From the NCBI GenBank assembly GCA_963762565.1, contig CAVXLD010000007.1, positions 512,001 to 576,000 of the forward strand: a stretch of DNA of 64,000 nucleotides, in the 5' to 3' direction. Numbering within the stretch: position 1 is the first letter of the stretch; each line of letters opens with the position of its first letter. The DNA comes from an uncultured Verrucomicrobiae bacterium. Lineage in GTDB: Bacteria; Verrucomicrobiota; Verrucomicrobiia; Chthoniobacterales; JAFAMB01. Positions 1-64,000 of this stretch are shown here, piece after piece. The notes below the pieces were generated by a model. The model had not been told where the DNA came from, searched no databases, and saw nothing but the letters and a program-made list of their open reading frames with translations. Both the position numbers and the translations under genes were made by a program.

Positions 1-210
1 ATCGGGCACGAGTTCACGGTTGGTGACGTCCGTCTTTTGGGAACGGAAGAGAGCCGGCCTTGTTTCTGGATGGACCACGCCTTTGGCCCCGGTGCTAAAG
101 CAGCGTTGAAAGGGCGAGGGGGGTTACGGGCACAGGTTCTTAGCACGGGGCGGCTGACGGTCAGTCCGAGCTTGTCAGAAGCTCGGAAGGAGCTAGGAGC
201 TAGAATCTAG
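1..210 (+). CDS. MOSC domain protein, C-terminal part (truncated by window edge)
   Basis: My frame-1 translation IGHEFTVGDVRLLGTEESRPCFWMDHAFGPGAKAALKGRGGLRAQVLSTGRLTV... has the MOSC PC..M and GGLRA.V..G motifs. The TAG at 208-210 lies inside the downstream CTAGGAG array. Confidence 0.75.
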   Translation: MGHEFTVGDVRLLGTEESRPCFWMDHAFGPGAKAALKGRGGLRAQVLSTGRLTVSPSLSEARKELGARI

Positions 211-469
211 GAGCTAGGAGGTGCGGCTTTGGTGGGGCGAGGCTCCTGAACGATCCAACCGTTCGAGCGAAGCGATTGGTACTGCATGCCATGGCGTATG
301 GCTAGATCTTAAATCGCGCCGAGCCGTGTTCTATCGTGGGCCATGGCTCGGCGCGTCTATCGGCCTTGCTTACTCATCTCTTGGCGTTCGTACGATGTAC
401 CATTGGTCAATCGCTGGGCTCTGCGGGAGCCTCGCCCCACCAAAAGCCCTCCCACCTCTCCTAGCTCCT
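189..469. repeat. Palindromic MITE/REPIN-like element: CTAGGAG heptamer arms, GGTGGGGCGAGGCTCC inverted repeats, inner GCGCCGAGCC hairpin
   Basis: tttggtggggcgaggctcc (228-246) is the reverse complement of ggagcctcgccccaccaaa (426-444). Heptamer arms at 189-220 and 458-469. Related copies at 20275-20570 and 58111-58472. Confidence 0.85.
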
Positions 470-511
470 TCCCGTTGACTCCCCCTTGCTCTCGCCGGAC
501 GTTCTGGTGCT

Positions 512-2233
512 ATGGCTAACATCCGAGTCGTCTTGCTAATTGGATTGACTGCGATCGCGGCCAATCCAGCTTTCTCACAAATGGACCGAATCACTGGTAA
601 GCCGTTTGTCACCCGCTCCGAAGTCATTGCTAAGAATGGGATGGCAGCAACGGCGCAACCTTTAGCTACCCAAGTTGCCATCGATGTTCTCAAGAAAGGT
701 GGATCGGCCGTTGACGCTGCCATCGCGGCGAATGCGACCCTTGGCTTAATGGAGCCGGTCAGTTGTGGAGTCGGCGGTGACTTATTTGCCATCGTTTGGG
801 ACGCGAAGACTCAGAAATTATACGGCATCAACGGCAGTGGCCGGTCGCCAAAGGGGCTTTCCTATGACCAGATGAAAGCAGAGCTGGCCAAGCAGGGGCT
901 AAAAGGCATCCCTAAGTTCGGCATGCTCAGCATTAGCGTTCCTGGAGCAGTCGACGCCTGGTTCGAGCTTCATAATCGGTTCGGGAAGCTGCCCATGCAA
1001 GAGGACCTGGCTCCCGCTATTCAATATGCTACCGAAGGATTTCCGGTGACGGAGTACATCGCTTATCTTTGGCAGCGTAATCTTCCGGTTATCGCCCATC
1101 AGCCTGGCGCTGTGGTGCAGACGTATACGATTAACGGGTCGGCGCCCAAAAAAGGGGACGTCTTCAAAAATCCGGATCTGGCTGATACCTATCGGATCAT
1201 TGCCGAGAAAGGAAGGGATGCATTCTACAATGGTCCGATAACCGACAAGATCGACGCATTTTTTAGGGCCAACGGAGGTTTCCTACGAAAGGAAGACTTT
1301 AGTTCCCATCATTCCGAATGGGTGGATCTGGTTTCAACCGACTACCGCGGATACGACATTTACGAGCTGCCACCTAACACTCAGGGAGGGACGGTGCTCG
1401 AGATGTTAAATATTTTGGAAGGTTTCGACCTCAAGGCGATGGGTTTTGGTAAACCCGACACGCTCCATGTGATGATCGAAGCGAAGAAACTCGCGTTTGA
1501 AGATCGAGCCCGAATGTACGCCGACCCTGCCTTTTATCCACCTCCGATGGCGCGGCTATTGTCGAAAGAATATGCGGCGGAGCGCCGCAAGTTAATCGAC
1601 ATGAAAAGAGCGGCTCTCCATTACGATGCGGGAGATGCCAAGTTAGCTCAAGGCGATACGACCTATCTCTGCGTGGCGGACAAAGAGGGAAATATGGTTT
1701 CGTTAATCCAAAGTAACTTCCGCGGGATGGGATCGGGAGTCGTTGTTCCGGGACTAGGCTTTGGATTCCAGGACCGAGGAGAGTTGTTTTCTATGGATCC
1801 CGCCCATCCGAACGTTTATGCGCCTGGGAAACGCCCGTTTCATACCATTATCCCCGGGTTCGTCATGAAAGATGGCAAACCTTGGTTGGCTTTTGGAGTC
1901 ATGGGCGGCGATATGCAACCGATGGGACATGTGCAGGTCCTCACGAATCTGATCGATTTCGGTATGAACCTGCAGGAAGCAGGGGATGCGGCTCGTTGGC
2001 AACATGAAGGTTCTTCCGAGCCCACCGGCGGTACTATGACGGACGGCGGTTGGGTTAACTTCGAGTCCGGTTACCCGTATGAAAGCATCCGCGAGTTAAT
2101 GAACCGGGGCCATCACATTCGTTTTGATCTTGGCGGTTATGGCGGCTATCAAGCGATTATGCGCGACGATCAACAGGGCGTTTATTACGGCGCATCTGAA
2201 AGCCGAAAAGATGGATGTGCGATAGGGTATTGA
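512..2233 (+). CDS. ggt: Gamma-glutamyltransferase (signal peptide)
   Basis: GG.AVDAAIA, GVGGD.F, YELPPN.QG, DTTYL (Thr nucleophile), PGKRPFHTIIP and GVMGG.MQP motifs. Confidence 0.95.
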   Translation: MANIRVVLLIGLTAIAANPAFSQMDRITGKPFVTRSEVIAKNGMAATAQPLATQVAIDVLKKGGSAVDAAIAANATLGLMEPVSCGVGGDLFAIVWDAKTQKLYGINGSGRSPKGLSYDQMKAELAKQGLKGIPKFGMLSISVPGAVDAWFELHNRFGKLPMQEDLAPAIQYATEGFPVTEYIAYLWQRNLPVIAHQPGAVVQTYTINGSAPKKGDVFKNPDLADTYRIIAEKGRDAFYNGPITDKIDAFFRANGGFLRKEDFSSHHSEWVDLVSTDYRGYDIYELPPNTQGGTVLEMLNILEGFDLKAMGFGKPDTLHVMIEAKKLAFEDRARMYADPAFYPPPMARLLSKEYAAERRKLIDMKRAALHYDAGDAKLAQGDTTYLCVADKEGNMVSLIQSNFRGMGSGVVVPGLGFGFQDRGELFSMDPAHPNVYAPGKRPFHTIIPGFVMKDGKPWLAFGVMGGDMQPMGHVQVLTNLIDFGMNLQEAGDAARWQHEGSSEPTGGTMTDGGWVNFESGYPYESIRELMNRGHHIRFDLGGYGGYQAIMRDDQQGVYYGASESRKDGCAIGY

Positions 2234-2242
2234 GCAGGGAGG

Positions 2243-2381
2243 GGCTTCTGCTCGTTCTCGTCGTCCTTTCGCCTTCGCCGACTCCTTGGTTGTGGAGCGC
2301 GCCTCGCTTGCGACGCCGACTTCGAGCGGTTGGCAACATAGACCGTGGGCTACGGCGGACAGGCTGTCCGCGAATCCGCGG
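2243..2381. repeat. ~140-bp dispersed repeat with GACGAG-type hexamer end and GCCTCGCAAGCGAGGC hairpin
   Basis: Near-identical reverse-complement copy at 48906-49049. Confidence 0.85.
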
Positions 2382-2427
2382 CTCGCGGAGTGATCGTGAG
2401 TCGATTTCGTGGATAGGTGTCAGGTAA

Positions 2428-2595
2428 CTGTCCCGAAGGGACTAAATGAAGGTAGCCAGGCATGAAATGCCTGGGTAATCGGCAAACATGGTCCGTCCCG
2501 GAGGGAACGGTATGATCCGAGGCGCGAGGTTTTGTTCACGCCTAAAGACAATCGTAGACCCTCGTCGAGCGATCATACCGCAGCCTCCGGCGGGT
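2428..2595. repeat. Multi-hairpin REP-like element (GTCCCGAAGGGAC / CCAGGCA..TGCCTGG / GTCCCGGAGGGA), right half truncated
   Basis: Three short hairpins. cggtatgatc (~2508-2517) pairs with gatcataccg (2571-2580). Architecture resembles 14669-14945. Confidence 0.55.
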
Positions 2596-2607
2596 ATCTT
2601 GATGAAG

Positions 2608-2870
2608 GTAGGTGTACGCAGTACCGATATCTTTCGGTTGCAACGTCGTCATGCCTAAGTAGCCCAGCATACCGGCGGCCGTATACGGGGTAGGGAGTTC
2701 CGGGGGAAAATCCAAGCCCTCAACACTGGGGGGTAAACCCGATGTGTAGTTCAAGAGCGAGGGCAGCGCGATAGGATTAAACTGCGAGCCTATCTGTAAT
2801 CCTCCTGGTTCGTTATAGTTTTGGATGGATTGGCTTTCCCAGGCTGGTTGATACTGCCTTCCCAACTTAT
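2608..2870 (-). pseudogene. Internal fragment of a third serine hydrolase paralog
   Basis: KLGRQYQPAWESQSIQNY..GGLQIGSQFNPIAL.SLLNYTSGLP...PYTAAGMLGYL...TAYTY aligns to the middle of 3079..4257. No SxxK N-terminus and no C-terminus. Confidence 0.85.
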
Positions 2871-3078
2871 GACGCGGTTGTTCGCGGCCCGGTTTCACTC
2901 GCAGACTTAGCTCAGGGAGCATAGTCTTCGGCACCGTCCTCGGGCGGATGCGAGGTCGCCGCTTGGCGACCATCGCCCAGTCCGGAGGGGCGTTGCATTC
3001 CGGGTAGCAGTTCTCTCGGATGTCGACGTCTGCAATCGTTGCAGCTTCAGCGGTTGGATAGACGCGACGCCTCGAGGA

Positions 3079-4257
3079 CTATCGACCAAACACCCGAGGA
3101 TAATTCGACTTGTCGGGCGATGGCGTGCCGCCTTTCATCGTTATCAAGATATCGTTCGCGATCGCTGATGTAACTTCTATGCCGGACGACGTCAGGGCAT
3201 TGCAATTGGTGAGAACGAAAACACCTGCTTCCGAAGGCGCGTCAGTGCCGACCCATGGCAAGAAAGTAATGTAAGTGTTAGTACCCATAATTTCACCGTC
3301 TTTCCAGACGGCGCCGCTCGGTATGAAATGATTGCCCATCCCCGGGGTTAAGAACCATCCTAATCCGAGCTTATAGCCCGCCGGTGTCTTGACAGGAGTT
3401 GCCGGTTTCTGGAGCTTGGGCAAGAGCGCATGCAAAGCCTTCGTCTTCTTAGTGTCGAACCGGCCCATGTTGAACCGTAACCAGGTCATCATATCTTTCG
3501 GCGTGGATACCACGCCGCCTGCTCCGTCATAAGCAGTTAGTCCAGGCCAGCCTGGAGCGACTTTCGACTCTGGTGAGGTAGAGTAAGTGTAACCCTGAGC
3601 AAATTCATCGATGGAAAGATCCTCAAAGAAAAAGGTGTCTTGCATCCCGAGAGGATCGAACACCATTTCCGACATCAGGCTAGCGAAGTCCGGAAGTCCG
3701 GAACTGAAGAGGGGCGCGATTTGAGCCATGATCGCGAAACCTAGATTTGAGTAGGCATATGAGGAACCGGTGCCGGATGGCGTCAGGTTCGTCATATTTA
3801 AATAACCCAACATCTGAGCGGGCGAATAAGGAACCGGTAAGTGAGGCGGCAAGTCGGTAACTGTATGGTTATCTGCGGGTAAACCGGACGTATAACTGAG
3901 CAAAGTCGACAACGGGATATTATCAAACTGTGACCCAATCTGTAAGCCGCCGGATAACATCGCTGCCGTATAGTTCTCGATTAATTGAGTCTCCCAACCT
4001 GACTGATATTGCGCACCCAACGCCGCAGCCAGGGTGGCGGTAAAAGTTTTGCTGATCGAAGCCAGCTCAAAATAAGTGTCTTCGTTCAGCGCGATTGGGG
4101 CTTTGAATTGATTGGCCAGGTTCCCTTTGAAGAAAATGTCTTCGAAGTCAAGACCAACATAACCGATCACAAATGCTAGTCCGCTGGGCTGGTTTTTGAG
4201 AAAGGGATCGACCAGACTCTCCAAATATTCCTTGGTGGGCGGCAAGATTAAGCTCAT
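3079..4257 (-). CDS. Serine hydrolase, beta-lactamase class C/AmpC-like family
   Basis: FELASISK (SxxK), LLSYTSGLP, YAYSN (YxN), GLGW, WKDG. Confidence 0.9.
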   Translation of the reverse strand: MSLILPPTKEYLESLVDPFLKNQPSGLAFVIGYVGLDFEDIFFKGNLANQFKAPIALNEDTYFELASISKTFTATLAAALGAQYQSGWETQLIENYTAAMLSGGLQIGSQFDNIPLSTLLSYTSGLPADNHTVTDLPPHLPVPYSPAQMLGYLNMTNLTPSGTGSSYAYSNLGFAIMAQIAPLFSSGLPDFASLMSEMVFDPLGMQDTFFFEDLSIDEFAQGYTYSTSPESKVAPGWPGLTAYDGAGGVVSTPKDMMTWLRFNMGRFDTKKTKALHALLPKLQKPATPVKTPAGYKLGLGWFLTPGMGNHFIPSGAVWKDGEIMGTNTYITFLPWVGTDAPSEAGVFVLTNCNALTSSGIEVTSAIANDILITMKGGTPSPDKSNYPRVFGR

Positions 4258-4293
4258 AGCAAGACAGTGTTTTAGAAGGACAGGGTTAGCGTC

Positions 4294-5424
4294 CTAGATG
4301 CCTAACATGATGTTTAGCACGGCTTCCGCGATATATTGGCTCGCGGCAACTGCTGGAGAGCCACCAGTAAGACCGTTGGAATTCGTCAAAACGAAGACGC
4401 CGGCGGATGATGGACTACCGCTTTCAATCCAGTCGACAAAAACCATATAGCTTTCACAGCCGGGCAAGCTGCCATCCTTAACAACCTGGGTCACACCTGG
4501 CCCAATCGGTGCGGATATAAACCATCCTAAACCAGGCCGGGCCCCGTCAGATGGGCGGGTTACTGTCGTCGACGGAGCTTGGGTCTTTTGTAAGATCGGG
4601 TATAACGGGCTGGTTGTGTTCATCCCCATGTTAAACTGCAGCCAAGTCAGCACATCGCTTGGCGTCGAAACGACGCCGCCACCGCCATAGTACGCAGGGA
4701 ACACAACGTGCCCGGGATTCGCCGGCTCTGGCCCTGGATAGTTGTAACCGACCGGCAATTGATCTAAGTAGATGTCCCCGAAATAGGCGCTGTTGGACAT
4801 CATCAAAGGCCCAAGAACGAGTTCGGCCATGAGCTGGGTCAAGTCTTCGGATGCCGCGCTGCCATCAAACAGAGGAATGATTTGGGCAAGGGTGGAGAAG
4901 GCTAAGTTAGAGTAGGTGTATGCCTTACCGATATGGATGGGTTTGAGTGGGGTGCCCTTAAGATATCCCAACATTGCCGCGGGTGAATAAGGAACCGGGA
5001 GGTATTTTGGTTGCGAAGGTATTAGGGGCGGACTCACATCATCGGCTGGCAGGCCGGACGTATAATTGGCAAGTGCGAGCAGAGGGATTGGCTGGAACTG
5101 CGCGCCAACGTTAATCTTATGCGCGAATTCGCCGATGGTCTGCGTCTTCCAGTTCGGACGATACTTCTTTCCCAGAAAGGCGGCGAGAGTGGCGGTAAAG
5201 GTCTTGCTAAGTGATCCGAGCTCGAAAGGCGTGTTGTCACTTAAGTTCAGGTCGGCGTTGTACTGATTTTGGACGCTGCCCGCGAGATAGATACTCGGCT
5301 CAAATTGGAAGGTGCCAGTCGCATACCCGATGGCAAACGCCAAGCCACTGGGTTGTGCACTAAGATAGGGTTCGACCAAATTGTTGAGCTGTATCAGGTT
5401 CGGCGGGTTGACTGGGGTGCTCAT
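4294..5424 (-). CDS. Serine hydrolase, beta-lactamase class C/AmpC-like family (tandem paralog)
   Basis: FELGSLSK, LANYTSGLP, YTYSN, GLGW, VKDG. Collinear with the neighbouring gene. Confidence 0.9.
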   Translation of the reverse strand: MSTPVNPPNLIQLNNLVEPYLSAQPSGLAFAIGYATGTFQFEPSIYLAGSVQNQYNADLNLSDNTPFELGSLSKTFTATLAAFLGKKYRPNWKTQTIGEFAHKINVGAQFQPIPLLALANYTSGLPADDVSPPLIPSQPKYLPVPYSPAAMLGYLKGTPLKPIHIGKAYTYSNLAFSTLAQIIPLFDGSAASEDLTQLMAELVLGPLMMSNSAYFGDIYLDQLPVGYNYPGPEPANPGHVVFPAYYGGGGVVSTPSDVLTWLQFNMGMNTTSPLYPILQKTQAPSTTVTRPSDGARPGLGWFISAPIGPGVTQVVKDGSLPGCESYMVFVDWIESGSPSSAGVFVLTNSNGLTGGSPAVAASQYIAEAVLNIMLGI

Positions 5425-5508
5425 AAGAATTACTGCTAAACGTTTCCTGAGGGCCGGTGGAAATCGACCGCATGCAAATCGGAGAAAGGCGCCGGTTTCA
5501 AAACGCTG

Positions 5509-6084
5509 CTACGCCAAAGGATCAATCCAGACTGCCCAGCCTGAAAATACCCGCTGATTGTGGGATCCGGATCCTCTCTGTGTAGAGGGCGGAAGACCGT
5601 TCATTTTGCAAAACCGGTTCTGGATCATTTCCGGTAAAGCGATCAATTCCGGGACCAGACGTTTCTCAGCGCCGGGTCGAATGAAACGCCCTTTCTGAAG
5701 GCGAGTGGGCGTTAGGTCACGCAAACCTTCAACCACCTGGCGAACCGGGCTGACAATGAGCACGCTGGAATTACTATTTAAGGCAACATCAAGCAGCCTG
5801 GTGTCCGATAAATCGGATGCCGCAATCACAATCAGATCCGATTGTTCGTGATTCTCAGATAAACTCACGATTTCAGCGCTCGGTGATCGCAGAAGAGAGT
5901 CCACCACCTTACGGCTGTACAAATCTTTGCCCAATACAGCAACGCGGTACCTCTGAGGTTCGGCTCCAATCAAAGGCGCCGCAACGATGGCGCCGGTTGC
6001 CGCTAATGAGAGTTTAACAAAATCGCGTCTCGACCAAGTTTGCCGGTCGACGCTCCTCGAAGAATTAAATCCACGACCGCTCAC
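5509..6084 (-). CDS. Hypothetical protein with Tat signal and a degenerate Rossmann (Gfo/Idh/MocA N-terminal-like) domain
   Basis: SRRDFVK twin-arginine motif plus hydrophobic helix, then RYRVAVLG and DLIVIA strands. Too short to be a full oxidoreductase. Confidence 0.5.
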   Translation of the reverse strand: MSGRGFNSSRSVDRQTWSRRDFVKLSLAATGAIVAAPLIGAEPQRYRVAVLGKDLYSRKVVDSLLRSPSAEIVSLSENHEQSDLIVIAASDLSDTRLLDVALNSNSSVLIVSPVRQVVEGLRDLTPTRLQKGRFIRPGAEKRLVPELIALPEMIQNRFCKMNGLPPSTQRGSGSHNQRVFSGWAVWIDPLA

Positions 6085-6262
6085 GGGAAGCGGTTATGTC
6101 ACAAAATCTTTGCCTTTTGGAAGCTTTTACTGAGAGACGCGTAAAAAAACAACCGCAACGCGAATTGGTTGTAAGAACACGCTGGGATCGCCCCGGGTGC
6201 GCACCAACATCCGCTCCTGTAAATAGCCGCTTTGAGCATGGGCGAGTTTGAACTCTTGTAGG

Positions 6263-6300
6263 GCAAAAGTTATGCCAGGGCTTTGGCTCTTTCCGTGCCA
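6263..6300 (-). promoter_or_regulatory. Candidate sigma-54 (-24/-12) promoters, two in tandem
   Basis: Minus strand TGGCATAACTTTTGC (6277-6263) and TGGCACGGAAAGAGC (6300-6286) both have GG-N10-GC spacing, upstream of 5509..6084 and the hydrolases. Confidence 0.45.
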
Positions 6301-6368
6301 CGAATTTTAGCAAAATTCGTGAGGCCTAGCACGGTTTACGTCCCAAGATGAGACGGGCCAAAGCCCGT

Positions 6369-6770
6369 TTGCTACCCGACGTCGAAGCCGCTTCTATAAA
6401 CGACGAATTGCCGTTGAAGAATGGATGGGAGATAATCGTGCCTTTCAAAATTGATGGCCAGGCCGATCCGGGTCCAGGGCGCCGGCCTTTGCTGGATTGG
6501 CAAATGATTTCACCTGATTATTTTCGGTTGCTTCAGATCCCGTTGCTGGACAGGCGCCCTTTTGACGACACCGACACAACGAACACCGAGAACGTTATCA
6601 TCGTCGACACGTTGCTTGCCCAAAAATACTTTCCCGGCCAGGACGCGCTGGGTAAGAGAATCAAGCTCGAGGATAAAACGTGCCGAATCATCGGGGTAGC
6701 CCCGCATGTTGAGTACATGATGCCCGGTGAGGAAGAGAGCGCACCTCAAGCCTATCTTTCTTACCAACAG
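6369..6770 (+). pseudogene. Fragment of a MacB-like/ADOP ABC permease periplasmic domain
   Basis: LPDVEAAS...ISPDYFRLLQIPLL..RPFDDTD...VIIVD.LLAQKYFPGQDALGKRI...IIGV is a typical MacB-type periplasmic segment. No TM domains present. Confidence 0.8.
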
Positions 6771-6809
6771 AGCTGCCACCTTACAAAGCGGCTCCCCTCC
6801 AGCGCGGGG

Positions 6810-6980
6810 CTTCGCTGGCGCAATCTGGTGGCAGAGTTCACTGGCGGTGATCCAGCGATTCAGCGCGGCCTAAACGCTATGTATGCCGATCAGGATAACT
6901 GGCCCCAACCGCAGAAACAGAGCTTTGGGATTCGCCCTGAAATTCACGACTTCATCCGGCGAGCCGCAGAGGCAAGCTAA
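6810..6980 (+). pseudogene. 3' fragment resembling the TipAS domain of a MerR/TipA regulator
   Basis: RW.NLVAEFTGGDPAI..GL.AMY.D.......PE..DFI.RA. Fused in frame to the unrelated permease fragment. Its tail is repeated at 7181-7261. Confidence 0.6.
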
Positions 6981-7000
6981 CCGAAACGAAGAGAAAATTA

Positions 7001-7151
7001 AATATCCGCAGATTTCGCAGATTACGCTTTAAGATAGGGTTTCATCGGGGAGTTAGAAGAACCGATTGCTAGATTTGCGGTTTATTTACCTCCCTGATAT
7101 TGCACAGCCTTAAACCGTAATCTGCGTAAATCTGTGTAATCTGCGGATATT
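7001..7151. repeat. Palindromic element with 9-mer CGCAGATT(A/T) arms
   Basis: aatatccgcagatt (7001-7014) and aatctgcggatatt (7138-7151) form a perfect inverted repeat. Same family as 62901-63330. Confidence 0.85.
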
Positions 7152-7421
7152 AACCGATTCTTTGGGCTCTGCGGATACCATGGCGCCACCCGCAGAAACA
7201 GAGTTTTGCAATTCGCCCTGAAATTCACGCCTTCATCCGGCGAGCGATCGAGGCAGCGTAGCCAAAACAGAAAATAATATCCGCAAAACGGATCACGCTT
7301 ATTTCGTTGTCCGTAGGGGGCTAAGAGCGATTTCTCCTTGTGCGGTTTATTTACCTCCCTGACCCTGGACGGCCTGTGAAATGACGGTTTCTTAGGCTTG
7401 TTCGACCCCGACCGGCGATAG

Positions 7422-7526
7422 ACGATTCCCAATCCGCACGGAAGCGGCGAGATTGGCGTGAACTTGCTAAAGCTGATTCTGAAAGAAGCCGGAATTACGC
7501 GAAAGGAATGGTTCAGCGCTCGATAA
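7422..7526 (+). pseudogene. hicA: HicA toxin C-terminal fragment
   Basis: My translation TIPNPHGSGEIGVNLLKLILKEAGITRKEWFSAR* matches the HicA C-terminal half. An in-frame TAG lies immediately upstream (7419-7421). Confidence 0.75.
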
Positions 7527-7761
7527 GCGATTTTTCCCGATCCTTGGCGACGCGAGGCAGGCCATACCCTCTAGCTAGGGCCAACGAGATCCATTCGCGG
7601 AGTGCAGACGCAAGCTCACGCTTTACCAGCGACCGAGTCTTACCGACAGCAATCAGACCGCGAAATCCCGGAATTCTGGCGGCAACGCCTTCGGTTGGCC
7701 CCAGATCGGTGAATTCGGCGAGTTCGAGTGCTAATCGTTCATAGCGGTCCACATCTGACAC
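7513..7761 (-). CDS. hicB: HicB-family antitoxin (short form)
   Basis: A.IPGFRGLIAVGKT......ELASALREWISLALARGYGLP is the HicB signature. Probable GTG start at 7761. Confidence 0.75.
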   Translation of the reverse strand: MSDVDRYERLALELAEFTDLGPTEGVAARIPGFRGLIAVGKTRSLVKRELASALREWISLALARGYGLPRVAKDREKSLIER

Positions 7762-7814
7762 ACCGTGAATGTGCAGGATTTGCTGGCTTGGATCAAGGCT
7801 AGATCCAACGCGGA

Positions 7815-7849
7815 GACCTATAAGTCCCATTGGTCCTATAAGTCCCATC
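7815..7849. repeat. Solo arm of the 9-mer GGGAC(C/T)TAT family
   Basis: gacctataagtcccattggtcctataagtcccatc. Complete elements at 21625-21710 and 47541-47624. Confidence 0.7.
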
Positions 7850-7929
7850 TGTGGAAGGTCTCGAAGGTAAGGATCTTTCTATGGTTCTGACCTTCGCTAC
7901 CGGTCGGTTTCGTTCCACGACGACCGCAA

Positions 7930-8751
7930 TCAACCACGCAGTCGCGTGAGATCCATCAGGCGGGCGGTCTCCCGATAGGCTTCCTCAACCCATTCGACGA
8001 TGTGGGCTGGGTCCGGCGAATATTCGAGTTCGATGGAGACAACGCCGTTGATCTCCAATTCTTTGATCGCCTGCAGATAGGGCTCGAACTTGATTACACC
8101 GCGCCCCGGGGGAAGGTCACCGTGGACTTTGCCGTCGCAATCGCTGATGTGAACATGGATGGCCTTGCCTCTGAGCTTAAGGAGCTCAAGCGGGCTAGTA
8201 TCTGCTAACACGAGATGACTCACGTCGATATTTGCACGCACACGCGGGTGATCGCACTCGTCGACGAAACGTGCCATCGCAGTCACACTGTTGAGCAGGC
8301 TTAGCCGGAAAGGCTCCAACTCGAGCGCGATATCGATTTTCTTCTGGTCGGCGTAATCGCCTAGGATGCGACAGGTCTCGATCGCCCAACGCCATTGTTC
8401 AGCCGGTGGGATAACTTCTCGTTGCCAGATATATTCGCCGAGAACGAGGAGAATATTTTTCGCATCCCACTCAGCAGCGAGATCGATGAAGGCTTTGCAA
8501 CGCTGCACATGGAACCCGCGCACGGGATCATTGAAATCGATAAGACCAGCCGCCACGACTGGAAGCGAAACAATGGGCAAATTATTTTTCCGGCAAGTGT
8601 CCAGCACCAAGTGTCTCTCCTCGGGGGTAATGGTCATGGCTTCCGTGAAAATATCCACGCAATCGAAGCCGATACGGGCGATGTGCTCAAGACCGGTTGC
8701 GGTGTCAACGCCGGCCTGTCCGAACGCGCTGTTGATGATGCCAAGCTTCAT
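7930..8751 (-). CDS. Sugar phosphate isomerase/epimerase (xylose isomerase-like TIM barrel, ketose 3-epimerase-like)
   Basis: ALELEP, NIDVSH, HVHISD, PPGRG.I and SIELE metal-binding motifs. Probable start MKLGIIN. Confidence 0.9.
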   Translation of the reverse strand: MKLGIINSAFGQAGVDTATGLEHIARIGFDCVDIFTEAMTITPEERHLVLDTCRKNNLPIVSLPVVAAGLIDFNDPVRGFHVQRCKAFIDLAAEWDAKNILLVLGEYIWQREVIPPAEQWRWAIETCRILGDYADQKKIDIALELEPFRLSLLNSVTAMARFVDECDHPRVRANIDVSHLVLADTSPLELLKLRGKAIHVHISDCDGKVHGDLPPGRGVIKFEPYLQAIKELEINGVVSIELEYSPDPAHIVEWVEEAYRETARLMDLTRLRG

Positions 8752-8786
8752 GGGGTTGGGGGAATGGACGGTTGCCAATCAAAACT

Positions 8787-9389
8787 TCACAATACGTAAA
8801 GATCACAAAGGACACAAAGACTGAGAACAGAAATGCGGTGATTAGAGGGTTAAGCGCGTAATGCCGTTTTTGAGGACAAGCTCATGAAAGTTAATCAGGA
8901 GACCGAGCGGTTTCTTGAGTAATTTCATGTAACTGAGCAGCTGTGCTTTATCTATCGGCAGCACTTCCTCAACGACCTTGAACTCGAGGATCAGCACATC
9001 ATCCACCAGGAAGTCGAGCCGAAGCGGTTCTTCAAAAACGTATCCCTTGTACTCGATGGGCACGAGTAGCTCTCTCTGTACTGGGATCGCGCGCAGTTCA
9101 CACTCGCGTTGGAAGCATTTGCTATAGATGCTCTCGATCAAACCAGGCCCTTCGATTCGATGAACCTCGATAGCCGCTCCAATCGCGACGTGACTCCAGC
9201 CATTCGCACGTTCTCTTTCGTTCTTCATGTTTACGAGTCATAAGAACATAAAAATAAAATGGTGTAACTGTAAAACTCGTCCTGGAAACCAAACTAGAGA
9301 TCACAATACGGAAAGATCACAAAGACTGAACATACGAATCCGAATTGCAGTTTCAGTCTTTGTGACCTTTGTGATCTTTCCGTATTGTG
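8787..9389. mobile_element. Putative GxxExxY element: gene enclosed by 9-mer CACAAAG inverted arms
   Basis: Left arm tcacaatacgtaaagatcacaaaggacacaaagactga (8787-8824). Right arm tcagtctttgtgacctttgtgatctttccgtattgtg (9353-9389). An extra left arm at 9301-9329 forms a mini-element. Confidence 0.65.
8842..9228 (-). CDS. GxxExxY protein (PD-(D/E)XK nuclease-like)
   Basis: IGAAIEVHR..GPGLIESIY, RLDFLVDD.LILEFK, AQLLSYMKL, GLLINF. Confidence 0.93.
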   Translation of the reverse strand: MKNERERANGWSHVAIGAAIEVHRIEGPGLIESIYSKCFQRECELRAIPVQRELLVPIEYKGYVFEEPLRLDFLVDDVLILEFKVVEEVLPIDKAQLLSYMKLLKKPLGLLINFHELVLKNGITRLTL

Positions 9390-9413
9390 GATTTTCAGTT
9401 CTCTGGGGCCCGA

Positions 9414-10511
9414 TTAGAACCCAAACTCTGCGAGCTCCACTGCCCGGCTTTCCTGCATCGAGCGATACCCGGCTTCGACCAGTGCCATGGTCTTTAGATT
9501 ATCGGATGCGGATAACATTGGCGGCGTTCCGGTCCTTAGAGCGTATTGCAATTGTTCCATCACACCGGCAAAGGCATGCGGGAACCATCTGGTGTCCCAG
9601 GATGGTTGGAACCAATGACCGTCGGTTGTTTTCCTGGAACAGTAGCGAAGAGTTGAAGGCGATCCCGTTGGGTAATCCGGCCATCCGATCGTGCCCTGTG
9701 CAATACCATCCAGGCCTTCCACTCTCCACTTGATGTAGATGTCTGAGTCGAAGCCTTCTTGGCGCGGTCCTGACCAAACATCTTCCATGCTGACCGCCAG
9801 AACTTCTGAAGGAAACTTGAGGGTAGAAACAGTGATGCCGTCGGTATGCTCAAATTCGGTGCGAGGATCTCGCCTGACGGCAGTGTAAATTTCCAAAGGA
9901 TCGCCAAAGAGAAATCGTAATACATCGAGATGATGAATGCTCATATTAAGCAACGTCAGCCGGTGGTACCCGGCAAGAAACGTTTGCCAATGCGGTATCG
10001 CCCGCATCTCGATCGTTCCCAGAACCGGCGTTCCAAGTTCGTCGTGTTCGAGCAACTGCTTGAGAACGCGCATCGATTGATCGAACCGCATGTTCTGGTT
10101 AACCGATAGCACCTTATCGGTTATAGCCGCTTCTTCGACGATCGCTTTCGCCTGATTTAAATCCATTGCCAGCGGTTTTTGGGCGAGGATGCCGCGTACG
10201 TGTTTTTGCTTCAGAGCATACCGAATTAAATCCGGTTGTTGGTCAGGCGGGAAAGCGATATCGACGATCTCAACGTCAGGGTCTTCTATCAGTTCTCGCG
10301 GTGTCTGATGGACGGTGGGGATCTTCCAACGCCTAGCCACCTCGGCCGCTTTTTCCGCTTGCCGCGAAGCGATCGCAACAACCGGGAAATGAGCCATTGC
10401 ATAAGCCGACAGCTGTACATCGGCCACGATAAAACCCGCACCAATACAGCCGATCTTAAAGTCTCTGCATCGGATCTCCGGGTCCGGTTCGAAATTTAGC
10501 TGCTTTGCCAT
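9414..10511 (-). CDS. Gfo/Idh/MocA family oxidoreductase
   Basis: IGCIGAGFI, AQKPLA, NQNMRF, IHHLD. Start MAKQL, since the longer ORF runs into the repeat. Confidence 0.92.
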   Translation of the reverse strand: MAKQLNFEPDPEIRCRDFKIGCIGAGFIVADVQLSAYAMAHFPVVAIASRQAEKAAEVARRWKIPTVHQTPRELIEDPDVEIVDIAFPPDQQPDLIRYALKQKHVRGILAQKPLAMDLNQAKAIVEEAAITDKVLSVNQNMRFDQSMRVLKQLLEHDELGTPVLGTIEMRAIPHWQTFLAGYHRLTLLNMSIHHLDVLRFLFGDPLEIYTAVRRDPRTEFEHTDGITVSTLKFPSEVLAVSMEDVWSGPRQEGFDSDIYIKWRVEGLDGIAQGTIGWPDYPTGSPSTLRYCSRKTTDGHWFQPSWDTRWFPHAFAGVMEQLQYALRTGTPPMLSASDNLKTMALVEAGYRSMQESRAVELAEFGF

Positions 10512-10525
10512 AGTGGGGGAATCAG

Positions 10526-11011
10526 TCACAATACGGAAAGGCCACAAAGATCACAAAGACAGACAATTTAAACAGGAGACAAGGGAGGCAACAGAGTTAT
10601 AGGTTTCAGTCCTTCGCAACCCAGCGTTTCAGAGGTCCTCCGTTTCCTCTTTACGTCCTGTTAAAGAATCCGTCTTCGTGACCTTTGTGATCTTTGTGTA
10701 TTGTGGCCTCTGTCCGTTTGCGGCTGCTTAGTCCGTTAGGCGTGTATAGGCCGCTGCGAGGAGTAGTATCACAATACGGAAAGGCCACAAAGATCACAAA
10801 GACAGACAATTTAAACAGGAGACAAGGGAGGCAACAGAGTTATAGGTTTCAGTCCTTCGCAACCCAGCGTTTCAGAGGTCCTCCGTTTCCTCTTTACGTC
10901 CTGTTAAAGAATCCGTCTTCGTGACCTTTGTGATCTTTGTGTATTGTGGCCTCTGTCCGTTTGCGGCTGCTTAGTCCGTTAGGCGTGTATAGGCCGCTGC
11001 GAGGAGTAGTA
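10526..11011. repeat. Perfect 243-bp tandem duplication containing a nested CACAAAG element and the 3' end of the permease gene
   Basis: 10526-10768 matches 10769-11011 with no mismatch seen. Each unit has CACAATACGGAAAG arms plus an inner TTAAACAGGA...TCCTGTTAAA inverted repeat. Confidence 0.9.
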
Positions 11012-11963
11012 TGATGGCGCCGTAAAGAATCTGGCGAACCGACTCGGGTACGTCGAGGAGGGTCAGAATGCTATTCAACACGGTCAGGATCAACGCCCCG
11101 ACAATAGTGCCGGAATAACCGCCTCGCCCGCCGAAGATCGAGGTGCCGCCGATGATCACGGCGGCGACTGACGGCAAGAGATAAACTTCTGCTAGCCTGA
11201 GCTCCGCGGAGTCGGTGCCCCCAACAATGATCAGTCCGGCGATGGCCGCGAGCAGTCCACAGGTGACATAGTTGACCAGGAGTATTCTCCACACGCGAAT
11301 ACCCGCCAGCGTGCATGCCTTGCTGTTGTCTCCGATTGCGTACAGCAGCCGCCCGTACCCGGTGCGTCGCAATACGAAGATCAGGATGATGGCGATCGGC
11401 ACCCAAATGATGAGATCATTCGGGATACCACCCAAGAACTTTCCGGCGCCCAGGTCCTCTATGAATTGCGGCACACGCGGTGCCTCGGCCATCTTTTTCT
11501 GGCTATAAACGACGAGCATTCCCTCCGTCATCAGTCCTGTTCCCAACGTCATCACCAAAGGTTGTACGCGCAGAAGTGCCACGCCGATTCCGTTGAGCAA
11601 GCCGACGACAAAGCCAACGCCGAGTCCATAAATTATTGCTAGCGCGACTCCCAGGCCGGAATGAGTCGCCATCAGGTAAGCAGAGGCAGTCGCCACGCTC
11701 GCGACGGAAAGATCAATTCCTCCGGTCAGCATGACCAGTGTCTGCCCGGCAGCGACGATTCCGAGCGGCGCCGCGAACAGGAGCATGTTGGATATCCAGA
11801 TCGGGTTGACTGTTCCAGGCCGAGCCATCTGAATACCGGCCACTAACACCAACAGCAGCAGAATCAGGGCAATAATTGTACGGGTACGCAGCAGCGATAC
11901 GAAGCCGCCACTGGTGATACCGACGATAACACGCGAGAAGACGGTTTTAGATCGCTCGCTCAT
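10971..11963 (-). CDS. Sugar ABC transporter permease (RbsC/CUT2)
   Basis: GGIDLSV, YAIGDN..A..LAGI, VAAVIIGGTSIFGGRG. Confidence 0.93.
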   Translation of the reverse strand: MSERSKTVFSRVIVGITSGGFVSLLRTRTIIALILLLLVLVAGIQMARPGTVNPIWISNMLLFAAPLGIVAAGQTLVMLTGGIDLSVASVATASAYLMATHSGLGVALAIIYGLGVGFVVGLLNGIGVALLRVQPLVMTLGTGLMTEGMLVVYSQKKMAEAPRVPQFIEDLGAGKFLGGIPNDLIIWVPIAIILIFVLRRTGYGRLLYAIGDNSKACTLAGIRVWRILLVNYVTCGLLAAIAGLIIVGGTDSAELRLAEVYLLPSVAAVIIGGTSIFGGRGGYSGTIVGALILTVLNSILTLLDVPESVRQILYGAIILLLAAAYTRLTD

Positions 11964-12955
11964 TTACGGTTTCGTTCCATCTCCACGAATCCGCCAATCA
12001 TCACGATCACGACGATCAGGGTGCCTTGGATCACTTGGCCGAAATTGGGATCGATATTCAGGAAAATCAGATCGGTCGGAATTAGGGTGAGCACGAATGC
12101 AGCCATTACCGGCCCGAGCATTCCGCCGCGTCCGCCGGCCAGGCTGACTCCTCCAACCACGACGGCCGCCAATCCGCTCAACGTGTAGTAGACCCCGGCG
12201 AGCGGCGCTCCGATTCCGGTCGTCATGGTCAGGCCAAGACCGCCGACGGCACTGAACAAGCCGGAAAATATGTAAGCGGCAAAGCGGGTACGATTGATGT
12301 TAACTCCGCTCCGGAAGGCCGCGGTGCGGTCGCTGCCGACCGCATAGAGCTGAAGCCCAAGCTTAGACCGGCGCAAAGGAATCCAGATCGCGCAGACAGC
12401 GACCACGAGCAGCACCAGAGCGTTCGGTAACCAGGCTGTGAGCAGTGTCCCCGTCCCGAGATTGAGGAATTCCTGTGGTGCCCCACCGCCCGGCTTCTCC
12501 ATGATGACAAGCGCGACGCCTCCCCAGATGAATCCCGTCGTCAGGGTCGCCACGACGTCTGGGATCCGAGACAGTATCACGATCAGACCATTCAAGGCGC
12601 CGATAGCTGCTCCGGCGATCAGAACCACCACAGCCAGGAGCAAGGATTCCGCGAAGCCCGCCTTCTCCATAGCGCTGGCCGCCAAAACATTGGCAACCGC
12701 CATCGCTGAGCCGATTGAAAGATCGATTCCGCCAGCGATCACCACGACGCTCTGTGCTGCGGCGGCGAACGCCAGCGGCAGGGCTCCCATGGCCAGCGAT
12801 TGCAGATCGAAGTCGGAGAACTGTGGATGAATGGCCACAGTGATCGCTAGAGACACAACGAGCAAGGCGGGCATGGAAAACAGGCCCGGGTCACGCCGCA
12901 GCGAACGCCGGAGACGTTGGGCGAGACCCATATTCGGTGCCGCGGGAACAGACAT
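11960..12955 (-). CDS. Sugar ABC transporter permease (RbsC/CUT2)
   Basis: GGIDLSIG, YAVGS...AAFRSGV, AAVVVGGVSLAGGRG. Confidence 0.93.
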   Translation of the reverse strand: MSVPAAPNMGLAQRLRRSLRRDPGLFSMPALLVVSLAITVAIHPQFSDFDLQSLAMGALPLAFAAAAQSVVVIAGGIDLSIGSAMAVANVLAASAMEKAGFAESLLLAVVVLIAGAAIGALNGLIVILSRIPDVVATLTTGFIWGGVALVIMEKPGGGAPQEFLNLGTGTLLTAWLPNALVLLVVAVCAIWIPLRRSKLGLQLYAVGSDRTAAFRSGVNINRTRFAAYIFSGLFSAVGGLGLTMTTGIGAPLAGVYYTLSGLAAVVVGGVSLAGGRGGMLGPVMAAFVLTLIPTDLIFLNIDPNFGQVIQGTLIVVIVMIGGFVEMERNRK

Positions 12956-12979
12956 TACCGACGATCCACCTCCAAAACG

Positions 12980-13068
12980 TCACAATACGGAAAGGCCACA
13001 AAGACAGAAACTAAAAACCGGATTCCTAGCCTCAGTCTTTGTGTCCTTTGTGACCTTTCCGTATTGTG
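12980..13068. repeat. Gene-less CACAAAG palindromic element
   Basis: tcacaatacggaaaggccacaaagac ... gtctttgtgtcctttgtgacctttccgtattgtg. Confidence 0.9.
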
Positions 13069-13097
13069 GATTTTCTGCATTTCTTCGGAGGACCTCA

Positions 13098-14600
13098 TCA
13101 TGACGAAGATTCGACCGAGGGAGCGAGGCCATGGGCGGAGCGCAACAGCGTGGCTTCATCAGCCTCAGACACCGGCATCTCGGCGACCACGCGCCCGCCG
13201 AACAGCACGATTGCCCGGTCGCACGCGAGCGGAATCTCTGGAAGCTCAGAAGTGAACAACAGCACTGCAGACCCCGCAGCTGCTATTTCTCGGACCAACG
13301 CGTAGATCTGGCGTTTCGTGCGAATGTCGATGCCGCGAGTGGGATCAAAACAAAGCAAGATATCAAAACCGCTGGCGAGCCAGCGCGCGACCACTACTTT
13401 CTGCTGGTTGCCGCCGCTCAGGCGGCGCAATTCCGATCCGGCCCGGGTGTCGATCTGGAGACGTTCGATTGCGGATGCTACTCGCTTTCGCTCCTCGCGA
13501 AACCTGATCGGACCCCAGTTCCGAATGCGGCGGAAAGCAGGCAAGGCAATATTTTCTGGGATCGGTCGTTGCTGCAGGAGAGCTAACAACCGGTTCGCCG
13601 GCACGAGCACGACACCGGCTGCTATCGCGTCTGCGGGGTGGCGAAGTCTCAATTCCTTTCCACGCGCAAAGATGGCGCCTTGGTCGTAGCGACGACTTCC
13701 GGCGATGCAATCGAATAATTCCTCCTGGCCCTGGCCCTCCAATGCGGCAACTCCAAGGACCTCACCTGGGTAGACCTTGAAGGAGACATCGTTGACCTGG
13801 GGAATGCAGCGCAGCCTGCGTACTTCCAAGGCCGGTTGCGCGTCGTCTGCCTTCAGATGCGGCGGGCGGGTTGAAGGCGCGGAGGCGACCGCTCGGGCTG
13901 TCTCAGCCCCCAACATGAGCGCCACGATACGCTCCTCGCTGCCGTGCGCGCGCTCGGTCACACCGGCCGTAACGCCATCGCGCAAAACCGTCGCCCGGTC
14001 GCACAGGGCCGATACCTCGGCCATACGGTGGGAAATGAAGATCACGGCGTTGCCTTTCTCTCGCCAACGCTTCACCATCGCGTAAATCTGTTCGGAGAGA
14101 TCTGCAGGCAGGGAAGCCGTGATTTCGTCGAGCAGTAGGACGGCGGGTTCCCACGACAGGGCCCGAGCAAGATCAATGAGGCGCAGCGTGGGGTCGGGCA
14201 AATCACGGACCAAGAGGCCGAAATCGAGCTTAGCGACGCCGAGTTCTGCCAGCCATTTGCGTACGGCATCGATGGGGACGCCTGCGAGGCGCATATTCTG
14301 AGTGACCGTCAGGTCCGGCACGAGCGCCGGATCTTGATAGACTGAAACAATCCCTGCGCGGCGCGCTTCAACCGGGGATCGGAACGAACGAACTGCGCCC
14401 TTTATCAGGACCTGACCGCCATCGGCCGGAAAGACGCCGGTGATGATTTTCACTAATGTACTCTTACCGGCGCCGTTCGCTCCCATTAGACCGTGAACCT
14501 CGCCTGGGCGCACCTGAAGCGAGGCGGCTTTGAGCGCAACGACCGAATCGAACCTTTTTGCCACATCGCGGGCCTCAAGAAGAAGGGTCGCTTCGCTCAT
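13098..14600 (-). CDS. Sugar ABC transporter ATP-binding protein (RbsA-like, two NBDs)
   Basis: GANGAGKST, LLLDE, ISHR, LSGGNQQKV, DPTRGIDI. Confidence 0.95.
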   Translation of the reverse strand: MSEATLLLEARDVAKRFDSVVALKAASLQVRPGEVHGLMGANGAGKSTLVKIITGVFPADGGQVLIKGAVRSFRSPVEARRAGIVSVYQDPALVPDLTVTQNMRLAGVPIDAVRKWLAELGVAKLDFGLLVRDLPDPTLRLIDLARALSWEPAVLLLDEITASLPADLSEQIYAMVKRWREKGNAVIFISHRMAEVSALCDRATVLRDGVTAGVTERAHGSEERIVALMLGAETARAVASAPSTRPPHLKADDAQPALEVRRLRCIPQVNDVSFKVYPGEVLGVAALEGQGQEELFDCIAGSRRYDQGAIFARGKELRLRHPADAIAAGVVLVPANRLLALLQQRPIPENIALPAFRRIRNWGPIRFREERKRVASAIERLQIDTRAGSELRRLSGGNQQKVVVARWLASGFDILLCFDPTRGIDIRTKRQIYALVREIAAAGSAVLLFTSELPEIPLACDRAIVLFGGRVVAEMPVSEADEATLLRSAHGLAPSVESSS

Positions 14601-14668
14601 TGAATTACGGGACTGCCCAACGCGGGTTCAGATGCTGTCTGCCGTGACCATCGAAATGGTCCTAAGAG

Positions 14669-14945
14669 AATAGCCAGGTCTTTAGGCCTGGGAATAGGGC
14701 GTAATCATTGCCGCCCTGAAAGGGCGGCCGACGGGAACTGGTCATAGTAGCCAATCCGAGGCCGTTGTGGGACTGAGCCTGCAAACGGACGATCCATTTG
14801 ATCTGCAAATTATGGTCTTAGCCAATTTTGCTTCTCGGCATAAACCAGCACGCTCGGTCAGTCGCCCTTACAGGGCGGGCTTTGTTATGACTGAATCCCA
14901 GGCCAAAAGGCCTGGGCTATTATGAATAGCCGCTTCGCGGCAAAA
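14669..14945. repeat. Multi-hairpin REP-like palindromic element
   Basis: atagccagg..ggcctggga and gccctgaaggggc on the left are mirrored by gcccttacagggc and tcccaggcc-aaaa-ggcctgggctat on the right. Confidence 0.7.
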
Positions 14946-15021
14946 TCCGATCCCTTGTCACCAACTGTCGGTGATCGCAGGATAAAGTACCGCGAGGCTT
15001 CGCGTGAAGGAGTCCGAGCCT

Positions 15022-16056
15022 TTATTCACCCGGCCCTTTGCAGGCCTTCTCTTGATCGAGAGTATAATGCGTATATGGGTCGACCGGGCTGTACACAGGA
15101 TAATTCGGATCCACCTTCGGGTCGTAAAGCGACTTCAGCCAATCCTGGCCTTCAGCCGTTGTACTGTCGTACACCTTCGGCGTGAGATGAGTAACCCGCG
15201 GCACCTTTTTCCCCGCCAGAACATCGAGGGCTATACTGAGGCCGGCTCCGCCCACGGCCGGCGGATTGGTTACGTTGATCCCTACGAGGCCAGCATCCTT
15301 CATGTCGATCTCCTGACCCATGAATCCATTGTTGTCGGCGCCAACGATCGGCACGTATTTCAGGTTTGCGGTCTTATAGGCATCGACGACCGCCTTATCA
15401 ATGCCCGAAGTCCAGATGCCATCGATCTGTTTGCCGGAACTGATCAGGTCTTTCGTTTCCTGCGCTGCCTTATCCGGTGACCAACCGGTGAAGACCGACG
15501 CCACAACCTTGATATCGGGATAGCTTTTGAGTGCTGCAGTGAAGCCCTCGTGGCGATCGGCATCGGCTGGCACGCCATCGATTCCGCGCATCTCGACGAC
15601 ATTGCCCTTACCGCCGAGCTTCTTGAACAACGCCTCCGCCCCGAGACGGCCGTAGGCGGTCTGATCGTTGGTCACAACGTAAGCCGAGGGTGCGTCAACG
15701 GCCTGGTCGACGGCCACCACCACGATCTTCCTGTCGGTTGCCTGCTTAATCACAGGATCTAGTGCTTTGCGATCGGACGGATTGACAATGATGATGTTGA
15801 CCCCGGCCGAGATCAGATTGCGCAGATCAGCGATCTGCTCAGATGGTCCACCGTTACGGTTGGCCAGGATAATCTTGGAAACCTTACCCGATGCCAAGGC
15901 TTCTGCCTTGATCGAGCAAACCATTTCCTCGCGCCAACCGTTCCCTACTAATGTATTAGAAACGCCAACTACGTACTGCTCGGCCGCGGGGGCATGACTA
16001 GCCACCGTCATAACAGCGCCAAGAAACAGGGGCAAATAACTGCTGACTTTCCTCAT
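15022..16056 (-). CDS. Sugar ABC transporter substrate-binding protein (periplasmic binding fold type I)
   Basis: Signal peptide, GVSN...GNGWRE, IIVNP, VVAVDQ, ADRHEGF. Heads the CUT2 operon. Confidence 0.93.
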
Positions 16057-16196
16057 GGATTGAGACTTAGCTTGATTGTTCGAACGTTAATGGGGGGAGC
16101 GATCTTTGTCGAAAACGGACCACGATCGCGAATTAATGATGATCGCAAAAAAATTCGTTCCCTGTCAAACCGCCTCTTTAGAACAGGGGCAATATA

Positions 16197-16348
16197 ACGG
16201 TACGGAAAGATCACAAAGGCCACAAAGACTAAGTCAAGGTTGGCGGTAAGGCTGCCAGCAGGGCTAAACTTTGGAACATCTTCAGCAGGTTCCATTTTCG
16301 GTCTTTGTGACCTTTGTGATCTTTCCGTATTGTGACATCCTGCCGGTT
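16197..16348. repeat. CACAAAG element (left border of a two-gene cassette)
   Basis: tacggaaagatcacaaaggccacaaagac ... gtctttgtgacctttgtgatctttccgtattgtgacatcctgccggtt. Confidence 0.85.
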
Positions 16349-16360
16349 GTTTCCCCCCCA

Positions 16361-17548
16361 ATGATATCTAACAAGACTGCAGCTGTAGTCGGCACCGGAT
16401 TCATCGGCCCGGTCCATGTCGAGGCGCTTCGGCGGCTCGGGATTCGCGTAAAAGGCATACTTGGTAGTTCGCCCGCGAAAAGTGAAATGGCGGCCAAGCA
16501 GCTGGGACTAGCGAAAGGATATGCCAGCTATAAAGAGATTCTTTCGGACCCAGAGATAGAAGTCGTCCACATCACGACACCCAATCGCCAGCACCGACAT
16601 ATGGTCATTGGCGCGATTGATGCCGGGAAACACGTGGTCTGCGAGAAGCCGCTCGCCACCAACTCGGTGGAGACGTCGGAATTAGTCGAGCGAGCACGGA
16701 AGAACCCGGCCTTGGTCACAGCCGTCAACTACAACGTCCGATTTTATCCTCTGGCTCTCCATGCCCGCCATTTGCTGCAAAGCGGCGCGATCGGTCGCGT
16801 GTTACACGTAAGGGGCGCGTACATGCAGGATTGGCTGCTGAAGGATACAGATTGGAACTGGCGATTGCTCGTGGAGGAGGGGGGCAAACTGCGAGCCGTG
16901 GGCGACATCGGGACCCATTGGATGGATCTAATCCTCTTCATAACCGGTTTGCGAATCGATTCGGTTTTTGCCGATCTGGCGACCCTCATTCCGATCCGGC
17001 AGCGAGCGAAAGTAGCAGGCGCAACTTTCCAAGGGACAGGAGGACAACCGGACGAGCAGGAGCTGGTTCCTACCGCCGAACCAATCCGGATCGAGACCGA
17101 GGACTGGGGATCGGTACTCTTCCGATTTGCTAACGGTGCCCGTGGTTCAATGTGTGTTTCACAGGTTACCGCCGGCCGGAAAAATCAAATCACTTTTGAA
17201 ATAGCCGGTTCAGAAGGATCGCTGGCTTGGGACTCAGAGCATCCGAATGATCTCTGGCTCGGCCACCGAGATAAACCGAACGAGCTCTTAATTCGGGATC
17301 CCTCCTTGCTCGCACAAGATATCCGCTCTTTTGCCAGCTATCCCGGCGGCCATAACGAAGGGTTTCCGGACACCTTCAAGCAACTTTATCGAGCGATTTA
17401 TGAGTATCTTGGCGAGGGTGATTTTTCGCGTCCAAAAATCTTCGCGGGATTTGAAGATGGTCACGAAGAACTGCTGCTCTGTGAAGCGATCCTCGAAAGT
17501 CACCGGACCCAAGCTTGGGTCCCGGTAAAAAGAAATTCGTCCCAGTAA
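16361..17548 (+). CDS. Gfo/Idh/MocA family oxidoreductase
   Basis: [36 protein letters not shown]. Start MISNK at 16361. Confidence 0.93.
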
Positions 17549-17578
17549 GAAGAACCCAAACAGAATCTTCATCCCACT

Positions 17579-18487
17579 ATGCAACTTGGATTCGTAACCG
17601 CGATTGTGCCGGAGTTGTCCCTGGAAGATGTCCTCTCGTTCGCTGCTACCGAGGGATTTCGATGTGTTGAGGTAATGTGCTGGCCGACGGGCAAGGCGGA
17701 AAGGCGTTACGCCGGCGTAACGCATCTGGATGTTACTTCATTTGATGAACGTGCGGTGACGCGGACGCAAGAATTAACCGTCAAATACGGAGTTCAGATC
17801 TCGAGCCTTGGCTATTACCCAAATCCGCTCTGCGCCGATCCCACCGAGCGGGCGACCTATGCGGACCACCTGCGGCTGGTTATCCAAGCATCAGCTCGTC
17901 TAGGAGTCGGCGTAGTGACGACATTCATCGGGCGGGATCATGTCAAATCCTTTGAAGAGAATTGGAAGCTATTCGATTCGGTCTGGAAACCGCTGATCGC
18001 CTTTGCTGGTGATCACAATGTCAAGGTGGGAATAGAGAATTGCCCGATGCTGTTTAGCGAGGACGAGTGGCCCGGCGGAAAAAACCTGGCTATCTCGCCC
18101 GAAATCTGGCGGCGCATGTTTGACGCTATCCCCAGCAAAAACTTCGGCCTCAACTTCGATCCCTCTCATTTGGTTTGGCAGAAGATCGATTACGTTCGAG
18201 CGATCCATGAATTTGAGGATCGAATCGTTCATGTACATGCCAAGGATGACAAAGCGCTTGGAGACCGGTTGTACGATCGTGGGATTTTGGGCCTCGGTTG
18301 GCATATCCCTAAACTCCCGGGATTCGGTGACGTCCAATGGAATCAATTTTTTTCCGCATTGACTGACATCGGGTATCGGGGTCCGGTCTGCGTGGAGGTC
18401 GAAGATCGCGCCTACGAATATTCGCTTGAAGGCAGGAAAAAAGCTCTCCGCCAATCCCATCAGTTTCTGAAACAGTTCGTCGTTTGA
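17579..18487 (+). CDS. Sugar phosphate isomerase/epimerase (TIM barrel)
   Basis: [31 protein letters not shown]. Confidence 0.92.
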
Positions 18488-18618
18488 ACCGGCAGGATGT
18501 CACAGTACAGAAAGATCACAAAGGCCACTAAGACTGAAGCCGGGGTCGGCGGAGGCAAGAATGCAAGCAGGGCTAAACTTTGGGACCTTTCAGCAGGTTC
18601 CGTTTTCCGTCTTGTGAG
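18487..18618. repeat. CACAAAG element (right border of the cassette, right arm degenerate)
   Basis: aaccggcaggatgtcacagtacagaaagatcacaaaggccac... The spacer agcagggctaaactttgg...ttcagcaggttcc is shared with 16197-16348. Confidence 0.8.
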
Positions 18619-18689
18619 ATTTGTTTGGGCACCACAAATCGCCGCCATCATCGGTTCCACTTTCTAGCGAATCACGGTAGAATCCGACC

Positions 18690-20264
18690 GTGATTGATGA
18701 TGTAGCAGTGATCGTTGATGTAACCTTGGTCGGGACCAGACCAACAGTTCACCGGTTGATTTCAATCCCATATGCCCTCCCGCTGAATCGCTTTCATTCC
18801 GTCCTCCAGGTCGTGATGGGGTGGGATGGACAGGCGGCACACATTTTTGCGGGCGGGGATCTGATCGCCGCTGACCCGAACGAGGTCTCCCTGCCGGATG
18901 GCGACCCCGAAGATGAGTCTCAGCTGATCGTGAAAGACCTTCTTCCTTTTGTTACCGCCGAGGCATGCTATTACTACGACCTCTCGACGGAATGGGCCCA
19001 TCGTCTCCGGTTTCTGGGATTCGACCATCAGCCTAGAACGAATGAAATCACACTGCTAAAGGCGCGTGGTAAATGTCCGGTCGAAAGCGCTGCGCTCCGG
19101 ACCTCGGCCCACGTCGCTAAACGGGGCGATAGGGCGAAGTCTGCGAAAAAGGGGAGCAGCAACCATTCGTCGAGCGTCCGAAAGAGCAAGTCAAACACGG
19201 AAAACAGTTCTGTCGATCTGGCGTCGATCAATGACGAGCTTACTCGCCTGAGTCGCCGTTGGCGGCGAAGGCGCCGCCCCCCGGCCAAGAACGGGAGTTC
19301 TGAAATGATATTGCTGGACACCGCAAAAATTCGCGCGGGCTACCTTTCGGATCTTCAGAACGTCAGAAATAGGGTCCTGGCAATCGAAGACGATCTGGCC
19401 CGGCACGAGTCTCAGGACGTTCCAGAACTCCGGCGTTACGTGAACATCGAATTTGGCCCGCGTTTCTCGATCATGCGCGAATTGCAACAAGAGATTGATT
19501 GGCTGGCTGCTCGCCTGGCCCTGGTGCAAAAATTGATGCAACACGGTGTCCGCCCCGTCGGCAAAGCGTACCTCCAGGCTATTCAGATAGAAACCGGTGA
19601 AGCGCCTTACCCGGATTTTCCTCCACAGCGTGACGAACCCCCGCTAGAGGTCTCTGAACCGGAAAACAGATTCGACCGCGAGACGATCAAGAATTTTATC
19701 TCGGAAACGGGCAACGAATTTATGACGGACGAAGAAGTCGAAGCGCTTACGGAAGATGTCCTGGAGGCAGCCGGCAAACGAGACCTCGTCGCGGAGTGCA
19801 AAAGTCTTTACCGAAAGATCGTTTCGTTACTGCATCCGGATCGAGCAGGAGAGATGACCTCGGAGAGAAAGGATCTGTGGTTGCGGGCCCAGGCTGCGTA
19901 TGCCGATGGCGACGTGCTCAGTTTGCGATCGATCTTGGATCGATGCGGAGCCGGTACGCGTGACCAATACTTGATCTGCTCGGAGATTATCGAAGCGATC
20001 GCGGAGGCCGCGGTCCAATTGCAAGCGATCGAGATGTTCCGCGAACGCGAGGCAAAGGAGGCGAGTTGGGATTTTTGTCGTTTAAGCGAGAAGAGGAGAA
20101 GGAGTCGTTTACGCCGCGTCACAAAGGATCTTGATGAGGAGGAGAATGACCTGAGAATCCAGGTGGCAGAGCTGCAAAGAGAATGTAAGAGCCTGGAAGA
20201 AAAGGCGAAGGATTGGGAGAGCCGCCAGGGAGATGGGACGGCGCAGATGGATCTGTTCCGGTGA
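18690..20264 (+). CDS. pRiA4b ORF-3-like domain fused to coiled-coil and J-domain-like (HPD) region
   Basis: N-terminal HRLI.IP...L..FHSVLQVVMGW...H.F...YYYD....W.H...G.CPVE. C-terminal LYRKIVSLLHPD..G....LW..AQ.AY..GD and long charged helices. Confidence 0.7.
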   Translation: MIDDVAVIVDVTLVGTRPTVHRLISIPYALPLNRFHSVLQVVMGWDGQAAHIFAGGDLIAADPNEVSLPDGDPEDESQLIVKDLLPFVTAEACYYYDLSTEWAHRLRFLGFDHQPRTNEITLLKARGKCPVESAALRTSAHVAKRGDRAKSAKKGSSNHSSSVRKSKSNTENSSVDLASINDELTRLSRRWRRRRRPPAKNGSSEMILLDTAKIRAGYLSDLQNVRNRVLAIEDDLARHESQDVPELRRYVNIEFGPRFSIMRELQQEIDWLAARLALVQKLMQHGVRPVGKAYLQAIQIETGEAPYPDFPPQRDEPPLEVSEPENRFDRETIKNFISETGNEFMTDEEVEALTEDVLEAAGKRDLVAECKSLYRKIVSLLHPDRAGEMTSERKDLWLRAQAAYADGDVLSLRSILDRCGAGTRDQYLICSEIIEAIAEAAVQLQAIEMFREREAKEASWDFCRLSEKRRRSRLRRVTKDLDEEENDLRIQVAELQRECKSLEEKAKDWESRQGDGTAQMDLFR

Positions 20265-20274
20265 GGGCTGGGGG

Positions 20275-20570
20275 ATGATTGTGATTGGTGATTAGTGACC
20301 GGTGATTTGTGGGGCAGGCCTAATTTGGTAGAGGCTCCCGAAAGACCGTGTGTTTCGCCAGGGGAAATCGACGGACACCAAATGAGTAGTGGGTTACTCC
20401 CTCGAAACGCGCCGAGCCGTGATCCAGCGCTCGACCACGGCTCGGCGCGCTTTTTGGTGTATCCGCATAGTTCGGCCAGGACAATCGGCTGCTTCGATTC
20501 AATTGCGCGGTCTTTCGGGAGCCTCGCCTCACCAAATTAGGCCACCGCCACCCACCAATCACCAATCACG
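20275..20570. repeat. GAGGCTCCCG-family element with GTGATTG heptamer arms
   Basis: ggcctaatttggt.gaggctcccgaaagaccg / cggtctttcgggagcctcgcctcaccaaattaggcc inverted repeat. Inner gcgccgagccgtg/cacggctcggcgc hairpin. Confidence 0.85.
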
Positions 20571-20578
20571 CTTCCGAC

Positions 20579-21421
20579 CTATCCTTGCACCGTAAGCTGG
20601 CGTTGTTCGCCCAAACGCTCGACCCCTAGTCTAACCACCTGACCTGGTTTCAAAAAGACGGGGGGTTTCATGGCCATACCCACACCCGGAGGAGTTCCAG
20701 TGGCGATGACATCGCCCGGGTTCAGAGTCATGATCCGGCTCAAATAACTCACCAGTATCGCAACGCTGAACACCATGGTTTTGGTGGTACCGGATTGCCG
20801 GCGGACACCATCAATTTCAAGCCAGAGCTGCAGATTCTGCGGATCTGGTACTTCGTCCTTAGTCACCAACCAGGGACCAATCGGTCCGAACGTATCGAAT
20901 CCCTTGCCTTTATCCCAGGTTGGTCCGCGCTCGATTTGGTACTCGCGTTCGGAGACATCATTCACGACGCAATAGCCCGCCACGTAATTCAACGCGTCCG
21001 TCTCGGATACCCGCTGCGCGGTTTGTCCAATGATCACACCTAGTTCGACTTCCCAATCCGTCTTGGTCGACCCTGGCGGAATTTGAATGTCATCGTTGCA
21101 ACCGTTGACGCAGGTAACCCATTTGTTGAACACGACCGGCTCTTTTGGAATAGCTGCACCGGTCTCTGCGGCGTGATCCGCGTAGTTGAGCCCAATCCCG
21201 ACAAATTTGCCGATAGCACCTACACAGGCACCAATTCTCGGTTCGCCGGGAACCGGCGGCAGCCCGGCAGGATCGATCGCCCGTAGCCGGGCCAGCGATT
21301 CGTCAGATAGAACCGGCCCCGCAACATCCGTTATCACAGCTGACAGATCTCGTATTTTACCGTCGTTATCGAGAAGTCCCGGCTTTTCCTGGCCCTTTGG
21401 CCCGTAGCGCAACAATTTCAT
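20579..21421 (-). CDS. Fumarylacetoacetate hydrolase family protein (2,4-diketo-3-deoxy-sugar acid hydrolase-like)
   Basis: GLNYADHAAE, DWEVELG, NDVSER, GKGFDTFGPIGP, TGTPPGVG. Start MKLLRYG. Confidence 0.93.
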   Translation of the reverse strand: MKLLRYGPKGQEKPGLLDNDGKIRDLSAVITDVAGPVLSDESLARLRAIDPAGLPPVPGEPRIGACVGAIGKFVGIGLNYADHAAETGAAIPKEPVVFNKWVTCVNGCNDDIQIPPGSTKTDWEVELGVIIGQTAQRVSETDALNYVAGYCVVNDVSEREYQIERGPTWDKGKGFDTFGPIGPWLVTKDEVPDPQNLQLWLEIDGVRRQSGTTKTMVFSVAILVSYLSRIMTLNPGDVIATGTPPGVGMAMKPPVFLKPGQVVRLGVERLGEQRQLTVQG

Positions 21422-21508
21422 GATAAGATTAAGAAAATTCGAGCGGCCTTCACGACCGCAGCATCGATTAGCGCGACGAGGGGAGAATAGCAAGCGCTGC
21501 GCGCATGA

Positions 21509-21771
21509 CCAATAGCCGATAGCCAATAGCCAAAGGGGATAGCAGCGGCGTGTGGGCGTATCGGCGTATCGGCGTTAGCGCGTAGCGACGTCGTATATGC
21601 CGCGTTAATGAAATCGTGTCGGGGTGGCACGGATGGGACCTATAGGACACATGGGACTTATAGGAGCCGTCTCATTAGTCCCATTTGTCCCATAAGTCCT
21701 ATCCGTGCCATCCCAAGGCGGTCTCATTCAGCCAGCGTACTCCACGTCGTTGCGCCCACACGCCTACACGC
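21509..21771. repeat. Nested repeats: AATAGCC heptamers, 8-mer GGCGTATC arms, inner 9-mer GGGACCTAT element (21625-21710)
   Basis: ggcgtgtgggcgtatcggcgtatcggcg ... cgcccacacgcctacacgcc encloses tggcacggatgggacctatagg ... cctatccgtgcca. Confidence 0.8.
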
Positions 21772-21772
21772 C

Positions 21773-22519
21773 TCATCCCGTCCATCCGCCGTCAATCACA
21801 TGAGTCTGTCCCGTGGTGAACCCGGACTCATCCGATGCCAGGTACACCGCCAGCGCCGCGATTTCTTCGGGGCGACCCAACCGGCTCATCGGTTGCCGGG
21901 CGACGAACACCTCGCGAACCTCGGTTTCCGTCTTACCTTCGGATTGAGCTTGGACCGCTATCCGTTGGGCAAGCGATGGGGAATCTACGGTGCCAGGACA
22001 AATCGCGTTGCAGCGAATCTTTTGCTTTAAAAAATCAGCAGCTATGGACTTGGTGAGTCCGACCACCGCCGCCTTGGTGACGCTATATACAAATCGGTTC
22101 GGAACACCTTTTATCGATCCAGCTACGGAAGACACATTAATAATCGAAGCGCCGCCGCGAGCGACCATGTCGGGAAGAAACGCTTTAGTCAGCCGAAACA
22201 TCGAACGGACGTTCAACGTCATAGCAAAATCCCAATCTTCTTCTGTGCATTCCAGGATAGACCCAGGATGAACGAATCCGGCGCAATTGACTAAGACATC
22301 CAGCGCGCCGATCTGGGCCGCACATTCCGCGATCTTGTCTGGTTTGGTAACGTCCAGGTAAAGAGGCTTTACGCCGGTTAGCTTGGCCAAGGCTTCCGCG
22401 TTGATATCGGCGGCGAATACTTGCGCTCCTTCTCTTACAAAGGCGTCTGCAGTTGCGCGTCCAATGCCTTGTGCCGCCGCTGTAACCAAAGCGATCTTAT
22501 TAGAAAGTCGTCCACTCAT
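21773..22519 (-). CDS. SDR oxidoreductase (2-keto-3-deoxy-L-fuconate dehydrogenase/BDH2-like)
   Basis: TAAAQGIG, NCAG.VH.G, YSVTK, NAICPGTVDSPSL. Co-oriented with the FAH hydrolase. Confidence 0.9.
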   Translation of the reverse strand: MSGRLSNKIALVTAAAQGIGRATADAFVREGAQVFAADINAEALAKLTGVKPLYLDVTKPDKIAECAAQIGALDVLVNCAGFVHPGSILECTEEDWDFAMTLNVRSMFRLTKAFLPDMVARGGASIINVSSVAGSIKGVPNRFVYSVTKAAVVGLTKSIAADFLKQKIRCNAICPGTVDSPSLAQRIAVQAQSEGKTETEVREVFVARQPMSRLGRPEEIAALAVYLASDESGFTTGQTHVIDGGWTG

Positions 22520-22522
22520 TAC

Positions 22523-22646
22523 GGTTTGTAGGTTCTAAGTTGTAGGTTCTAAGTTGCGGGTTCTAAGTTGCGGGTTCTAGGTCGGGTAGCGACCAACTTA
22601 AAACCTGCAACCTACAACCTAAAACTTAAAACCTATAACCTATAAC
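22523..22646. repeat. Inverted heptamer arrays (TAGGTTC/TAAGTTG vs AACCTA(A/C/T))
   Basis: About 8 units on the left, gtcgggtagcgac loop, about 7 complementary units on the right. Confidence 0.85.
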
Positions 22647-22666
22647 GCGGCGCGCTAGATAGCGGA

Positions 22667-23551
22667 TCACTGCAAGCAAGTCCCGACGGTTCGAGCAACA
22701 CTGGCGATCAAGCTTGCTTGATCTCGGTTGCTCGCGTGGGAATTAGAGATGAATACCGCGGCGACGACGAAACTCTTTGGGTCCGGCGCGATTAGAACTC
22801 CCACGTCATTAGTAGCGCTAGCAACGCCCTTCGAGGTGGTACCTGTGCCGGTCTTATGGGCTAGCAGCCAGCCGTTCGGTAGGCCCGCCTTTAGCCCGTC
22901 AGGAAAAGCGCGGGTCCTGCTCATCGTCTCGAGTAAGAATGACGAGGAAGACGGAGACAGGAGCCATCCGTTAACCAGCCGCTGTAAAAGGTTAGCGACC
23001 GCGATTGGCGTCCCGGTATCATGATGTCTAGCGGCAAAGGTTCGGGGGTCCGGTTCATTCCGATCGATTTTAAATCCCCGAATCCCTTTCTTAATTAGGA
23101 CGCTCTGGACGACGTCTGGGCCCCCCAAGCGTGTTATCAGAGAATCTGTCGCTGTGCTGTCGTTATCGGCAATCATGCGAGTCAGCAGATCCCGTATCGT
23201 CGTTTTAGAACTGGTGTGATCAGCCAACTGTGGCGGATTCTGACCAGCCGTGCCAGAAGTGTGCGGTTCGGTAGTGACGTGGTCGTCTAAATGGATTTTG
23301 CTATTGTCGACGACATCCAGTACCGCCACCGCGACGGGGAGTTCAACTACGTTGTAAAGAGGGAACTGATCGCCTCCGTGCAAAGACGCGCCCTTTTGGC
23401 CATCGGAAACACAAATGCCAATTCGGCCGCTAACCCCGGCAGTGAGGATCTGGATTTCGGTATTCAGACAGATCGTGTTCAAGGATGCGGCTAGAGCGAA
23501 ACCGGGCGTGAGATTTAAACAGACTAACAGCAAAACGGAGGACAACCTCAT
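22667..23551 (-). CDS. Class A beta-lactamase-fold protein, catalytic motifs degenerate
   Basis: Signal peptide. FPLYNVVELP replaces FPxxSxxK and DNDSTA replaces SDN. DRNE, HKTGTG and NDVG are retained. Confidence 0.85.
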   Translation of the reverse strand: MRLSSVLLLVCLNLTPGFALAASLNTICLNTEIQILTAGVSGRIGICVSDGQKGASLHGGDQFPLYNVVELPVAVAVLDVVDNSKIHLDDHVTTEPHTSGTAGQNPPQLADHTSSKTTIRDLLTRMIADNDSTATDSLITRLGGPDVVQSVLIKKGIRGFKIDRNEPDPRTFAARHHDTGTPIAVANLLQRLVNGWLLSPSSSSFLLETMSRTRAFPDGLKAGLPNGWLLAHKTGTGTTSKGVASATNDVGVLIAPDPKSFVVAAVFISNSHASNRDQASLIASVARTVGTCLQ

Positions 23552-23656
23552 AAGCAGACTGCGTGTAAGCTGTTTATGCCAACTCGTCTAGGCTTATGTC
23601 GAGACCGTGTCGAGGACAGCGGCTTCCGGTTGGGAGGCCAAAAATCAGACCAGACA

Positions 23657-23753
23657 TCACAATACGGAAAGGTCACGAAGGACACAAAGACTGAACCTAC
23701 GATGTCATCTTCAGTTTCAGTCTTCGTGTCCTTTGTGGTCTTTACCTATTGTG
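23657..23753. repeat. Gene-less CACAAAG palindromic element
   Basis: tcacaatacggaaaggtcacgaaggacacaaagactgaa ... ttcagtcttcgtgtcctttgtggtctttacctattgtg. Confidence 0.88.
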
Positions 23754-23932
23754 GATCTTCCGTTCTCAGCAGCGGCCCCCGGTTGGGAGCTAAAATCAAA
23801 CCAGAGATGGGAGCCTCACCCCACCAAAAACCATTCAGCGTTTCCGCAACGCGGTTTAACGACCGGTGGAACCGCTTGGCAGACTCGGCTTGCCTGTGGC
23901 AACCAGCACCCTATCGTGTACATTCAATTTTT

Positions 23933-25081
23933 GTGAGCGAAAGGGCAGCGAAACGTTCGTTCGGGTTGCCGGATTGGTTACAATCCAGTCTGGAGAACCC
24001 GCTGCTGGGGATTGATCACCAGCGGCCAGTATTGGGCCATCCTATCTATTGGGTTTGCCAGCTCGGCGGCTGGGGCAGCCTTTTCGTTTTGATGGGGATC
24101 GGGTTTCTTAACGATCCATTTCAAAGGGCGCACGCGGTCGCTGTAGCCGACCAATTTATCTTTTCCATTTTTGGCCTCCTCTTCACCCACACGTTTCGAG
24201 CGCTCTACCACTTGAGGAATTGGAAAAATCTTCGTGGAACGACCTTCGCCCCAAAAGTGGCGCTGAGTTGTCTGATATTTGCGATTCTAGAAACGTTGGT
24301 CACTCATTTCGCCGTGTTCTGTTTCGTGGGCGTGCCCTCTGATACCAATCATGTATTTTCCGGACGTCTCATTTTCGGGTCTATTCAGAACACGCTTACC
24401 TTAGTCGCCTGGACTGCTCTTTATCTGGGATATCAATATCAGCGCGAGCTTCAAGAAGAGCGAATTAACCGGATCCTATTAGATGCGGAGCTTAAGGAAG
24501 CGCAGCTCCAGAGGCTCAGGAGTCAGATTAACCCGCACTTTCTATTTAACAGTTTGAATACCATTAGAGCAATTGCCGGCGTAGACGCCGAGCTCACGCG
24601 CGAAGCGGTTACCCGACTTGCGGAATTAATGCGGGCTGCTCTTGAGAGTTCAGAGGAAAAGGTGGTGACCTTTAGCGAGGAACTCCGCATTGTGGAAGCC
24701 TATCTGGGTCTTGAACAGCTGCGACACCGCGACCGGCTGATAATTGAAGCCTCGATCAACGAGGAATTGTTAAACGTGGCGGTGCCACCTTTGATCTGCC
24801 AAACGCTGGTAGAAAATGCATTGAAACACGGTGCGCATGCCAGTAATCAGCCCGGCACGGTGAAGTACACATTGACCGGCGACCAGAAGAATATCCGGTT
24901 TGAGGTGCGCAATCCCGGGTCGCTCAAGGCTCTGCCCCGCACGAATGGTACCGGCTTAGTAAACGCTAAAAGGCGGCTCCAACTGATCTACGGGCGAAAA
25001 GCTGCGCTGAATTTGCGAATGACAGACGCGGGCGAAGTCGCCGCTGAACTGGTGTTACCGAGGGTTGTTAGCGCATCATGA
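23933..25081 (+). CDS. LytS/YehU-type membrane histidine kinase
   Basis: Four TM helices, QINPHFLFNSLN, QTLVENALKHG, GTGL.N. Probable GTG start at 23933. Confidence 0.92.
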   Translation: MSERAAKRSFGLPDWLQSSLENPLLGIDHQRPVLGHPIYWVCQLGGWGSLFVLMGIGFLNDPFQRAHAVAVADQFIFSIFGLLFTHTFRALYHLRNWKNLRGTTFAPKVALSCLIFAILETLVTHFAVFCFVGVPSDTNHVFSGRLIFGSIQNTLTLVAWTALYLGYQYQRELQEERINRILLDAELKEAQLQRLRSQINPHFLFNSLNTIRAIAGVDAELTREAVTRLAELMRAALESSEEKVVTFSEELRIVEAYLGLEQLRHRDRLIIEASINEELLNVAVPPLICQTLVENALKHGAHASNQPGTVKYTLTGDQKNIRFEVRNPGSLKALPRTNGTGLVNAKRRLQLIYGRKAALNLRMTDAGEVAAELVLPRVVSAS

Positions 25082-25788
25082 AAGCGTTGATTGTTGATGA
25101 CGAACCTTGGGCCCGCTTCGAGATGGAGCGCTTGCTGGCTCCGTATAACTGGTTAACCATCGTCGGGCAAGCGGCTAGTGCGTCCGAAGCGATTGATTAT
25201 CTGCAGCGGGAGGAGTTGGATGCCGTGTTTCTTGACATACAAATGCGAGAAGGTGACGGGTTCTCCGTTTTGCCCAGCCTGCCTACACCGGCCCCGAAGA
25301 TCATTTTTACAACTGCTTACAGCAACTTTGCCGTCCGTGCATTCGAGGTTAATGCGCTGGATTATTTGTTAAAGCCGATCGCGCCGGATCGGTTAGCTAA
25401 AGCGATGAACCGGCTAAAAGAGCCCGAGCAAGAACCTAGAGTCGAACGAAATCTCGAGCCGGACGACCACATATTTGTTCAAGATGCGGGAGCTTGTTGG
25501 TTTGTTCCCGTGCGTAACATTCGGCTGCTCGAAGTCGATGGCGATTATACCAGGGTTTATTTTGGGCAACACGCGCCTTTGATTCATCGCACGGCTAGCG
25601 CTCTGGAGAATCGACTACCCAGTAGCCTGTTCTTTCGAGCTAACCGTAAGAACATTGTTAACCTAGCCTTTGTCGAATCGGTAACGCCCTGGTTTAGCCA
25701 AACGCTGAAGCTTACCCTAAAGGGCGGCGGAGAAGTAGAAATCTCTCGCCGAGCGACCCAAGCGCTGCGGAGAAAGTTAAGTTTGTAG
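25078..25788 (+). CDS. LytTR family response regulator
   Basis: IVDDE, FLDIQM, FTTAY, DYLLKP, FFRANRK.IVN. ATGA overlap with the kinase. Confidence 0.95.
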   Translation: MKALIVDDEPWARFEMERLLAPYNWLTIVGQAASASEAIDYLQREELDAVFLDIQMREGDGFSVLPSLPTPAPKIIFTTAYSNFAVRAFEVNALDYLLKPIAPDRLAKAMNRLKEPEQEPRVERNLEPDDHIFVQDAGACWFVPVRNIRLLEVDGDYTRVYFGQHAPLIHRTASALENRLPSSLFFRANRKNIVNLAFVESVTPWFSQTLKLTLKGGGEVEISRRATQALRRKLSL

Positions 25789-25806
25789 CGAGTGGCCCAT
25801 CGCCCA

Positions 25807-25927
25807 GGAGGGATCGCGTCCTCGCGAACAGTTGCTACAGAAGCCGAGAACCTGCTGTAATCGCAGACGAAAATAGACCGTTGGGTTGTGGGCCATCCTC
25901 GCGGCGCGCGGGGACGCGCGCCCTCCC
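25807..25927. repeat. REPIN-like pair (GGAGGG..CGCGTCCTCGCG)
   Basis: ggagggatcgcgtcctcgcg ... cgcggggacgcgcgccctcc. Inverted sister copy at 43656-43779. Confidence 0.8.
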
Positions 25928-26129
25928 CGAACTACAGCTCGGCTGACAATCCTGCCTCCGTTCGCTGGTCCCTCTAAGCCGTTCGTCGAAAGCAGTTAGC
26001 TTTCAATTCGATATTGAGTCATTAACTGCCCGTCAGTTACGAGGAAAGAAGTCGAGTACAACTGGACGCGATTGGACAAGGATGTCATCTAACCGCACCG
26101 GATGGGTGTTCCCGTCCGGTGCGTCTTAA

Positions 26130-26260
26130 GAGGAGTTCAGGAGTTGCAGGAGTTCAGGAGTTCAGGAGCCACCGTATAGAGCACGGGCTAATTAAGTATC
26201 CAACCCGGTTGAAGACGGTTTTGCCTTGCAATTTTCTGATCCGGCCCACCCTGAACTCCT
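26130..26260. repeat. 8-mer AGGAGTTC-armed element
   Basis: aggagttcaggagttgcaggagttcaggagttcaggag ... cctgaactcct. Confidence 0.65.
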
Positions 26261-26265
26261 ACCAA

Positions 26266-26769
26266 TCACACCGCCCCTTCCTGTGTTGCGATGTTGCGGG
26301 TGGCTTGTTCCAATCGGAGTCGGTCCAGCTTATCAAAAGACAAATTGCAAAGAAGATCGACGCGCCGGTAGATCAGCTGCGACACTTTCCAGAAATGGTT
26401 GAAGGTGTCTCTTTCTGAACCGGAAAAATGTTCGGGATCCGGAGTGGACCAATGAGCGATGATTGGAGTACCGGTCCAAGTCCACGGTGGGACCTGGCCT
26501 TTCGCGTGTTCCGAGCTGGTAATGATTAAATCGAAAGATGCGTCTTTAAATTCGTCCCATGACTTGGGTCGAGCATCGGACGCATCGACCTTGTAAAGCT
26601 CGTTAAGTACACGGATCACAAAGGGATTGATCGTGGTCTCTGGATTTATCCCCGCACTGAAAGGCGTAAATTTTCCTTTGCTGAGTTTACGAATGAGATA
26701 TTCCGCGAAAATGCTGCGGGCGGTATTCCCCGCGCCGAGGAAGAGGATCTTTAGAGAAGGAGGTGTCAC
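26266..26769 (-). CDS. ArsC/LMW-PTP-fold protein lacking the catalytic cysteines
   Basis: ILFLGAGNTARSIFAE (P-loop Cys replaced by Gly), FSAG..P, RPKSWDEF, IITSSEHA...VP, AHW..PDP. Probable GTG start. Confidence 0.85.
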   Translation of the reverse strand: MTPPSLKILFLGAGNTARSIFAEYLIRKLSKGKFTPFSAGINPETTINPFVIRVLNELYKVDASDARPKSWDEFKDASFDLIITSSEHAKGQVPPWTWTGTPIIAHWSTPDPEHFSGSERDTFNHFWKVSQLIYRRVDLLCNLSFDKLDRLRLEQATRNIATQEGAV

Positions 26770-26860
26770 GGTGAACTCCGGTTGGTGCTCTGGAGGCAGC
26801 TGTTTAGCGAAAAACAGCTTAATGGCCGGAACCAGCTTATAACAGAACAAACGGCCGGAG

Positions 26861-26966
26861 AAATGACAAATGACAAATGACAAATTGTTGCGGTACCCGT
26901 TGCGCGTACCGCCTAGATCCCCGCGCTTCTCGGCGGATCTGTCATTTGTAATCTGTTATTTGTCAT
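26861..26966. repeat. TGACAAA heptamer-armed element
   Basis: aaatgacaaatgacaaatgacaaat ... tgtcatttgtaatctgttatttgtcat. Confidence 0.85.
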
Positions 26967-26989
26967 ACACCGGTTGGGGTCAACCGGTG

Positions 26990-28267
26990 TCATAGCGCCA
27001 ACTGACTCCAATACGTCACCTGGTCGCGATGATTGGCGATGAATCTCACCGCGCCGTCTTGAGAAACCACTACGGCAAGATATTCGGGGAAATCACGGCA
27101 GAGCCGATAGGCCGTGCGATGTCGGGTGCCGGCGTGTTCCGCCGATTCTGGAATTGTGACGCTGGCTTCAAGATCCATGGCCCGATAGACGATTTCGTTC
27201 TCAATTCCCGGAACTCGGATTTCTACTCCGTAAGCGAGAACCATAAATTGCGGATCTAATAGCAAACAGCCGTCGACAGCGGCCATGTCTGCTAACCAGC
27301 CGGCGATGTCCAGATAGCTAGACGAGAAGCTATAGGGAATCTCGTCGTTCCATTTTAGAAACTCGAGCCAGCCCACCGAGTCTACCTTTTTTTTCCGGGC
27401 GATCGCAGTGACGCGAGAGAACAAGCCATCCACTAGACTCAGGTAACCGGTGGACGATTCATCCACCTCTACCCGATATTTTGCGGTCAGCGCGCCGCCT
27501 GGCTCTAGTAACTGCTCTGAAAGTGGCCTCGGTCCGATCACCAACGTGCCTCCTAGCCGCCGATCCCGAATTATCCGAATCACCCGGCGAAAGAAGCTGA
27601 CATCGAGAATTTCTCGCAAATCCGAACGGAAAGTGACGCCGTCGGGTGGCTGGGCTGCAGGGCTCTTAACGCTATCGGGCGCAGAGGCCCTGAGATGGCG
27701 TTGCATCCAGTTTGTCGAAAAAACATTAAAAACGTGTTCTTCGATCCGACCATTCATCAGAGTCGCGAACCGCTCCGCTCCGAGGTGAACAACCAGATTT
27801 CCCGGAGCACGAACGTGAATGATCATCCATTCCGGGATTGGATGAATCATCCCGGGCAAATCGGCGTGCAGGTCCCGGGACCACTCACCGGTGTTGATCA
27901 TTGCCGAAATTTGAAAGCCGCGCCCTTCAGACCAAGTAACAGCGAGAACCGACCGATAGAAGGTCACCGACGGGCTTAGCCGGCGAATCTCCTGTTCGTC
28001 ATAGGGGCGAGCCCGGCTAAGGTTCAACACCCGGAATGAATACGGAGCGAGTACGCCTGGGTCGAGGTCCGTCTCCGGGCAAAGAGCGATCCGGCAGGTT
28101 ACCTGACGTCCTTCCTCGTGGAGCAAGCTCGCCTGGTAGGCGACACTGAGAACCCGGGCTAAAGCGTCCCGGGAATCGATGCCGAATCGATAATTCCCCT
28201 TTGCGACCCAAGTCGGCCAGAGTTGTCTGGCTAAGAGGTCCGGGTAGCTGTGGCTCCTAAGCTCCAT
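26990..28267 (-). CDS. Diadenylate cyclase (DisA_N/DAC) domain protein with N-terminal putative sensor domain (DACNV-like)
   Basis: VAYQASLLHEEGRQV N-terminal motif. C-terminal LGGTLVI, AAVDGCLLL, GTRHRTAYR, VVVSQDG.V. Confidence 0.8.
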   Translation of the reverse strand: MELRSHSYPDLLARQLWPTWVAKGNYRFGIDSRDALARVLSVAYQASLLHEEGRQVTCRIALCPETDLDPGVLAPYSFRVLNLSRARPYDEQEIRRLSPSVTFYRSVLAVTWSEGRGFQISAMINTGEWSRDLHADLPGMIHPIPEWMIIHVRAPGNLVVHLGAERFATLMNGRIEEHVFNVFSTNWMQRHLRASAPDSVKSPAAQPPDGVTFRSDLREILDVSFFRRVIRIIRDRRLGGTLVIGPRPLSEQLLEPGGALTAKYRVEVDESSTGYLSLVDGLFSRVTAIARKKKVDSVGWLEFLKWNDEIPYSFSSSYLDIAGWLADMAAVDGCLLLDPQFMVLAYGVEIRVPGIENEIVYRAMDLEASVTIPESAEHAGTRHRTAYRLCRDFPEYLAVVVSQDGAVRFIANHRDQVTYWSQLAL

Positions 28268-28325
28268 GGTAAAAACATGTGCCTCAAGTATTCGCTGCTG
28301 GCAAACTCGCCTGCGGCTCGTTTGC

Positions 28326-28424
28326 ATGACAAATGACAAATGACAGATGACAGACTTCGGAACCTACGCACGGCGATTTTCGTCTGTTCTTCAATTTGTC
28401 ATCTGTCATGTGTCATTTGTCATT
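28326..28424. repeat. TGACAAA heptamer-armed element
   Basis: atgacaaatgacaaatgacagatgacag ... tttgtcatctgtcatgtgtcatttgtcatt. Confidence 0.85.
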
Positions 28425-28452
28425 CGGAACGAGCCTCAGGCGAGTTCCGTCA

Positions 28453-28480
28453 CCTTTCACGCTTGTAATGTTCGGGCAAG
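28453..28480 (+). promoter_or_regulatory. Conserved upstream motif of degP copy 1
   Basis: CCTTTCACGCTTGTAATGTTCGGGCAAG, 27/28 identical to 30933-30960 and the same distance from the ATG. Confidence 0.7.
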
Positions 28481-28525
28481 GGTCATGAAAACTGAGATCG
28501 TCCAGTCTGGTGCCAGATTCACACC

Positions 28526-30028
28526 ATGAACTCAAAAAAGAGAACTTCAGTATGGGTAACGGCGATTGCGGGAGCTGCTCTTCTCGCGGGCGGTACCGCG
28601 GCCTCCAGCGCTAGCCCGGGGAATGACAACGCCCAAAAACCACCTCTTTCTATTAAGACCGACAATGCGCCGATTGATCGAGATCCGAAACTCGGTAATT
28701 CGTTTGCGCCAATCGTCCAAAAGGTGATTACGAGCGTGGTGCAGGTCGATGTCACCGGCAAATCAAACAACGCGAGGATGTTAGGCAACTCCGATTTGCA
28801 GGACCAGTTGCGGCGGTTCTTCGGCCGCGGATTCCAAATCCCGGACCAGCCCGAGACGCCGAATCAGAAGGCTCTGGGCTCAGGTGTCATCATCTCTGCA
28901 GACGGTTATATCCTGACCAATAATCATGTGGTCGAAGACAGCAAAACCATTCAAGTCACGCTAAATGACGGGCGAAAATTTTCCGCCAAGGTGATCGGTA
29001 CTGATCCCGAGACGGATGTCGCTCTGGTAAAGATCGATGCGACTAATCTGGAACCGATAACCCTGGCCGACAGCGATTCCGCTCAGGTGGGTGACGTCGT
29101 TCTGGCTGTCGGGGACCCATTCGGAATCGGCACCACCGTCACGGAAGGAATTATCAGTGCGAAGAATCGTACGCGGGTTACCAATGCTGAGGCGGACGAA
29201 GACTTCATTCAGACCGATGCGGCGATCAATCCTGGTAATTCAGGGGGAGCCCTGGTTGATATCGAAGGCCGGCTGATCGGAATCAACACTTCCATCTTGT
29301 CGCGCTCCGGCGGCAACCAAGGTATCGGTTTTGCCGTTCCTTCTAATCTTTGCCGTTGGGTAGCGGACAGCTTGATCACAAAGGGCAAGGTCGAGCGCGG
29401 CTTTCTTGGCGTACATATTCAGACCCTGACGCCGGAACTAGCAAAAGCATTTAAGTCCAACCGAGTCAGTGGCGCCGTAGTTACTGACGTGACTCCGAAC
29501 GGTGCCGCCGAACAGGCTGGGGTAAAAAGCGGCGATGTGGTTTTTGAGTTCAATAATAAGCCGATCGAGTCTGCTGAACAGTTAAAGCTGCAAGTGGCTG
29601 AAACGGCGCCGGGTAGTTCCATCCCGGTCCAAGTCGATCGCAACGGCCAGGTGATGAACCTGAATATAACACTGAAAGAACTGACCGCGGATGCCTTGGC
29701 TAAGAATGAACCGAATGCGAGCCGGGGCGATCATGATGCATTGAGCGGTGTCGAGGTGGCTAACCTCGATCGAGATGTTCGCGACGAACTCAAAGTTCCG
29801 AACGCGGTGAGAGGTGCTGTCATCACACAGATTGAGCCGTCTTCTGCCGCGTATGAAGCAGGCCTGCGAGAAAACGACGTGATTCTTGAGATCAATCGGC
29901 AGCCGATTCAATCAACTGAGGACTTTACCAAGGCGACTGGAGGTAAGGGTGGTAATGGCGAGACCCTGGTAAAGGTCTGGAGCCAGAACGGAGTTCACTA
30001 CGTAGCCGTTCAGGAAGGCAACGGCTAA
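28526..30028 (+). CDS. degP: DegP/HtrA (Do-family) serine protease with two PDZ domains
   Basis: LGSGVII, TNNHVV, TDVAL, QTDAAINPGNSGG, GIGFAVP, two PDZ domains. Confidence 0.95.
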   Translation: MNSKKRTSVWVTAIAGAALLAGGTAASSASPGNDNAQKPPLSIKTDNAPIDRDPKLGNSFAPIVQKVITSVVQVDVTGKSNNARMLGNSDLQDQLRRFFGRGFQIPDQPETPNQKALGSGVIISADGYILTNNHVVEDSKTIQVTLNDGRKFSAKVIGTDPETDVALVKIDATNLEPITLADSDSAQVGDVVLAVGDPFGIGTTVTEGIISAKNRTRVTNAEADEDFIQTDAAINPGNSGGALVDIEGRLIGINTSILSRSGGNQGIGFAVPSNLCRWVADSLITKGKVERGFLGVHIQTLTPELAKAFKSNRVSGAVVTDVTPNGAAEQAGVKSGDVVFEFNNKPIESAEQLKLQVAETAPGSSIPVQVDRNGQVMNLNITLKELTADALAKNEPNASRGDHDALSGVEVANLDRDVRDELKVPNAVRGAVITQIEPSSAAYEAGLRENDVILEINRQPIQSTEDFTKATGGKGGNGETLVKVWSQNGVHYVAVQEGNG

Positions 30029-30056
30029 CCGAGAGTCAGAGTAGACCAAACTGAGG

Positions 30057-30087
30057 CCCGCACGGCGAAAGCCGTGCGGGTTTTTTT
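30057..30087 (+). terminator. Rho-independent terminator
   Basis: cccgcacggc-gaaa-gccgtgcggg followed by T7, downstream of degP. Confidence 0.88.
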
Positions 30088-30103
30088 GTGGGTGGGGTAG
30101 GAA

Positions 30104-30885
30104 CGGTAGGGCGAAAATCTCGGCGCGCCCTGGATTGGCCATTCAAGTTAGGCGTATCCGCGCCGGATTTGAGCCGCGGCGTGCGGATGGCGTCTCCCAT
30201 GAATTCTGACGTTCCTAATCTGCCCGTTCTGAGATGACACGTGAATTCAAGGCCAGCAATGATAACGCTGAAACACTTCGCCTCGGTAGGGCCAATCCTC
30301 GATTCTGTCTACGAGTCCTGCTTTGACCGGGTTCTCATCCATGTAGGTTCGCTTCTCATTGTAATCCTCATAACAACGAATGCGGTGATGAAACGATCCT
30401 GCTTGCCAGCGCAATTCCGGGTCCTTCAAGATGCGTGCAACTCCGCGTTTCCAAACTGTTACCCAGTCGTCTAAGGGCAATGGCTGTTCTCCGGGCTCGG
30501 CGAAGAAGTGTACATGATTGGGCATAATCACGTACGGACTGACGATCCAGTGTGCGTGTCGGAGCCACGCCGCACGAAGAGCTGCATGGACTTGGGCATT
30601 TGCTAGCAATCGTTTTCGTCCCTTGGTGCAGACCGTGGTAAACACCAAAGTTGGGACCGAGTCTAATTCTAAGACCCCTCGAGCTGGGTGTTTTCGACGA
30701 TGATATAACACAAAGATATTATATGTTGTAACTGTTAGCAGCGTCAAAAGCAAATGAAGCCGCGGGCTTTTCCAAAAGGACCACGCCCTGGGCGAAACCA
30801 CCCGCACGGCGCGGCTCAAATCCGGCGCGGAACCAACGAAAAGGGCGTAGCACGTCCAGGGCGCGCCGAGATTTTCGCCCTACCG
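30104..30885. mobile_element. RAYT locus flanked by inverted GTAG-type REP ends
   Basis: Perfect 31-bp inverted repeat 30104-30134 / 30855-30885 (cggtagggcgaaaatctcggcgcgccctgga). Second near-perfect inverted repeat 30157-30190 / 30798-30831. Confidence 0.88.
30247..30711 (-). CDS. rayT: REP-associated tyrosine transposase (RAYT, Y1/HUH)
   Basis: FTTVCT..R, YVIMPNHVHF (HUH), WQ..SFHHRIR, YMDENPVKAGLV, DWPY. Probable GTG start at 30711. Confidence 0.9.
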   Translation of the reverse strand: MLYHRRKHPARGVLELDSVPTLVFTTVCTKGRKRLLANAQVHAALRAAWLRHAHWIVSPYVIMPNHVHFFAEPGEQPLPLDDWVTVWKRGVARILKDPELRWQAGSFHHRIRCYEDYNEKRTYMDENPVKAGLVDRIEDWPYRGEVFQRYHCWP

Positions 30886-30932
30886 GCCCCCTGCGCTCCA
30901 CCCGCTCCGGCGGCCGTTCTTAAAAATCCATC

Positions 30933-30960
30933 CCTTTCACGCTTGTAATGTTCAGGCAAG
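30933..30960 (+). promoter_or_regulatory. Conserved upstream motif of degP copy 2
   Basis: CCTTTCACGCTTGTAATGTTCAGGCAAG, matching 28453-28480. Confidence 0.7.
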
Positions 30961-31005
30961 CAGCTTGAAACCTGGGATGAGCAGAGTGAGAGACAGACAC
31001 AAACC

Positions 31006-32517
31006 ATGAAATCGAAAGATCGAAGTTTAGGGTGGATGATGGCGGTGGCGGGAGTTGGCATTCTCGCGAGCGGCACCGCTGTTTTCAGCGCTGTAACCGG
31101 CAACGACCAAAAGCCGCCGCTCAACCTGAAATACGACAATACAGCGATCAACCGGGACACGACGCCGGGACATTCCTTTGCCCCGATCGTCCAAAAGGTA
31201 ACGCCAAGTGTGGTGCAGGTGTATGTCACTACCAAGACGGGTACCGGAAATTTTGGGATGGGGAATCAGGATCTGCAGGATCAACTGCGCCGCTTCTTCG
31301 GACGGCAATTCCCGCAAATGCCGGAGCAACAAAGCCCCGGTGAGAAGGCGCTCGGGTCCGGTATCGTTATTTCGTCGGACGGATATATCTTGACCAACAA
31401 TCACGTCGTCCAGAATGCCCGCACGATTCAGGTCAAGTTGACCGATGGGCGGACATTCAGCGGTAAGGTAATCGGAACCGATCCGGAGACCGATGTGGCT
31501 TTGGTAAAGATTGACGCGGACAACCTCCAGCCGATCACGTTCGCGGATAGCGATCAGGCTCAGGTCGGCGACGTGGTGCTAGCTGTTGGTGATCCGTTCG
31601 GGATCGGTCAAACTGTTACCGAAGGCATTATCAGTGCGAAAAATCGGCAAGGTGTATCGGATGACAGCTCTTCCGATGAGTCCTTCATTCAGACCGATGC
31701 AGCCATCAATCCCGGTAATTCCGGTGGACCGTTGATCGACACGGATGGCCGGCTGGTAGGAATGAATACCGCAATCCTGTCGCGGTCAGGCGGTAACCAG
31801 GGAATCGGATTTGCCGTTCCTTCGGACCTCTGCCGTTGGGTAGCGGATAGCCTAATTAAGAACGGTAAAGTCGAGCGCGGTATGCTCGGAGTAGTGATTC
31901 AGAACCTGTCGCCTGAGCTTGCTAAAGCCATGAATAGTCACCGCACCAGTGGCGCTCTGGTCTCTGAGGTGACGCCTGGCACCCCCGCTGACAAAGCGGG
32001 CATTAAGAGCGGCGACGTTGTGACCCAATTCGATAACAAACCGGTCGACGACGAAAACAGTCTGAAACTGATGGTGGCAGAAACTGCGCCAGGTAAATCG
32101 GTTCCGATTCAAGTCGATCGTAACGGACAGACTCTGAATCTGAGCGTGACGTTAGAATCACTCTCTGCGAAGACCACCCTGGCCAAGAACGAGCCGAACT
32201 CGAATGGGAATGAACCGCAAGGCGACGCTTTGCATGGCGTCGGCGTGCAAGACTTGGATCGTCAAACTCGGGAGGAGCTAAATATCCCGGCCAATGTTCA
32301 CGGCGCGTTGATCACCCAAGTAGATCCTTCGTCTCCAAGCGGTGAGGCCGGACTCCGCGAAGGTGACGTGATCGAAGAGATTAATCATCAGCCCGTCCGA
32401 AATGCGGAAGACGCTGATCGGTTAACCGAAGGCAAGGGCGGCACGGGTGAGACGCTAGTCAAGATCTGGAATCAAAACGGCAGCCACTACGTTGCCGTCC
32501 AGGAAGGGAATGGCTAA
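31006..32517 (+). CDS. degP: DegP/HtrA serine protease, tandem paralog
   Basis: Same motifs as 28526..30028, identical C-terminus HYVAVQEGNG. Confidence 0.95.
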   Translation: MKSKDRSLGWMMAVAGVGILASGTAVFSAVTGNDQKPPLNLKYDNTAINRDTTPGHSFAPIVQKVTPSVVQVYVTTKTGTGNFGMGNQDLQDQLRRFFGRQFPQMPEQQSPGEKALGSGIVISSDGYILTNNHVVQNARTIQVKLTDGRTFSGKVIGTDPETDVALVKIDADNLQPITFADSDQAQVGDVVLAVGDPFGIGQTVTEGIISAKNRQGVSDDSSSDESFIQTDAAINPGNSGGPLIDTDGRLVGMNTAILSRSGGNQGIGFAVPSDLCRWVADSLIKNGKVERGMLGVVIQNLSPELAKAMNSHRTSGALVSEVTPGTPADKAGIKSGDVVTQFDNKPVDDENSLKLMVAETAPGKSVPIQVDRNGQTLNLSVTLESLSAKTTLAKNEPNSNGNEPQGDALHGVGVQDLDRQTREELNIPANVHGALITQVDPSSPSGEAGLREGDVIEEINHQPVRNAEDADRLTEGKGGTGETLVKIWNQNGSHYVAVQEGNG

Positions 32518-32546
32518 CAGAGGAGCCTGTTAAAGTGGTAGCAGCA

Positions 32547-32584
32547 ACGCCCGCATGGTTTGGAGACCGTGCGGGCGTCTTGTT
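32547..32584 (+). terminator. Probable terminator hairpin
   Basis: acgcccgcatggt-ttggag-accgtgcgggcgt followed by cttgtt. Stem resembles that after degP copy 1. Confidence 0.55.
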
Positions 32585-32801
32585 GCGAATGGGGGCGAAT
32601 GGGCGAGACGGCGAATGGGCGTATAGGCGAAGGGGCGACGCCGAGAAAAAGCGATGGGACGGTAATAAGCTTCGAAAGCGCTGATAAGCATTTAGTTCGG
32701 CAGCCGCCGGATTAGGCCCAAGGATTATGCAAGTAACAGGAACCAGTACCGAAGGCCCAAGAGAAATCGCCGTTTCGCCGATTCGCCCATTCGCCGTTTC
32801 G
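32585..32801. repeat. 8-mer GGCGAATG-armed element
   Basis: ggcgaatgggcgagacggcgaatgggcgtataggcgaa ... tcgccgtttcgccgattcgcccattcgccgtttcgc. Confidence 0.8.
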
Positions 32802-32846
32802 CAAACGACGCTCGCGCAAACCCCCGAACTCGCGCAAATTACAACT

Positions 32847-33521
32847 ATGCGAGTCCTGGTCGTCGAAGATGACGAGAAGATCGCCTCTTTTGTTGTCAAA
32901 GGCCTAAAACAGAATGGGTACGCGGTGGATCACGCCGCGGATGGTGAGTATGGCTTGGACTTGGCGACTGCTATCACCTACGACCTGCTCGTTCTGGATC
33001 TGATGTTGCCCAAATTGGATGGGCTTTCCTTGTTACGCCGGTTACGCCAGGAAAAGAGCCGCACACCGGTCCTGATCCTAAGCGCCCGGGCGAATGTTGA
33101 CGATCGCGTCCGCGGATTGCAGGCTGGCGCAGACGATTATCTCACCAAGCCCTTCGCTTTTTCGGAGTTATTAGCCCGGGTGCAAGCTCTGATCAGGCGG
33201 GCTAGCCAGGCCGTTGAACAGACCCAACTAACCGTGGCCGACCTTTCGATGAATGTGATCACGCGGGACGTAACCCGTGGCGGCCAGAGAATTGAATTAC
33301 ATCCTCGCGAATACTCGCTCCTCGAGTTCTTGCTCCGGCACGCAGGTCGTCCGGTTACCAAGACGATGATCCTGGAACATATCTGGGATTTTCATTTCGA
33401 TCCCCAGACCAACGTCGTTGATGTTTTGGTTCACCGGTTACGCGCCAAGATTGATAAGAATTTTCCGCTTAAACTCATTCAAACCATTCGAGGCGTTGGT
33501 TATGTGGTTAAAGCGAGTTGA
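32847..33521 (+). CDS. OmpR-family (CusR/CzcR-like) response regulator
   Basis: [50 protein letters not shown]. Confidence 0.95.
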
Positions 33522-35043
33522 ATCGATTTCGACCGATTCGGCCTCGCAAGCGAGGCACGCTCCAGTGTCTGCGGGAGTATGGCGCGACAGGCGGCTTTGG
33601 CACAGCTTCACTGTCCGGCTGAGTTTTTACTATGCCAGCGCGTTTGTGATCAGCGCTGCCCTCCTCTTCGCGCTCCTGTACTTTCTTCAGGCGACGTTAT
33701 TCGATTGGCGCGAACGGGATCCCATCGATAAGTTTTTGAAGCAATGCGTTGTTGCTTATCAACAACACGGATCAGAGGGACTGATGAACGCCGTCAAGAC
33801 GCAGGGGGCAGACCCGAGCGAGGGCCCGTTCTTTGTCAGCGTCATTTTCCGAAAGGGCGCGACACTCTACTTAAAAGAACCAACGGATTGGTTTAAACTC
33901 CCGAACCTGACCTCAGTTCTGGAGCACACCCAACAGAATGGCGGTTGGAGCCGGCTACCGGCCGATGAACGGAGCGAATATGTGTTGGAAAGCGCCCGGT
34001 TGTCGGACGGCCCGGTTTTAGTAGTGGGCCGCAAAATTTATCGCAGCGAAACCTTAACCGGCCCATTTGTTACGGCAGCGCTGATCCTGTTGGTGCCGAC
34101 TCTCTTGCTCGCAATCGCTGCCGGTGCGGTGTTTGCCCACCGGGCCACCGCTCCAGTGAGGCAAATGTTGCAGACAGCGCGCTCGATTATCAACACGGGG
34201 AACCTGGCTGAGCGAGTGCCGGAAACCCAAGAGCAAGACGAGTTAGCGGAACTGGCCCGCCAATTTAACCGGGTGTTGGAACAGAATCAGCGGCTGATCC
34301 GCGGCATGCGGGAAGCACTCGACAACGTAGCCCATGATCTGCGTTCGCCCCTGACTCGGCTGCGTGCCTCGGCTGAACTGGCACTGGAGGCGGACACGTC
34401 TGAATCCGCGCGGGACGCTTTGGCTGACTCGATAGAGGAATCAGATCGGGTGTTAACCATGTTGAATACTCTCATGGATGTTACCGAAGCCGAAAACGGA
34501 ATGATGCGCTTGAATCTGGAGCGCTGTTCCATCAGCTCACTGTTGGAAGAAGTAACCGATCTTTATCAGCTCGTTGCTGAGGAGAAGTCGATCCAGATCA
34601 AGAATCTGTTCATCAGTCCCGGATATGTGGAGGTGGATCCAAATCGAATGCGTCAAGCGTTTGCCAACCTGGTGGATAATGCCGTTAAATACACGCCCAA
34701 CGGCGGATTGGTGGAGATTGAATGCAACACAAAGGACGGCCAAGTTCTCGTAACGATTCGTGATAATGGGATCGGTATTCCACCGGCAGAACAAAACCGC
34801 ATTTGGGAGCGGCTTTACCGCGGTGACGCCAGCCGGTCGCAACGCGGTCTTGGCCTGGGATTGAGCCTCGTAAAAGCGGTGGTGGAAGCTCACTCCGGGA
34901 CTATCGCGCTCAAGAGCGAACCAGGGAAAGGCTCGGAGTTTACGGTCAGGCTGGCGGCAGTCCCGGCAGCGCTGGCCGGGATGGTCGCCGCTGGGAACGG
35001 GGTCGAGGTGAGGAGTGGCGCGAAAGTAAGCAGTAAGCAGTGA
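33502..35043 (+). CDS. HAMP-containing sensor histidine kinase
   Basis: Two TMs, [38 protein letters not shown]. Stop codon lies in the AGT(A/G)AGC array. Confidence 0.93.
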
Positions 35044-35140
35044 GCAGTGAGCAGTGAGCAGTAATCAGTGTGTCAGTAATCAGTAAAGACGACTATGTCG
35101 TGACCGGTTTTGCCGGTACTGCTTACTGCTTACTGCTTAC
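35025..35140. repeat. T(A/G)AGCAG heptamer-armed element between convergent genes
   Basis: agtaagcagtaagcagtgagcagtgagcagtgagcagtaatcagt ... tactgcttactgcttactgcttac. Confidence 0.85.
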
Positions 35141-35164
35141 CGATTCTGCGCCACCTCTTACGTC

Positions 35165-36202
35165 TCACTTTTCGTTCTCGGTCTCGCCACGCCTGATTTC
35201 CTGGAACATGTGCGCCGCTGAATCGCCGTCGATCAGGAGGCCGTTCACGAAGCCCGTTTTCAGGATTCCTTGAGCGGGTCTCAGTTTGCTGCGTCCGCCG
35301 GCGAGCAAGATAACCTCATGCTTTCTGAGGGCTTCTAGATCGATCGCTAAAGTTCGATCGTTAAGTTCAGAGGGCACTACCTCGCCTTTGGCATTAAAGA
35401 ATTTGCCCATCGTATCGCCCACGGCGCCTGCTTTCCGGAGCTCACTGAGCTCTAACGCGGATAGGTAACGGTTCTCGAACAGAAACGCGCGTTCATCGCA
35501 TTCGCCAACGCTAATCAGATAGAAATCGGCTTTCTCAGCCAGCGCTAAGGTTTCTTGAACGATTCTCTGAGACATCAGAATCTGGCGGTCAGCAACCGTG
35601 TTAGCGATAAATGGCACCGGGAGAAAATGACCTTCACCGCCAGTTTTAGCGGCTAGGTGATGGACAACCTCGAACAGGTTTGCAGCCAGGTTCCGGGTTA
35701 ACGACCCCATAACCGAGACGAATCTAGCCTGTGGCCGGCGCATCGCGGGAAGGAGTCTGGCAATCTCTGCGGTAGTACGTCCCCAGCCAACGCCGATGAT
35801 GCATTCCTCATCCACCTGCATTCGTTCCCGTAGTAAATCCACAGCCACCATGGCTACTGCCCGGCGCGCGATTGGACCTTCGTCAGCCAGCTTTGCCGGA
35901 GGCAGCATTTTCGCCGGATGTTCCACCGAGTCCGAGAGAAGAGGCGGAGTGGCTCGACAAAAATCCAGTCCATAATGTCGGCGAATGGTTTCTTCGACTT
36001 CAGCCATCGGTCCGAACCGATGTTCAATGGAGATTTTGACGATACCGGCTTCGCGGGCCTCGGCTAATAGCCTGGCGACTTTAACTCTGGAAACCCCGAG
36101 GATTTCTGCGGTTTGTTCCTGGGTATTGCCACCGACATAGTAAAGCCAGGCGGCTCTGACGAGTTGATCGGACTCAGTGGTGATAGGTTCGGAGGGGTGC
36201 AT
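35165..36202 (-). CDS. SorC/DeoR-type sugar-binding transcriptional regulator
   Basis: AAWLYY..G.TQ...A..LGVSRVKV.RLL, IGVGWGRT, GAVGD..G.FF. Confidence 0.93.
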   Translation of the reverse strand: MHPSEPITTESDQLVRAAWLYYVGGNTQEQTAEILGVSRVKVARLLAEAREAGIVKISIEHRFGPMAEVEETIRRHYGLDFCRATPPLLSDSVEHPAKMLPPAKLADEGPIARRAVAMVAVDLLRERMQVDEECIIGVGWGRTTAEIARLLPAMRRPQARFVSVMGSLTRNLAANLFEVVHHLAAKTGGEGHFLPVPFIANTVADRQILMSQRIVQETLALAEKADFYLISVGECDERAFLFENRYLSALELSELRKAGAVGDTMGKFFNAKGEVVPSELNDRTLAIDLEALRKHEVILLAGGRSKLRPAQGILKTGFVNGLLIDGDSAAHMFQEIRRGETENEK

Positions 36203-36276
36203 CAAAAGAAGGCGGCTAACGGAACAAAAATCGATTCACGCACCTGTTCGTCAAGTGCGAATAACTACCGAAGCTC

Positions 36277-36951
36277 CACAGAAGATCACAAAGGTCACAA
36301 AGAACTGATGTGATTCCGCTACTGTCCTATGGGCCGCCTATCGACTGCGGTCCTCAAAGCGTCATGCGAACAATTCCGTCTTTGAGCATGATTTCATGAA
36401 AATTGAACAGAAGGCCTAATGGCGTGTTCAATAACTTCATGTAACTGAGAAGCTGGGCCTTGTGGACGGGCAGGATTTCTTCAACGACTTTGAACTCCAG
36501 GATCAAGACATCGTCGACTAAAAAATCGAGCCGAAGCGGTTCCTCAAAAACGTGCCCTTTGTACTCGATCGGAACGAGCAATTCGCGTCGAACCGGAATC
36601 GACCTCAGATCACATTCCCTCTGGAAACACTTGCTGTAGATACTCTCGATCAGTCCCGGACCCTTGATGCGATGGACCTCGATTGCTGCTCCGATCACCA
36701 GATGACTCCACGCGTTCGCGCGTTCTCTTGCTTCTTTTGTTTGATCAGGTTCCATATAGACAGAACAAATAGTAAAGAAGTTATATATACTGATAATGAA
36801 TGTTATGACAAGCTGTTTTGTTCTGATCGGTAGGCCTTGCGGGAAGACTAGCGACCCGACAGAAAACTCCAGGACTCGACTGCAACGACGTCAGTGATGC
36901 GCCTCCGGCCAACCCTTCCTAGGTCTTTGTGACCTTTGTGATCTTCTGTTA
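36277..36951. mobile_element. Second putative GxxExxY element with 9-mer CACAAAG inverted arms
   Basis: acagaagatcacaaaggtcacaaaga (~36278-36303) and tctttgtgacctttgtgatcttctgt (~36924-36949) form a perfect inverted repeat enclosing the gene. Confidence 0.7.
36354..36755 (-). CDS. GxxExxY protein (PD-(D/E)XK nuclease-like)
   Basis: GPGLIESIY, RLDFLVDD.LILEFK, HKAQLLSY. About 20 differences in 125 aligned aa versus 8842..9228 (manual count). Confidence 0.93.
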   Translation of the reverse strand: MEPDQTKEARERANAWSHLVIGAAIEVHRIKGPGLIESIYSKCFQRECDLRSIPVRRELLVPIEYKGHVFEEPLRLDFLVDDVLILEFKVVEEILPVHKAQLLSYMKLLNTPLGLLFNFHEIMLKDGIVRMTL

Positions 36952-37986
36952 AAATGCTTTCTGGTTTGCTTTCGTGGTGCTTTGCCGCACGGCAAGTTCC
37001 GGCTTCAGGACATGAAGGGTGCGATCGATGGGTTCTTGGTTGATCATCCGGAGAAGGGTCTGCACGCAGTATTCGCCTTCTGCGATAAAGTCGTGATGGA
37101 CGGTGGTGAGGGGAGGCTCGAAAAAACGGGACTCCGGCAGATCATCGTAACCGACAACGGAGACCTCATCCGGAACCCGGATATTGGCAGCATGTAAAGC
37201 CCTCAATGCGCCCAAAGCCATGTGATCGTTACAAGCAACGATCGCAGTGAATGAGGAATCGGAGCTTAGCAACTGTCGCGCAGCCTGATATCCGCTCTCC
37301 GTGCTCCAATCACCTTGGACCTGCGGCCCAAGTTTAAGGCCTGCCTTTTTTATGGTGTCAGCCCAGGCTTGATACCTTTCTTTTGCTGCCGGCCAGTCCG
37401 CTGGGCCGGTAATGCAGGCGATCCGCCGGTGACCCAACCTCAGCAAGTGTTCTGTAGCCAGCCGTACTCCATAAGATTGATCAACCACGACTGCCGGTAT
37501 CTGCCTAACGAGTCGGTTCCCGACCGATACGAAAGGGACGCCGCGGCAATGCGCTCGTACGGTGGCGATCCATCGTTCAAAACGAGCCCCAATCACCAGG
37601 CCGTCGACCTGATGTTCGCAAAGGTCGTCAATGGCGGCCAGCAGTTCAGATTCACCGGAACCTTCAACGCCGGCAAAAAGCAAATTGTAGCCCTGTCGCT
37701 TGGCCGTTTCCTCGATGCTAACCATGACCTGAGCGGGACCGTAGTGAGTGATATGGCTCCCAATCATTCCAATGAGACTTGATCTTCGGGTGGCCAAGTG
37801 GCGAGCCGCCAGGTTAGGGCGATAGTTCAATTCCGCGATCGCTTTAAGAACCCGAGCCCGCGTCTTTTCGGCAACGAACGGGCTGCCATTGACCACCCGA
37901 GAAACGGTTTGATAGGAGACATCACAACGAGCAGCCACATCATCCAGAGTGGCTTTCCGAGGATGAGCCCGAGCGATAGGTTTCAT
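36949..37986 (-). CDS. LacI family transcriptional regulator
   Basis: TLDDVA..C.VSYQTVSRVVN HTH, YRPN.AAR.L, NDHMALG, VSVVGYDD, PPLTTV. Confidence 0.95.
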   Translation of the reverse strand: MKPIARAHPRKATLDDVAARCDVSYQTVSRVVNGSPFVAEKTRARVLKAIAELNYRPNLAARHLATRRSSLIGMIGSHITHYGPAQVMVSIEETAKRQGYNLLFAGVEGSGESELLAAIDDLCEHQVDGLVIGARFERWIATVRAHCRGVPFVSVGNRLVRQIPAVVVDQSYGVRLATEHLLRLGHRRIACITGPADWPAAKERYQAWADTIKKAGLKLGPQVQGDWSTESGYQAARQLLSSDSSFTAIVACNDHMALGALRALHAANIRVPDEVSVVGYDDLPESRFFEPPLTTVHHDFIAEGEYCVQTLLRMINQEPIDRTLHVLKPELAVRQSTTKANQKAF

Positions 37987-38035
37987 TAGGCGACGCCTAT
38001 TTCTTAGAGCCACCTGAACGCCACGTCATCAAAAA

Positions 38036-38049
38036 TGTGGGCGTTCACA
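38036..38049. promoter_or_regulatory. lacO-like operator TGTGGGCGTTCACA
   Basis: 12/14 match to the symmetric lac operator core TGTGAGCGCTCACA. Lies between the divergent LacI gene (YQTVSR helix as in E. coli LacI) and the beta-galactosidase operon. Confidence 0.75.
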
Positions 38050-38114
38050 AAATACTTGCGTCCTGCCTCCTTTTGCATTGGATTGAAGCGCGCACCGCTT
38101 GTGCCAATCCCCCT

Positions 38115-39518
38115 ATGAGCAACTCCATTCTTTGGCGTTCGTTTCTGCCTTCTTCCCCTGCTCGCCGAACTAGCACGCATTTCCTAGCGTGGACGGTGGC
38201 CGGGTACATTAGCTGGTTGTTACTCCCCTCGATCTTCGCTCAAGCCGACTATAAGGAGCCGGACTACAGCAAATTGCAACCCGAGAGCGGGCAGATCACG
38301 CTCGAAGTCTGGACTTGGGTGGTTGGACTGGATAAGGCGGCCCCGCTTTTCGAAAAGGCGTACCCGAACATCAAGGTGCATATTAACAACGTCGGCGCCG
38401 GTCCCACGGAATATCAGAAACTGCAAACCGCGATCAAAGCCGGATCCGGCGGGCCCGATGTTGCTCAGATCGAATACGACTTTCTGCCCTCTTTCATCGT
38501 GACCGACGGGCTAGTCGATATTTCCAAGTACGGCGCCAATGACGTGAAGTCTTTCTTTGTACCCTGGACCTGGGGGCAATGCGCGCCAGATGGAAAAGCG
38601 GTTTACGGAATCCCGCAAGACAGCGGGCCGATGGCATTTCTCTATAACAAAAAGATATTTGATAAATACGGGCTCACGGTTCCCACGACGTGGGACGAGT
38701 TTGCGCAGCAGGCCGAGAAACTTGCCAAGGCCAGCGATGGTAAAGTAAAGCTGGTCGATTTTATTCCGACCCAAGCTCCGTGGTTTATAGGCCTCGCCTG
38801 GGCTAACGGCGCTACGCTTTTCAAACAGAACGGGGATAGCTGGACTCAATCCCTCAACAGTCCGGAATGCCAAAAGGTGCTCGATTTCTGGGCAGATCTA
38901 ATAAAGAAGAAATACGTTGCCACTATCACGGATTTCACTCCGGAATTCTATACCGCGATCGCCTCGGGCCAGATTGCGGCTTCCATTGAAGCGGCTTGGG
39001 GACCGGGTGTAATTGCCCAGTCCGTCAATGACAAGACCTCCGGAGAATGGCAGGTGGCGCCGTTGCCGCAATGGAGTAAGGGCCAGACGTTTCGCAGCGG
39101 CAACTGGGGCGGAAGTTGCGACGTCGTCCTAAAGCAATCGAAATACCCCAAGGCGGCGACTCTTTTCAGCATTTGGTTAAATGCCGCCAAGGGCCCAGTG
39201 ATCAACAACTGGACCAGCTACGGGATCTTTCCCGCCTCGTTGTCTGGGCTCGCTTCACCGGATCTAAATCAAGCTGACAAAAACCCAAGCAAGTTTTGCG
39301 CTGGCCAGAATGTGGCCCAGGTCTATTCGGATGCCTCTAAAGCGGTGAATACGGACTTTGCTTGGTCCCCCTGGTTCGCGTTTGCGAACGATAACTATAA
39401 CAAACAGATTGCGGCATTGATTGCCGGGACTATGACAGCGAAACAAGCGCTCGACGCCTGGCAAGCCGATAGTCTGAAGAACGCCGCCGGCGACGGCTAC
39501 GACGTCAAAGGAAAGTAG
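38115..39518 (+). CDS. Carbohydrate ABC transporter substrate-binding protein (CUT1)
   Basis: [41 protein letters not shown]. Confidence 0.93.
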
Positions 39519-39571
39519 CGAGATTATCCTCACGGCGCGCGCGAAAGCGCGCGCCTTTCCGTCTGTCTGAC

Positions 39572-40438
39572 ATGCGCCGCTATCGCAAAACCGCGTTTCT
39601 TTTCCTGACGCCGTTTCTGGCGGTGTTTATCGCCTTCTATTTGGCGCCGGTCTGTTACGCGCTTTACCTGAGCCTTTTTATCCGCAAACGCGTCGGCATT
39701 GGCCCACCGAAGGAAGTATTCGGTGGGCTCGCCAACTATGTTCGGGCCGTTCAAGACACGGACTTTCTGATCGGCTTGAAGAACATGTTTGTCTTTGGAG
39801 TTGTCCAGGTCCCCATCATGTTAGGCTTGGCCATCCTGCTAGCTCTGCTTTTGCATCAATCCCGGGGCTTTTTCATGAAGGTGTGCCGGACGGCCTACTT
39901 TATGCCATACGGGATTCCGACCGCGATCGGCGCCATGATCTGGAGTTATCTGTACTCAGCGAATCTATCGCCTTTCAACCAGATCTTGCGATCGCTTCAC
40001 CAAGGCACGATCGAGTTCCTGTCCCCGGCCATCGTCCTCTGGTCGATTGCGAACATCGTGACCTGGACTTGGACAGGCTACAACATGATCACGCTCTTTG
40101 CGGCTTTGCAGAATATCCCGCAGGATCTTTACGAAGCGGCTCGGGTCGACGGAGCCAAGACCTGGGACATCGTGCGGCGGATCCAGATCCCGCTGTTGTT
40201 GCCGACGCTTAGGTTGCTTTTCATTTTTTCGATAATCGGCACCTCACAACTCTTTACTGAAGCTTTCGTGCTGCGACCGCTCGGTTATCTGGCCGACAAC
40301 ATCACTCCTAACCTTTACCTTTATCTAACCGCAGCCCGTGATGCTAACTATTCTTATGCCGGCGCCCTCGCCATCCTGTTAGCGTTGTTAATCTTTGTTA
40401 TCAGCGGCCCGTTTCTCCGCCGGATCGCTTCCCGGTAA
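39572..40438 (+). CDS. Carbohydrate ABC transporter permease (CUT1)
   Basis: EAA loop [18 protein letters not shown], six TMs. Confidence 0.95.
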
Positions 40439-40443
40439 CTCGT

Positions 40444-41388
40444 ATGAGCCCGATATCAGCAAGACATCAAGCGGCCAACGCACCGGTTTCAGTGACCAAG
40501 TCCTCGAGCCTTAGGCAAACTTCTGGGCCGGAAAAAAAGCAGGCCGTTTTTGTGGGAGCAACGGTGCGTCACATCGTTCTGGCCATCTTTCTGATCTACT
40601 GCATTTTGCCGGCCATGTGGATCATCTCAGCGATGACCAAGGATAACGGCCAAATCTTTACTACCTTTGGATTGTGGTTTTCCTATCCATTACATTTTCT
40701 GGAGAACTTAGGGGGCCTGATCAGCTATCAGGACGGAATCTTTGTACGCTGGTTTGGAAACTCGCTGATCTACGCGGGCTCGATCTCTTTTGGCAGCACG
40801 ATGATCTGTGCGTTAGGAGGTTACGCGTTTTCCAAGTACGACTTTCCGGCAAAACAGTTCATTTTTAATTTCATCCTCGGAACCATCATGGTTCCTTCCA
40901 CCGCACTCGTCCTGCCCTTGTTCCTGATGCTGAACAAGATCGGCCTGGTCAATAACATGTTGGGCGTAATCCTTCCCAGCTTAGTTAACCCGTTTGGGCT
41001 TTACCTGATGAAAGTGTTCTGGGATTCGTCCTTGCCTAACGAACTCATTGAGGCTTCGCGACTAGAGGGCGCGAGTGAACTCCAAATTTTTTGGCGGATC
41101 GGTTTGCCTCTCATGCAAACCGGGCTGGTAACGGTTGCCCTGTTAGCGTTCGTGGGCGCCTGGAACAACTTCTTTCTCCCATTGATTGTTTTGAGCGAAC
41201 AACACCTGTTCCCGCTGACCCTTGGCCTTAACGTCTGGGATAGCCTGACCTCCGCCGCCGGCGGTAAACCAATTTACAATTTAATTGCCGTCGGTTCTAT
41301 GGTTAGCGTCCTGCCGCTGCTGATTGCCTTTGTGGTTTTGGGCAAATATTGGCGCGGAGGGCTGACCGCAGGCGCAACGAAAGGGTAG
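40444..41388 (+). CDS. Carbohydrate ABC transporter permease (CUT1)
   Basis: LPNELIEASRLEGA, WNNFFLPL, GLTAGATKG. Confidence 0.95.
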   Translation: MSPISARHQAANAPVSVTKSSSLRQTSGPEKKQAVFVGATVRHIVLAIFLIYCILPAMWIISAMTKDNGQIFTTFGLWFSYPLHFLENLGGLISYQDGIFVRWFGNSLIYAGSISFGSTMICALGGYAFSKYDFPAKQFIFNFILGTIMVPSTALVLPLFLMLNKIGLVNNMLGVILPSLVNPFGLYLMKVFWDSSLPNELIEASRLEGASELQIFWRIGLPLMQTGLVTVALLAFVGAWNNFFLPLIVLSEQHLFPLTLGLNVWDSLTSAAGGKPIYNLIAVGSMVSVLPLLIAFVVLGKYWRGGLTAGATKG

Positions 41389-41396
41389 GGGGCAGG

Positions 41397-41546
41397 GAAA
41401 GGTGATTGGTGATTGGTGATTGGTGGATCTGATGGGATGTGCGGTTTTGAATAGTCAACTTTTTCCAGTCGGCCGATGCGGTCGGGCCCGTCCCCACTGG
41501 GCCAACCAATCACCAATCACCAATCACCAATCACCAATCACCTTTC
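41397..41546. repeat. GTGATTG heptamer-armed element
   Basis: gaaaggtgattggtgattggtgattggt ... accaatcaccaatcaccaatcaccaatcacctttc. Confidence 0.88.
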
Positions 41547-41585
41547 ACCCGTCCCCGGCCTTCGCATCTACGTAAGGCATGAACT

Positions 41586-43652
41586 ATGAGTAAGACTTAT
41601 TCCTACAACACCTTTCTCTACGGCGTCGTCTACTACCCGGAACAATGGCCCGAAGAACGATGGGAGTCTGATCTCGCGCGCATAGCGGCGACTGGCATGA
41701 ATGTGGTTCGAATGGGGGAAGGGGCGTGGAGTGTTTGGGAGCCCGAAGAAGGGCGTTATCAATTCGAGATGTTCGATCGCGCTCTGGCCTTGTGCGAAAA
41801 GCATGACCTGAAGGCGATCATGGGCACACCGACTTACACGCCGCCGGCCTGGTTAACTGAACGTTATCCAGAAGTTCTACGAGCGAGTTTTGACGGAGAC
41901 CGTCTGGTGCATGGTTCCCGCCGGCATTATAACTATACGTCTCCGGTCTATCGGGCGAAATCAGAGGCGATCACCGAAGCGTTGGCCCGTCATTACCAGG
42001 ATCATCCGATGGTGATCGGTTGGCAGATTGATAACGAACTAAACTGTCACCTCGATGTCAGCTTTGCGGAGAGCGATCACCAAGCGTTCCGAGTTTGGTG
42101 CCGCGAACGGTATGGTACCCTTGAGGCTTTGAACCAGGCCTGGGGAACTGCGTTCTGGTCACAAACTTACACCGATTGGGATCAAATCTGGTTGCCTCGG
42201 AAAACAGTAACGTATCAGAACCCGAGCCTGCTCTTGGACTTTTACCGGTTCACTTCGGACATGACCATCCGGTTCGGCGCAAGACAATATCAGATCATCA
42301 AAGCGATCGCACCGCACCAGTTTATTACTCACAATGCGTTCCAGAGCATGACCAATGTCGACCTGCCCGCGTTCGTGCAGGAGGCGGTTGATTTTATCTC
42401 CTATGATTCCTATCCGGAATTCAAGGTGTGCGATCTCAGTTTATCAGCTGATTTTCGTGACCGGGCCGAGTCCAGGCTGCTCTCACGGATGCGAGGAGTG
42501 TCGACGAAATTCGTGGTGTTGGAACAGCAGTCGGGTCCGAGTGGCCAAATCGGTGGTGTGCTGAATGGCAATCCTGACTATCTGCATCCGACGCCGAAAC
42601 CCGGACAAATGCGTCTTTGGTGCTGGAACTCGATTGCCAACGGAGCCGACGGACTCCTGTTCTTTCGTTGGCGTTCACTACCGTATGGGTCGGAAGCGCA
42701 TTGGAACGGATTGCTCTATCACGATGAGCGGAATCAGTGGCGGTTAGAGGAAGCGAAACGGCTGGGTCAAGAGATCAAACAATTGGGCGCGACACTCAGG
42801 AGTACCCGGTGTGTTTCCCAAGCAGCGATCCTCTACGATTTCGATAACGAATCTCACGCTCGCATTGAGCGCATGACCGGAAAATATCGCGACAGCAATG
42901 AGTTGGCGGTCTATCAAGCACTCTCGGAACGGCATCTTTCAGTTGATGTCCGTGCGCTATCAGCCATTGAAACCGGGGCGGACCTGGCTGGATACAAGAT
43001 CGTTTTCTTCCCGCATGCCCATATTCTGACCGGTACCGATGTTAAACCTCTCCGGGAGTACGTTGAGGCTGGTGGCACGTTGGTGTTCGGCTGTTGGAGT
43101 GGTTATCGCAACCGTAATCACTGGTGTTACAATGCGGATGACAAATCTTTTTATGAAAGCTTAACCGGCGTTCGGGTAGCTGATTTCACTGTGGTGACTC
43201 CAGGGGAGACGTCGGCGCTTCGATTTGAACATTCCGGCGCTTCTGTCCCGGCGCCGATCTTTAACGAGATACTCGCTTTCGCCGCTGACGACGTCGGGAC
43301 GCTGGCGTCTTATGGGTCCGACTATTATGCCGGGCATCCTGGAGTCACCTTGCACCGGTTAGGCGCGGGTAGAGTGGTTTATTTCGGGACATTTTTTACA
43401 CCTCAGAATGCAGCGACTTTGTTGGACGCCTTAGAAATTCAAGATCCGCTAGCGGCAAAGGCGGGAATTCCATCCGCCATTCAGGCCATCCTTCGATCGA
43501 ACGGTGAGGAGCAGTTCTGCTTTCTACTGAATTTCACGAACAAGAACCAACCAGTCACGTTCAGAGAGGCGGCCTTTGACCTGCTTGAGGAGCAAAAGCT
43601 GAATGGTCGGATCGAGATCCCGCCATACGGTGTGCGGTTTGTGCGGTGGTGA
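41586..43652 (+). CDS. Beta-galactosidase, GH42
   Basis: YYPEQWP, GTPTYTPPAWL, WQIDNE (acid/base), LNQAWGTAFWS, VLEQQ (nucleophile), FFRWR..G.E, trimerisation domain. Confidence 0.95.
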   Translation: MSKTYSYNTFLYGVVYYPEQWPEERWESDLARIAATGMNVVRMGEGAWSVWEPEEGRYQFEMFDRALALCEKHDLKAIMGTPTYTPPAWLTERYPEVLRASFDGDRLVHGSRRHYNYTSPVYRAKSEAITEALARHYQDHPMVIGWQIDNELNCHLDVSFAESDHQAFRVWCRERYGTLEALNQAWGTAFWSQTYTDWDQIWLPRKTVTYQNPSLLLDFYRFTSDMTIRFGARQYQIIKAIAPHQFITHNAFQSMTNVDLPAFVQEAVDFISYDSYPEFKVCDLSLSADFRDRAESRLLSRMRGVSTKFVVLEQQSGPSGQIGGVLNGNPDYLHPTPKPGQMRLWCWNSIANGADGLLFFRWRSLPYGSEAHWNGLLYHDERNQWRLEEAKRLGQEIKQLGATLRSTRCVSQAAILYDFDNESHARIERMTGKYRDSNELAVYQALSERHLSVDVRALSAIETGADLAGYKIVFFPHAHILTGTDVKPLREYVEAGGTLVFGCWSGYRNRNHWCYNADDKSFYESLTGVRVADFTVVTPGETSALRFEHSGASVPAPIFNEILAFAADDVGTLASYGSDYYAGHPGVTLHRLGAGRVVYFGTFFTPQNAATLLDALEIQDPLAAKAGIPSAIQAILRSNGEEQFCFLLNFTNKNQPVTFREAAFDLLEEQKLNGRIEIPPYGVRFVRW

Positions 43653-43655
43653 GAA

Positions 43656-43779
43656 GGGAGGGCGCGCGTCCTCGCGCGCCGTCGAGACGTTGCCAGACCT
43701 GAGGACGTATCTAGGCCCTTTGGCGGCACAACACGCTGGGCTCCGCAAGACAGCGGATCGCAGGGACGCGATCCCTCCC
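43656..43779. repeat. REPIN-like pair between convergent genes
   Basis: gggagggcgcgcgtcctcgcgcgccg ... gatcgcagggacgcgatccctccc. Inverted sister of 25807-25927. Confidence 0.8.
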
Positions 43780-43782
43780 CGT

Positions 43783-44205
43783 TCACCCAACCTTCCCCCG
43801 CACCGCGTCATAATCGTACGTCGTCACTTCTAACCGGTTACCGTAAGGATCGCTGAAGTAGACGGAGAACGATTTTTCGTGATCGGCGATTTCGGAGCGA
43901 CGAACCGCGTCGGCTCCTTCGAGAGCATCTAATTGCTCGACCAATTTAACAAAATCATCCCCTCCAATTCTGAATGCGACTCGCCGAATGCCGATCGGGC
44001 GCGTCGCACCTTGAGGTTGCCCTTCAAATAGAGCGAGTTTGGTCTGACCACCGTCAGGCGAGATCATGAGTGGGCCGCGCTGAGGTTCGGCCCAGAACAC
44101 ATATTCCGGGCAAATCTCGAATCCTAATACGGTTTGATACCAACGGGCCGCTGTTTGGCGGTCTGGTACCTCGAGCTCGACGTGATCGATCTGCGTTACG
44201 CGCAT
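43783..44205 (-). CDS. VOC/glyoxalase family protein
   Basis: IDHVELEV.D....[21 protein letters not shown]. Confidence 0.9.
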
Positions 44206-44270
44206 TAGAGTTTGACCATAACCGATTTGGCGTCGTCTGTTTACCACCGCTTTTCAAAGATTTTATTTTC

Positions 44271-45041
44271 ATGAGTACGGATCGTTCTTGGAGCCTCGCT
44301 GGTAAATTCGCCGTGGTAACCGGTGGATCGAAAGGAATCGGTTTAGCCACGGTCTCAGAGTTGCTACAACATGGCGCCTCGGTGCTTTCCGTGGCCCGCG
44401 ATAGCCAAACCTTGGCGGCATCGGTTCAAGATTGGCAAAAGCAAGGGCTACCGGTGACGACGGTGGCGGCGGATGTAAGTACTCCTCAGGGGCGGTCACA
44501 CGTTCTGGCTGAGGCGGCAAAGTCCAAGCGCATCGATGTCCTTGTGGCCAACGTTGGTACTAACATCCGCAAAGGGTTCGAGGACTACACGACGGAAGAG
44601 GTTCTCCACATCTTAAACACGAATCTGATCTCTTCGATTGAACTGGTGCGGGACGCATTCCCTTTATTGAAAGCCGGGTCTGATCCTTCCGTGGTTCTGG
44701 TTGGCTCGATTGCCGGTCTCAACACCGTCCGCACCGGTATTCCCTACGGTGCATCCAAAGCGGCGCTCAACCAGGTGACCCGCGGACTAGCGGTAGAATG
44801 GGCCAAGCACAAGATCCGGGTGAACCTGGTGGCCCCGGGGTTTATTGCTACCCCTCTCACCGAGGCCCTGTTGGGGAACGAAGAATTCATGGCCTATATC
44901 CGGACTCGGATCCCGATGGAACGTCCCGGACAGGCCGGAGAAGTAGCCACGCTGATCGCCTTTCTGACGATGCCAGCCTCCAGCTATGTCACCGGCCAAA
45001 TCTTCGTCGTCGACGGCGGCGCGTCGTCCAACCTGATCTAG
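44271..45041 (+). CDS. SDR oxidoreductase (tropinone reductase-like)
   Basis: [35 protein letters not shown]. Confidence 0.92.
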
Positions 45042-45056
45042 CGACCTCGCTAGACC

Positions 45057-45147
45057 AAATGACAGATGAGAGGATGACAAATGACAGATTGACGCCAACC
45101 AGCGTCGAACGCAGTCACCCTCTATTTGTCATCTGTCATTTGTCATT
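45057..45147. repeat. TGACA(A/G)A heptamer-armed element
   Basis: aaatgacagatgagaggatgacaaatgacaga ... tttgtcatctgtcatttgtcatt. Confidence 0.85.
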
Positions 45148-45148
45148 C

Positions 45149-45619
45149 TTACGCCGCCACCTTAATCGACGGAACCACTTCCACCGGAAAGTTCACAGAG
45201 TTGGCAATAAAGCACAGCGCGTGAGCCCGTTCGTGTAACTCATGCGCGGCCTTCAACCCGGCCTCCGAAGTAATCACGATCTCGGGATGCAACACGACCT
45301 TCGTAAATCTGCCGGCGCCGTTGGCGGTTATTTCCATTTCTCCTTCCGCCGCATCGGAGTAATGGGTGCAGATAATTTTCTGCTCCGAGCAGAGATGCAG
45401 GTACCAAAGCATGTGGCACGCAGATAACGACGCCACGAGCAGATCTTCCGGGTTATAACGGGCAGGATCACCCCGGAATTTCGGGTCAGACGATCCGGCT
45501 AGAACCGGCTTTTGAGGAATTCGGACGTCATAAGAACGTTCGTAGTCGCGATAACTGGAGGTTCCTTTGCCGGTGTTGCCAGTCCAGACGGTGGTCAATG
45601 AGTAATGATGGGAGGGCAT
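45149..45619 (-). CDS. OsmC family protein
   Basis: WTGN.G.GT..Y..Y.R, NPEDLLVASLSACHMLWYL, AH..CFIANSV. Confidence 0.92.
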   Translation of the reverse strand: MPSHHYSLTTVWTGNTGKGTSSYRDYERSYDVRIPQKPVLAGSSDPKFRGDPARYNPEDLLVASLSACHMLWYLHLCSEQKIICTHYSDAAEGEMEITANGAGRFTKVVLHPEIVITSEAGLKAAHELHERAHALCFIANSVNFPVEVVPSIKVAA

Positions 45620-45627
45620 GGGAGCAA

Positions 45628-45958
45628 TTACAGATGACAAATGGCAGATGACAAATGACAAATTGGTGGGGCAAAGCCGCGGGCGTCCGTGGAGGGGAGC
45701 CGCTTTGTCGCTCGGCAGCTCTGTAGCTCGTTCAACAAGCGGCTCCCGGAAATGATCCAGCGTGATGTTTTGCCCATCGCGTCTACTCCGGGAGCATGGA
45801 AATACGACTCGATAGAAATCCGACGCGCTGGCTCGTTCCCGGGAGCCGCTTGTTAAAAGGCGGATAGACCTGCCTCCCTACAAAGCAGCTCCCCTCCAGT
45901 CGCACGGTGCTTTCGGGAACATCCGCCAATCTGTCATCTGTCATTTGTCATCTGTCAT
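45628..45958. repeat. TGACAAA element containing a nested four-arm GGAGGGGAGCCGCTTTG element (45690-45898)
   Basis: Heptamer arms outside. Inside: tggaggggagccgctttgt / caagcggctcccgg / ccgggagccgcttg / acaaagcagctcccctcca. Confidence 0.85.
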
Positions 45959-46367
45959 CGTCTCTGCCGCTGCCAGGCGGCAGCGAGAGCGACAACCGCC
46001 AACTAATCCGCCAAGCCCCATCCTGCTTTGACAGCGCCAGCCAATCGCGGCCTTCATCATGCACGTTACTGCCGTGGATCTCGTAATCGATCTGCCATCC
46101 GTAGGTTGCCATAACAAATCCGGCGAATGGTATGATGTCGGGTTCCTCCTCTTTATAGCCAAGTACTTTGGCGATTCCCATGAAGTCGCGATAGCTTTGA
46201 ATGCAGGCTTCTCTACCCTCGAGCAGGCGATCACCTTTTGAGTCTTGGAACACCACGCCTGCCGCAAACAGAGGTTCCAGCTGGTCGAACTGCCTTTGTT
46301 GCCAAGCCAGGCTTAGCGATTTGGTCACACCAGTAATCTGGTCAGGATCCGCAAGTTCATTTCCCAT
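45948..46367 (-). CDS. NTF2/SnoaL-like (DUF4440-type) protein
   Basis: AW....FDQL..LFA..VVF, GREACIQSY.DF, DEGRD...L....GAWRI.WR. Stop lies in the heptamer arm. Confidence 0.8.
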   Translation of the reverse strand: MGNELADPDQITGVTKSLSLAWQQRQFDQLEPLFAAGVVFQDSKGDRLLEGREACIQSYRDFMGIAKVLGYKEEEPDIIPFAGFVMATYGWQIDYEIHGSNVHDEGRDWLALSKQDGAWRISWRLSLSLPPGSGRDDDR

Positions 46368-46374
46368 CACGTTA

Positions 46375-46647
46375 GTGTCCTGTCCCATAAGTAACATGGC
46401 TTTCGCCGTCGGCCAGGTGGCTGTTTTTCAAGGCGCGAGCGAAGTGCCCATATTTGATTCATACGGGTCGAGCGAGCAACGCGGAAAAACAGCCACCTGG
46501 CCACGGCCCGGAGGGTTGCGATGAAAATGAGCCGGCGGCTGCGTTGCTCGTCGGTTACGTATCAATCTAGATATGCGCCCTCCTCGCGTCTTGCCGGCGG
46601 CCCATTTTGATCGCAACGAAAGCCATGCTATTTATGGGACAGGACAC
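46375..46647. mobile_element. MITE with 16-bp TIR GTGTCCTGTCCCATAA
   Basis: Perfect TIR at 46375-46390 / 46632-46647. Internal hairpin ggccaggtggctgtttttc / gaaaaacagccacctggcc. Solo end at 53234-53249. Confidence 0.8.
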
Positions 46648-46757
46648 CAATTTCTGCTGATAAAACTGGTTCAATCCTAGCAGAAAAGGATTACTATACC
46701 CACACTGGACTGCCAACCAGCGGTCCATCTGGTCGGTGACCCTGTTATCGCGTTACT

Positions 46758-47471
46758 ATGTCCCACTCGGTGGAATCCCATCTACGCCTAGACATCGCGG
46801 AATACGACCAGCTGATCCGTCGATTCATTCCCGACTACGACGAAATGTTGGGCGAATTGGCGAACTACTTAGCCTTTTATCTGGTCGATAGAGAGCGGCC
46901 TCACGTGTTGGATCTTGGCACCGGTACTGGGTCCTTGGCGGCTTTGGTTCTAAAGCGGATCCCGAACTCAACTGTGATCGGTATCGATTCAGATCCGGCC
47001 ATGATCGTGGAAGCACGTGAACGGCTAGCAGATTTATTACCAAGAGTTACCCATCTTCTCGGGGACTTTTTTGGCCCGTTACCGCATGGTTCTGATGCGT
47101 GCACGGCCTCGTTGGCATTACACCATGTTCGCGAGCTAACCGAAAAACGGCGTCTTTACCGCAAGATTCTGGGTGCGTTGACACCCCACGGAATTTTCAT
47201 TAACGCTGATGCGATGTTTGCTGAAAACAGCCCGCTAGAGCAATGGATGCGGTCGGCTTGGTCTAAACACATTATTACTAGCGGTTTTAGTAAAACCGAA
47301 GTGGCGTCGCACTTTGAGCAATGGTCAACCGAAGACCGATATTTCGAGGTGCAAACCGAGCTACACCTGTTGCACGAGGCGGGCTTTTCTAACCTCGAAG
47401 TGGTCTGGCGCCGAGGCCCCATGGCGGTGATCGCAGCCCATAAGGGGGGTGAGGCGAGAGGTGAGAAGTGA
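46758..47471 (+). CDS. Class I SAM-dependent methyltransferase
   Basis: VLDLGTGTG, GIDSDP.M, SLALHHV, L.P.GIFINAD. Confidence 0.92.
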   Translation: MSHSVESHLRLDIAEYDQLIRRFIPDYDEMLGELANYLAFYLVDRERPHVLDLGTGTGSLAALVLKRIPNSTVIGIDSDPAMIVEARERLADLLPRVTHLLGDFFGPLPHGSDACTASLALHHVRELTEKRRLYRKILGALTPHGIFINADAMFAENSPLEQWMRSAWSKHIITSGFSKTEVASHFEQWSTEDRYFEVQTELHLLHEAGFSNLEVVWRRGPMAVIAAHKGGEARGEK

Positions 47472-47624
47472 TTGGTGAGAGGTGAGAGGACCGCGCGGGA
47501 CAGGCGGAAGGCGACCCGGAAGGGTGTGCGCAACGGCTAACACGGATGGGACCTATGGGACTTATAGGACTTATGTGACCGTGACCCATAGGTCCCATTG
47601 GTCTCATAAGTCCCATCCGTGCCA
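47448..47624. repeat. GTGAGA(A/G) heptamer arm plus 9-mer GGGACCTAT element (47541-47624)
   Basis: ggtgaggcgagaggtgagaagtgattggtgagaggtgagagg, then cacggatgggacctatgggacttatagg ... cataagtcccatccgtg. Confidence 0.8.
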
Positions 47625-47789
47625 GGGTCTTACGCGCGCCCGTCCGCCAGGCTTCCCCCTCACTCAGCGGCTTCCGCCTCGCCGCCCGCATCCCCCTCGC
47701 TTATCCCACGTTGTCAAGGGTGGATCTGGCGGCAAAGTGCTTCTTGCTTGCTTTCACTAACTTGTATTTGCTAATAGGCAGGCTCCTTA

Positions 47790-48806
47790 ATGATAAAGCT
47801 CCTGGAACCCCGACCTCTCCGCGGAGAAGCGGACCTGCTAGAGGAAGGTGTCTCGCAGCGAAGAGACCGTGGTTTGGCATCGCTACGGTTCCGACAAGTT
47901 TCTCCTCCAACAGACGAAACATTCGTCAGCCGGTTAGCTCTGCGGCGGCTACAAACCCATCTATTATCCGATCACTTCCTCGGGGCAGTAATGGGAGCGG
48001 CTAGAAGCCCGAACGGTGACAAATGGGCTGCGTCCTCTCGACAACGGCTTTTCCGGCAGAACGTGGAGGGACTCCGGCGGGATCTCCAGGACCTGGTCGT
48101 TGAGACGGTTACAGATGAGCGGCATGACCTTTCGATTTTCCAAGTAGAGGGATCCCGGTTGTGGGCAGGTAAGGAGCGGTATCCTTCTTTGCGTGCTTAC
48201 GCCGTCGATAAACTCGCGGAGAAGTCGTTTGTTCAGGCCAGTTCCGGACGGGACATACCTGAGCTCTTTGAGCGGGCGATGCTAGGGGCGACGGAAGCAC
48301 TCTTCGACGAAAGCCTTTTGCCAAAAGTAACACGTCGCAGCTGGGATGAGACTTATTGGTGGACAGACTCGATCCATTGGCCGGCCTTGGGTTCTCTTCT
48401 CCGGCTCTGTCTCGATCGAAGTATCGACCTGCATTTTCGAGCGCAGTTGGTGATCGTCGATCTCAATGCAGCGGCGCTGACCAGGCTGTCGAACAATTGG
48501 AAATCAATTCTTTGCACAAAATCGGTCTGGGGAGCGATCGATCATGTCGCTCGCACCATGGAGATACCGTACTTCCATATTGCCATTCCGGTGGAACCGA
48601 GCGGTGAGATGCGCAGTTTTTCAGTCGATATCGTCGAGTTGCGCGACCAAAATTGTACCGTCGAAGATCATCTGGTCTGTCTGCCGGCAGGTCATCCTCA
48701 GTCAGAATCTCTTGCTGCTGAAGTCTTACTGCGTTCGGACGCTGTCGATGTAGTGTCCAACCTCCCTCAATTGATCGAACGTCTGCCCAGCGAACTTCTT
48801 TTGTGA
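47790..48806 (+). CDS. Hypothetical protein
   Basis: 338-aa open frame filling the gap between repeats. No family recognised. Confidence 0.6.
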   Translation: MIKLLEPRPLRGEADLLEEGVSQRRDRGLASLRFRQVSPPTDETFVSRLALRRLQTHLLSDHFLGAVMGAARSPNGDKWAASSRQRLFRQNVEGLRRDLQDLVVETVTDERHDLSIFQVEGSRLWAGKERYPSLRAYAVDKLAEKSFVQASSGRDIPELFERAMLGATEALFDESLLPKVTRRSWDETYWWTDSIHWPALGSLLRLCLDRSIDLHFRAQLVIVDLNAAALTRLSNNWKSILCTKSVWGAIDHVARTMEIPYFHIAIPVEPSGEMRSFSVDIVELRDQNCTVEDHLVCLPAGHPQSESLAAEVLLRSDAVDVVSNLPQLIERLPSELLL

Positions 48807-49183
48807 GAAGTGAGAAGTGATTGGTGAGAAGTGAGAGGTAGGTGGGCGTCGCCCGCTGACACGACACCCAATTCGAACTCGTCGCAGTACTCCATCACTC
48901 CGCGTGGCCGGATTCGAGAACAGCCTGTCCGCCGTAGCCCACGGTCTACGTTGCCAACCGCTCGAAGTCGGCCTCGCAAGCGAGGCGCGCTCCACAACCA
49001 AGGAGTCGGCGAAGGCGGAAGGACGACGACGAGGACGAGAACGAAGCCCCTGCCATACGCGGAGGAATGCTACACCTTCATCGGGCTTTATGCGCGAAGC
49101 GGATCCCCGTATTTTGACCCACGGCGTGAATCTGCCGACTGACGGGGCCTCTCACGTCTCACGTCTCACCTCTCACTTCTCAC
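48803..49183. repeat. GTGAGAA heptamer element containing the nested ~140-bp repeat (48906-49049)
   Basis: gtgagaagtgagaagtgattggtgagaagtgagagg ... cctctcacgtctcacgtctcacctctcacttctcac. The inner part is the reverse complement of 2243-2381. Confidence 0.85.
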
Positions 49184-49309
49184 ATCTTTGCAGTAGTGTT
49201 ATTTCCTTGTTGATTTTTGCGACCTAGCACATAGCCTCGCCATAGTTCCCCCGTCGCTGGCAATCGTCAGCAACCAATCAACCGGTCCCGGGTCGGAAAA
49301 ATCGCGATT

Positions 49310-50395
49310 ATGAATTCAGAAAACGATCACTCTCAAGACCTGCGTATCCCACGCAGGACATTTATTCGCCGCGCTGCGGCGTTGACAGGTGCAACCGCGG
49401 TGTTGGGTGCGATACCGCGTAAGGCATTCGCTGCCGATAGCAAACCGACGTTGGTCAATTCCATCCGATCGCTGTCCAATCCTTATCACGCCACCTGGAA
49501 CCAGGGCGGAGCCGATTTCGCCAAATCGGTAGGTTGCGAATACGTCACCTTGGTCACGGAAGGCAATAGCGAGAAGGGAATCGCGGATGTCCGCGCCATC
49601 GTGGCGAAGACCGGCGGCAACATGGTGCTGAACGTCGATCCGAATGACTCGCCAGATGCGCGCGCGATCGTCGAGGCGTGCGTTAACGCTAAGGCCCATG
49701 TGGTGACCCAGTGGAACAAGCCGGACGATCTCCATCCTCAGGATTTCAATCCCTATTATGTGAGCCACATCATCTTTAACGGCGTGACTTATGGCCAGCA
49801 GACGGCCGAAGCGTTGTTCAAGGCGTTCGGCGGTTCGGGCGGGATCGTTGGCCTGGGTGGAATTCTTTCAAATACGCCGGCGATTCAACGCAAACAGGGC
49901 TTGGAAAAGGCGCTGGCCGCCAATCCTAACGTTAAGTTGCTGGATTTCCAGGTCGCAAACTGGAAAGCGTCAGAGGCATTCACCACTACCGGGACTTGGT
50001 TGACCCGCTTTGGTAAAGATATCAAAGGAATCTGGTGCGCCAACGACGACATGGCCAGCGGCGCTCTGGAAGCGTTGCGCGCTGAAGGACTAGCCGGGAA
50101 AATCCCGGTATGCGGCACCGACGGTATCAAACTGGCCGTTGAAGCCGTTAAGAGCGGTGACATGGCGGCGACGGCTTCCTGGAATCCCTATTGGCAAGGC
50201 GGTATGGGGCTCTCCATCGGTTATGCTGCGCGGTTGGGCAAATTCGATGTGGCGTCGCAACCCCAGAATCACCGGGACTATAACGCAAAAGGAATTCTGG
50301 TTACCAAAGACAACGTGGACGATTTCATAAAGAACTACATTCAATCCACGCCGAAGGTCGACTGGAACGACTACTGGGGTAATATAGCGAGCTAG
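49310..50395 (+). CDS. Sugar ABC substrate-binding protein with Tat signal
   Basis: PRRTFIRR Tat motif, SLSNPYH, IWCANDDMA.GA, G.DG. Confidence 0.92.
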   Translation: MNSENDHSQDLRIPRRTFIRRAAALTGATAVLGAIPRKAFAADSKPTLVNSIRSLSNPYHATWNQGGADFAKSVGCEYVTLVTEGNSEKGIADVRAIVAKTGGNMVLNVDPNDSPDARAIVEACVNAKAHVVTQWNKPDDLHPQDFNPYYVSHIIFNGVTYGQQTAEALFKAFGGSGGIVGLGGILSNTPAIQRKQGLEKALAANPNVKLLDFQVANWKASEAFTTTGTWLTRFGKDIKGIWCANDDMASGALEALRAEGLAGKIPVCGTDGIKLAVEAVKSGDMAATASWNPYWQGGMGLSIGYAARLGKFDVASQPQNHRDYNAKGILVTKDNVDDFIKNYIQSTPKVDWNDYWGNIAS

Positions 50396-50404
50396 GAAGC
50401 GCGC

Positions 50405-50614
50405 TGGAGGGGAGCCGCTTTGTAGGTTGGCAGCTCTATCAGCTGTTTAACAAGCGGCTCCCGGGAACGTCCCAGCGGTTGGAATTCATCCCTGGTGCGA
50501 AGTTGACGGAATCATGCAAGGGCGACCCATAGAACAAACACGTCCTGGGTGGATCCCGGGAGCCGCCTGCAGCCAACTTACAGATCTGCTAACCTACAAA
50601 GCGGCTCCCCTCCA
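50405..50614. repeat. Four-arm GGAGGGGAGCCGCTTTG element
   Basis: tggaggggagccgctttgtaggttggcag ... ctgctaacctacaaagcggctcccctcca, with an inner gcggctcccgg / ccggggagccgc pair. Confidence 0.85.
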
Positions 50615-50674
50615 GGCGATGGGCCGAGCATGCCGCCGCGCCCTTTCCAGCACGAGGAGATCTAAGGACGCCCC

Positions 50675-51712
50675 ATGGAAGTAAATAATCCCCCGGCGCC
50701 AACCATCCCTGAACATGGGCAAGCCAACGCTGGATCCACGAAAAAACCGGCTCTTTCCCGGAAGTCGCTCGAGCGCATCAAGTCTTTAGCTCCGCTCGCC
50801 GCCCTCCTGGTTCTCTCCCTGTTGATCGGTAGCCAGAATCCGCGTTTTTTTGATTTCTTCAATTTTGTCCGGATCGCGAACTCGGCTGCAATCCCACTAG
50901 TTCTGGCCCTCGGAGCCACATTCGTGATCCTCCTGGGAAGTGTCGATCTCTCAGTCGAAGGTGTGCTCGCCCTGGGAGCCGTCGTGGTCGCCATTTTTGT
51001 TCAGAACGACATGAACCAAAATTCTTTTGGTTGGCTCGCTCCGCTGTTTTCGATTATAGCGGGCGCGGCAATCGGTTTTCTGAACGGGTTGATCCATGTA
51101 AAGGCCCGGATCCCTTCTTTTATGGTGACCCTCGGAAGCTGGTTCGTCGGCGTTGGCTTAGCGACGCTGATCTTGGGAGGCACCAATGCTCGGATTCTTG
51201 ATCCCGGGATTCGCGCCTTGGCGTTGAGCCGGTTCCTCAATTTTCCGCTGGCGGTCTGGGTTTCCATCGGCGTGCTGGCGGTAGCTTGGCTGATCGAGCG
51301 GTTCACCACCTTCGGGAGGCATGTCTTTGCCATCGGAGGAGGCGAGGACCTCGCGGCCCTGTCCGGTATCCACGTCGAGCGCGTTAAGGTGATGGTTTTC
51401 ACTTTAGCCGGCGCGTTGTACGGAATCGGAGGTGTCCTGGCGGCGGCTCAACTCGGTCAAGGCAATGCGACGATCGGCGACGGCCGCCTGTTTTCGACGA
51501 TTACCGCGGTTGTGGTGGGAGGGACTTCACTGAGCGGTGGCTCGGGCGGAGTCCTCAACACCCTCGTGGGCGTCTTGATCATTGCGGTTTTAGGGAACGG
51601 AATGGTGTTGCTCGGTATTTCTCCGGACGTTCAGCAGGCCGTGCAGGGTGTCATCATCATCATCGCAGTAGCGGCTTCCATTGATCGCCAGCGGATGAAA
51701 TTTGTGAAGTAA
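50675..51712 (+). CDS. Sugar ABC transporter permease (CUT2)
   Basis: GSVDLSV, IPSFMVTLG, AVVVGGTSLSGG.G. Confidence 0.94.
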   Translation: MEVNNPPAPTIPEHGQANAGSTKKPALSRKSLERIKSLAPLAALLVLSLLIGSQNPRFFDFFNFVRIANSAAIPLVLALGATFVILLGSVDLSVEGVLALGAVVVAIFVQNDMNQNSFGWLAPLFSIIAGAAIGFLNGLIHVKARIPSFMVTLGSWFVGVGLATLILGGTNARILDPGIRALALSRFLNFPLAVWVSIGVLAVAWLIERFTTFGRHVFAIGGGEDLAALSGIHVERVKVMVFTLAGALYGIGGVLAAAQLGQGNATIGDGRLFSTITAVVVGGTSLSGGSGGVLNTLVGVLIIAVLGNGMVLLGISPDVQQAVQGVIIIIAVAASIDRQRMKFVK

Positions 51713-51716
51713 AACG

Positions 51717-53234
51717 ATGGCCGAAAAAGCATTTCTGAATCTGACCGATGTCAGCAAGGCGTTCGCCGGAGTTCAAGCTCTGGACGAGGTCCGCATTGAA
51801 GTTAGGCCGGGTGAAGTCGTTGGATTAGTTGGCGAAAACGGTGCCGGTAAATCGACGTTGATGCGGATTCTGGCCGGCGTCTATCGACCGGATAGCGGGA
51901 CGCTGCTGCTTGATGGCAAGCCGCTGGTGTTAAATAGCCCGCGTGAAGCCAATCTCCAGGGTATCGGCATCGTCTTTCAGGAGCAATCGTTGTTGCCCAA
52001 TCTGACAGTTGCGGAAAACATCTACCTCGGTCAGGAAAAAGAATTCAGTCGCTGGGGGGTGATTTCGTGGCCGGCGTTGCACGCTGCCGCCAAACGCCAG
52101 CTCGAGAAAGTGCAATTGCCGATTGATCCAGCCACTCGCACCGCTCACTTGAGTTTCGCTGAGCGGCAAATGGTTGAATTAGCCAAAGCTCTGGCTTTGG
52201 AGGAGCGGACCGAACGTCATTTGGTGATCCTGCTGGATGAACCGACCTCGGTGCTAGAGCAGCGTGAAATTGATATTCTGTTTGCACGTGTTCGTGCACT
52301 CAGGAATCGAGCCAGCTTCGTCTTCGTATCCCATCGATTGGACGAAGTGCTAGATATCTCCGACCGCGTCTATGTCATGAAAGACGGCAAAGTGGTGGCG
52401 GAAATGCCGGCCGGTGAGACGAACGTCCCCGAATTGCACCGGCTCATGGTTGGGCGCGAGCTGCATGCCGAGTACTATCGGGAGGCTCGTCAACGTGAGC
52501 CGGCCCAGAATCTGGCCATGCAGGCCGAGAGTCTGGCCGTTAACGGAGCCTACCGGAATGTGGACTTCACTTTGCGAGCAGGCGAAATCCTTGGGATCGC
52601 GGGGGTCATCGGCTCCGGCCGGGAAGCGTTGACCCGAACCCTATTTGGTTTTCTCCCGCATTCTGCCGGAAAACTAACCGTAGCCGGCAAGCCGGTTCGA
52701 TTGACTTCTCCAGATCAAGCCGCCGCTTTGGGGATCGGCTATATCCCCCGTGAACGTCGAGTGGAAGGGCTGGTGCTCACACTACCGATTGTGCCGAACA
52801 TTACGCTCGCCAGTTTGGCTACGGTGATGAAAGGCGGAGCGATTCAAAGCGCCAAAGAACGCAAATTAGCGGAAAGTTGGGTGGAGAAATTGCATGTGCG
52901 GACACCGAATGTGGACGCGCTCTGCTTGAATCTCAGCGGGGGTAACCAGCAAAAGGTCGTGCTTTCAAAATGGATGAACGCGCGTTCCAAGATTTTGATT
53001 TTTGATCATCCGACCCGAGGACTGGATGTTGGCGCTAAAGAGGAAGTCTACGATTTAATGCGGACGCTTTCCGAGCAAGGCATCGCGATGATTCTGACTG
53101 CGGACACGCTGGAAGAGACCATTGGTCTATCCCATTCGATCCTGGTGATGCGCGACGGGGAAGTGACAGCGCGGTTTGATGCAACTCCCGGCAAAAAGCC
53201 GGCTCAGGTCGATCTGATTCGGCACATGGTTTAG
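51717..53234 (+). CDS. Sugar ABC transporter ATP-binding protein
   Basis: GENGAGKST, LLDEPT, LSGGNQQKV, PTRGLDVGAK. Confidence 0.95.
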   Translation: MAEKAFLNLTDVSKAFAGVQALDEVRIEVRPGEVVGLVGENGAGKSTLMRILAGVYRPDSGTLLLDGKPLVLNSPREANLQGIGIVFQEQSLLPNLTVAENIYLGQEKEFSRWGVISWPALHAAAKRQLEKVQLPIDPATRTAHLSFAERQMVELAKALALEERTERHLVILLDEPTSVLEQREIDILFARVRALRNRASFVFVSHRLDEVLDISDRVYVMKDGKVVAEMPAGETNVPELHRLMVGRELHAEYYREARQREPAQNLAMQAESLAVNGAYRNVDFTLRAGEILGIAGVIGSGREALTRTLFGFLPHSAGKLTVAGKPVRLTSPDQAAALGIGYIPRERRVEGLVLTLPIVPNITLASLATVMKGGAIQSAKERKLAESWVEKLHVRTPNVDALCLNLSGGNQQKVVLSKWMNARSKILIFDHPTRGLDVGAKEEVYDLMRTLSEQGIAMILTADTLEETIGLSHSILVMRDGEVTARFDATPGKKPAQVDLIRHMV

Positions 53235-53256
53235 TGTCCTGTCCCATAAATAACCT

Positions 53257-54204
53257 TTGAAAAAGAACTACCGAGCACAGATCCGGGCCCTGGCGCCGTT
53301 GTTAGTGTTGGTTGGTTTGGTGCTAGTCATCGGCGTGTTGCGCCCCGGTTTTTTGAACTGGGACAGTCTTGTGGTCACCGTGGCTAATACCGCGATTTTG
53401 TTTATCCTGGCAGCCGGTTCGACTTTCGTGGTGATGTTGGGAAGTATCGATCTCTCGATCCAGGCTATCTGTTCTTTTGCTAGTGTGATCGTAGCCGCTA
53501 TGCTGCCCGGCTATGGTTACGCTGCTTTTCCGATTGCTGTGGCCATGGGGTTGGTAACCGGGACCATCAGCGGATTGTTTCACGTGTGGTTACGAATCCC
53601 TTCATTTATCGTGACGCTGGCTACCAGCGGATTGCTGGTGTCGGCCGCACTCCTGTTTTCCCACGAGCGAGCCATCAGCATTGATCAGGCTGGCCGGGCG
53701 CATCTGACTTGGGTTACCGGCGATTTCCTGGGCTTACCCAACGTGATTTGGGTTGCCGGCCTGGTAGCGGCGCTGGGGATCTGGTCCCAGAAATACACAC
53801 CGTTCGGCCGCTATAGTATTGCTATCGGCGCTGGCGAGCCGGCTACCTGGGCCTCCGGCGTTAGAGTGAATCGGTACAAAGTCATCGCGTTTGCTGTCTC
53901 CGGCGCGCTCGCGGCATTAGCTGGCGTGTTGATGGCCGGACGAGAAGGCAGCGGTTCACCCACGCTGGCCGATCAATTGTTGCTACCGGCGATCGCTGCA
54001 GTGATTGTCGGCGGGACCGCCATTACCGGTGGGGCTGGGGGAATTGGCCGGACCGCGGTTGGTGCGCTCATCATCACCATCGTACGAGTCGGCATGACCT
54101 TTATCGGCGTTGACATTTTTGCTCAACAGATTGTTTTTGGCGTGGCGCTAGTATTAGCCGTCGCCCTCACCATTGATCGGACCAAGATAGTGATCGTTAA
54201 ATAA
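53257..54204 (+). CDS. Sugar ABC transporter permease (CUT2)
   Basis: GSIDLSI, IPSFIVTLA, AAVIVGGTAITGG.G. TTG start. Confidence 0.93.
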   Translation: MKKNYRAQIRALAPLLVLVGLVLVIGVLRPGFLNWDSLVVTVANTAILFILAAGSTFVVMLGSIDLSIQAICSFASVIVAAMLPGYGYAAFPIAVAMGLVTGTISGLFHVWLRIPSFIVTLATSGLLVSAALLFSHERAISIDQAGRAHLTWVTGDFLGLPNVIWVAGLVAALGIWSQKYTPFGRYSIAIGAGEPATWASGVRVNRYKVIAFAVSGALAALAGVLMAGREGSGSPTLADQLLLPAIAAVIVGGTAITGGAGGIGRTAVGALIITIVRVGMTFIGVDIFAQQIVFGVALVLAVALTIDRTKIVIVK

Positions 54205-54252
54205 GCCTGCCTCGCGGCCAAATGCGTCAGGCATTTGGCCGCGAGGCAGGCT
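54204..54252. other. Perfect 22-bp-stem hairpin inside the operon
   Basis: agcctgcctcgcggccaaatgc-gtcag-gcatttggccgcgaggcaggct, with no U-tract. Confidence 0.7.
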
Positions 54253-54309
54253 ATGGCGTGATCGTTCCCGGCGTTGACGGCGATCACGGCGTTGCCGGCG
54301 TTTTTAACT

Positions 54310-55104
54310 ATGGATCTACAATTGAAAGACAAAGTGGCCGTCATCACCGGCGGCAGTGTTGGAATCGGATTGGCAGTCGCCGAAGGGCTAGCGGCGGAAG
54401 GGGTCAACCTGGTTTTGGCGGCCCGCCAGGCGGATCGGGTTAAAACCGAAGCGGCTCGGGTCGCGGATAAATTTAAAGTGCGCGCCGTCGGGATAGAAGC
54501 AGACGTCGCCGCGGTCGCCGGCGTTGAGGTGGTGGTACGGGCGGCAGAAACCGAGTTTGGCGGCGCGGATATCTTGATCAATAACGCCGGTACCGGTAGC
54601 AATGAAACCATCATGGAAGCTCCCGACGAAAAGTGGGAGTACTATTGGAACCTGCATGTAATGGCAGCCGTGAGGTTGGCTCGCGGTCTGGTTCCTTCGA
54701 TGAGGAAACGGGGTGGCGGCGTGATTTTACACAACGGCTCAGTCTGCACCGTGCAACCGCTCTGGTATGAGCCGATCTATAACACCACCAAGGCCGCCCT
54801 ATTGATGTTTTCCAAAACGCTGGCAAATGAATTAATCAAAGACAATATCCGGGTGAACACGATCAATCCTGGTTTGGTGCTGACTCCGGATTGGATCAAG
54901 ACTGCCAAACAATTAACCGCTGACAAAGGAGGCGATTGGCAGGCCCACCTCGACGGCGTTGCTCGCGAGTACGCCCCGATCGATCGGTTTGCTACCCCGG
55001 AAGAAGTCGCCCATTTCTTCGTTTTCATGTGTTCACCAAGAGCGAGTTATTCGGTGGGTTCTGCCTATTTTGTGGACGGCGGTATGTTGAAGGTGGTGGC
55101 GTGA
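54310..55104 (+). CDS. SDR oxidoreductase
   Basis: MDLQLKDKVAVITGGSVGIG, NNAG, YNTTK, VDGG. Confidence 0.93.
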   Translation: MDLQLKDKVAVITGGSVGIGLAVAEGLAAEGVNLVLAARQADRVKTEAARVADKFKVRAVGIEADVAAVAGVEVVVRAAETEFGGADILINNAGTGSNETIMEAPDEKWEYYWNLHVMAAVRLARGLVPSMRKRGGGVILHNGSVCTVQPLWYEPIYNTTKAALLMFSKTLANELIKDNIRVNTINPGLVLTPDWIKTAKQLTADKGGDWQAHLDGVAREYAPIDRFATPEEVAHFFVFMCSPRASYSVGSAYFVDGGMLKVVA

Positions 55105-55118
55105 AGCGCGAGAGCGCC

Positions 55119-55576
55119 GGAGGGGAGCCGCTTTGGGACGTGGACAACGATCTCGCATATTCCTTCCAGTGCGAGGAAGGCCTAAAACATCGGTTAAACA
55201 AGCGGCTCCCGGGAATTACCCAGCGCGATGTTTTGCCCAGCGGTTGGTTCGAATAAATTTATTTCACGCGCCAAGAGACAAACCAAACTTTGGGTCGTTC
55301 TGGAGGGGAGCCGCTTTTGGACGTGGACAACGACCTCGCATATTCCTTCCAGTGCGAGGAAGGCCTAAAACATGGGTTAAACAAGCGGCTCCGGGAATTA
55401 CCCGGCGCGATGTTTTGCCCAGCGGTTGGTTCGAACGATTTATTTCACGCGCCAAGAGACAAACTGAGCGCTGGGTCGTTCGCGGGAGCCGCCTGTTTAA
55501 AGAGGTTTGCCGCGGTACACGCGCCTTAGAAAATAGCGCGAGGTCATTGGTCACGTACCAAAGCGGCTCCCCTCCA
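55119..55576. repeat. Tandem 183-bp-period duplication of the GGAGGGGAGCCGC element (one partial plus one complete copy)
   Basis: 55119-55300 is closely similar to 55302-55480. The complete copy ends caaagcggctcccctcca. Confidence 0.88.
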
Positions 55577-55582
55577 GAATGA

Positions 55583-57415
55583 CTACTGCTTACTGACCAC
55601 GTTCGCCAATTTCTCCACCGAGAAGACCGGTGGAGAACAGGTGCGGTCCGTACAGACGTAAGCAGCAGCGCTCTCCAGTGTCGGATATTCGACGTCGTTG
55701 TTTGGTAACGCACCTTCTTGGCTGTCCCACCATTCCACCCGCTTATAAAAGGAGGGAAGTTTCAGAGCGGAACTGAAAAGAGAAGCAGCGGTCGCATCTC
55801 TTTTCGAGCCTACCACGGTGACGTGGAGAGGTGGAGTCGTGAGTTCGCGATTAGCCAAAAGAATTCCGGAGACGAGAAACCCGCGTTCGTCCGCGACAGC
55901 CGGGATGCTCAGAAACTGCATTGCGTGCCGAGCCATCGTCTCGTAGGCCTTTATCCCGCTATACTTCTCGAGCAAGTTAGCAAATCGAGCGAGGTCAACA
56001 TTCTCATCAATTTGCGGCTTCGATTTTAAAGCACCGTTAGCAGGAGAAGTTAAATAACCGAGATCACCTTTGAAGTGTTGATCAATGTAATTGGCAGCTT
56101 CCTTCGCGTATCGAAGCCAATCGCGATTCGCTGTTACCGTGTAAAGAGTTATGAAGGCGCGGCCCATGTACAACGTATCAGCGAGGTAAGGGCCGGCCTT
56201 ATCTGTCTCGTCATGGCTGAAGCCGCCTTCCGCCATTCTTCGATGGGCGATGATCCAATTTGCCGCCCGGATTGCATCCTCCAACGGTTGGCGGTCGCCG
56301 GAAACCGCGCTAAGCACGGCCAGAGCATTGATGGCCCAGCCGTTCTCTCGGGAGTAAACGTGCCGGTCGACCCCAGGGATTCCGAGCGTTCTGCGTTCGG
56401 AGTCCCCAAGCTTAAAGTAGTCGGCAGAATGTTCACCTGGGACCAGGTCGGCGTCTTGACTCGCGTAGAAGGTCCCTTCTGGCGACATTAGAAAGCTTCT
56501 CAAATAGTCATAGATCTTCTTCGAGGTATTGAGGTAGATAGGATCACCCCACACCGCATAGGCTTCCGCATAAGTGCGGATGTTCTCCGCCTGCATCTGC
56601 ATAATCTTTTCGAAGTGCGGATGTCGCCAATCGCCGTCTGTGGAATATTGGCAAACACCGCCCCAAATCGGATCAATCAAGTTGAGCTGCGCTGCGAGCG
56701 TCTCCTGGCCCATCCGGGCGAGACTGGTGTCGCCTTGCATACTCGCGACCAGGCAATATTCGATTGTGTCCCAATTGAGGAATTTCTGTACGGTGCCCCA
56801 GCCTTTGTTCTTCGAATCGTAAGCGTCAATCAAACGCTGCCGCAGCCGGTCAATGTCTTTGTCGGAAAGAAAAGCTTGATCGGAGGGAGATAATTTCGAT
56901 TCGGGGAGGATGGAAGGACCGGGCGATGGATCATCGATAATCGCCTGTAACATCGAGGCCATCGGTTTTGGAGGGATGTATCCTTGGCGTTTAACGATTT
57001 CGCTTCCGTCTGTATTAAACACGATGGTAGCGGGCCAACCGTAATCCTCATAACGATTGGCAAGGTCGGGTCGTGAATCTGCGTCTACCCGAACCGCGAG
57101 GTAACGAGATCGGATAAGTTTTATGACAGCTGGGTCCGCGTAAGTGACGTCTTCCATTACGTGGCACCAGTGACACCAGCCCGTTCCCAAATCGAGCAAC
57201 ACGAATCGCTCTGCCTCTTTTGCTTTGCTGAAAATCGAGTCGGACCAAGGCTGCCATGTGATCTCATCTGCCCCTCTCAGATTAAGACAGAAGAACGGTG
57301 TCAGGAATGCGGTCAATAATATCAGGCGACAGACCCGTTTTATCGGTTGCCATAAGAAGGCTTGGTCAGGCGTGATTGGACCCAACTGATTCTGTTGTGT
57401 ACGCACGGCAGTCAC
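55583..57415 (-). CDS. Thioredoxin-domain protein (YyaL/SPATA20/DUF255 family)
   Basis: WCHWCHVME..TY, VDAD.RPDL, GWPAT, PHFEK.M, FYASQDAD, AYVC...TCS.P. Start uncertain. Confidence 0.9.
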   Translation of the reverse strand: MTAVRTQQNQLGPITPDQAFLWQPIKRVCRLILLTAFLTPFFCLNLRGADEITWQPWSDSIFSKAKEAERFVLLDLGTGWCHWCHVMEDVTYADPAVIKLIRSRYLAVRVDADSRPDLANRYEDYGWPATIVFNTDGSEIVKRQGYIPPKPMASMLQAIIDDPSPGPSILPESKLSPSDQAFLSDKDIDRLRQRLIDAYDSKNKGWGTVQKFLNWDTIEYCLVASMQGDTSLARMGQETLAAQLNLIDPIWGGVCQYSTDGDWRHPHFEKIMQMQAENIRTYAEAYAVWGDPIYLNTSKKIYDYLRSFLMSPEGTFYASQDADLVPGEHSADYFKLGDSERRTLGIPGVDRHVYSRENGWAINALAVLSAVSGDRQPLEDAIRAANWIIAHRRMAEGGFSHDETDKAGPYLADTLYMGRAFITLYTVTANRDWLRYAKEAANYIDQHFKGDLGYLTSPANGALKSKPQIDENVDLARFANLLEKYSGIKAYETMARHAMQFLSIPAVADERGFLVSGILLANRELTTPPLHVTVVGSKRDATAASLFSSALKLPSFYKRVEWWDSQEGALPNNDVEYPTLESAAAYVCTDRTCSPPVFSVEKLANVVSKQ

Positions 57416-57466
57416 GAGTTAAGATGCTTCCCGGCGGTTGTTTATTTCAAGAATCGATCGCCAAAT

Positions 57467-58111
57467 ATGATTCGTATCGAAGCAATCTTTGCGGGTGAGC
57501 CTCAGAGCATCACGGACGAAAAAGGGACATGGTTTTCTGCGATCTGTCGGACACGTGTGGAAGGACCTATCGAGCTTCGAGAGAGAGGTTTGGCCGGGGA
57601 TCGTGTCGCAGATACGAAGAATCATGGCCGGCCCGGTCAGGCGGTCTGCGTCCACCCGCTTACTCACTACGATTTTTGGAATCAGCTATACGATCTAACA
57701 GGCGCGGAGTGCCTGGGACCAGGTAGTGTCGGTGAGAACTGGACGATCAGCGGAGGAGATGAGGAAACCATCTTCTGCGGTGACGTTTATCGGGTCGGAA
57801 CGACAATCGTACAGGTGTCGGGTCCCCGCGGGCCGTGTTGGAAACAAGAACGTAAGCTCGGATTGGACGGCTTCTTGAAGCGCACGATCGATTCGATGCG
57901 AACCGGTTTTTATCTGAGGGTTTTACAGCCTGGGATTGTGGAGACCGGCGACACTTGGGAGCTGGAGAGCAGATTTAAAGACCCGGTTTCTGTGAACCTG
58001 GTAAATCAAGGTGCGTATCGCGGGGTGGAACCGAACGCCCTTGAAAGGATGCTAAGTGCGGAAGGGGTAGTACCAGAGTGGAAAGAGATGTTGCGGGCGC
58101 GGGGGAAGTGA
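57467..58111 (+). CDS. MOSC domain protein (YiiM-like)
   Basis: GLAGD.VAD...HG, GENWTI, QVSGPRGPCWK, RTGFYLRVL.PG.V. Confidence 0.92.
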   Translation: MIRIEAIFAGEPQSITDEKGTWFSAICRTRVEGPIELRERGLAGDRVADTKNHGRPGQAVCVHPLTHYDFWNQLYDLTGAECLGPGSVGENWTISGGDEETIFCGDVYRVGTTIVQVSGPRGPCWKQERKLGLDGFLKRTIDSMRTGFYLRVLQPGIVETGDTWELESRFKDPVSVNLVNQGAYRGVEPNALERMLSAEGVVPEWKEMLRARGK

Positions 58112-58472
58112 GGAGCTAGAATCTAGGAGCTAGGAGCTAGGAGCTAGGAGGGGGTGCTCTAATTTGGTGGGGCGAGGCTCCCCGAAGAACCCATCGTTAT
58201 CGCGAAGGGATTAAACGTTCTCGATTGGGATTGGTCGCAATACGCCCAACGCCCGCCGAGCCGCGGTGCAAGGTGTGCCAAGCTTGGACGGGAAGGAATA
58301 GAACAAAATCGCCACGCGGTTAGCGCTGGGCCCGGCTCGGCGTGCGGGTCGGCCTTGTTCGCGGCAAGGCCATCGAAAGGTCAATATCTTCGCGGACGCC
58401 ATCGGGCCATTCGGGAGCCTCGCCCCACCAAAATGGCCGGGCCCCACTCCTAGCTCCTAGATTCTAGCTCCT
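58111..58472. repeat. CTAGGAG-armed GGTGGGGCGAGGCTCC element
   Basis: Perfect 26-bp terminal inverted repeat 58111-58136 / 58447-58472. Inner tttggtggggcgaggctcccgaa / ttcgggagcctcgccccaccaaa. Confidence 0.9.
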
Positions 58473-58485
58473 TCATTAATTCCTC

Positions 58486-59196
58486 CTACTCCGCATAAAC
58501 CATCGCCTGTTTAGCTTCGGCAATTTTCTGGATTAACTTAGCTACCTGCGGCCCGACGGCTTTAAGCGCGTCTCGTGGGGCCGGATCTGGGATCTCGAAT
58601 GTGCGTTGAAAGATAGACGCCAGAAGATCGGCTTTGCGTTCTGCGTCGGGTTGAAACTGACCTGGGATCAGGCTCTCGGCCATAAAGAAACCAGTGATGG
58701 TGGCTCGATAGATGTACATAACCTCCATTCCGGTCAGATCCGCGCGGAGAAGCCGGGCCTTTTTCAGCACCTCGACGTAGGCCTCGAAGGCTTCGTACTG
58801 CTGCGCTACAAGCTTCGGGTCTCCGGCTGTGGTCAGGCGACCGAGGGTCTCGAAGTCCTGGACGAAGACGGCTCGGATTAGAGGGCGTCGATTGGCGGCT
58901 AACCAGAAATGGCGAACTAGACGATGCAGCAACAATTCCTCGGGATGCTCACGCAGAGTTGGCGCCAGGTTCTCGATCGCCTGCACTAATTCGCGTTGTA
59001 ATACCGCCATGAAAAGGGTCTCCCGGTTTGGCCAGTGCAAGTAAACCGTCCCTTTGCCGACACCGGCATGTTTAGCGATATCGTCGATGGTGACCCGGCT
59101 ATAGCCCCAGCGCTCGAGGAGCTGAGCGGCGGAATCGAGGATACGTTGGGCGCGACGGAATCGTTTATTGAGTTTCGAAGGAGGATTAGGGATCAA
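58486..59196 (-). CDS. TetR/AcrR family regulator
   Basis: ILDSA..LL..WGY..VTIDDIAKHAGVGKGTVYLHW. Confidence 0.92.
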   Translation of the reverse strand: MIPNPPSKLNKRFRRAQRILDSAAQLLERWGYSRVTIDDIAKHAGVGKGTVYLHWPNRETLFMAVLQRELVQAIENLAPTLREHPEELLLHRLVRHFWLAANRRPLIRAVFVQDFETLGRLTTAGDPKLVAQQYEAFEAYVEVLKKARLLRADLTGMEVMYIYRATITGFFMAESLIPGQFQPDAERKADLLASIFQRTFEIPDPAPRDALKAVGPQVAKLIQKIAEAKQAMVYAE

Positions 59197-59213
59197 AGTA
59201 ACTATTTTAGTAA

Positions 59214-59333
59214 TTTGACCAGATTTCTAAATTGGTCAAATATTGAAAAGTTAAAAGAATTTCAACCACGAGCTGACCAAGAGTCAGTCTTTAATCAAGT
59301 GAATTATTCATTTGATTAAATCATTTGATTAAA
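59214..59333. promoter_or_regulatory. Candidate operators of the two divergent TetR regulators
   Basis: Palindrome tttgacca-N11-tggtcaaa (59214-59240). Also tttaatcaa and twice-repeated tcatttgattaaa (59290-59333) upstream of the cecR-like gene. Confidence 0.6.
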
Positions 59334-59344
59334 TAGCTTTCACC

Positions 59345-60097
59345 GTGAGCAAGTCTCTCCCCATCGCCCCCGATCTCGGCGCTCGTGCTCGTCTCCTGGA
59401 CGCTGCCGCTGAAATCTTCGGCACCTATAACCTCGAGGGCGCTACCACCCGCCAATTGGCTGAATCCGCCGGAGTTAACCAAGCCGCTATCCCGTACTAT
59501 TTCGGCGGCAAGGAAGGACTTTATCTCGCTACGGTCGAGCACTTCTTTTCGGTGCACGCGCCAAAAATTGGATCCGTGGTCGCTGAGATCGTAGCGCGGT
59601 TGGCAGCAAAAAACGTCGATCGAGAGGAGGCTCTCAAGCTCCTGAAAACGCTGTTGGAAACAATGTTGGAGGTACTATTACGCCAGCAAACCAACCGTTC
59701 CTTTGGCCGGATTATCATCCGGGAACAGATGCAGCCGACTAAGGCTTTCGACCTGATCTACGAAAGAGTCATCCGGCATGTTCACCAGACCATCTCGGCC
59801 CTGCTGGCGATCCTCCTAGGCCGGGAACCCCACGACCGCAGCGTGATCTTTCGAGCTCAGATGCTCGTTGGTCAGATTCTGGTTTTCCTGGCCGGGCGCG
59901 AGACGATCCGGCGCAGGCTTAATTTAGCCGGGTACACAGAGGAGGAGTTCGCTGAAATCAAAGCCGCACTCCACGAACAACTAGACCTATTGCAACCAAT
60001 CGGCCTCGTCCGGCGGCTGCCGGATCGCCATAGTCCGGCTCAGCCGGAAGACAGAGGAAGCGAGGCGCGCTCCACAAGAAGGGGAGGTAGAAAATGA
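59345..60097 (+). CDS. cecR: TetR family regulator, CecR/YbiH-like
   Basis: ATTRQLA..AGVN.AAI.YYFGGKEGLY, IIREQMQPT.AF, GQILVF. Heads a ybhGFS-like operon. Confidence 0.8.
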   Translation: MSKSLPIAPDLGARARLLDAAAEIFGTYNLEGATTRQLAESAGVNQAAIPYYFGGKEGLYLATVEHFFSVHAPKIGSVVAEIVARLAAKNVDREEALKLLKTLLETMLEVLLRQQTNRSFGRIIIREQMQPTKAFDLIYERVIRHVHQTISALLAILLGREPHDRSVIFRAQMLVGQILVFLAGRETIRRRLNLAGYTEEEFAEIKAALHEQLDLLQPIGLVRRLPDRHSPAQPEDRGSEARSTRRGGRK

Positions 60098-61104
60098 GGA
60101 AACGACTAGTCATTATCCTAGGCGTCGTGGCTGTGCTTGCCGTTGCAGGATGGTTTATTTACCAGCAGTTAACGGCGACTTCTCAACCTATCCTGACGCT
60201 CCAGGGGAACATTGATATCCGCCAGGTGAACGTTGGATTTCGGGTCACGGGGCGAGTTAAAGAGATGAAACTCGAGGAAGGCGATAGGGTACATGCGGGA
60301 GACCTCATCGCCACGCTGGATGAAGCCCCTTACCAGGACCAGGTGAATCTGGCTGAGGCTCAGGTTGCGCAAGCGCAGGCCAATTACGCTAAAATGGTGA
60401 ACGGCTATCGCCCGGAGGAAATCGCACAAGCCAAGGCTCAGCTCGCTCAAGCGAAAGCCAATTATGATAATGCTCTGCGATACTTTGAACGCCAAGACGC
60501 ATTGCAGCAAGGCCACGTCATTTCAAAGTCGGACTATGATAACGCCCTGGCCTCGCGAGATTCGCTAAAGGGCCAGGTCGACCTGGCTCAAGCTAACCTC
60601 AATCTGGAGCTGGCAGGTAATCGAAGAGAGGACGTAGATAGTGCGAAAGCACAACTAGATAACGCCAAAGCTAATTTAGCAACCGCTCAACAGAACCTGA
60701 CAGACTGCCAGCTTTTCGCGCCTGTTGATGGCGTAATGATTACCCGAGCGGTCGAGCCAGGTACGATCGTTTCCACCAGTTCCGTTATCTATTCCATTTG
60801 TCAAAACGAGCCGGTCTGGGTCCGAACTTATGTCGGCGAACGCGATCTGGGTCGGATTTATCCGGGGATGAAGGCGTTGGTATATAACGACACCGATCCG
60901 AACCATCCCTACGTTGGACAAATCGGTTTTATTTCTCCAGTAGCGGAGTTTACCCCGAAAAATGTCGAGACCCGGGAACTGCGGACCGACCTGGTTTATC
61001 GGCTCCGAGTTATCATTGCGAAACCCGATCGTTATCTCCGGCAAGGAATGCCGGTAACCCTGCGAATGGCTGACGAACGCCATGAACCAGAGCCCAGAAG
61101 TTAA
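60094..61104 (+). CDS. ybhG: HlyD-family membrane fusion protein, YbhG-like
   Basis: GNIDIRQV..GFRV.G, IGFISPVAEFTPK.VET.ELRTDLVYRLRV, LRQGMPVT. Confidence 0.9.
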   Translation: MRKRLVIILGVVAVLAVAGWFIYQQLTATSQPILTLQGNIDIRQVNVGFRVTGRVKEMKLEEGDRVHAGDLIATLDEAPYQDQVNLAEAQVAQAQANYAKMVNGYRPEEIAQAKAQLAQAKANYDNALRYFERQDALQQGHVISKSDYDNALASRDSLKGQVDLAQANLNLELAGNRREDVDSAKAQLDNAKANLATAQQNLTDCQLFAPVDGVMITRAVEPGTIVSTSSVIYSICQNEPVWVRTYVGERDLGRIYPGMKALVYNDTDPNHPYVGQIGFISPVAEFTPKNVETRELRTDLVYRLRVIIAKPDRYLRQGMPVTLRMADERHEPEPRS

Positions 61105-62902
61105 CGCCGTCAACGCCGGGAACGGGAAGTCGGAGATCGATGGAGCGGCCTCGCTTGCGAGGCCGAGCGGTGACAATGCTCGTTGGTTAGTCGAGACTAC
61201 CGGACTGGTTAAGTCCTTTCGTGACGGGGTTCCTCCGGCGTTGGATCATCTCGATACGAAAGTGGCGGGCGGCGCAGTGACGGGTCTAGCTGGACCGGAT
61301 GGTGCCGGAAAGACCACGCTGATGAGGCTATTAGCAGGTTTGTTGTTGCCGAGTGCCGGAAATATCCGCGTCCTCGGCTTTGATCCCGTCACCCAACCGG
61401 AGGAAATCAGAGCCCGGATTGGGTATATGCCTCAACGGTTTGGTCTTTACGAAGATCTGAACGTGATCCAGAACCTCCGGCTGTATGCTGAGCTCCGCGG
61501 AGTGGTTGGCGAAGAAAGAGAAGCAAGTTTTGAGCGGTTACTTACTTTCACGGATCTGAAACGTTTCCAGAGACGGAAAGCAGGCGCCTTGTCTGGCGGT
61601 ATGAAGCAGAAATTGGGTCTGGCCTGCGCCCTTGTGAGCAAACCCGAGCTGTTGTTACTCGACGAGCCCAGTGTCGGGGTAGACCCGATCTCCAGGCGAG
61701 ATCTATGGAAGATGGTCCAAGATTTAATCGGTGAGGGGATCGGGGTAATCTGGAGTACCGCTTACCTGGACGAGGTCGAGCTGTGTGATGCCGTGATCCT
61801 TCTGCATGAAGGCAAGAAAGTCTTCGATGGACCGCCAAAGGAGTTAACCGACAGGGTCCGTTCTCGGACTTTTCAATTACGAGTCGCGAGTAATCGGCGC
61901 AAGATCTTGGCGGAGGCATTGCGCTCCCCGGCGGTGGTGGATGGCGTTGTGCAGGGCGATCATATCCGGGTCGTGCTGAAAGACGGCAGTGCTCAGGATG
62001 GGATTGAACGATTCGCTGACGATCGACGCTTACGCCCGGTAGCGCCGCGATTCGAGGATGCCTTTGTCGATACGCTCGGTGGCTTACCCAAGGAAGAATC
62101 GCTGGTGGCCAGTACGATGCCACATCTTCACCACGATGGCGGCAGCGTGATCGATGCACACGATTTAACGAAACGCTTCGGCAAATTTGTTGCTACTGAC
62201 CATGTCACCTTTTCCGTCAATCGAAGCGAGATCTTTGGGTTGCTCGGACCAAACGGCGCCGGCAAGTCGACTACGTTTAAGATGCTATGCGGGTTGTTAA
62301 AGCCCTCTTCCGGAACGGCCCGAATTGCGGGAATCGACTTTCGCAAATCAGGCAGCGCGGCTCGGAACCGAATCGGTTATATGGCGCAGAAATTCTCGCT
62401 CTATGGCGATCTAACCGTGCAACAGAATCTCGATTTCTTCTCTGGTGTGTACGGATTGCAAGGTAATCGGAAGAATTCGGCCATCGATCGGATGATTCAC
62501 GCGTTTGGTTTGGAGAGCTATTTAGGTAGCGCCTCAGGACAACTTCCGTTGGGCTTCAAGCAACGTTTGGCCATGGCTTGCGCCCTGATGCACGAGCCGG
62601 ATGTATTGTTCCTGGATGAACCGACTTCGGGCGTAGATCCCATTACCAGGCGTCAGTTTTGGTTGCATATAAACGGGTTGGTCGACAAAGGCGTAACCGT
62701 CATGGTGACAACCCATTTCATGGATGAAGCCGAGTACTGCGACCGAATCGGGTTAGTCTATCGCGGGAAGCTCATCGCTCTCGATACCCCTGACGCCCTC
62801 AAGGGCAGCGTCCGTTCTTCCGATCTTCCGGATCCCACGATGGAAGAGACTTTCATCCGAATCATTCAACGTTTCGATACCGCGAAGGAGAACAAACCTT
62901 AA
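61082..62902 (+). CDS. ybhF: ABC transporter ATP-binding protein, YbhF-like (two NBDs)
   Basis: GPDGAGKTT, LSGGMKQKLGLAC, DEPSVGVDPISRR, GPNGAGKSTT, LPLGFKQRL. Confidence 0.92.
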   Translation: MNQSPEVNAVNAGNGKSEIDGAASLARPSGDNARWLVETTGLVKSFRDGVPPALDHLDTKVAGGAVTGLAGPDGAGKTTLMRLLAGLLLPSAGNIRVLGFDPVTQPEEIRARIGYMPQRFGLYEDLNVIQNLRLYAELRGVVGEEREASFERLLTFTDLKRFQRRKAGALSGGMKQKLGLACALVSKPELLLLDEPSVGVDPISRRDLWKMVQDLIGEGIGVIWSTAYLDEVELCDAVILLHEGKKVFDGPPKELTDRVRSRTFQLRVASNRRKILAEALRSPAVVDGVVQGDHIRVVLKDGSAQDGIERFADDRRLRPVAPRFEDAFVDTLGGLPKEESLVASTMPHLHHDGGSVIDAHDLTKRFGKFVATDHVTFSVNRSEIFGLLGPNGAGKSTTFKMLCGLLKPSSGTARIAGIDFRKSGSAARNRIGYMAQKFSLYGDLTVQQNLDFFSGVYGLQGNRKNSAIDRMIHAFGLESYLGSASGQLPLGFKQRLAMACALMHEPDVLFLDEPTSGVDPITRRQFWLHINGLVDKGVTVMVTTHFMDEAEYCDRIGLVYRGKLIALDTPDALKGSVRSSDLPDPTMEETFIRIIQRFDTAKENKP

Positions 62903-63330
62903 CCGCAGATGGACGCGAACCAATACAGACAAACCGCAGATGAACGCAGATTGACGCAGATAAAAACAGGAACCGCAAATGGATGAAGAACCACACCACA
63001 GCGACAGGGAGACCACGAATGGAAGCAAACCCTAACCGCAGATGAACACCACTAACACAGACTAGAATGATCCGCAGATTACGCAGATTTCGTTTTGTCG
63101 TCAGGTCCTGCCAGCGGCAGATGGGAATCGCTGCGCCGCCACTGAGGTTTCTTGCTCCCACGTGCGGATCGACCTCAAGAAGTAATCTGCGAAATCTGCG
63201 TAATCTGCGGATAATCCCTTCTCTCTTTGATCGGTGGATTCGCGTCCATTCGTGTCCGTTCGCGGTTAGTCTGTTATCTGCGCCAATCTGCGTCCATCTG
63301 CGGTTGAGTTCCGGGCTTTCATCTGCGGTT
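62901..63330. repeat. Multiply nested 9-mer (CGCAGAT / CGCGAAT) palindromic elements
   Basis: About six left arms (aaccgcagatg..., atccgcagattacgcagatt) followed by about four mirrored right arms (aatctgcg..., attcgcgtccattcg..., atctgcggtt). Confidence 0.85.
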
Positions 63331-63350
63331 GAGTGCTTCGGAGGTGCTCT

Positions 63351-64000
63351 ATGAATGCGAAGAATCGGCGGTTTAGTTGGCGCCGGTTGGGGGCGTTAGT
63401 ACGGAAAGAACTGATACAGATCGTCAATGATCCCAGCAGTATCTTGATCGCCTTTATCCTCCCGATAATGCTGTTGTTTCTTTTTGGATATGCGGTTTCG
63501 TTGGATTCGACTCGGGTGCGGGTAGGTGTGGCGCTGGAAGAACGAACACCGGAGTCGGAGAACCTATTAGTCAGTTTGCGTAACTCGAAATATCTCGATG
63601 TTACCGCAAGTTTCGATCGCGCTTTTCTAGAGCGAGAGATGGTGGCGGGAAGGATTAGAGCGCTGTTGGTGGTGCCGATCGATTTCTCTCGACGCCTGCA
63701 TTCGGCAGGCAACTCCGCGCCGTTACAGATTATTGGAGACGGCAGCGAACCCAACACCGCTGCCTTTGCCGAGGCTTATCTGGAGGCGGTGGTATCGCTC
63801 TGGCTGCAACAACGAGGCATGGAAACGGGGACCCCGATTAATAGCGCAATCGATGTCGAGACCCGGAATTGGTTCAATCCTTCTTTAGAGAGCAAGAACT
63901 ACCTCATCCCCGGCTCGATCGCGATCATTATGACGATGATCGGTACATTGTTAACTGCGCTGGTAGTGGCTCGAGAATGGGAACGCGGTACGATGGAAGC
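63351..64000 (+). CDS. ybhS: ABC-2 permease, YbhS-like (runs off window)
   Basis: My translation MNAKNRRFSWRRLGALVRKELIQIVNDPSSILIAFILPIMLLFLFGYAVSLD...DGSEPNTA...WFNPSLES.NYLIPG...LTALVVAREWERGTME. Confidence 0.88.
   Translation, partial: MNAKNRRFSWRRLGALVRKELIQIVNDPSSILIAFILPIMLLFLFGYAVSLDSTRVRVGVALEERTPESENLLVSLRNSKYLDVTASFDRAFLEREMVAGRIRALLVVPIDFSRRLHSAGNSAPLQIIGDGSEPNTAAFAEAYLEAVVSLWLQQRGMETGTPINSAIDVETRNWFNPSLESKNYLIPGSIAIIMTMIGTLLTALVVAREWERGTME

Follow-up and report, generated by a model that had tools for sequence, protein, structure and literature searches.

Stop triplets in heptamer foldback repeats at gene ends of an uncultured Verrucomicrobiae bacterium

Heptamer arrays and palindromes in the window

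The window (the whole 64-kb stretch of DNA of this soil bacterium that was analysed) contains 20 period-7 tandem arrays with at least three copies, as identified with TRF. All seven unit families listed in a preliminary description of this DNA were found, each with a stop triplet: TAGGAGC, TGATTGG, TAGCCAA, TAAGTTG with TAGGTT-type units, TGACAAA, TAAGCAG/TGAGCAG, and TGAGAAG (Table 1). That description had proposed that such arrays stop translation in every frame and on both strands, which our analysis confirms. Because 7 is not divisible by 3, three units close every frame: three frames are closed on at least one strand in 18 of the 20 arrays, and the two exceptions, 45056-45086 and 45626-45663, close two frames only. 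Eight inverted pairs are listed, of which seven are true, and all seven carry stops on the inward-reading strands. The remaining one, which joins 45124-45147 to 45626-45663, is an artefact made of two neighbouring elements.

Table 1. Positions of the heptamer arrays and palindromes described in the text, with folding energies and distances to genes.
Position	Strand	Feature	Remarks
188..220	.	TAGGAGC array, 4.7 units	stops on both strands
20276..20569	.	TGATTGG left arm (20276-20311) and CACCAAT right arm (20553-20569, 2.4 units)	left arm begins 11 nt past the end of gene 18690..20264
21509..21533	+	TAGCCAA array	closes all three + frames
22526..22646	.	palindrome; period-14 left arm (alternating TAAGTTG and CAGGTTC units), AACCTAA right arm	
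26861..26963	.	TGACAAA-family palindrome, arms 26861-26885 and 26937-26963	
28326..28424	.	TGACAAA/TGACAGA palindrome	left arm closes three + frames, right arm three - frames; hairpin -49.6 kcal/mol, z -8.2
35025..35140	.	TAAGCAG/TGAGCAG palindrome	hairpin -58.8 kcal/mol, z -7.7
35141..35167	-	degenerate TGAGAAG-like remnant	not called by TRF
41401..41542	.	GGTGATT palindrome	hairpin -73.1 kcal/mol, z -7.4; starts 12 nt downstream of the stop of gene 40444..41388
45056..45147	.	TGACAAA-family palindrome amid convergent genes	14 nt past the stop of 44070..45041, 1 nt from the stop of 45149..45661
45626..45959	.	TGACAGA/TGACAAA arms, 265-bp interior	
47451..47489	+	TGAGAGG/TGAGAAG array	
48803..49187	.	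TGAGAAG arms, 313-bp interior	
58111..58472	.	TAGGAGC arms, 296-bp interior	left arm covers the final base of the stop of gene 57362..58111; right arm ends 13 nt short of the stop of gene 58486..59196 (-)

Four of the palindromes fold into long hairpins (z scores of -7.3 to -8.2), and none of 200 shuffles folded as well. Canonical intrinsic terminators, which have a short G+C-rich stem ahead of a T tract, were considered as a description of these hairpins and rejected. Between 26001 and 46000 there are 24 terminator-like sites, where shuffled sequences give 22.5 (sd 5.2), which is no enrichment. None of them is built from the two arms of a heptamer palindrome, and the palindrome at 28326-28424 encloses one of them, a small hairpin at 28372-28384, between its arms.

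Gene ends in the window were read from the list of open reading frames and from our own gene caller. The preliminary description had named six genes whose stop codon lies in an array, and this holds for five of them. The + strand gene that terminates at 210 does so at the third TAG (208-210) of its TAGGAGC array, and the histidine kinase gene 33418..35043 at the third stop triplet (35041-35043) of a left arm. The second TGA of an arm or array terminates both the minus-strand gene 45948..46397 (right arm of 45626..45959) and the methyltransferase-like gene 46758..47471 (array 47451..47489), and gene 47790..48806 takes its stop from the first TGA in the left arm of 48803..49187. The sixth, the DeoR-like gene 35165..36205 on the minus strand, stops at a TGA in the degenerate remnant, and the called array ends 24 nt away.

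The accompanying expectation that C termini would differ from those of orthologues lacking the array is borne out for some genes and not for others. Gene 45948..46397 is 4 codons longer than its orthologue in genome G004, and the methyltransferase-like protein is 5 residues longer than three orthologues from the genus. The genes 47790..48806, 45149..45661 and 44070..45041 have the same C terminus and stop as their array-less orthologues; no heptamer array follows the stop of the latter two in the four genus relatives compared, and the G003 orthologue of the first has the identical TGA without the left arm. At the ends of the kinase and DeoR-like genes, words and tails differ species by species. 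The arms at 48803-49187 are retained in four genus members, being common to G002, G004 and G005, where the interiors differ. No clean pair of an empty and a filled site was recovered from the orthologue comparison or from the contigs of four soil DNA runs, and these contigs gave nothing usable on array length variation or empty sites at 44000-50400. Contigs built from short reads end at the arrays, and most of their joins derive from other copies of identical arms.

Stop content, polarity and placement across the genome

Seven is the commonest repeat period of this genome (1590 of 5321 TRF rows), and the heptamer arrays with at least three copies are mostly intergenic (1064 of 1287). The preliminary description had suggested comparing their stop content and polarity with those of shuffled heptamers, and both are pronounced. 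A stop triplet occurs on at least one strand in 1123 of the 1287 arrays, against 62% of letter-shuffled units and 38% of random intergenic heptamers outside arrays, and 974 arrays have all three frames closed on one strand or both. Among the distinct units, 61 of 88 have a stop where 47.9 are expected (P ~9e-5 if units are independent). Pairs of neighbouring arrays number 303 in inverted and 25 in direct orientation, with a median gap of 98 nt. In 196 of the inverted pairs the stops face inward only, in 67 they lie on both strands, 29 have none, and in just 11 they face outward only. The commonest words are GGTGATT, TAGGAGC, TGACAAA and TAGCAAA, none of them with three G in a row. As had also been noted, longer units lack the all-frame property: 77 of 415 period-8 arrays (19%) have a stop triplet, fewer than the 31% expected from letter shuffling, and period-9 arrays mostly close one frame.

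The arms had also been thought to occupy gene 3' ends without causing read-through. By our own crude gene caller, 185 of 4830 called genes (about 4%; 138 of 3294 with high confidence) end inside an array, the median length of array translated ahead of the stop being 8 nt. The array-encoded tails, together with the displacement of stops by 4-5 codons in the orthologue comparison, agree with that claim. The first stop triplet of the array is used by 85 of these genes, the second by 54, the third by 43 and a later one by 3, so that about 100 genes pass one or two out-of-frame stop triplets before terminating.

The preliminary description went further and proposed that the design or the targeting of the elements is based on stop codons, which our data do not support. 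Under targeting, a recombinase or transposase would recognise TAG, TAA or TGA and insert exactly there. This would explain why some arrays open exactly with the native stop, as at 47790..48806 and in the methyltransferase orthologues of G002, G003 and G004, and why 85 genes use the first triplet. The remaining 100 genes of the 185 are out of phase with that triplet, all phases being represented, and the array starts scatter over some 60 nt relative to the stop codon (about -21 to +40), without any one favoured position. Arrays that lack a stop on the sense strand cluster at -1 to +4 nt relative to the codon's end and thus press on the coding boundary too. Moreover, 46 pairs lie in divergent spacers, and different species carry different words at one gene end. 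We regard insertion targeted to stop codons as very improbable. The proposal also has against it the C termini and stops that three genes have in common with array-less orthologues. Further difficulties, all described below, are the equally high share of stop-carrying arrays in divergent spacers, the polarity shared with 8-mers, the linkage among words and the lack of enrichment in other lineages.

Placement also bears on whether the elements serve the host at 3' ends, as RNase III sites, stabilisers or unconventional terminators, with the stops keeping ribosomes from melting the stem. The hairpins are long and stable, the arms at 48803-49187 have been kept in four members of the genus, and arrays lie nearer to the 3' than to the 5' ends of genes. 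Inverted pairs (154 in tandem, 71 in convergent and 46 in divergent spacers) are densest between convergent genes (0.28 per kb), intermediate in tandem spacers (0.22) and sparsest between divergent ones (0.16). In Coxiella, RNase III is reported to cut at the start of a heptamer repeat whose cyclic word is that of TGACAGA (PMC4990558). Against such a role, terminator-like sites are not enriched in the region surveyed, words and interiors turn over fast between species at one gene end, and the elements are present in divergent spacers too. A function of this kind for the host seems unlikely to us, though less so than targeted insertion.

Word families and the origin of the stops

In 17 of the 20 heptamer families with at least two pairs, the 5' arm is the purine-rich one, and the same is true of 8 of 10 period-8 families, which have no inward stop. 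The polarity follows this general rule of purine-rich 5' arms, in which stop-less 8-mer arms are included. With words taken as independent, an inward stop is found in 27 of 35 families, against 19.5 predicted by composition alone (P = 0.0014), and in 16 of the 20 families with at least two pairs, against 10.9 (P = 0.0037); for outward stops the figures are 11 of 35 against 8.7. Conditioning on composition may mask selection if the composition itself results from selection for stops. Single substitutions join the 35 families into six single-linkage clusters, of which three have an inward stop (2.4 expected); this clustering probably over-merges in such a small sequence space, and we give the figures at both levels. 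The 5' arm words resemble Shine-Dalgarno sequences more than letter-permuted words do (P = 0.003, against a 13-nt consensus), but that consensus itself contains two stop triplets, which makes the match inseparable from the stop signal.

Variation among units gives a mixed picture. The stop is retained by 26 of 29 word variants in the two large clusters. Of the 1225 mismatches of unit variants, the three stop positions account for 39, 127 and 47 and the others for 179, 136, 663 and 34, one non-stop position thus being hypervariable. The stop window is the second most conserved of the seven cyclic 3-nt windows, in what is an equivocal test. When a unit is altered at a stop position, 55 of 205 variants still have a stop there. 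Transitions and transversions number 92 and 82 at stop positions against 627 and 232 elsewhere, and purine transitions are not favoured at stops. Some selection may retain the stops.

Such selection is at the heart of an alternative in which the elements are translation-safe selfish DNA. Words with one inward stop would have been favoured in this lineage because foldbacks that close all frames on both strands can settle within operons or over the final codons of a gene; copies of this sort would avoid long read-through tails or fusions, and hence survive more often. The word-level excess over composition, the retention of stops by variants and the lower variability of stop positions than of most others are in line with it. 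So are the genes that terminate in arrays, some 100 of them past the first stop triplet, and the displaced stops of orthologues, which show back-up stops in use. Of the 103 arrays lying wholly within called genes, 97 have units without a sense-strand stop, 66 of these having antisense stops only. On the other side, the excess vanishes at cluster level, and divergent spacers have as large a share of stop-carrying arrays (87%) as tandem (88%) or convergent ones (92%). The period-8 arrays fall below their shuffled expectation, and abundant families without stops (GGCGTTT, CGGCGTT, the 8-mers and the 6-mer CCTCGT) share the same architecture.

Comparison with other lineages weighs against it as well. 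Genomes that have the words of this one (G002, G004, G012, G014) carry a stop in 51 of 53 arrays. In other genera of the family, with different words (G016, G009, G017, G011, G024) and represented by small sets of random 20-kb samples (40-200 kb each), 20 of 54 arrays do so, where about 22 are expected. Across phyla, 41 distinct words from arrays around four-helix-bundle genes include 19 with an inward stop (16.0 expected), 13 with an outward stop (6.9 expected) and 16 with none, outward stops being the more enriched. Stop content is thus a property of the word set of one lineage, and not a general design rule of heptamer-armed hairpins, those around four-helix-bundle genes included. Selection for translational safety is, in our estimation, a rather doubtful account. 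We are similarly tentative about a stronger form of it, in which selection would have shaped the words of four-helix-bundle-type foldbacks to exactly one inward stop per 7-base unit, making the arms two-sided, all-frame translational insulators.

The four-helix-bundle genes may point to where the elements come from. The preliminary description had suggested looking for a small gene, for example one of this type, between the same arms elsewhere in the genome. None of the window's own palindromes contains one, and in the genome as a whole 6 of 8 examined TIGR02436 genes lie inside an inverted array pair no more than 450 nt away, a seventh having its mate array just past this limit; as background, 60 of 4830 called genes are so enclosed. 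The word differs from copy to copy, except for one word common to two. In a search across phyla, built on an alignment of six sequences, 57 of 80 four-helix-bundle genes are inside inverted arrays, 56 of these with period 7. Gene-less copies may descend from these cassettes or move with them, as the shared words suggest. A RAYT transposase was also considered as a partner and rejected, as none of the 10 Y1-transposase genes (PF01797 above cut-off) has inverted tandem arrays within 600 nt.

The reading that we prefer, with a probability of about 0.55, is that these are gene-less foldback repeats whose stops are a tolerated by-product of the ancestry and composition of their words, and not a stop-seeking device; a weak tolerance filter may act in addition. 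The data above establish the architecture of the elements, the excess and orientation of their stops, their overlap with gene ends, the displaced stops of orthologues and the absence of the rule from other lineages; the origin of the stops and of the gene-less copies is the inferred part. Each arm would be a slippage-prone tandem array of one 7-base word, in an element of the same class as those that enclose the genes for TIGR02436 (the "23S rRNA intervening-sequence protein") here and in many phyla. The word set of the genus would stem from a few related purine-rich words, in which one T followed by two purines can make a stop triplet. Since the purine-rich arm is the 5' arm on both strands, the stops face inward on both. 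Arrays pack against gene ends, and those with stops can reach into the final codons by as much as about 18-20 nt; once the native stop is lost or bypassed, the next in-frame stop of the array would be used within 21 nt, leaving tails of up to about six array-encoded residues, e.g., ...GEK*. The consequence would be permissive, not designed.

Known heptamer repeats and what the arrays mean for gene ends

Both heptamer repeats that stop all frames and heptamer arrays paired at stop codons have been published before. Direct repeats of TAACTGA occur in marine Beggiatoaceae and some cyanobacteria, and are tolerated inside ORFs in reverse orientation (MacGregor 2015, PMC4679880). They resemble the arrays described here in having a 7-base unit with stop triplets whose tandem copies stop all three frames. 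That system has one word, almost always in direct orientation (one indirect case is reported), and most of its repeats immediately precede a start codon. The genome studied here has dozens of words, in inverted hairpin arms with inward stops on both strands and mostly at gene 3' ends, and TAACTGA is missing from the 60 commonest of our 88 units. Long prokaryotic heptanucleotide simple repeats, as summarised in the same paper, consist of head-to-tail 7-nt units, show an excess of this period and are mostly noncoding, features that our arrays share.

The arrays of GGGAATC in Xanthomonas and GGGGA(C/T)T in Nostoc are closer in their placement. They are abundant in intergenic DNA, a Xanthomonas genome having 70-75 inverted pairs in convergent orientation. 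Spacers of divergent ORFs have fewer than their share, and there is a strong bias towards positions that overlap a stop codon or are no more than 50 bp from one (Rehm et al. 2015, PMC4692102). Convergent inverted pairs near or over stop codons, sparsest in divergent spacers, are what we find as well. Those words are G-rich quadruplex formers and, judging from the units as printed, have no stop triplets, whereas the commonest words here are not of the quadruplex-forming type. That stop-less words should lie near stop codons fits the view that such closeness requires no stop in the word.

The intervening sequence of Coxiella burnetii 23S rRNA resembles our elements in another way. A long inverted-repeat stem surrounds an S23p/four-helix-bundle gene, and upstream of this ORF are tandem heptamers that vary in copy number between strains and whose unit GACAGAT is a cyclic permutation of the TGACAGA found here (PMC4990558). 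As described there, the Coxiella elements lie in rRNA helix 45 and are excised by RNase III; those studied here lie between protein genes, most are gene-less, and their arms are long arrays.

REP and REPIN sequences, with their RAYT transposases, are likewise high-copy intergenic hairpins, a few copies of which flank a small, possibly mobilising gene. The likeness extends to the small candidate partner gene flanked by a few of our copies. The arms here differ in being tandem arrays instead of a fixed palindrome of 20-40 bp, and they flank none of the 10 Y1-transposase genes.

These arrays have consequences for annotation and for the evolution of gene ends. The outgoing strand of each arm lacks stops, and a caller that picks the longest ORF therefore probably extends some gene starts through arms. 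If the insulator reading were true, the elements could colonise last codons and the gaps within operons, native stops would be dispensable at about 4% of genes, and C-terminal tails would drift within a 21-nt safety net. At about one gene in 25, an array that turns over between species supplies the stop codon, along with as many as six or so residues of the C terminus. In protein comparisons, tails of the ...GEK* type should hence be taken as encoded by repeats and not as conserved sequence. For the biology of repeats, it means that selfish or neutral elements are able to occupy coding boundaries directly.

Stop content and polarity of the heptamer arrays

Short tandem arrays detected by TRF number 5321 in the whole genome (an assembly of 6.12 Mb with 54% G+C) and 72 in the window, and the commonest period is 7 (1590 of the 5321). 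The 1287 heptamer arrays with at least three copies derive from 88 strand-collapsed units. They form 303 inverted pairs, defined by words identical within one mismatch and arms at most 700 nt apart, versus only 25 direct pairs. The median gap between the arms of the inverted pairs is 98 nt, and four palindromes of the window fold into long hairpins (z scores of -7.3 to -8.2), a stability equaled by none of 200 shuffles. The window also contains a perfect tandem duplication at 10526-11012 (243-bp unit, 2.0 copies, 100% identical) that includes arrays of 9-mer words.

The stop pattern of the heptamers is genuine and departs strongly from chance in this genome. A preliminary description of the window had claimed that these arrays close all reading frames, and this is borne out: at least one strand has every frame closed in 18 of the 20 heptamer arrays in the window (the remaining two close two frames) and in 974 of the 1287 genome-wide. 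A stop triplet is found on at least one strand in 1123 of the 1287, compared with 62% of letter-shuffled units and, as a second control, 38% of random intergenic heptamers outside arrays. The stops were also said to lie on the strand reading into the element. Among the eight pairs detected in the window, one is an artifact of two adjacent elements, and the seven true pairs all have inward stops. Of the 303 pairs, 196 bear stops exclusively on the inward strand, 67 have them on both, and 29 have none; the outward strand alone carries them in 11, a class that includes at least one window pair arising from adjacent elements. The remark that 8- and 9-mers lack this property was correct, because stops occur in 77 of 415 period-8 arrays, below the letter-shuffle expectation of 31%, and period-9 arrays mostly close one frame.

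Gene ends within arrays and orthologous C termini

The influence of the arrays on gene ends is real. Using our own codon-usage caller (4830 genes that take up 80% of the genome, with reliable 3' ends and unreliable starts), we found the stop codon within a heptamer array in 185 genes (138 of 3294 among those with high coding scores). The stop in use is the first triplet of the array in 85 genes, the second in 54, the third in 43, and a later one in 3. Since only 85 of the 185 use the first triplet, about 100 genes translate one or two repeat units before stopping. Another 275 genes have an array starting at -25 to +20 nt from the end of the stop codon, which gives 460 genes with an array in or near the stop, 353 of them with high coding scores. 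Six genes of the window had been named as stopping in arrays; five do so within an array called by TRF, using the third triplet in two genes, the second in two, and the first in one, whereas 35165..36205 ends in a degenerate remnant that TRF did not call.

A total of 103 arrays lie wholly inside called genes, 66 of them with stops on the antisense strand only. The outgoing strand of the arms lacks stops, so a longest-ORF caller can extend gene starts through them, and we suspect that many of these 66 cases are caller-extended starts. In the window, called starts fall within arrays for 20579..21526, 26266..26883, and 45149..45661.

Comparison of C termini with orthologs in five congeneric genomes revealed array-linked shifts in some genes and no change in others. 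The orthologs of the methyltransferase-like gene 46758..47471 in three relatives (G002, G003, and G004) end in ...HK(G/A)EK*, with the array starting exactly at the stop, and the window gene is 5 residues longer. Similarly, 45948..46397 has four extra codons (DDDR) relative to G004, which run through array units. For the histidine kinase and the convergent DeoR-like gene, the tail differs in each species, as often does the gene-end word. Tails of the kind GEK*, GET*, and SER* are TGAGAAG-type units read in frame. In contrast, the C termini of 47790..48806, 45149..45661, and 44070..45041 are the same with or without a following array, and the G003 ortholog of 47790..48806 has the identical TGA and lacks the left arm. 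The arms of the palindrome at 48803-49187 are common to four members of the genus, and its interior has been replaced, being different in each species. Nested in this TGAGAAG palindrome is a dispersed repeat of about 165 bp (48885-49051) with copies elsewhere in the genome and in genus relatives. Between 45948..46397 and 46758..47471 lies another repeat, some 275 bp long (46373-46647), which has at least 33 further copies in the genome (85-96% identical) and is present in all five relatives.

Cassettes enclosing four-helix-bundle genes

The ORFs between far-spaced arms include a recurrent small protein matching TIGR02436 ("four helix bundle protein"; 65 bits versus a cutoff of 24). It had been suggested that such a gene might be enclosed by the same arms elsewhere in the genome. 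Among the eight listed of the nine TIGR02436 matches, six do lie inside an inverted pair of tandem arrays within 450 nt, and the mate array of a seventh is just past this limit. The background is 60 of 4830 called genes, and none of 10 Y1-transposase genes is enclosed by inverted tandem arrays. TGAGAAG, GGTGATT, TAGCCAA, an 8-mer, and a 6-mer are each used by one cassette, and TAAGCAG by two. The words of the arms match abundant gene-less palindrome families, as expected of master and derived copies.

TIGR02436 genes enclosed by inverted tandem arrays in the genome under study
Contig	Position	Enclosed by	Arms
C5	443059-443376	inverted tandem arrays	
C11	106028-106348	inverted tandem arrays	
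C11	16010-16330	inverted tandem arrays	
C7	441183-441500	inverted tandem arrays	8-mer, 21-27 units per arm
C1	1345332-1345658	inverted tandem arrays	
C3	44257-44478	inverted tandem arrays	
C5	382239-382502	inverted tandem arrays	

Such enclosure was found at 15 of 29 four-helix-bundle loci in the relatives (3 of the 29 having a flank shortened by a contig end) and at 57 of 80 across phyla, 56 of them by period-7 arrays. Of the 41 distinct words collected across phyla, 16 lack stops on either strand, 12 have them only inward, 6 only outward, and 7 in both directions. This makes 19 words with inward stops (16.0 expected) and 13 with outward stops (6.9 expected). Hence, the stop rule is not general to this class of elements.

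Proposed stop-based design, composition, and published repeats

The preliminary description had concluded that the design or targeting of the elements is stop based. Its premise stands, since arrays overlap gene 3' ends and their stops are used, but offsets, location, composition, and independent lineages argue against the conclusion. Measured from the end of the stop codon, arrays with stops begin anywhere between about -21 and +40 nt, without a single peak. Arrays lacking a sense-strand stop cluster at -1 to +4 nt, and therefore also press on the coding boundary, yet cannot cross it. Divergent spacers, which contain no gene 3' end, hold 46 inverted pairs, and the share of arrays carrying stops there, 87%, matches that in tandem (88%) and convergent (92%) spacers.

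Regarding composition, purine-rich 5' arms characterize 17 of the 20 heptamer families with at least two pairs. They are also found in 8 of 10 period-8 families, in which T is nearly absent and no stop faces inward. The period-6 family CCTCGT (36 inverted pairs, one enclosing a four-helix-bundle gene) reverses the polarity of the period-7, -8, and -10 families, its 5' arm being pyrimidine-rich. Inward stops occur in 27 of 35 heptamer families versus 19.5 predicted from composition alone (P = 0.0014 if families are taken as independent), and outward stops in 11 versus 8.7. Among families with at least two pairs, 16 of 20 have an inward stop versus 10.9 expected (P = 0.0037, again assuming independence). 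Single substitutions join the 35 families into six clusters, three with an inward stop versus 2.4 expected.

Within-word conservation is an equivocal test of stop-based design: three of the four other positions are more variable than those of the stop, the most conserved position is a non-stop one, and variant units changed at a stop position keep a stop in only 55 of 205 cases. When units are written stop first, 663 of the 1225 mismatches in variant units fall at position 6; the families concerned include TGACAAA/TGACAGA, TGAGAAG/TGAGAGG, and TGATTGG/TGATTAG. At non-stop positions, A/G transitions make up most of the purine changes (627 versus 232 transversions), and A-to-G in the 5' arm would preserve pairing as a G-T wobble. 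The 5' arm words also resemble the Shine-Dalgarno sequence and the 3' arm words the 16S rRNA 3' tail; a 13-nt consensus has 5 nt or more in common with 9 of 35 words and with 0 of 35 reverse complements (permutation P = 0.003), a likeness confounded by purine richness and by stops within the consensus.

In random 20-kb samples of other genomes, 51 of 53 arrays carry stops where the words are those of the genome under study (G002, G004, G012, and G014), as against 20 of 54, with about 22 expected, in genera with other words (G016, G009, G017, G011, and G024). No heptamer array turned up in the 40 to 100 kb sampled from three further genomes. The mechanism is best explained by a word set peculiar to this lineage, rich in purines and with a single T, the stops of which allow gene-end overlap to be tolerated; on this reading, the elements are neither stop-seeking nor stop-designed. 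A weak tolerance filter favoring stop-carrying words is possible, if rather unlikely.

Published repeats share parts of this arrangement. According to MacGregor 2015 (PMC4679880), forward TAACTGA copies put stops in all three frames, may overlap coding ends by up to 18 nt, and in 13 sets overlap the upstream stop codon. Rehm et al. 2015 (PMC4692102) report that each Xanthomonas genome has 70 to 75 convergent, inverted pairs of heptamer arrays, which strongly favor the vicinity of stop codons, and by our own reading the unit printed there has no stop triplet. Tandem GACAGAT heptamers lie upstream of the S23p ORF in the intervening sequence of Coxiella burnetii 23S rRNA (PMC4990558); GACAGAT is a circular permutation of the TGACAGA of the genome under study, where the ACAGATG family has 56 arrays. 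Full-text searches of an open-access library yielded no account of palindromes that carry stops with inward polarity and use many words. The present case joins two published patterns, heptamers with all-frame stops and paired heptamer arrays at stop codons, in a new lineage that uses many different words.

Follow-up and report, generated by a model that had tools for sequence, protein, structure and literature searches.

The GxxExxY gene, together with the two inverted arrays of short tandem repeats that enclose it, looks like a selfish DNA cassette of an undescribed kind, as this packaging recurs across bacterial phyla and gene-less copies lie nearby. Two such genes, both flanked by inverted arrays of CACAAAG 9-mers, were found in the window, a 64,000-nucleotide stretch of DNA from an uncultured Verrucomicrobiae bacterium (GCA_963762565.1, CAVXLD010000007.1:512001-576000). 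The reading we prefer, with a probability of about 0.5, is that of a selfish cassette that persists for long, seldom moves, and has given rise to gene-less derivatives, by analogy with RAYT/REPIN. No published description of GxxExxY foldback cassettes was found in the literature.

Each window gene proved to be enclosed as the original prediction had proposed, cassette 1 by a pair of 43 nt (8782-8824 with 9353-9395, 91% complementary) and cassette 2 by a pair of 29 nt (36278-36306 with 36921-36949, 97% complementary). The small hairpin at 9301-9389 is complete in itself, and one of its halves serves as the right arm of cassette 1; cassette 2 is without the TCACAATACGG terminus. Across the window, GATCACAAAGGNCACAAAGA occurred 14 times at up to 3 mismatches (0.01 expected), the terminus CACAATACGGAAAG 14 times at up to 2 mismatches (0.32 expected), and TCACAAAG 20 times (1.9 expected); a profile built from 17 arms had no window match outside 8787-36956. 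The two encoded proteins are 83% identical (106/127) and their coding DNA only 73.8%, indicating that the ~84% identity estimated earlier was a protein figure, for which it holds, and does not describe the DNA. Synonymous sites are saturated (pS 0.82; pN 0.10; pN/pS 0.12), and despite this the arms of the two cassettes are identical over 20 nt. At the level of sequence, such identical arms beside synonymously saturated genes support a constraint on the arms, which would count in favor of the preferred reading.

Table 1 Features of the window (positions counted from its first nucleotide)
Feature	Position	Strand	Remarks
GxxExxY/PDDEXK_3 nuclease gene 1 (P0001, 128 aa)	8842..9228	-	PF13366 and TIGR04256 profile matches
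GxxExxY/PDDEXK_3 nuclease gene 2 (P0002, 133 aa)	36354..36755	-	PF13366 and TIGR04256 profile matches
Cassette 1 arm, 3′ side of gene	8787..8824	.	Terminus TCACAATACG, two 9-mers (ATCACAAAG, GACACAAAG), then ACTGA
Cassette 2 arm, 3′ side of gene	36278..36306	.	ACAGAAG, ATCACAAAG, GTCACAAAG
Cassette 2 arm, 5′ side of gene	36921..36949	.	Pairs with 36278-36306
Complete small hairpin	9301..9389	.	DNA fold z -8.9; right half 9353-9389 partners arm 8787-8824, giving a gene-plus-hairpin architecture
Gene-less copy, 115-nt loop	10526..10706	.	First copy of a 243-bp tandem duplication
Gene-less copy	10769..10949	.	Second copy of the 243-bp tandem duplication; element and right flank identical to the first
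Gene-less hairpin	12980..13069	.	Inside an ABC sugar-transporter operon, between two of its permease/ATPase genes; fold z -6.1
Gene-less copy, 71-nt loop	16192..16339	.	Fold z -9.8
Decayed gene-less copy	18500..18617	.	Left arm intact, right arm degenerate; folding lost, z -0.2
Gene-less hairpin	23657..23754	.	Between divergent genes; fold z -6.8
RAYT-like ORF	30247-30819		NF047646, E 3.3e-19; 69 bits against a cutoff of 80

Seven gene-less copies with cassette-type arms lie between 9301 and 23754. Arms were present at all of the predicted sites, but the copies at 10526 and 10769 amount to one tandem duplication, and the copy placed at 18487 is the element at 18500-18617, which has lost one arm; its loop and extended terminus (GACATCCTGCCG) are held in common with the copy at 16192-16339. 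Four of five copies folded as DNA with z-scores of -6 to -10, with 18500-18617 as the exception. The expectation that the copies are always intergenic holds only on the assumption of over-extended ORF starts at 10547, 16271, and 23576, since these ORFs, when called by their longest starts, run into the arms; the first Pfam domain of the 16271 ORF starts at residue 37. Differences among the loops indicate that these are old copies and not the product of a recent burst. Cargo-free hairpins of other tandem units are also present in the window, so foldback hairpins as such need no GxxExxY gene.

In profile searches, both window genes scored above the cutoffs of PF13366 (PDDEXK_3; E 8.6e-33 and 1.5e-34; 113.6 and 119.3 bits, cutoff 22) and TIGR04256 (GxxExxY; 114.6 and 119.8 bits, cutoff 35), and these were their only matches, with no DDE or HUH transposase domain in either. 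An alignment of 74 sequences contained both the GxxExxY motif and the PD-(D/E)XK catalytic residues, G32, D77, E87, K89, and Y105 being invariant and E37, Y40, and Q101 being kept in at least 90%. A PDB search with the protein sequence gave no match; the best PDB fold matches of an AlphaFold model (pLDDT 96) were Cas4 SSO0001, lambda exonuclease, and RecB/AddAB nuclease domains, with 4ic1 at the top (E 1e-3, TM 0.51). Judged by this model, the protein is a predicted minimal Cas4/RecB-like nuclease, with invariant D and ExK and a QxxxY whose Q is nearly invariant. The likeness to Cas4, RecB, and lambda exonuclease thus lies in the fold and these catalytic residues, whereas the protein differs from Cas4 in being the core only, at ~125 residues, in having no conserved four-cysteine Fe-S module, none of the positions that are invariant or nearly so in the 74 sequences being a cysteine, and in its lack of CRISPR context, as neither a Cas4 Pfam match at E ≤1e-5 nor cas genes were found among the 40 window ORFs scanned.

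Enclosure by inverted arms was general. Among 80 loci from other species, arms with an inverted-repeat score of at least 16 enclosed 44 of 73 testable GxxExxY genes and 15 of 838 neighboring ORFs used as controls in the same loci, bearing out the prediction that these genes are enclosed more often than others, and the enclosed genes came from many bacterial phyla. Without exception, the arms consist of tandem 8-10-mers that have the core [CA][AG]C[AGC][AG]AG, in arrays of 2-4 units, and different phyla have arm words in common. Arrays of at least two tandem cores numbered 330 in the 80 loci and the window compared to ~31 in shuffles, and a strict pattern found both arms in 46/74 loci, with equal unit numbers in 40 of the 46. 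Gene-less copies with like arms were present in 26 of 81 sources; those matching the arms of a given cassette were enriched at its own locus by a factor of only 2.4 relative to other loci. A complete hairpin was present upstream of the gene in 15/74 loci and downstream in 17/74, and hairpin-gene-hairpin and gene-plus-hairpin forms were common. An independent sample of seven plasmid-borne relatives had canonical arms in two cases, an upstream arm only in one, and, in one, flanking hairpins on either side that were built from a different tandem unit.

The gene was co-oriented with its neighbors in 32 of the 36 loci where both neighbors point the same way, a count that relies on ORF calls that are crude in G+C-rich loci. 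Because the arms abut the ORF (median stop-to-3′-arm distance 19.5 nt; no gap between the 5′ arm and the start codon in locus L033), most cassettes have no room for a promoter, and promoter scans within the window gave nothing exceeding chance, including one weak sigma-70-like match in the A+T-rich spacer 5′ of gene 1 (9229..9300, minus strand). Cassettes in trp operons fill the space from the trpE stop to 5-6 nt before the trpG start, and others lie between fabD and fabG. These observations, along with the co-variation of the two arms, would fit an RNA-level device, in which a cassette with no promoter of its own hitch-hikes on the transcript of the host operon, its arms pairing in the mRNA and looping the insert out. 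Pairing would hide the ribosome-binding site of the nuclease and bring the upstream stop beside the downstream start, so that expression of the operon is preserved. RNase III may cleave the stem, as in the intervening sequences of 23S rRNA; the cassette would move through rare recombination or transfer events, and the nuclease would serve a different purpose. The intervening sequences (S23p/four-helix-bundle genes) also hold a small selfish ORF in the loop of a long stem made by inverted flanks within a host transcript, and going by the NCBI family description, GxxExxY genes presumably occur in them as well. The cassettes differ in lying between protein-coding genes and in having no wobble bias, as arm mismatches in the sense transcript of 46 cassettes comprised 63 of G-U type against 63 transitions and 122 transversions, and Rfam covariance models had no matches in the window and 11 loci (147 kb), and no rRNA was found in either. 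A stem, moreover, requires complementarity only, leaving a motif conserved across phyla unexplained, and the window cassettes have A+T-rich spacers of 70-160 nt 5′ of the gene. We consider an RNA-level explanation unlikely.

Empty orthologous sites in close relatives, as predicted, were found for both a gene-less hairpin and a cassette. A 166-nt hairpin in L037 is absent from L033, where the flanks are 92-94% identical; in this, the single clean insertion, a 6-bp direct repeat is set off from the inverted repeat by 7-14 nt on the outer side. L076 has a cassette between trpD and trpC where the spacer in L033 is 3 nt. At the trpE|trpG junction, L033 and L076 (TrpE 86% identical, GxxExxY 57% identical) hold two unrelated cassettes with different arm types, and the two filled trp junctions have no evident target sequence in common. 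No target-site duplication abutted the arms of 76 elements (k ≥4, 0/76; k = 2, 7 observed against 5.7 expected). Many cassettes occupy syntenic sites across species and genera, indicating that movement is rare. Syntenic, fixed loci, the pattern that the original prediction had named as contrary to it, were thus found in part, yet insertion polymorphisms exist. Synteny, the lack of an abutting target-site duplication, and loop divergence argue against a simple "active transposon" picture; the proposed autonomous/non-autonomous pair is otherwise consistent with the gene-arm association, the gene-less copies, the polymorphisms, and the two lineages at one junction.

Arm type followed the protein tree, as had been proposed, with 7 changes compared to 20.5 in shuffles (equalled in 0/200), and this joint inheritance was seen within a single genome (L065), where two adjacent cassettes have different arm types, each fitting its own protein clade. 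The two arms also change in concert. Nine non-overlapping pairs of related cassettes had 15 positions with both arms changed together and 1 position with a shared left/right difference, and all 19 scored pairs gave 41 joint changes and 2 shared left/right differences. No protein residue was tied to arm type in a residue/arm-type covariation test that was without power. These results bear on a second alternative, in which the primary dispersed repeat is the gene-less hairpin and the gene is a parasite of the hairpin family: the nuclease would cut copies that lack the gene, and repair from a copy that has it, via arm homology, would turn them into cassettes. In its favor, PD-(D/E)XK homing endonucleases exist, the arms of gene-bearing and gene-less window copies do not differ despite the ancient divergence of the genes, and forms with a complete hairpin beside the gene, such as 9301-9389, are frequent. 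However, the two cassette lineages at trpE|trpG differ in both arms as well as the gene, indicating that the arms arrive with the gene; arm type fits protein clade even inside one genome; and recombinational repair would have little homology to work with in arms of only 29-45 bp. Homing into hairpins is therefore, in our estimate, quite improbable.

Several known systems share parts of this architecture. The RAYT/REPIN concept, as outlined in PMC3337134 and PMC2817692, is that of a small gene flanked by inverted copies of a repeat that also occurs as gene-less, hairpin-forming doublets. The cassettes are alike in placing a gene between inverted copies of a repeat, in the gene-less doublets in intergenic spacers of the same genome, in being long-lived and vertically persistent, and in having no target-site duplication. 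They differ in that the protein is a PD-(D/E)XK Cas4/RecB-like nuclease and not an HUH/Y1 transposase, the arms are 2-4 tandem 8-10-mers instead of one REP palindrome, the gene is present in at least two copies within 28 kb, and the RAYT-like gene of the window employs a different repeat. That gene, the REP-like placement of hairpins at ABC-transporter operon junctions, and the presence of other cargo-free foldback hairpins would suit a third alternative, in which some other enzyme (e.g., RAYT or IS200/IS605 TnpA) moves the hairpins as REP-like elements of the host, or they are kept for mRNA stability, and GxxExxY is a mere frequent cargo or neighbor, but this alternative is highly improbable given that the RAYT-like gene has its own unrelated repeat, found in the window only at its two flanks, that the GxxExxY family bears the same arm motif in many phyla, and that no other family among the enclosed control ORFs was held as cargo, with arms abutting the ORF, by arms of the GxxExxY motif, the exceptions being ordinary genes situated by chance between two hairpins. 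The ten controls scoring at least 20 included two further PDDEXK_3 genes, three ordinary genes between gene-less arrays, and a true RAYT with its REPs (L001), which the flank statistic also caught.

Foldback (FB) transposons have long inverted arms of short tandem repeats, most copies being gene-less and few having an ORF. The cassettes likewise have gene-less and ORF-bearing copies with such arms, whereas FB elements are eukaryotic, with kilobase-size arms and different proteins; the likeness is one of architecture, and no homology is claimed. Similarity to IS/MITE pairs, IS200/IS605 with its palindrome-associated elements among them, lies in autonomous and non-autonomous forms with common ends, inverted repeats, and insertion polymorphism (the L037/L033 hairpin and the L076/L033 cassette at trpD|trpC), and elements of the IS200/IS605 group make no target-site duplications and have hairpin ends on single-stranded DNA. 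The cassettes differ from IS/MITE pairs in that neither window gene has a DDE/HUH transposase domain, no abutting target-site duplication was found, and the gene takes up all of the space between the arms. Integron cassettes (attC) are also promoter-less, sense-orientation ORFs with hairpin-forming imperfect palindromes, and the hairpin-gene-hairpin form and a Prevotella plasmid locus with direct repeats resemble cassette arrays, but here the arms lie on both sides of the gene and pair together, the cassettes are scattered singly at operon junctions, and no integrase was found among the 40 window ORFs scanned.

For the long-lived selfish cassette that we favor, two inverted arrays of 8-10-bp units and the GxxExxY gene that they enclose would form one heritable, occasionally mobile unit, a "foldback cassette," that would settle in intergenic spacers, typically at tight junctions of co-directional genes and in sense orientation, and would stay at its site for long periods. 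The arms would be its cis-acting ends, which would have to retain the core and their mutual complementarity, and gene-less hairpins with the same arms would be non-autonomous derivatives, as in RAYT/REPIN or IS/MITE. We infer the binding or cutting of the arms by the nuclease and the manner of insertion as follows: the nuclease would recognize the repeated units and cut the folded (single-stranded or cruciform) arms, starting the copying or excision of cassettes and hairpins, and the foldback state would keep the two arms alike. Counting against this explanation, we know of no PD-(D/E)XK nuclease that transposes DNA on its own. Synteny, loop divergence, the lack of abutting target-site duplications, the arm words common to different phyla, the 2.4-fold local enrichment of matching gene-less copies, and the cargo-free hairpins of other tandem units weigh against it as well.

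Tentatively, and with more doubt than confidence, these cassettes could represent a new class of prokaryotic mobile element, in which the sole protein is a ~125-residue Cas4/RecB-type nuclease and the ends are foldback arrays of 9-bp iterons, and which would use a single-stranded foldback intermediate, make no target duplication, occupy operon-junction sites, and spawn gene-less hairpins. If this is true, a family whose ~38,000 sequence clusters bear no annotation beyond "GxxExxY protein" would stand in for the transposase in an element that is widespread and has been overlooked.

In accordance with the original prediction, both GxxExxY genes of the window were found enclosed by inverted arms of tandem 9-mers, and gene-less copies of such arms were present in the window and, over the whole sample, in 26 of 81 sources. 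Within the window, the arm word GATCACAAAGGNCACAAAGA occurred 14 times at up to 3 mismatches, compared to 0.01 expected, and the terminus CACAATACGGAAAG occurred 14 times at up to 2 mismatches, compared to 0.32 expected. A profile built from 17 arms detected no further copy in the window beyond 8787-36956. When five gene-less copies were folded as DNA, four formed strong hairpins (z -6 to -10) and the decayed copy formed none; the loops of the gene-less copies differ from each other. The two GxxExxY proteins share 83% identity and their coding sequences only 73.8%. With synonymous sites saturated (pS 0.82, pN 0.10, pN/pS 0.12), the genes are old paralogues that purifying selection has maintained. 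Between the two cassettes, alignment was confined to the arms, which are identical, and the coding region; the inner non-coding parts do not align. For the arms to be identical when synonymous sites are saturated, they must be either under constraint or subject to homogenisation. Among named organisms, the protein had its closest relative in the Chthoniobacterales, and the best loci were from Verrucomicrobiota, which makes it likely that the window is verrucomicrobial. In four sources, the window among them, a hairpin and its flank have been tandemly duplicated in independent events.

Positions of cassettes, gene-less copies and other repeat-associated features in the window and in other loci
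Feature	Source	Position	Strand	Description
GxxExxY gene 1	window	8842-9228	minus	128 aa; Pfam PDDEXK_3 E 8.6e-33; NCBIfam TIGR04256 above cutoff
Gene 1 arms	window	8782-8824, 9353-9395		43 nt, 91% complementary
GxxExxY gene 2	window	36354-36755	minus	133 aa; Pfam PDDEXK_3 E 1.5e-34; NCBIfam TIGR04256 above cutoff
Gene 2 arms	window	36278-36306, 36921-36949		29 nt, 97% complementary
Gene-less copy	window	9301-9389
Gene-less copies	window	10526-10706, 10769-10949		two copies of 243-bp tandem duplication
Gene-less copy	window	12980-13069
Gene-less copy	window	16192-16339
Gene-less copy	window	18500-18617		decayed
Gene-less copy	window	23657-23754
Hairpin and flank duplication	window	10526-10949		~243 nt
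Hairpin and flank duplication	L002	9804-9975		~105 nt
Hairpin and flank duplication	L054	8845-9403		~468 nt
Hairpin and flank duplication	L045	10560-11080		~185 nt, present three times
RAYT-like ORF	window	30247-30819	minus	190 aa; NF047646, E 3.3e-19, 69 bits, below cutoff 80
Outer inverted repeat of RAYT-like ORF	window	30104-30134, 30855-30885		perfect, 31 nt
Second repeat pair of RAYT-like ORF	window	30157-30199, 30789-30831
DegP/HtrA-like protease paralogues	window	28526-30028, 31006-32517		Trypsin_2 and two PDZ
Similar sequences, TTTCACGCTTGTAATGTTC	window	near 28455, near 30935		upstream of DegP/HtrA paralogues
Cargo-free foldback hairpins	window	14674-14915, 20265-20580, 21527-21775, 22519-22638		intergenic, other short tandem units
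Further cargo-free foldback hairpins	window	26858-26966, 28326-28424, 32594-32802, 35026-35145
Split GxxExxY frame	L015	9977-10384		9977-10186 and 10187-10384
Toxin-antitoxin pair	L076	10985-11759		between trpG and trpD; Phd-family antitoxin ORF (TIGR01552, E 4.6e-16), then PIN/VapC-like ORF (by eye)
GxxExxY	Sphingomonas parapaucimobilis plasmid (L083)	571-1002		between fabD and fabG, 2 nt before fabG start; upstream arm, no downstream arm
GxxExxY	Prevotella nigrescens plasmid (L087)	400-1100		region in which the gene is flanked by direct, not inverted, ~70-nt repeats with tandem ACAAATC units
GxxExxY	Gemmatirosa plasmid (L084)			hairpins of a different tandem unit, GGACTGAAGAA, on both sides
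GxxExxY	Bernardetia and Bacteroides finegoldii records			canonical arms
GxxExxY	Treponema record			11-nt inverted repeat
GxxExxY	Persicobacter record			no flanking repeat

The comparison sample comprised 80 loci from 80 contigs, all from outside the window's own genome, with 44-67% identity to the protein of gene 2, and included Verrucomicrobiota, Planctomycetota, Acidobacteriota, Chloroflexota, Bacteroidota, Cyanobacteria, Beta-, Gamma-, Delta- and Zetaproteobacteria, Gemmatimonadota and a Methanothrix bin. To score enclosure, the 350 nt upstream of a gene were aligned locally with the reverse-complemented 350 nt downstream of it and the best alignment was taken; the cutoff of 16 marks the 95th percentile among 300 pairs of mismatched flanks. 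This score was at least 16 in 44 of the 73 GxxExxY loci with enough flank and in 15 of 838 control ORFs from the same loci. Ten controls scored at least 20: two PDDEXK_3 genes, a RAYT (REP-associated tyrosine transposase), three ordinary genes between two gene-less arrays, one IS-like gene and three unknown. The RAYT (NF047646, 85 bits), with its REPs, provided a positive control that had not been planned for. Wherever the case was clear, the arms consisted of tandem 8-10-mers sharing the core [CA][AG]C[AGC][AG]AG (CACAAAG, CGCAAAG, CACGGAG, CACAGAG, AACGAAG and CGCCAAG, for example), the purine-rich form lying on the 5' arm of either strand and the outer ends frequently being ACC(A/G)C or ACAG(A/G)AGG. 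The loci and window together held 330 arrays of at least two cores, compared to ~31 in dinucleotide shuffles.

Using the strict core pattern, 46 of 74 loci carried both arms, 11 carried one and 17 none, and unit number was the same in both arms at 40 of the 46 two-armed loci. Several of the armless loci carried variant cores (CACATAG in Bacteroidota, for example), and others showed reversed polarity, as expected when complete hairpins flank the gene. Plus/minus array pairs (n = 102) enclosed a GxxExxY ORF in 38 cases by a strict containment test, with a further 11 of the 17 wider pairs (>300 nt between arrays) doing so by inspection, while 47 were gene-less hairpins with loops of 6-153 nt, found in the 26 sources. 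An independent sample consisted of only seven plasmid or chromid records, annotated by others. Judging from the Prevotella nigrescens and Gemmatirosa plasmids, more distant members of the family employ different repeat units and arrangements. No tblastn match to GxxExxY was found in a phage collection. Among ~84 genes examined, the split frame in L015 was the sole evident pseudogene.

When arm type was defined by the first three bases of the core, its distribution over the protein tree (69 proteins, 43 of them labelled) was clustered, requiring 7 changes compared to a mean of 20.5 for shuffled labels, a value equalled in 0 of 200 shuffles. This clustering shows joint inheritance of arm and protein and is not evidence of recognition. 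In a cognate-arm test by shared 12-mers, arm words were common to different phyla, with only a 2.4-fold enrichment once cassettes were masked, and comparison of protein residues with arm type yielded only two independent pairs on supported branches, too few to give the comparison any power. One locus, L065, contains two adjacent cassettes with unlike arm types, each fitting its own protein clade, and the arms therefore belong to the cassette and not to the host genome. Among related cassettes, both arms had changed together at 41 positions, compared to 2 positions with a shared left/right difference, with 77 one-cassette mismatches (all pairs, overlapping); in nine non-overlapping cassette pairs these counts were 15, 1 and 40. 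Because joint changes far outnumber shared left/right differences, the two arms of a cassette evolve in concert. Arm-to-arm likeness was 94% in the core and 82% in the spacer, a comparison that is partly circular since the arms had been located by means of this core.

In the main rival reading, the arms would work in RNA, sparing the host operon any harm from the insertion and throttling the nuclease. Across 46 cassettes and 1894 aligned positions, however, arm mismatches showed no G-U preference in the sense transcript (transitions 63 vs 63; transversions 122). Taken together, the arms retain both their motif and their mutual complementarity, with no sign of selection for pairing in the sense transcript in particular. 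We regard a role in RNA as quite improbable. Rfam gave no match in the window or the 11 scanned loci, and promoter and terminator scans gave nothing above chance.

The window also contains a RAYT-like ORF, flanked by two DegP/HtrA-like protease paralogues, whose outer 31-nt repeat has no other occurrence in the window. This gene was rejected as mobiliser of the 9-mer hairpins, its flanking repeat being unrelated to them and present only at its own flanks. Many cargo-free foldback hairpins of other units were observed as well, with ATGACAA (at two sites), AAGCAGT, GTAGGTTCTAAGTT, GGCGAATG-like and GGTGATT-like among the units, and such tandem-unit hairpins seem to be generally characteristic of this genome.

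GxxExxY genes occupy junctions such as trpE-trpG, trpD-trpC and fabD-fabG. Of 36 loci at which both neighbours within 1.5 kb pointed one way, the gene was co-oriented with them in 32, and orientations over all 55 loci were '++' 32, '-+' 13, '+-' 6 and '--' 4, with ORF calls being crude in G+C-rich loci. The arms abut the ORF, with a median of 19.5 nt from stop codon to 3' arm. The trpE-trpG junction holds a cassette in four Betaproteobacteria and two Gammaproteobacteria (TrpE by Pfam in L033, L076, L068, L057 and L069; TrpG by Pfam in L033, L076, L057 and L069; trpG of L068 and locus L037 by alignment). In L033 the cassette follows the trpE stop codon without any gap and stops 5 nt short of the trpG start codon. 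Between L033 and L076, TrpE is 86% identical, whereas the GxxExxY proteins at this junction are only 57% identical and the arms are CGCAAAG and CACAGAG, respectively; the L076 protein is 65-68% identical to those of acidobacterial and planctomycete cassettes and 67% identical to that of its syntenic neighbour L068. We read this as replacement or independent insertion at one junction. A second L076 cassette (arms CACCAAG) lies between trpD and trpC, where the L033 spacer is 3 nt, and a toxin-antitoxin pair lies between trpG and trpD, where the L033 spacer is 21 nt. Three junctions of the L076 trp operon are therefore occupied, two by GxxExxY cassettes and one by a toxin-antitoxin pair. In L037, which is 93.6% identical to L033 over the whole region (GxxExxY 96%), a 166-nt gene-less hairpin directly follows a stop codon, at a point that is uninterrupted in L033; TAAACC lies on each side of the filled site, and TAAGCC is present once at the empty one. 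Synteny around the cassette was observed in L029/30, L061/64, L053/63, L005/12, L039/56/59/71, L013/16/17 and L001/18, and no target-site duplication abutting the inverted repeats was found above chance in 76 elements. Frequent movement thus appears counter-indicated, given syntenic cassettes in many pairs, no abutting duplications and differing loops of the gene-less copies.

An alignment of 74 GxxExxY sequences showed G32, D77, E87, K89 and Y105 to be invariant and E37, Y40 and Q101 to be at least 90% conserved. The best PDB fold matches to the AlphaFold model (pLDDT 96.3) were Cas4 SSO0001 (E 1e-3, TM 0.51), the Argonaute-associated Cas4-like ACE1 and lambda exonuclease, with further matches to RecB/AddAB/AdnAB nuclease domains; a PDB sequence search matched no chain. 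The top-scoring family members were two-domain tandem fusions (P0123, P0124, P0125 and P0132; 240-295 aa). In these four the first domain keeps D and ExK, while the second lacks D/ExK in the three where it is complete, P0132 ending within it. Because these natural fusions carry a dead second site, the sequences hint that the single-domain protein may work as a dimer. Clustered at 50% identity, the family numbers 38,195 representatives at E ≤1e-3. The NCBI text on the family refers to large sets of paralogues and to intervening sequences of 23S rRNA.

Full-text literature searches by family names, which covered few subscription journals, returned nothing that deals with repeats flanking the gene, with its mobility or with its function. 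In a PD-(D/E)XK survey (PMC3424549) the family is classed 'Unknown', with multiple transfers, and PMC8934634 notes only that a GxxExxY domain lies beside a reverse transcriptase; neither passage speaks of flanking repeats or mobility.

Together, these results support a conserved composite unit of nuclease gene and foldback arms that is inherited as a block, present across phyla, inserted at operon junctions, accompanied by gene-less counterparts and rarely moving. We give the reading of this unit as a mobile cassette, taken as a whole, about even odds (~0.5); it and a role of the arms in RNA are not mutually exclusive. The proposed likeness to the RAYT/REPIN pair of autonomous and non-autonomous elements is apt for the architecture. 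The nuclease is inferred to recognise the 9-mer units and to act on the folded arms. That the nuclease is the element's own mobility enzyme we consider rather doubtful.

Alongside RAYT/REPIN, the GxxExxY cassette would be another example, with a different kind of enzyme, of a gene living with its own palindromic repeats. The unit would likewise account for a class of hairpins found between genes in Verrucomicrobiota, Planctomycetota, Acidobacteriota, Chloroflexota, Bacteroidota, Cyanobacteria and Proteobacteria. No function has been assigned to the very large GxxExxY/PDDEXK_3 family, and its packaging, gene-less counterparts and junctions give it a testable role, for which the arms are concrete substrates. 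If the nuclease recognises the 9-mers, it would represent a small, programmable-looking DNA-recognition module worth characterising.
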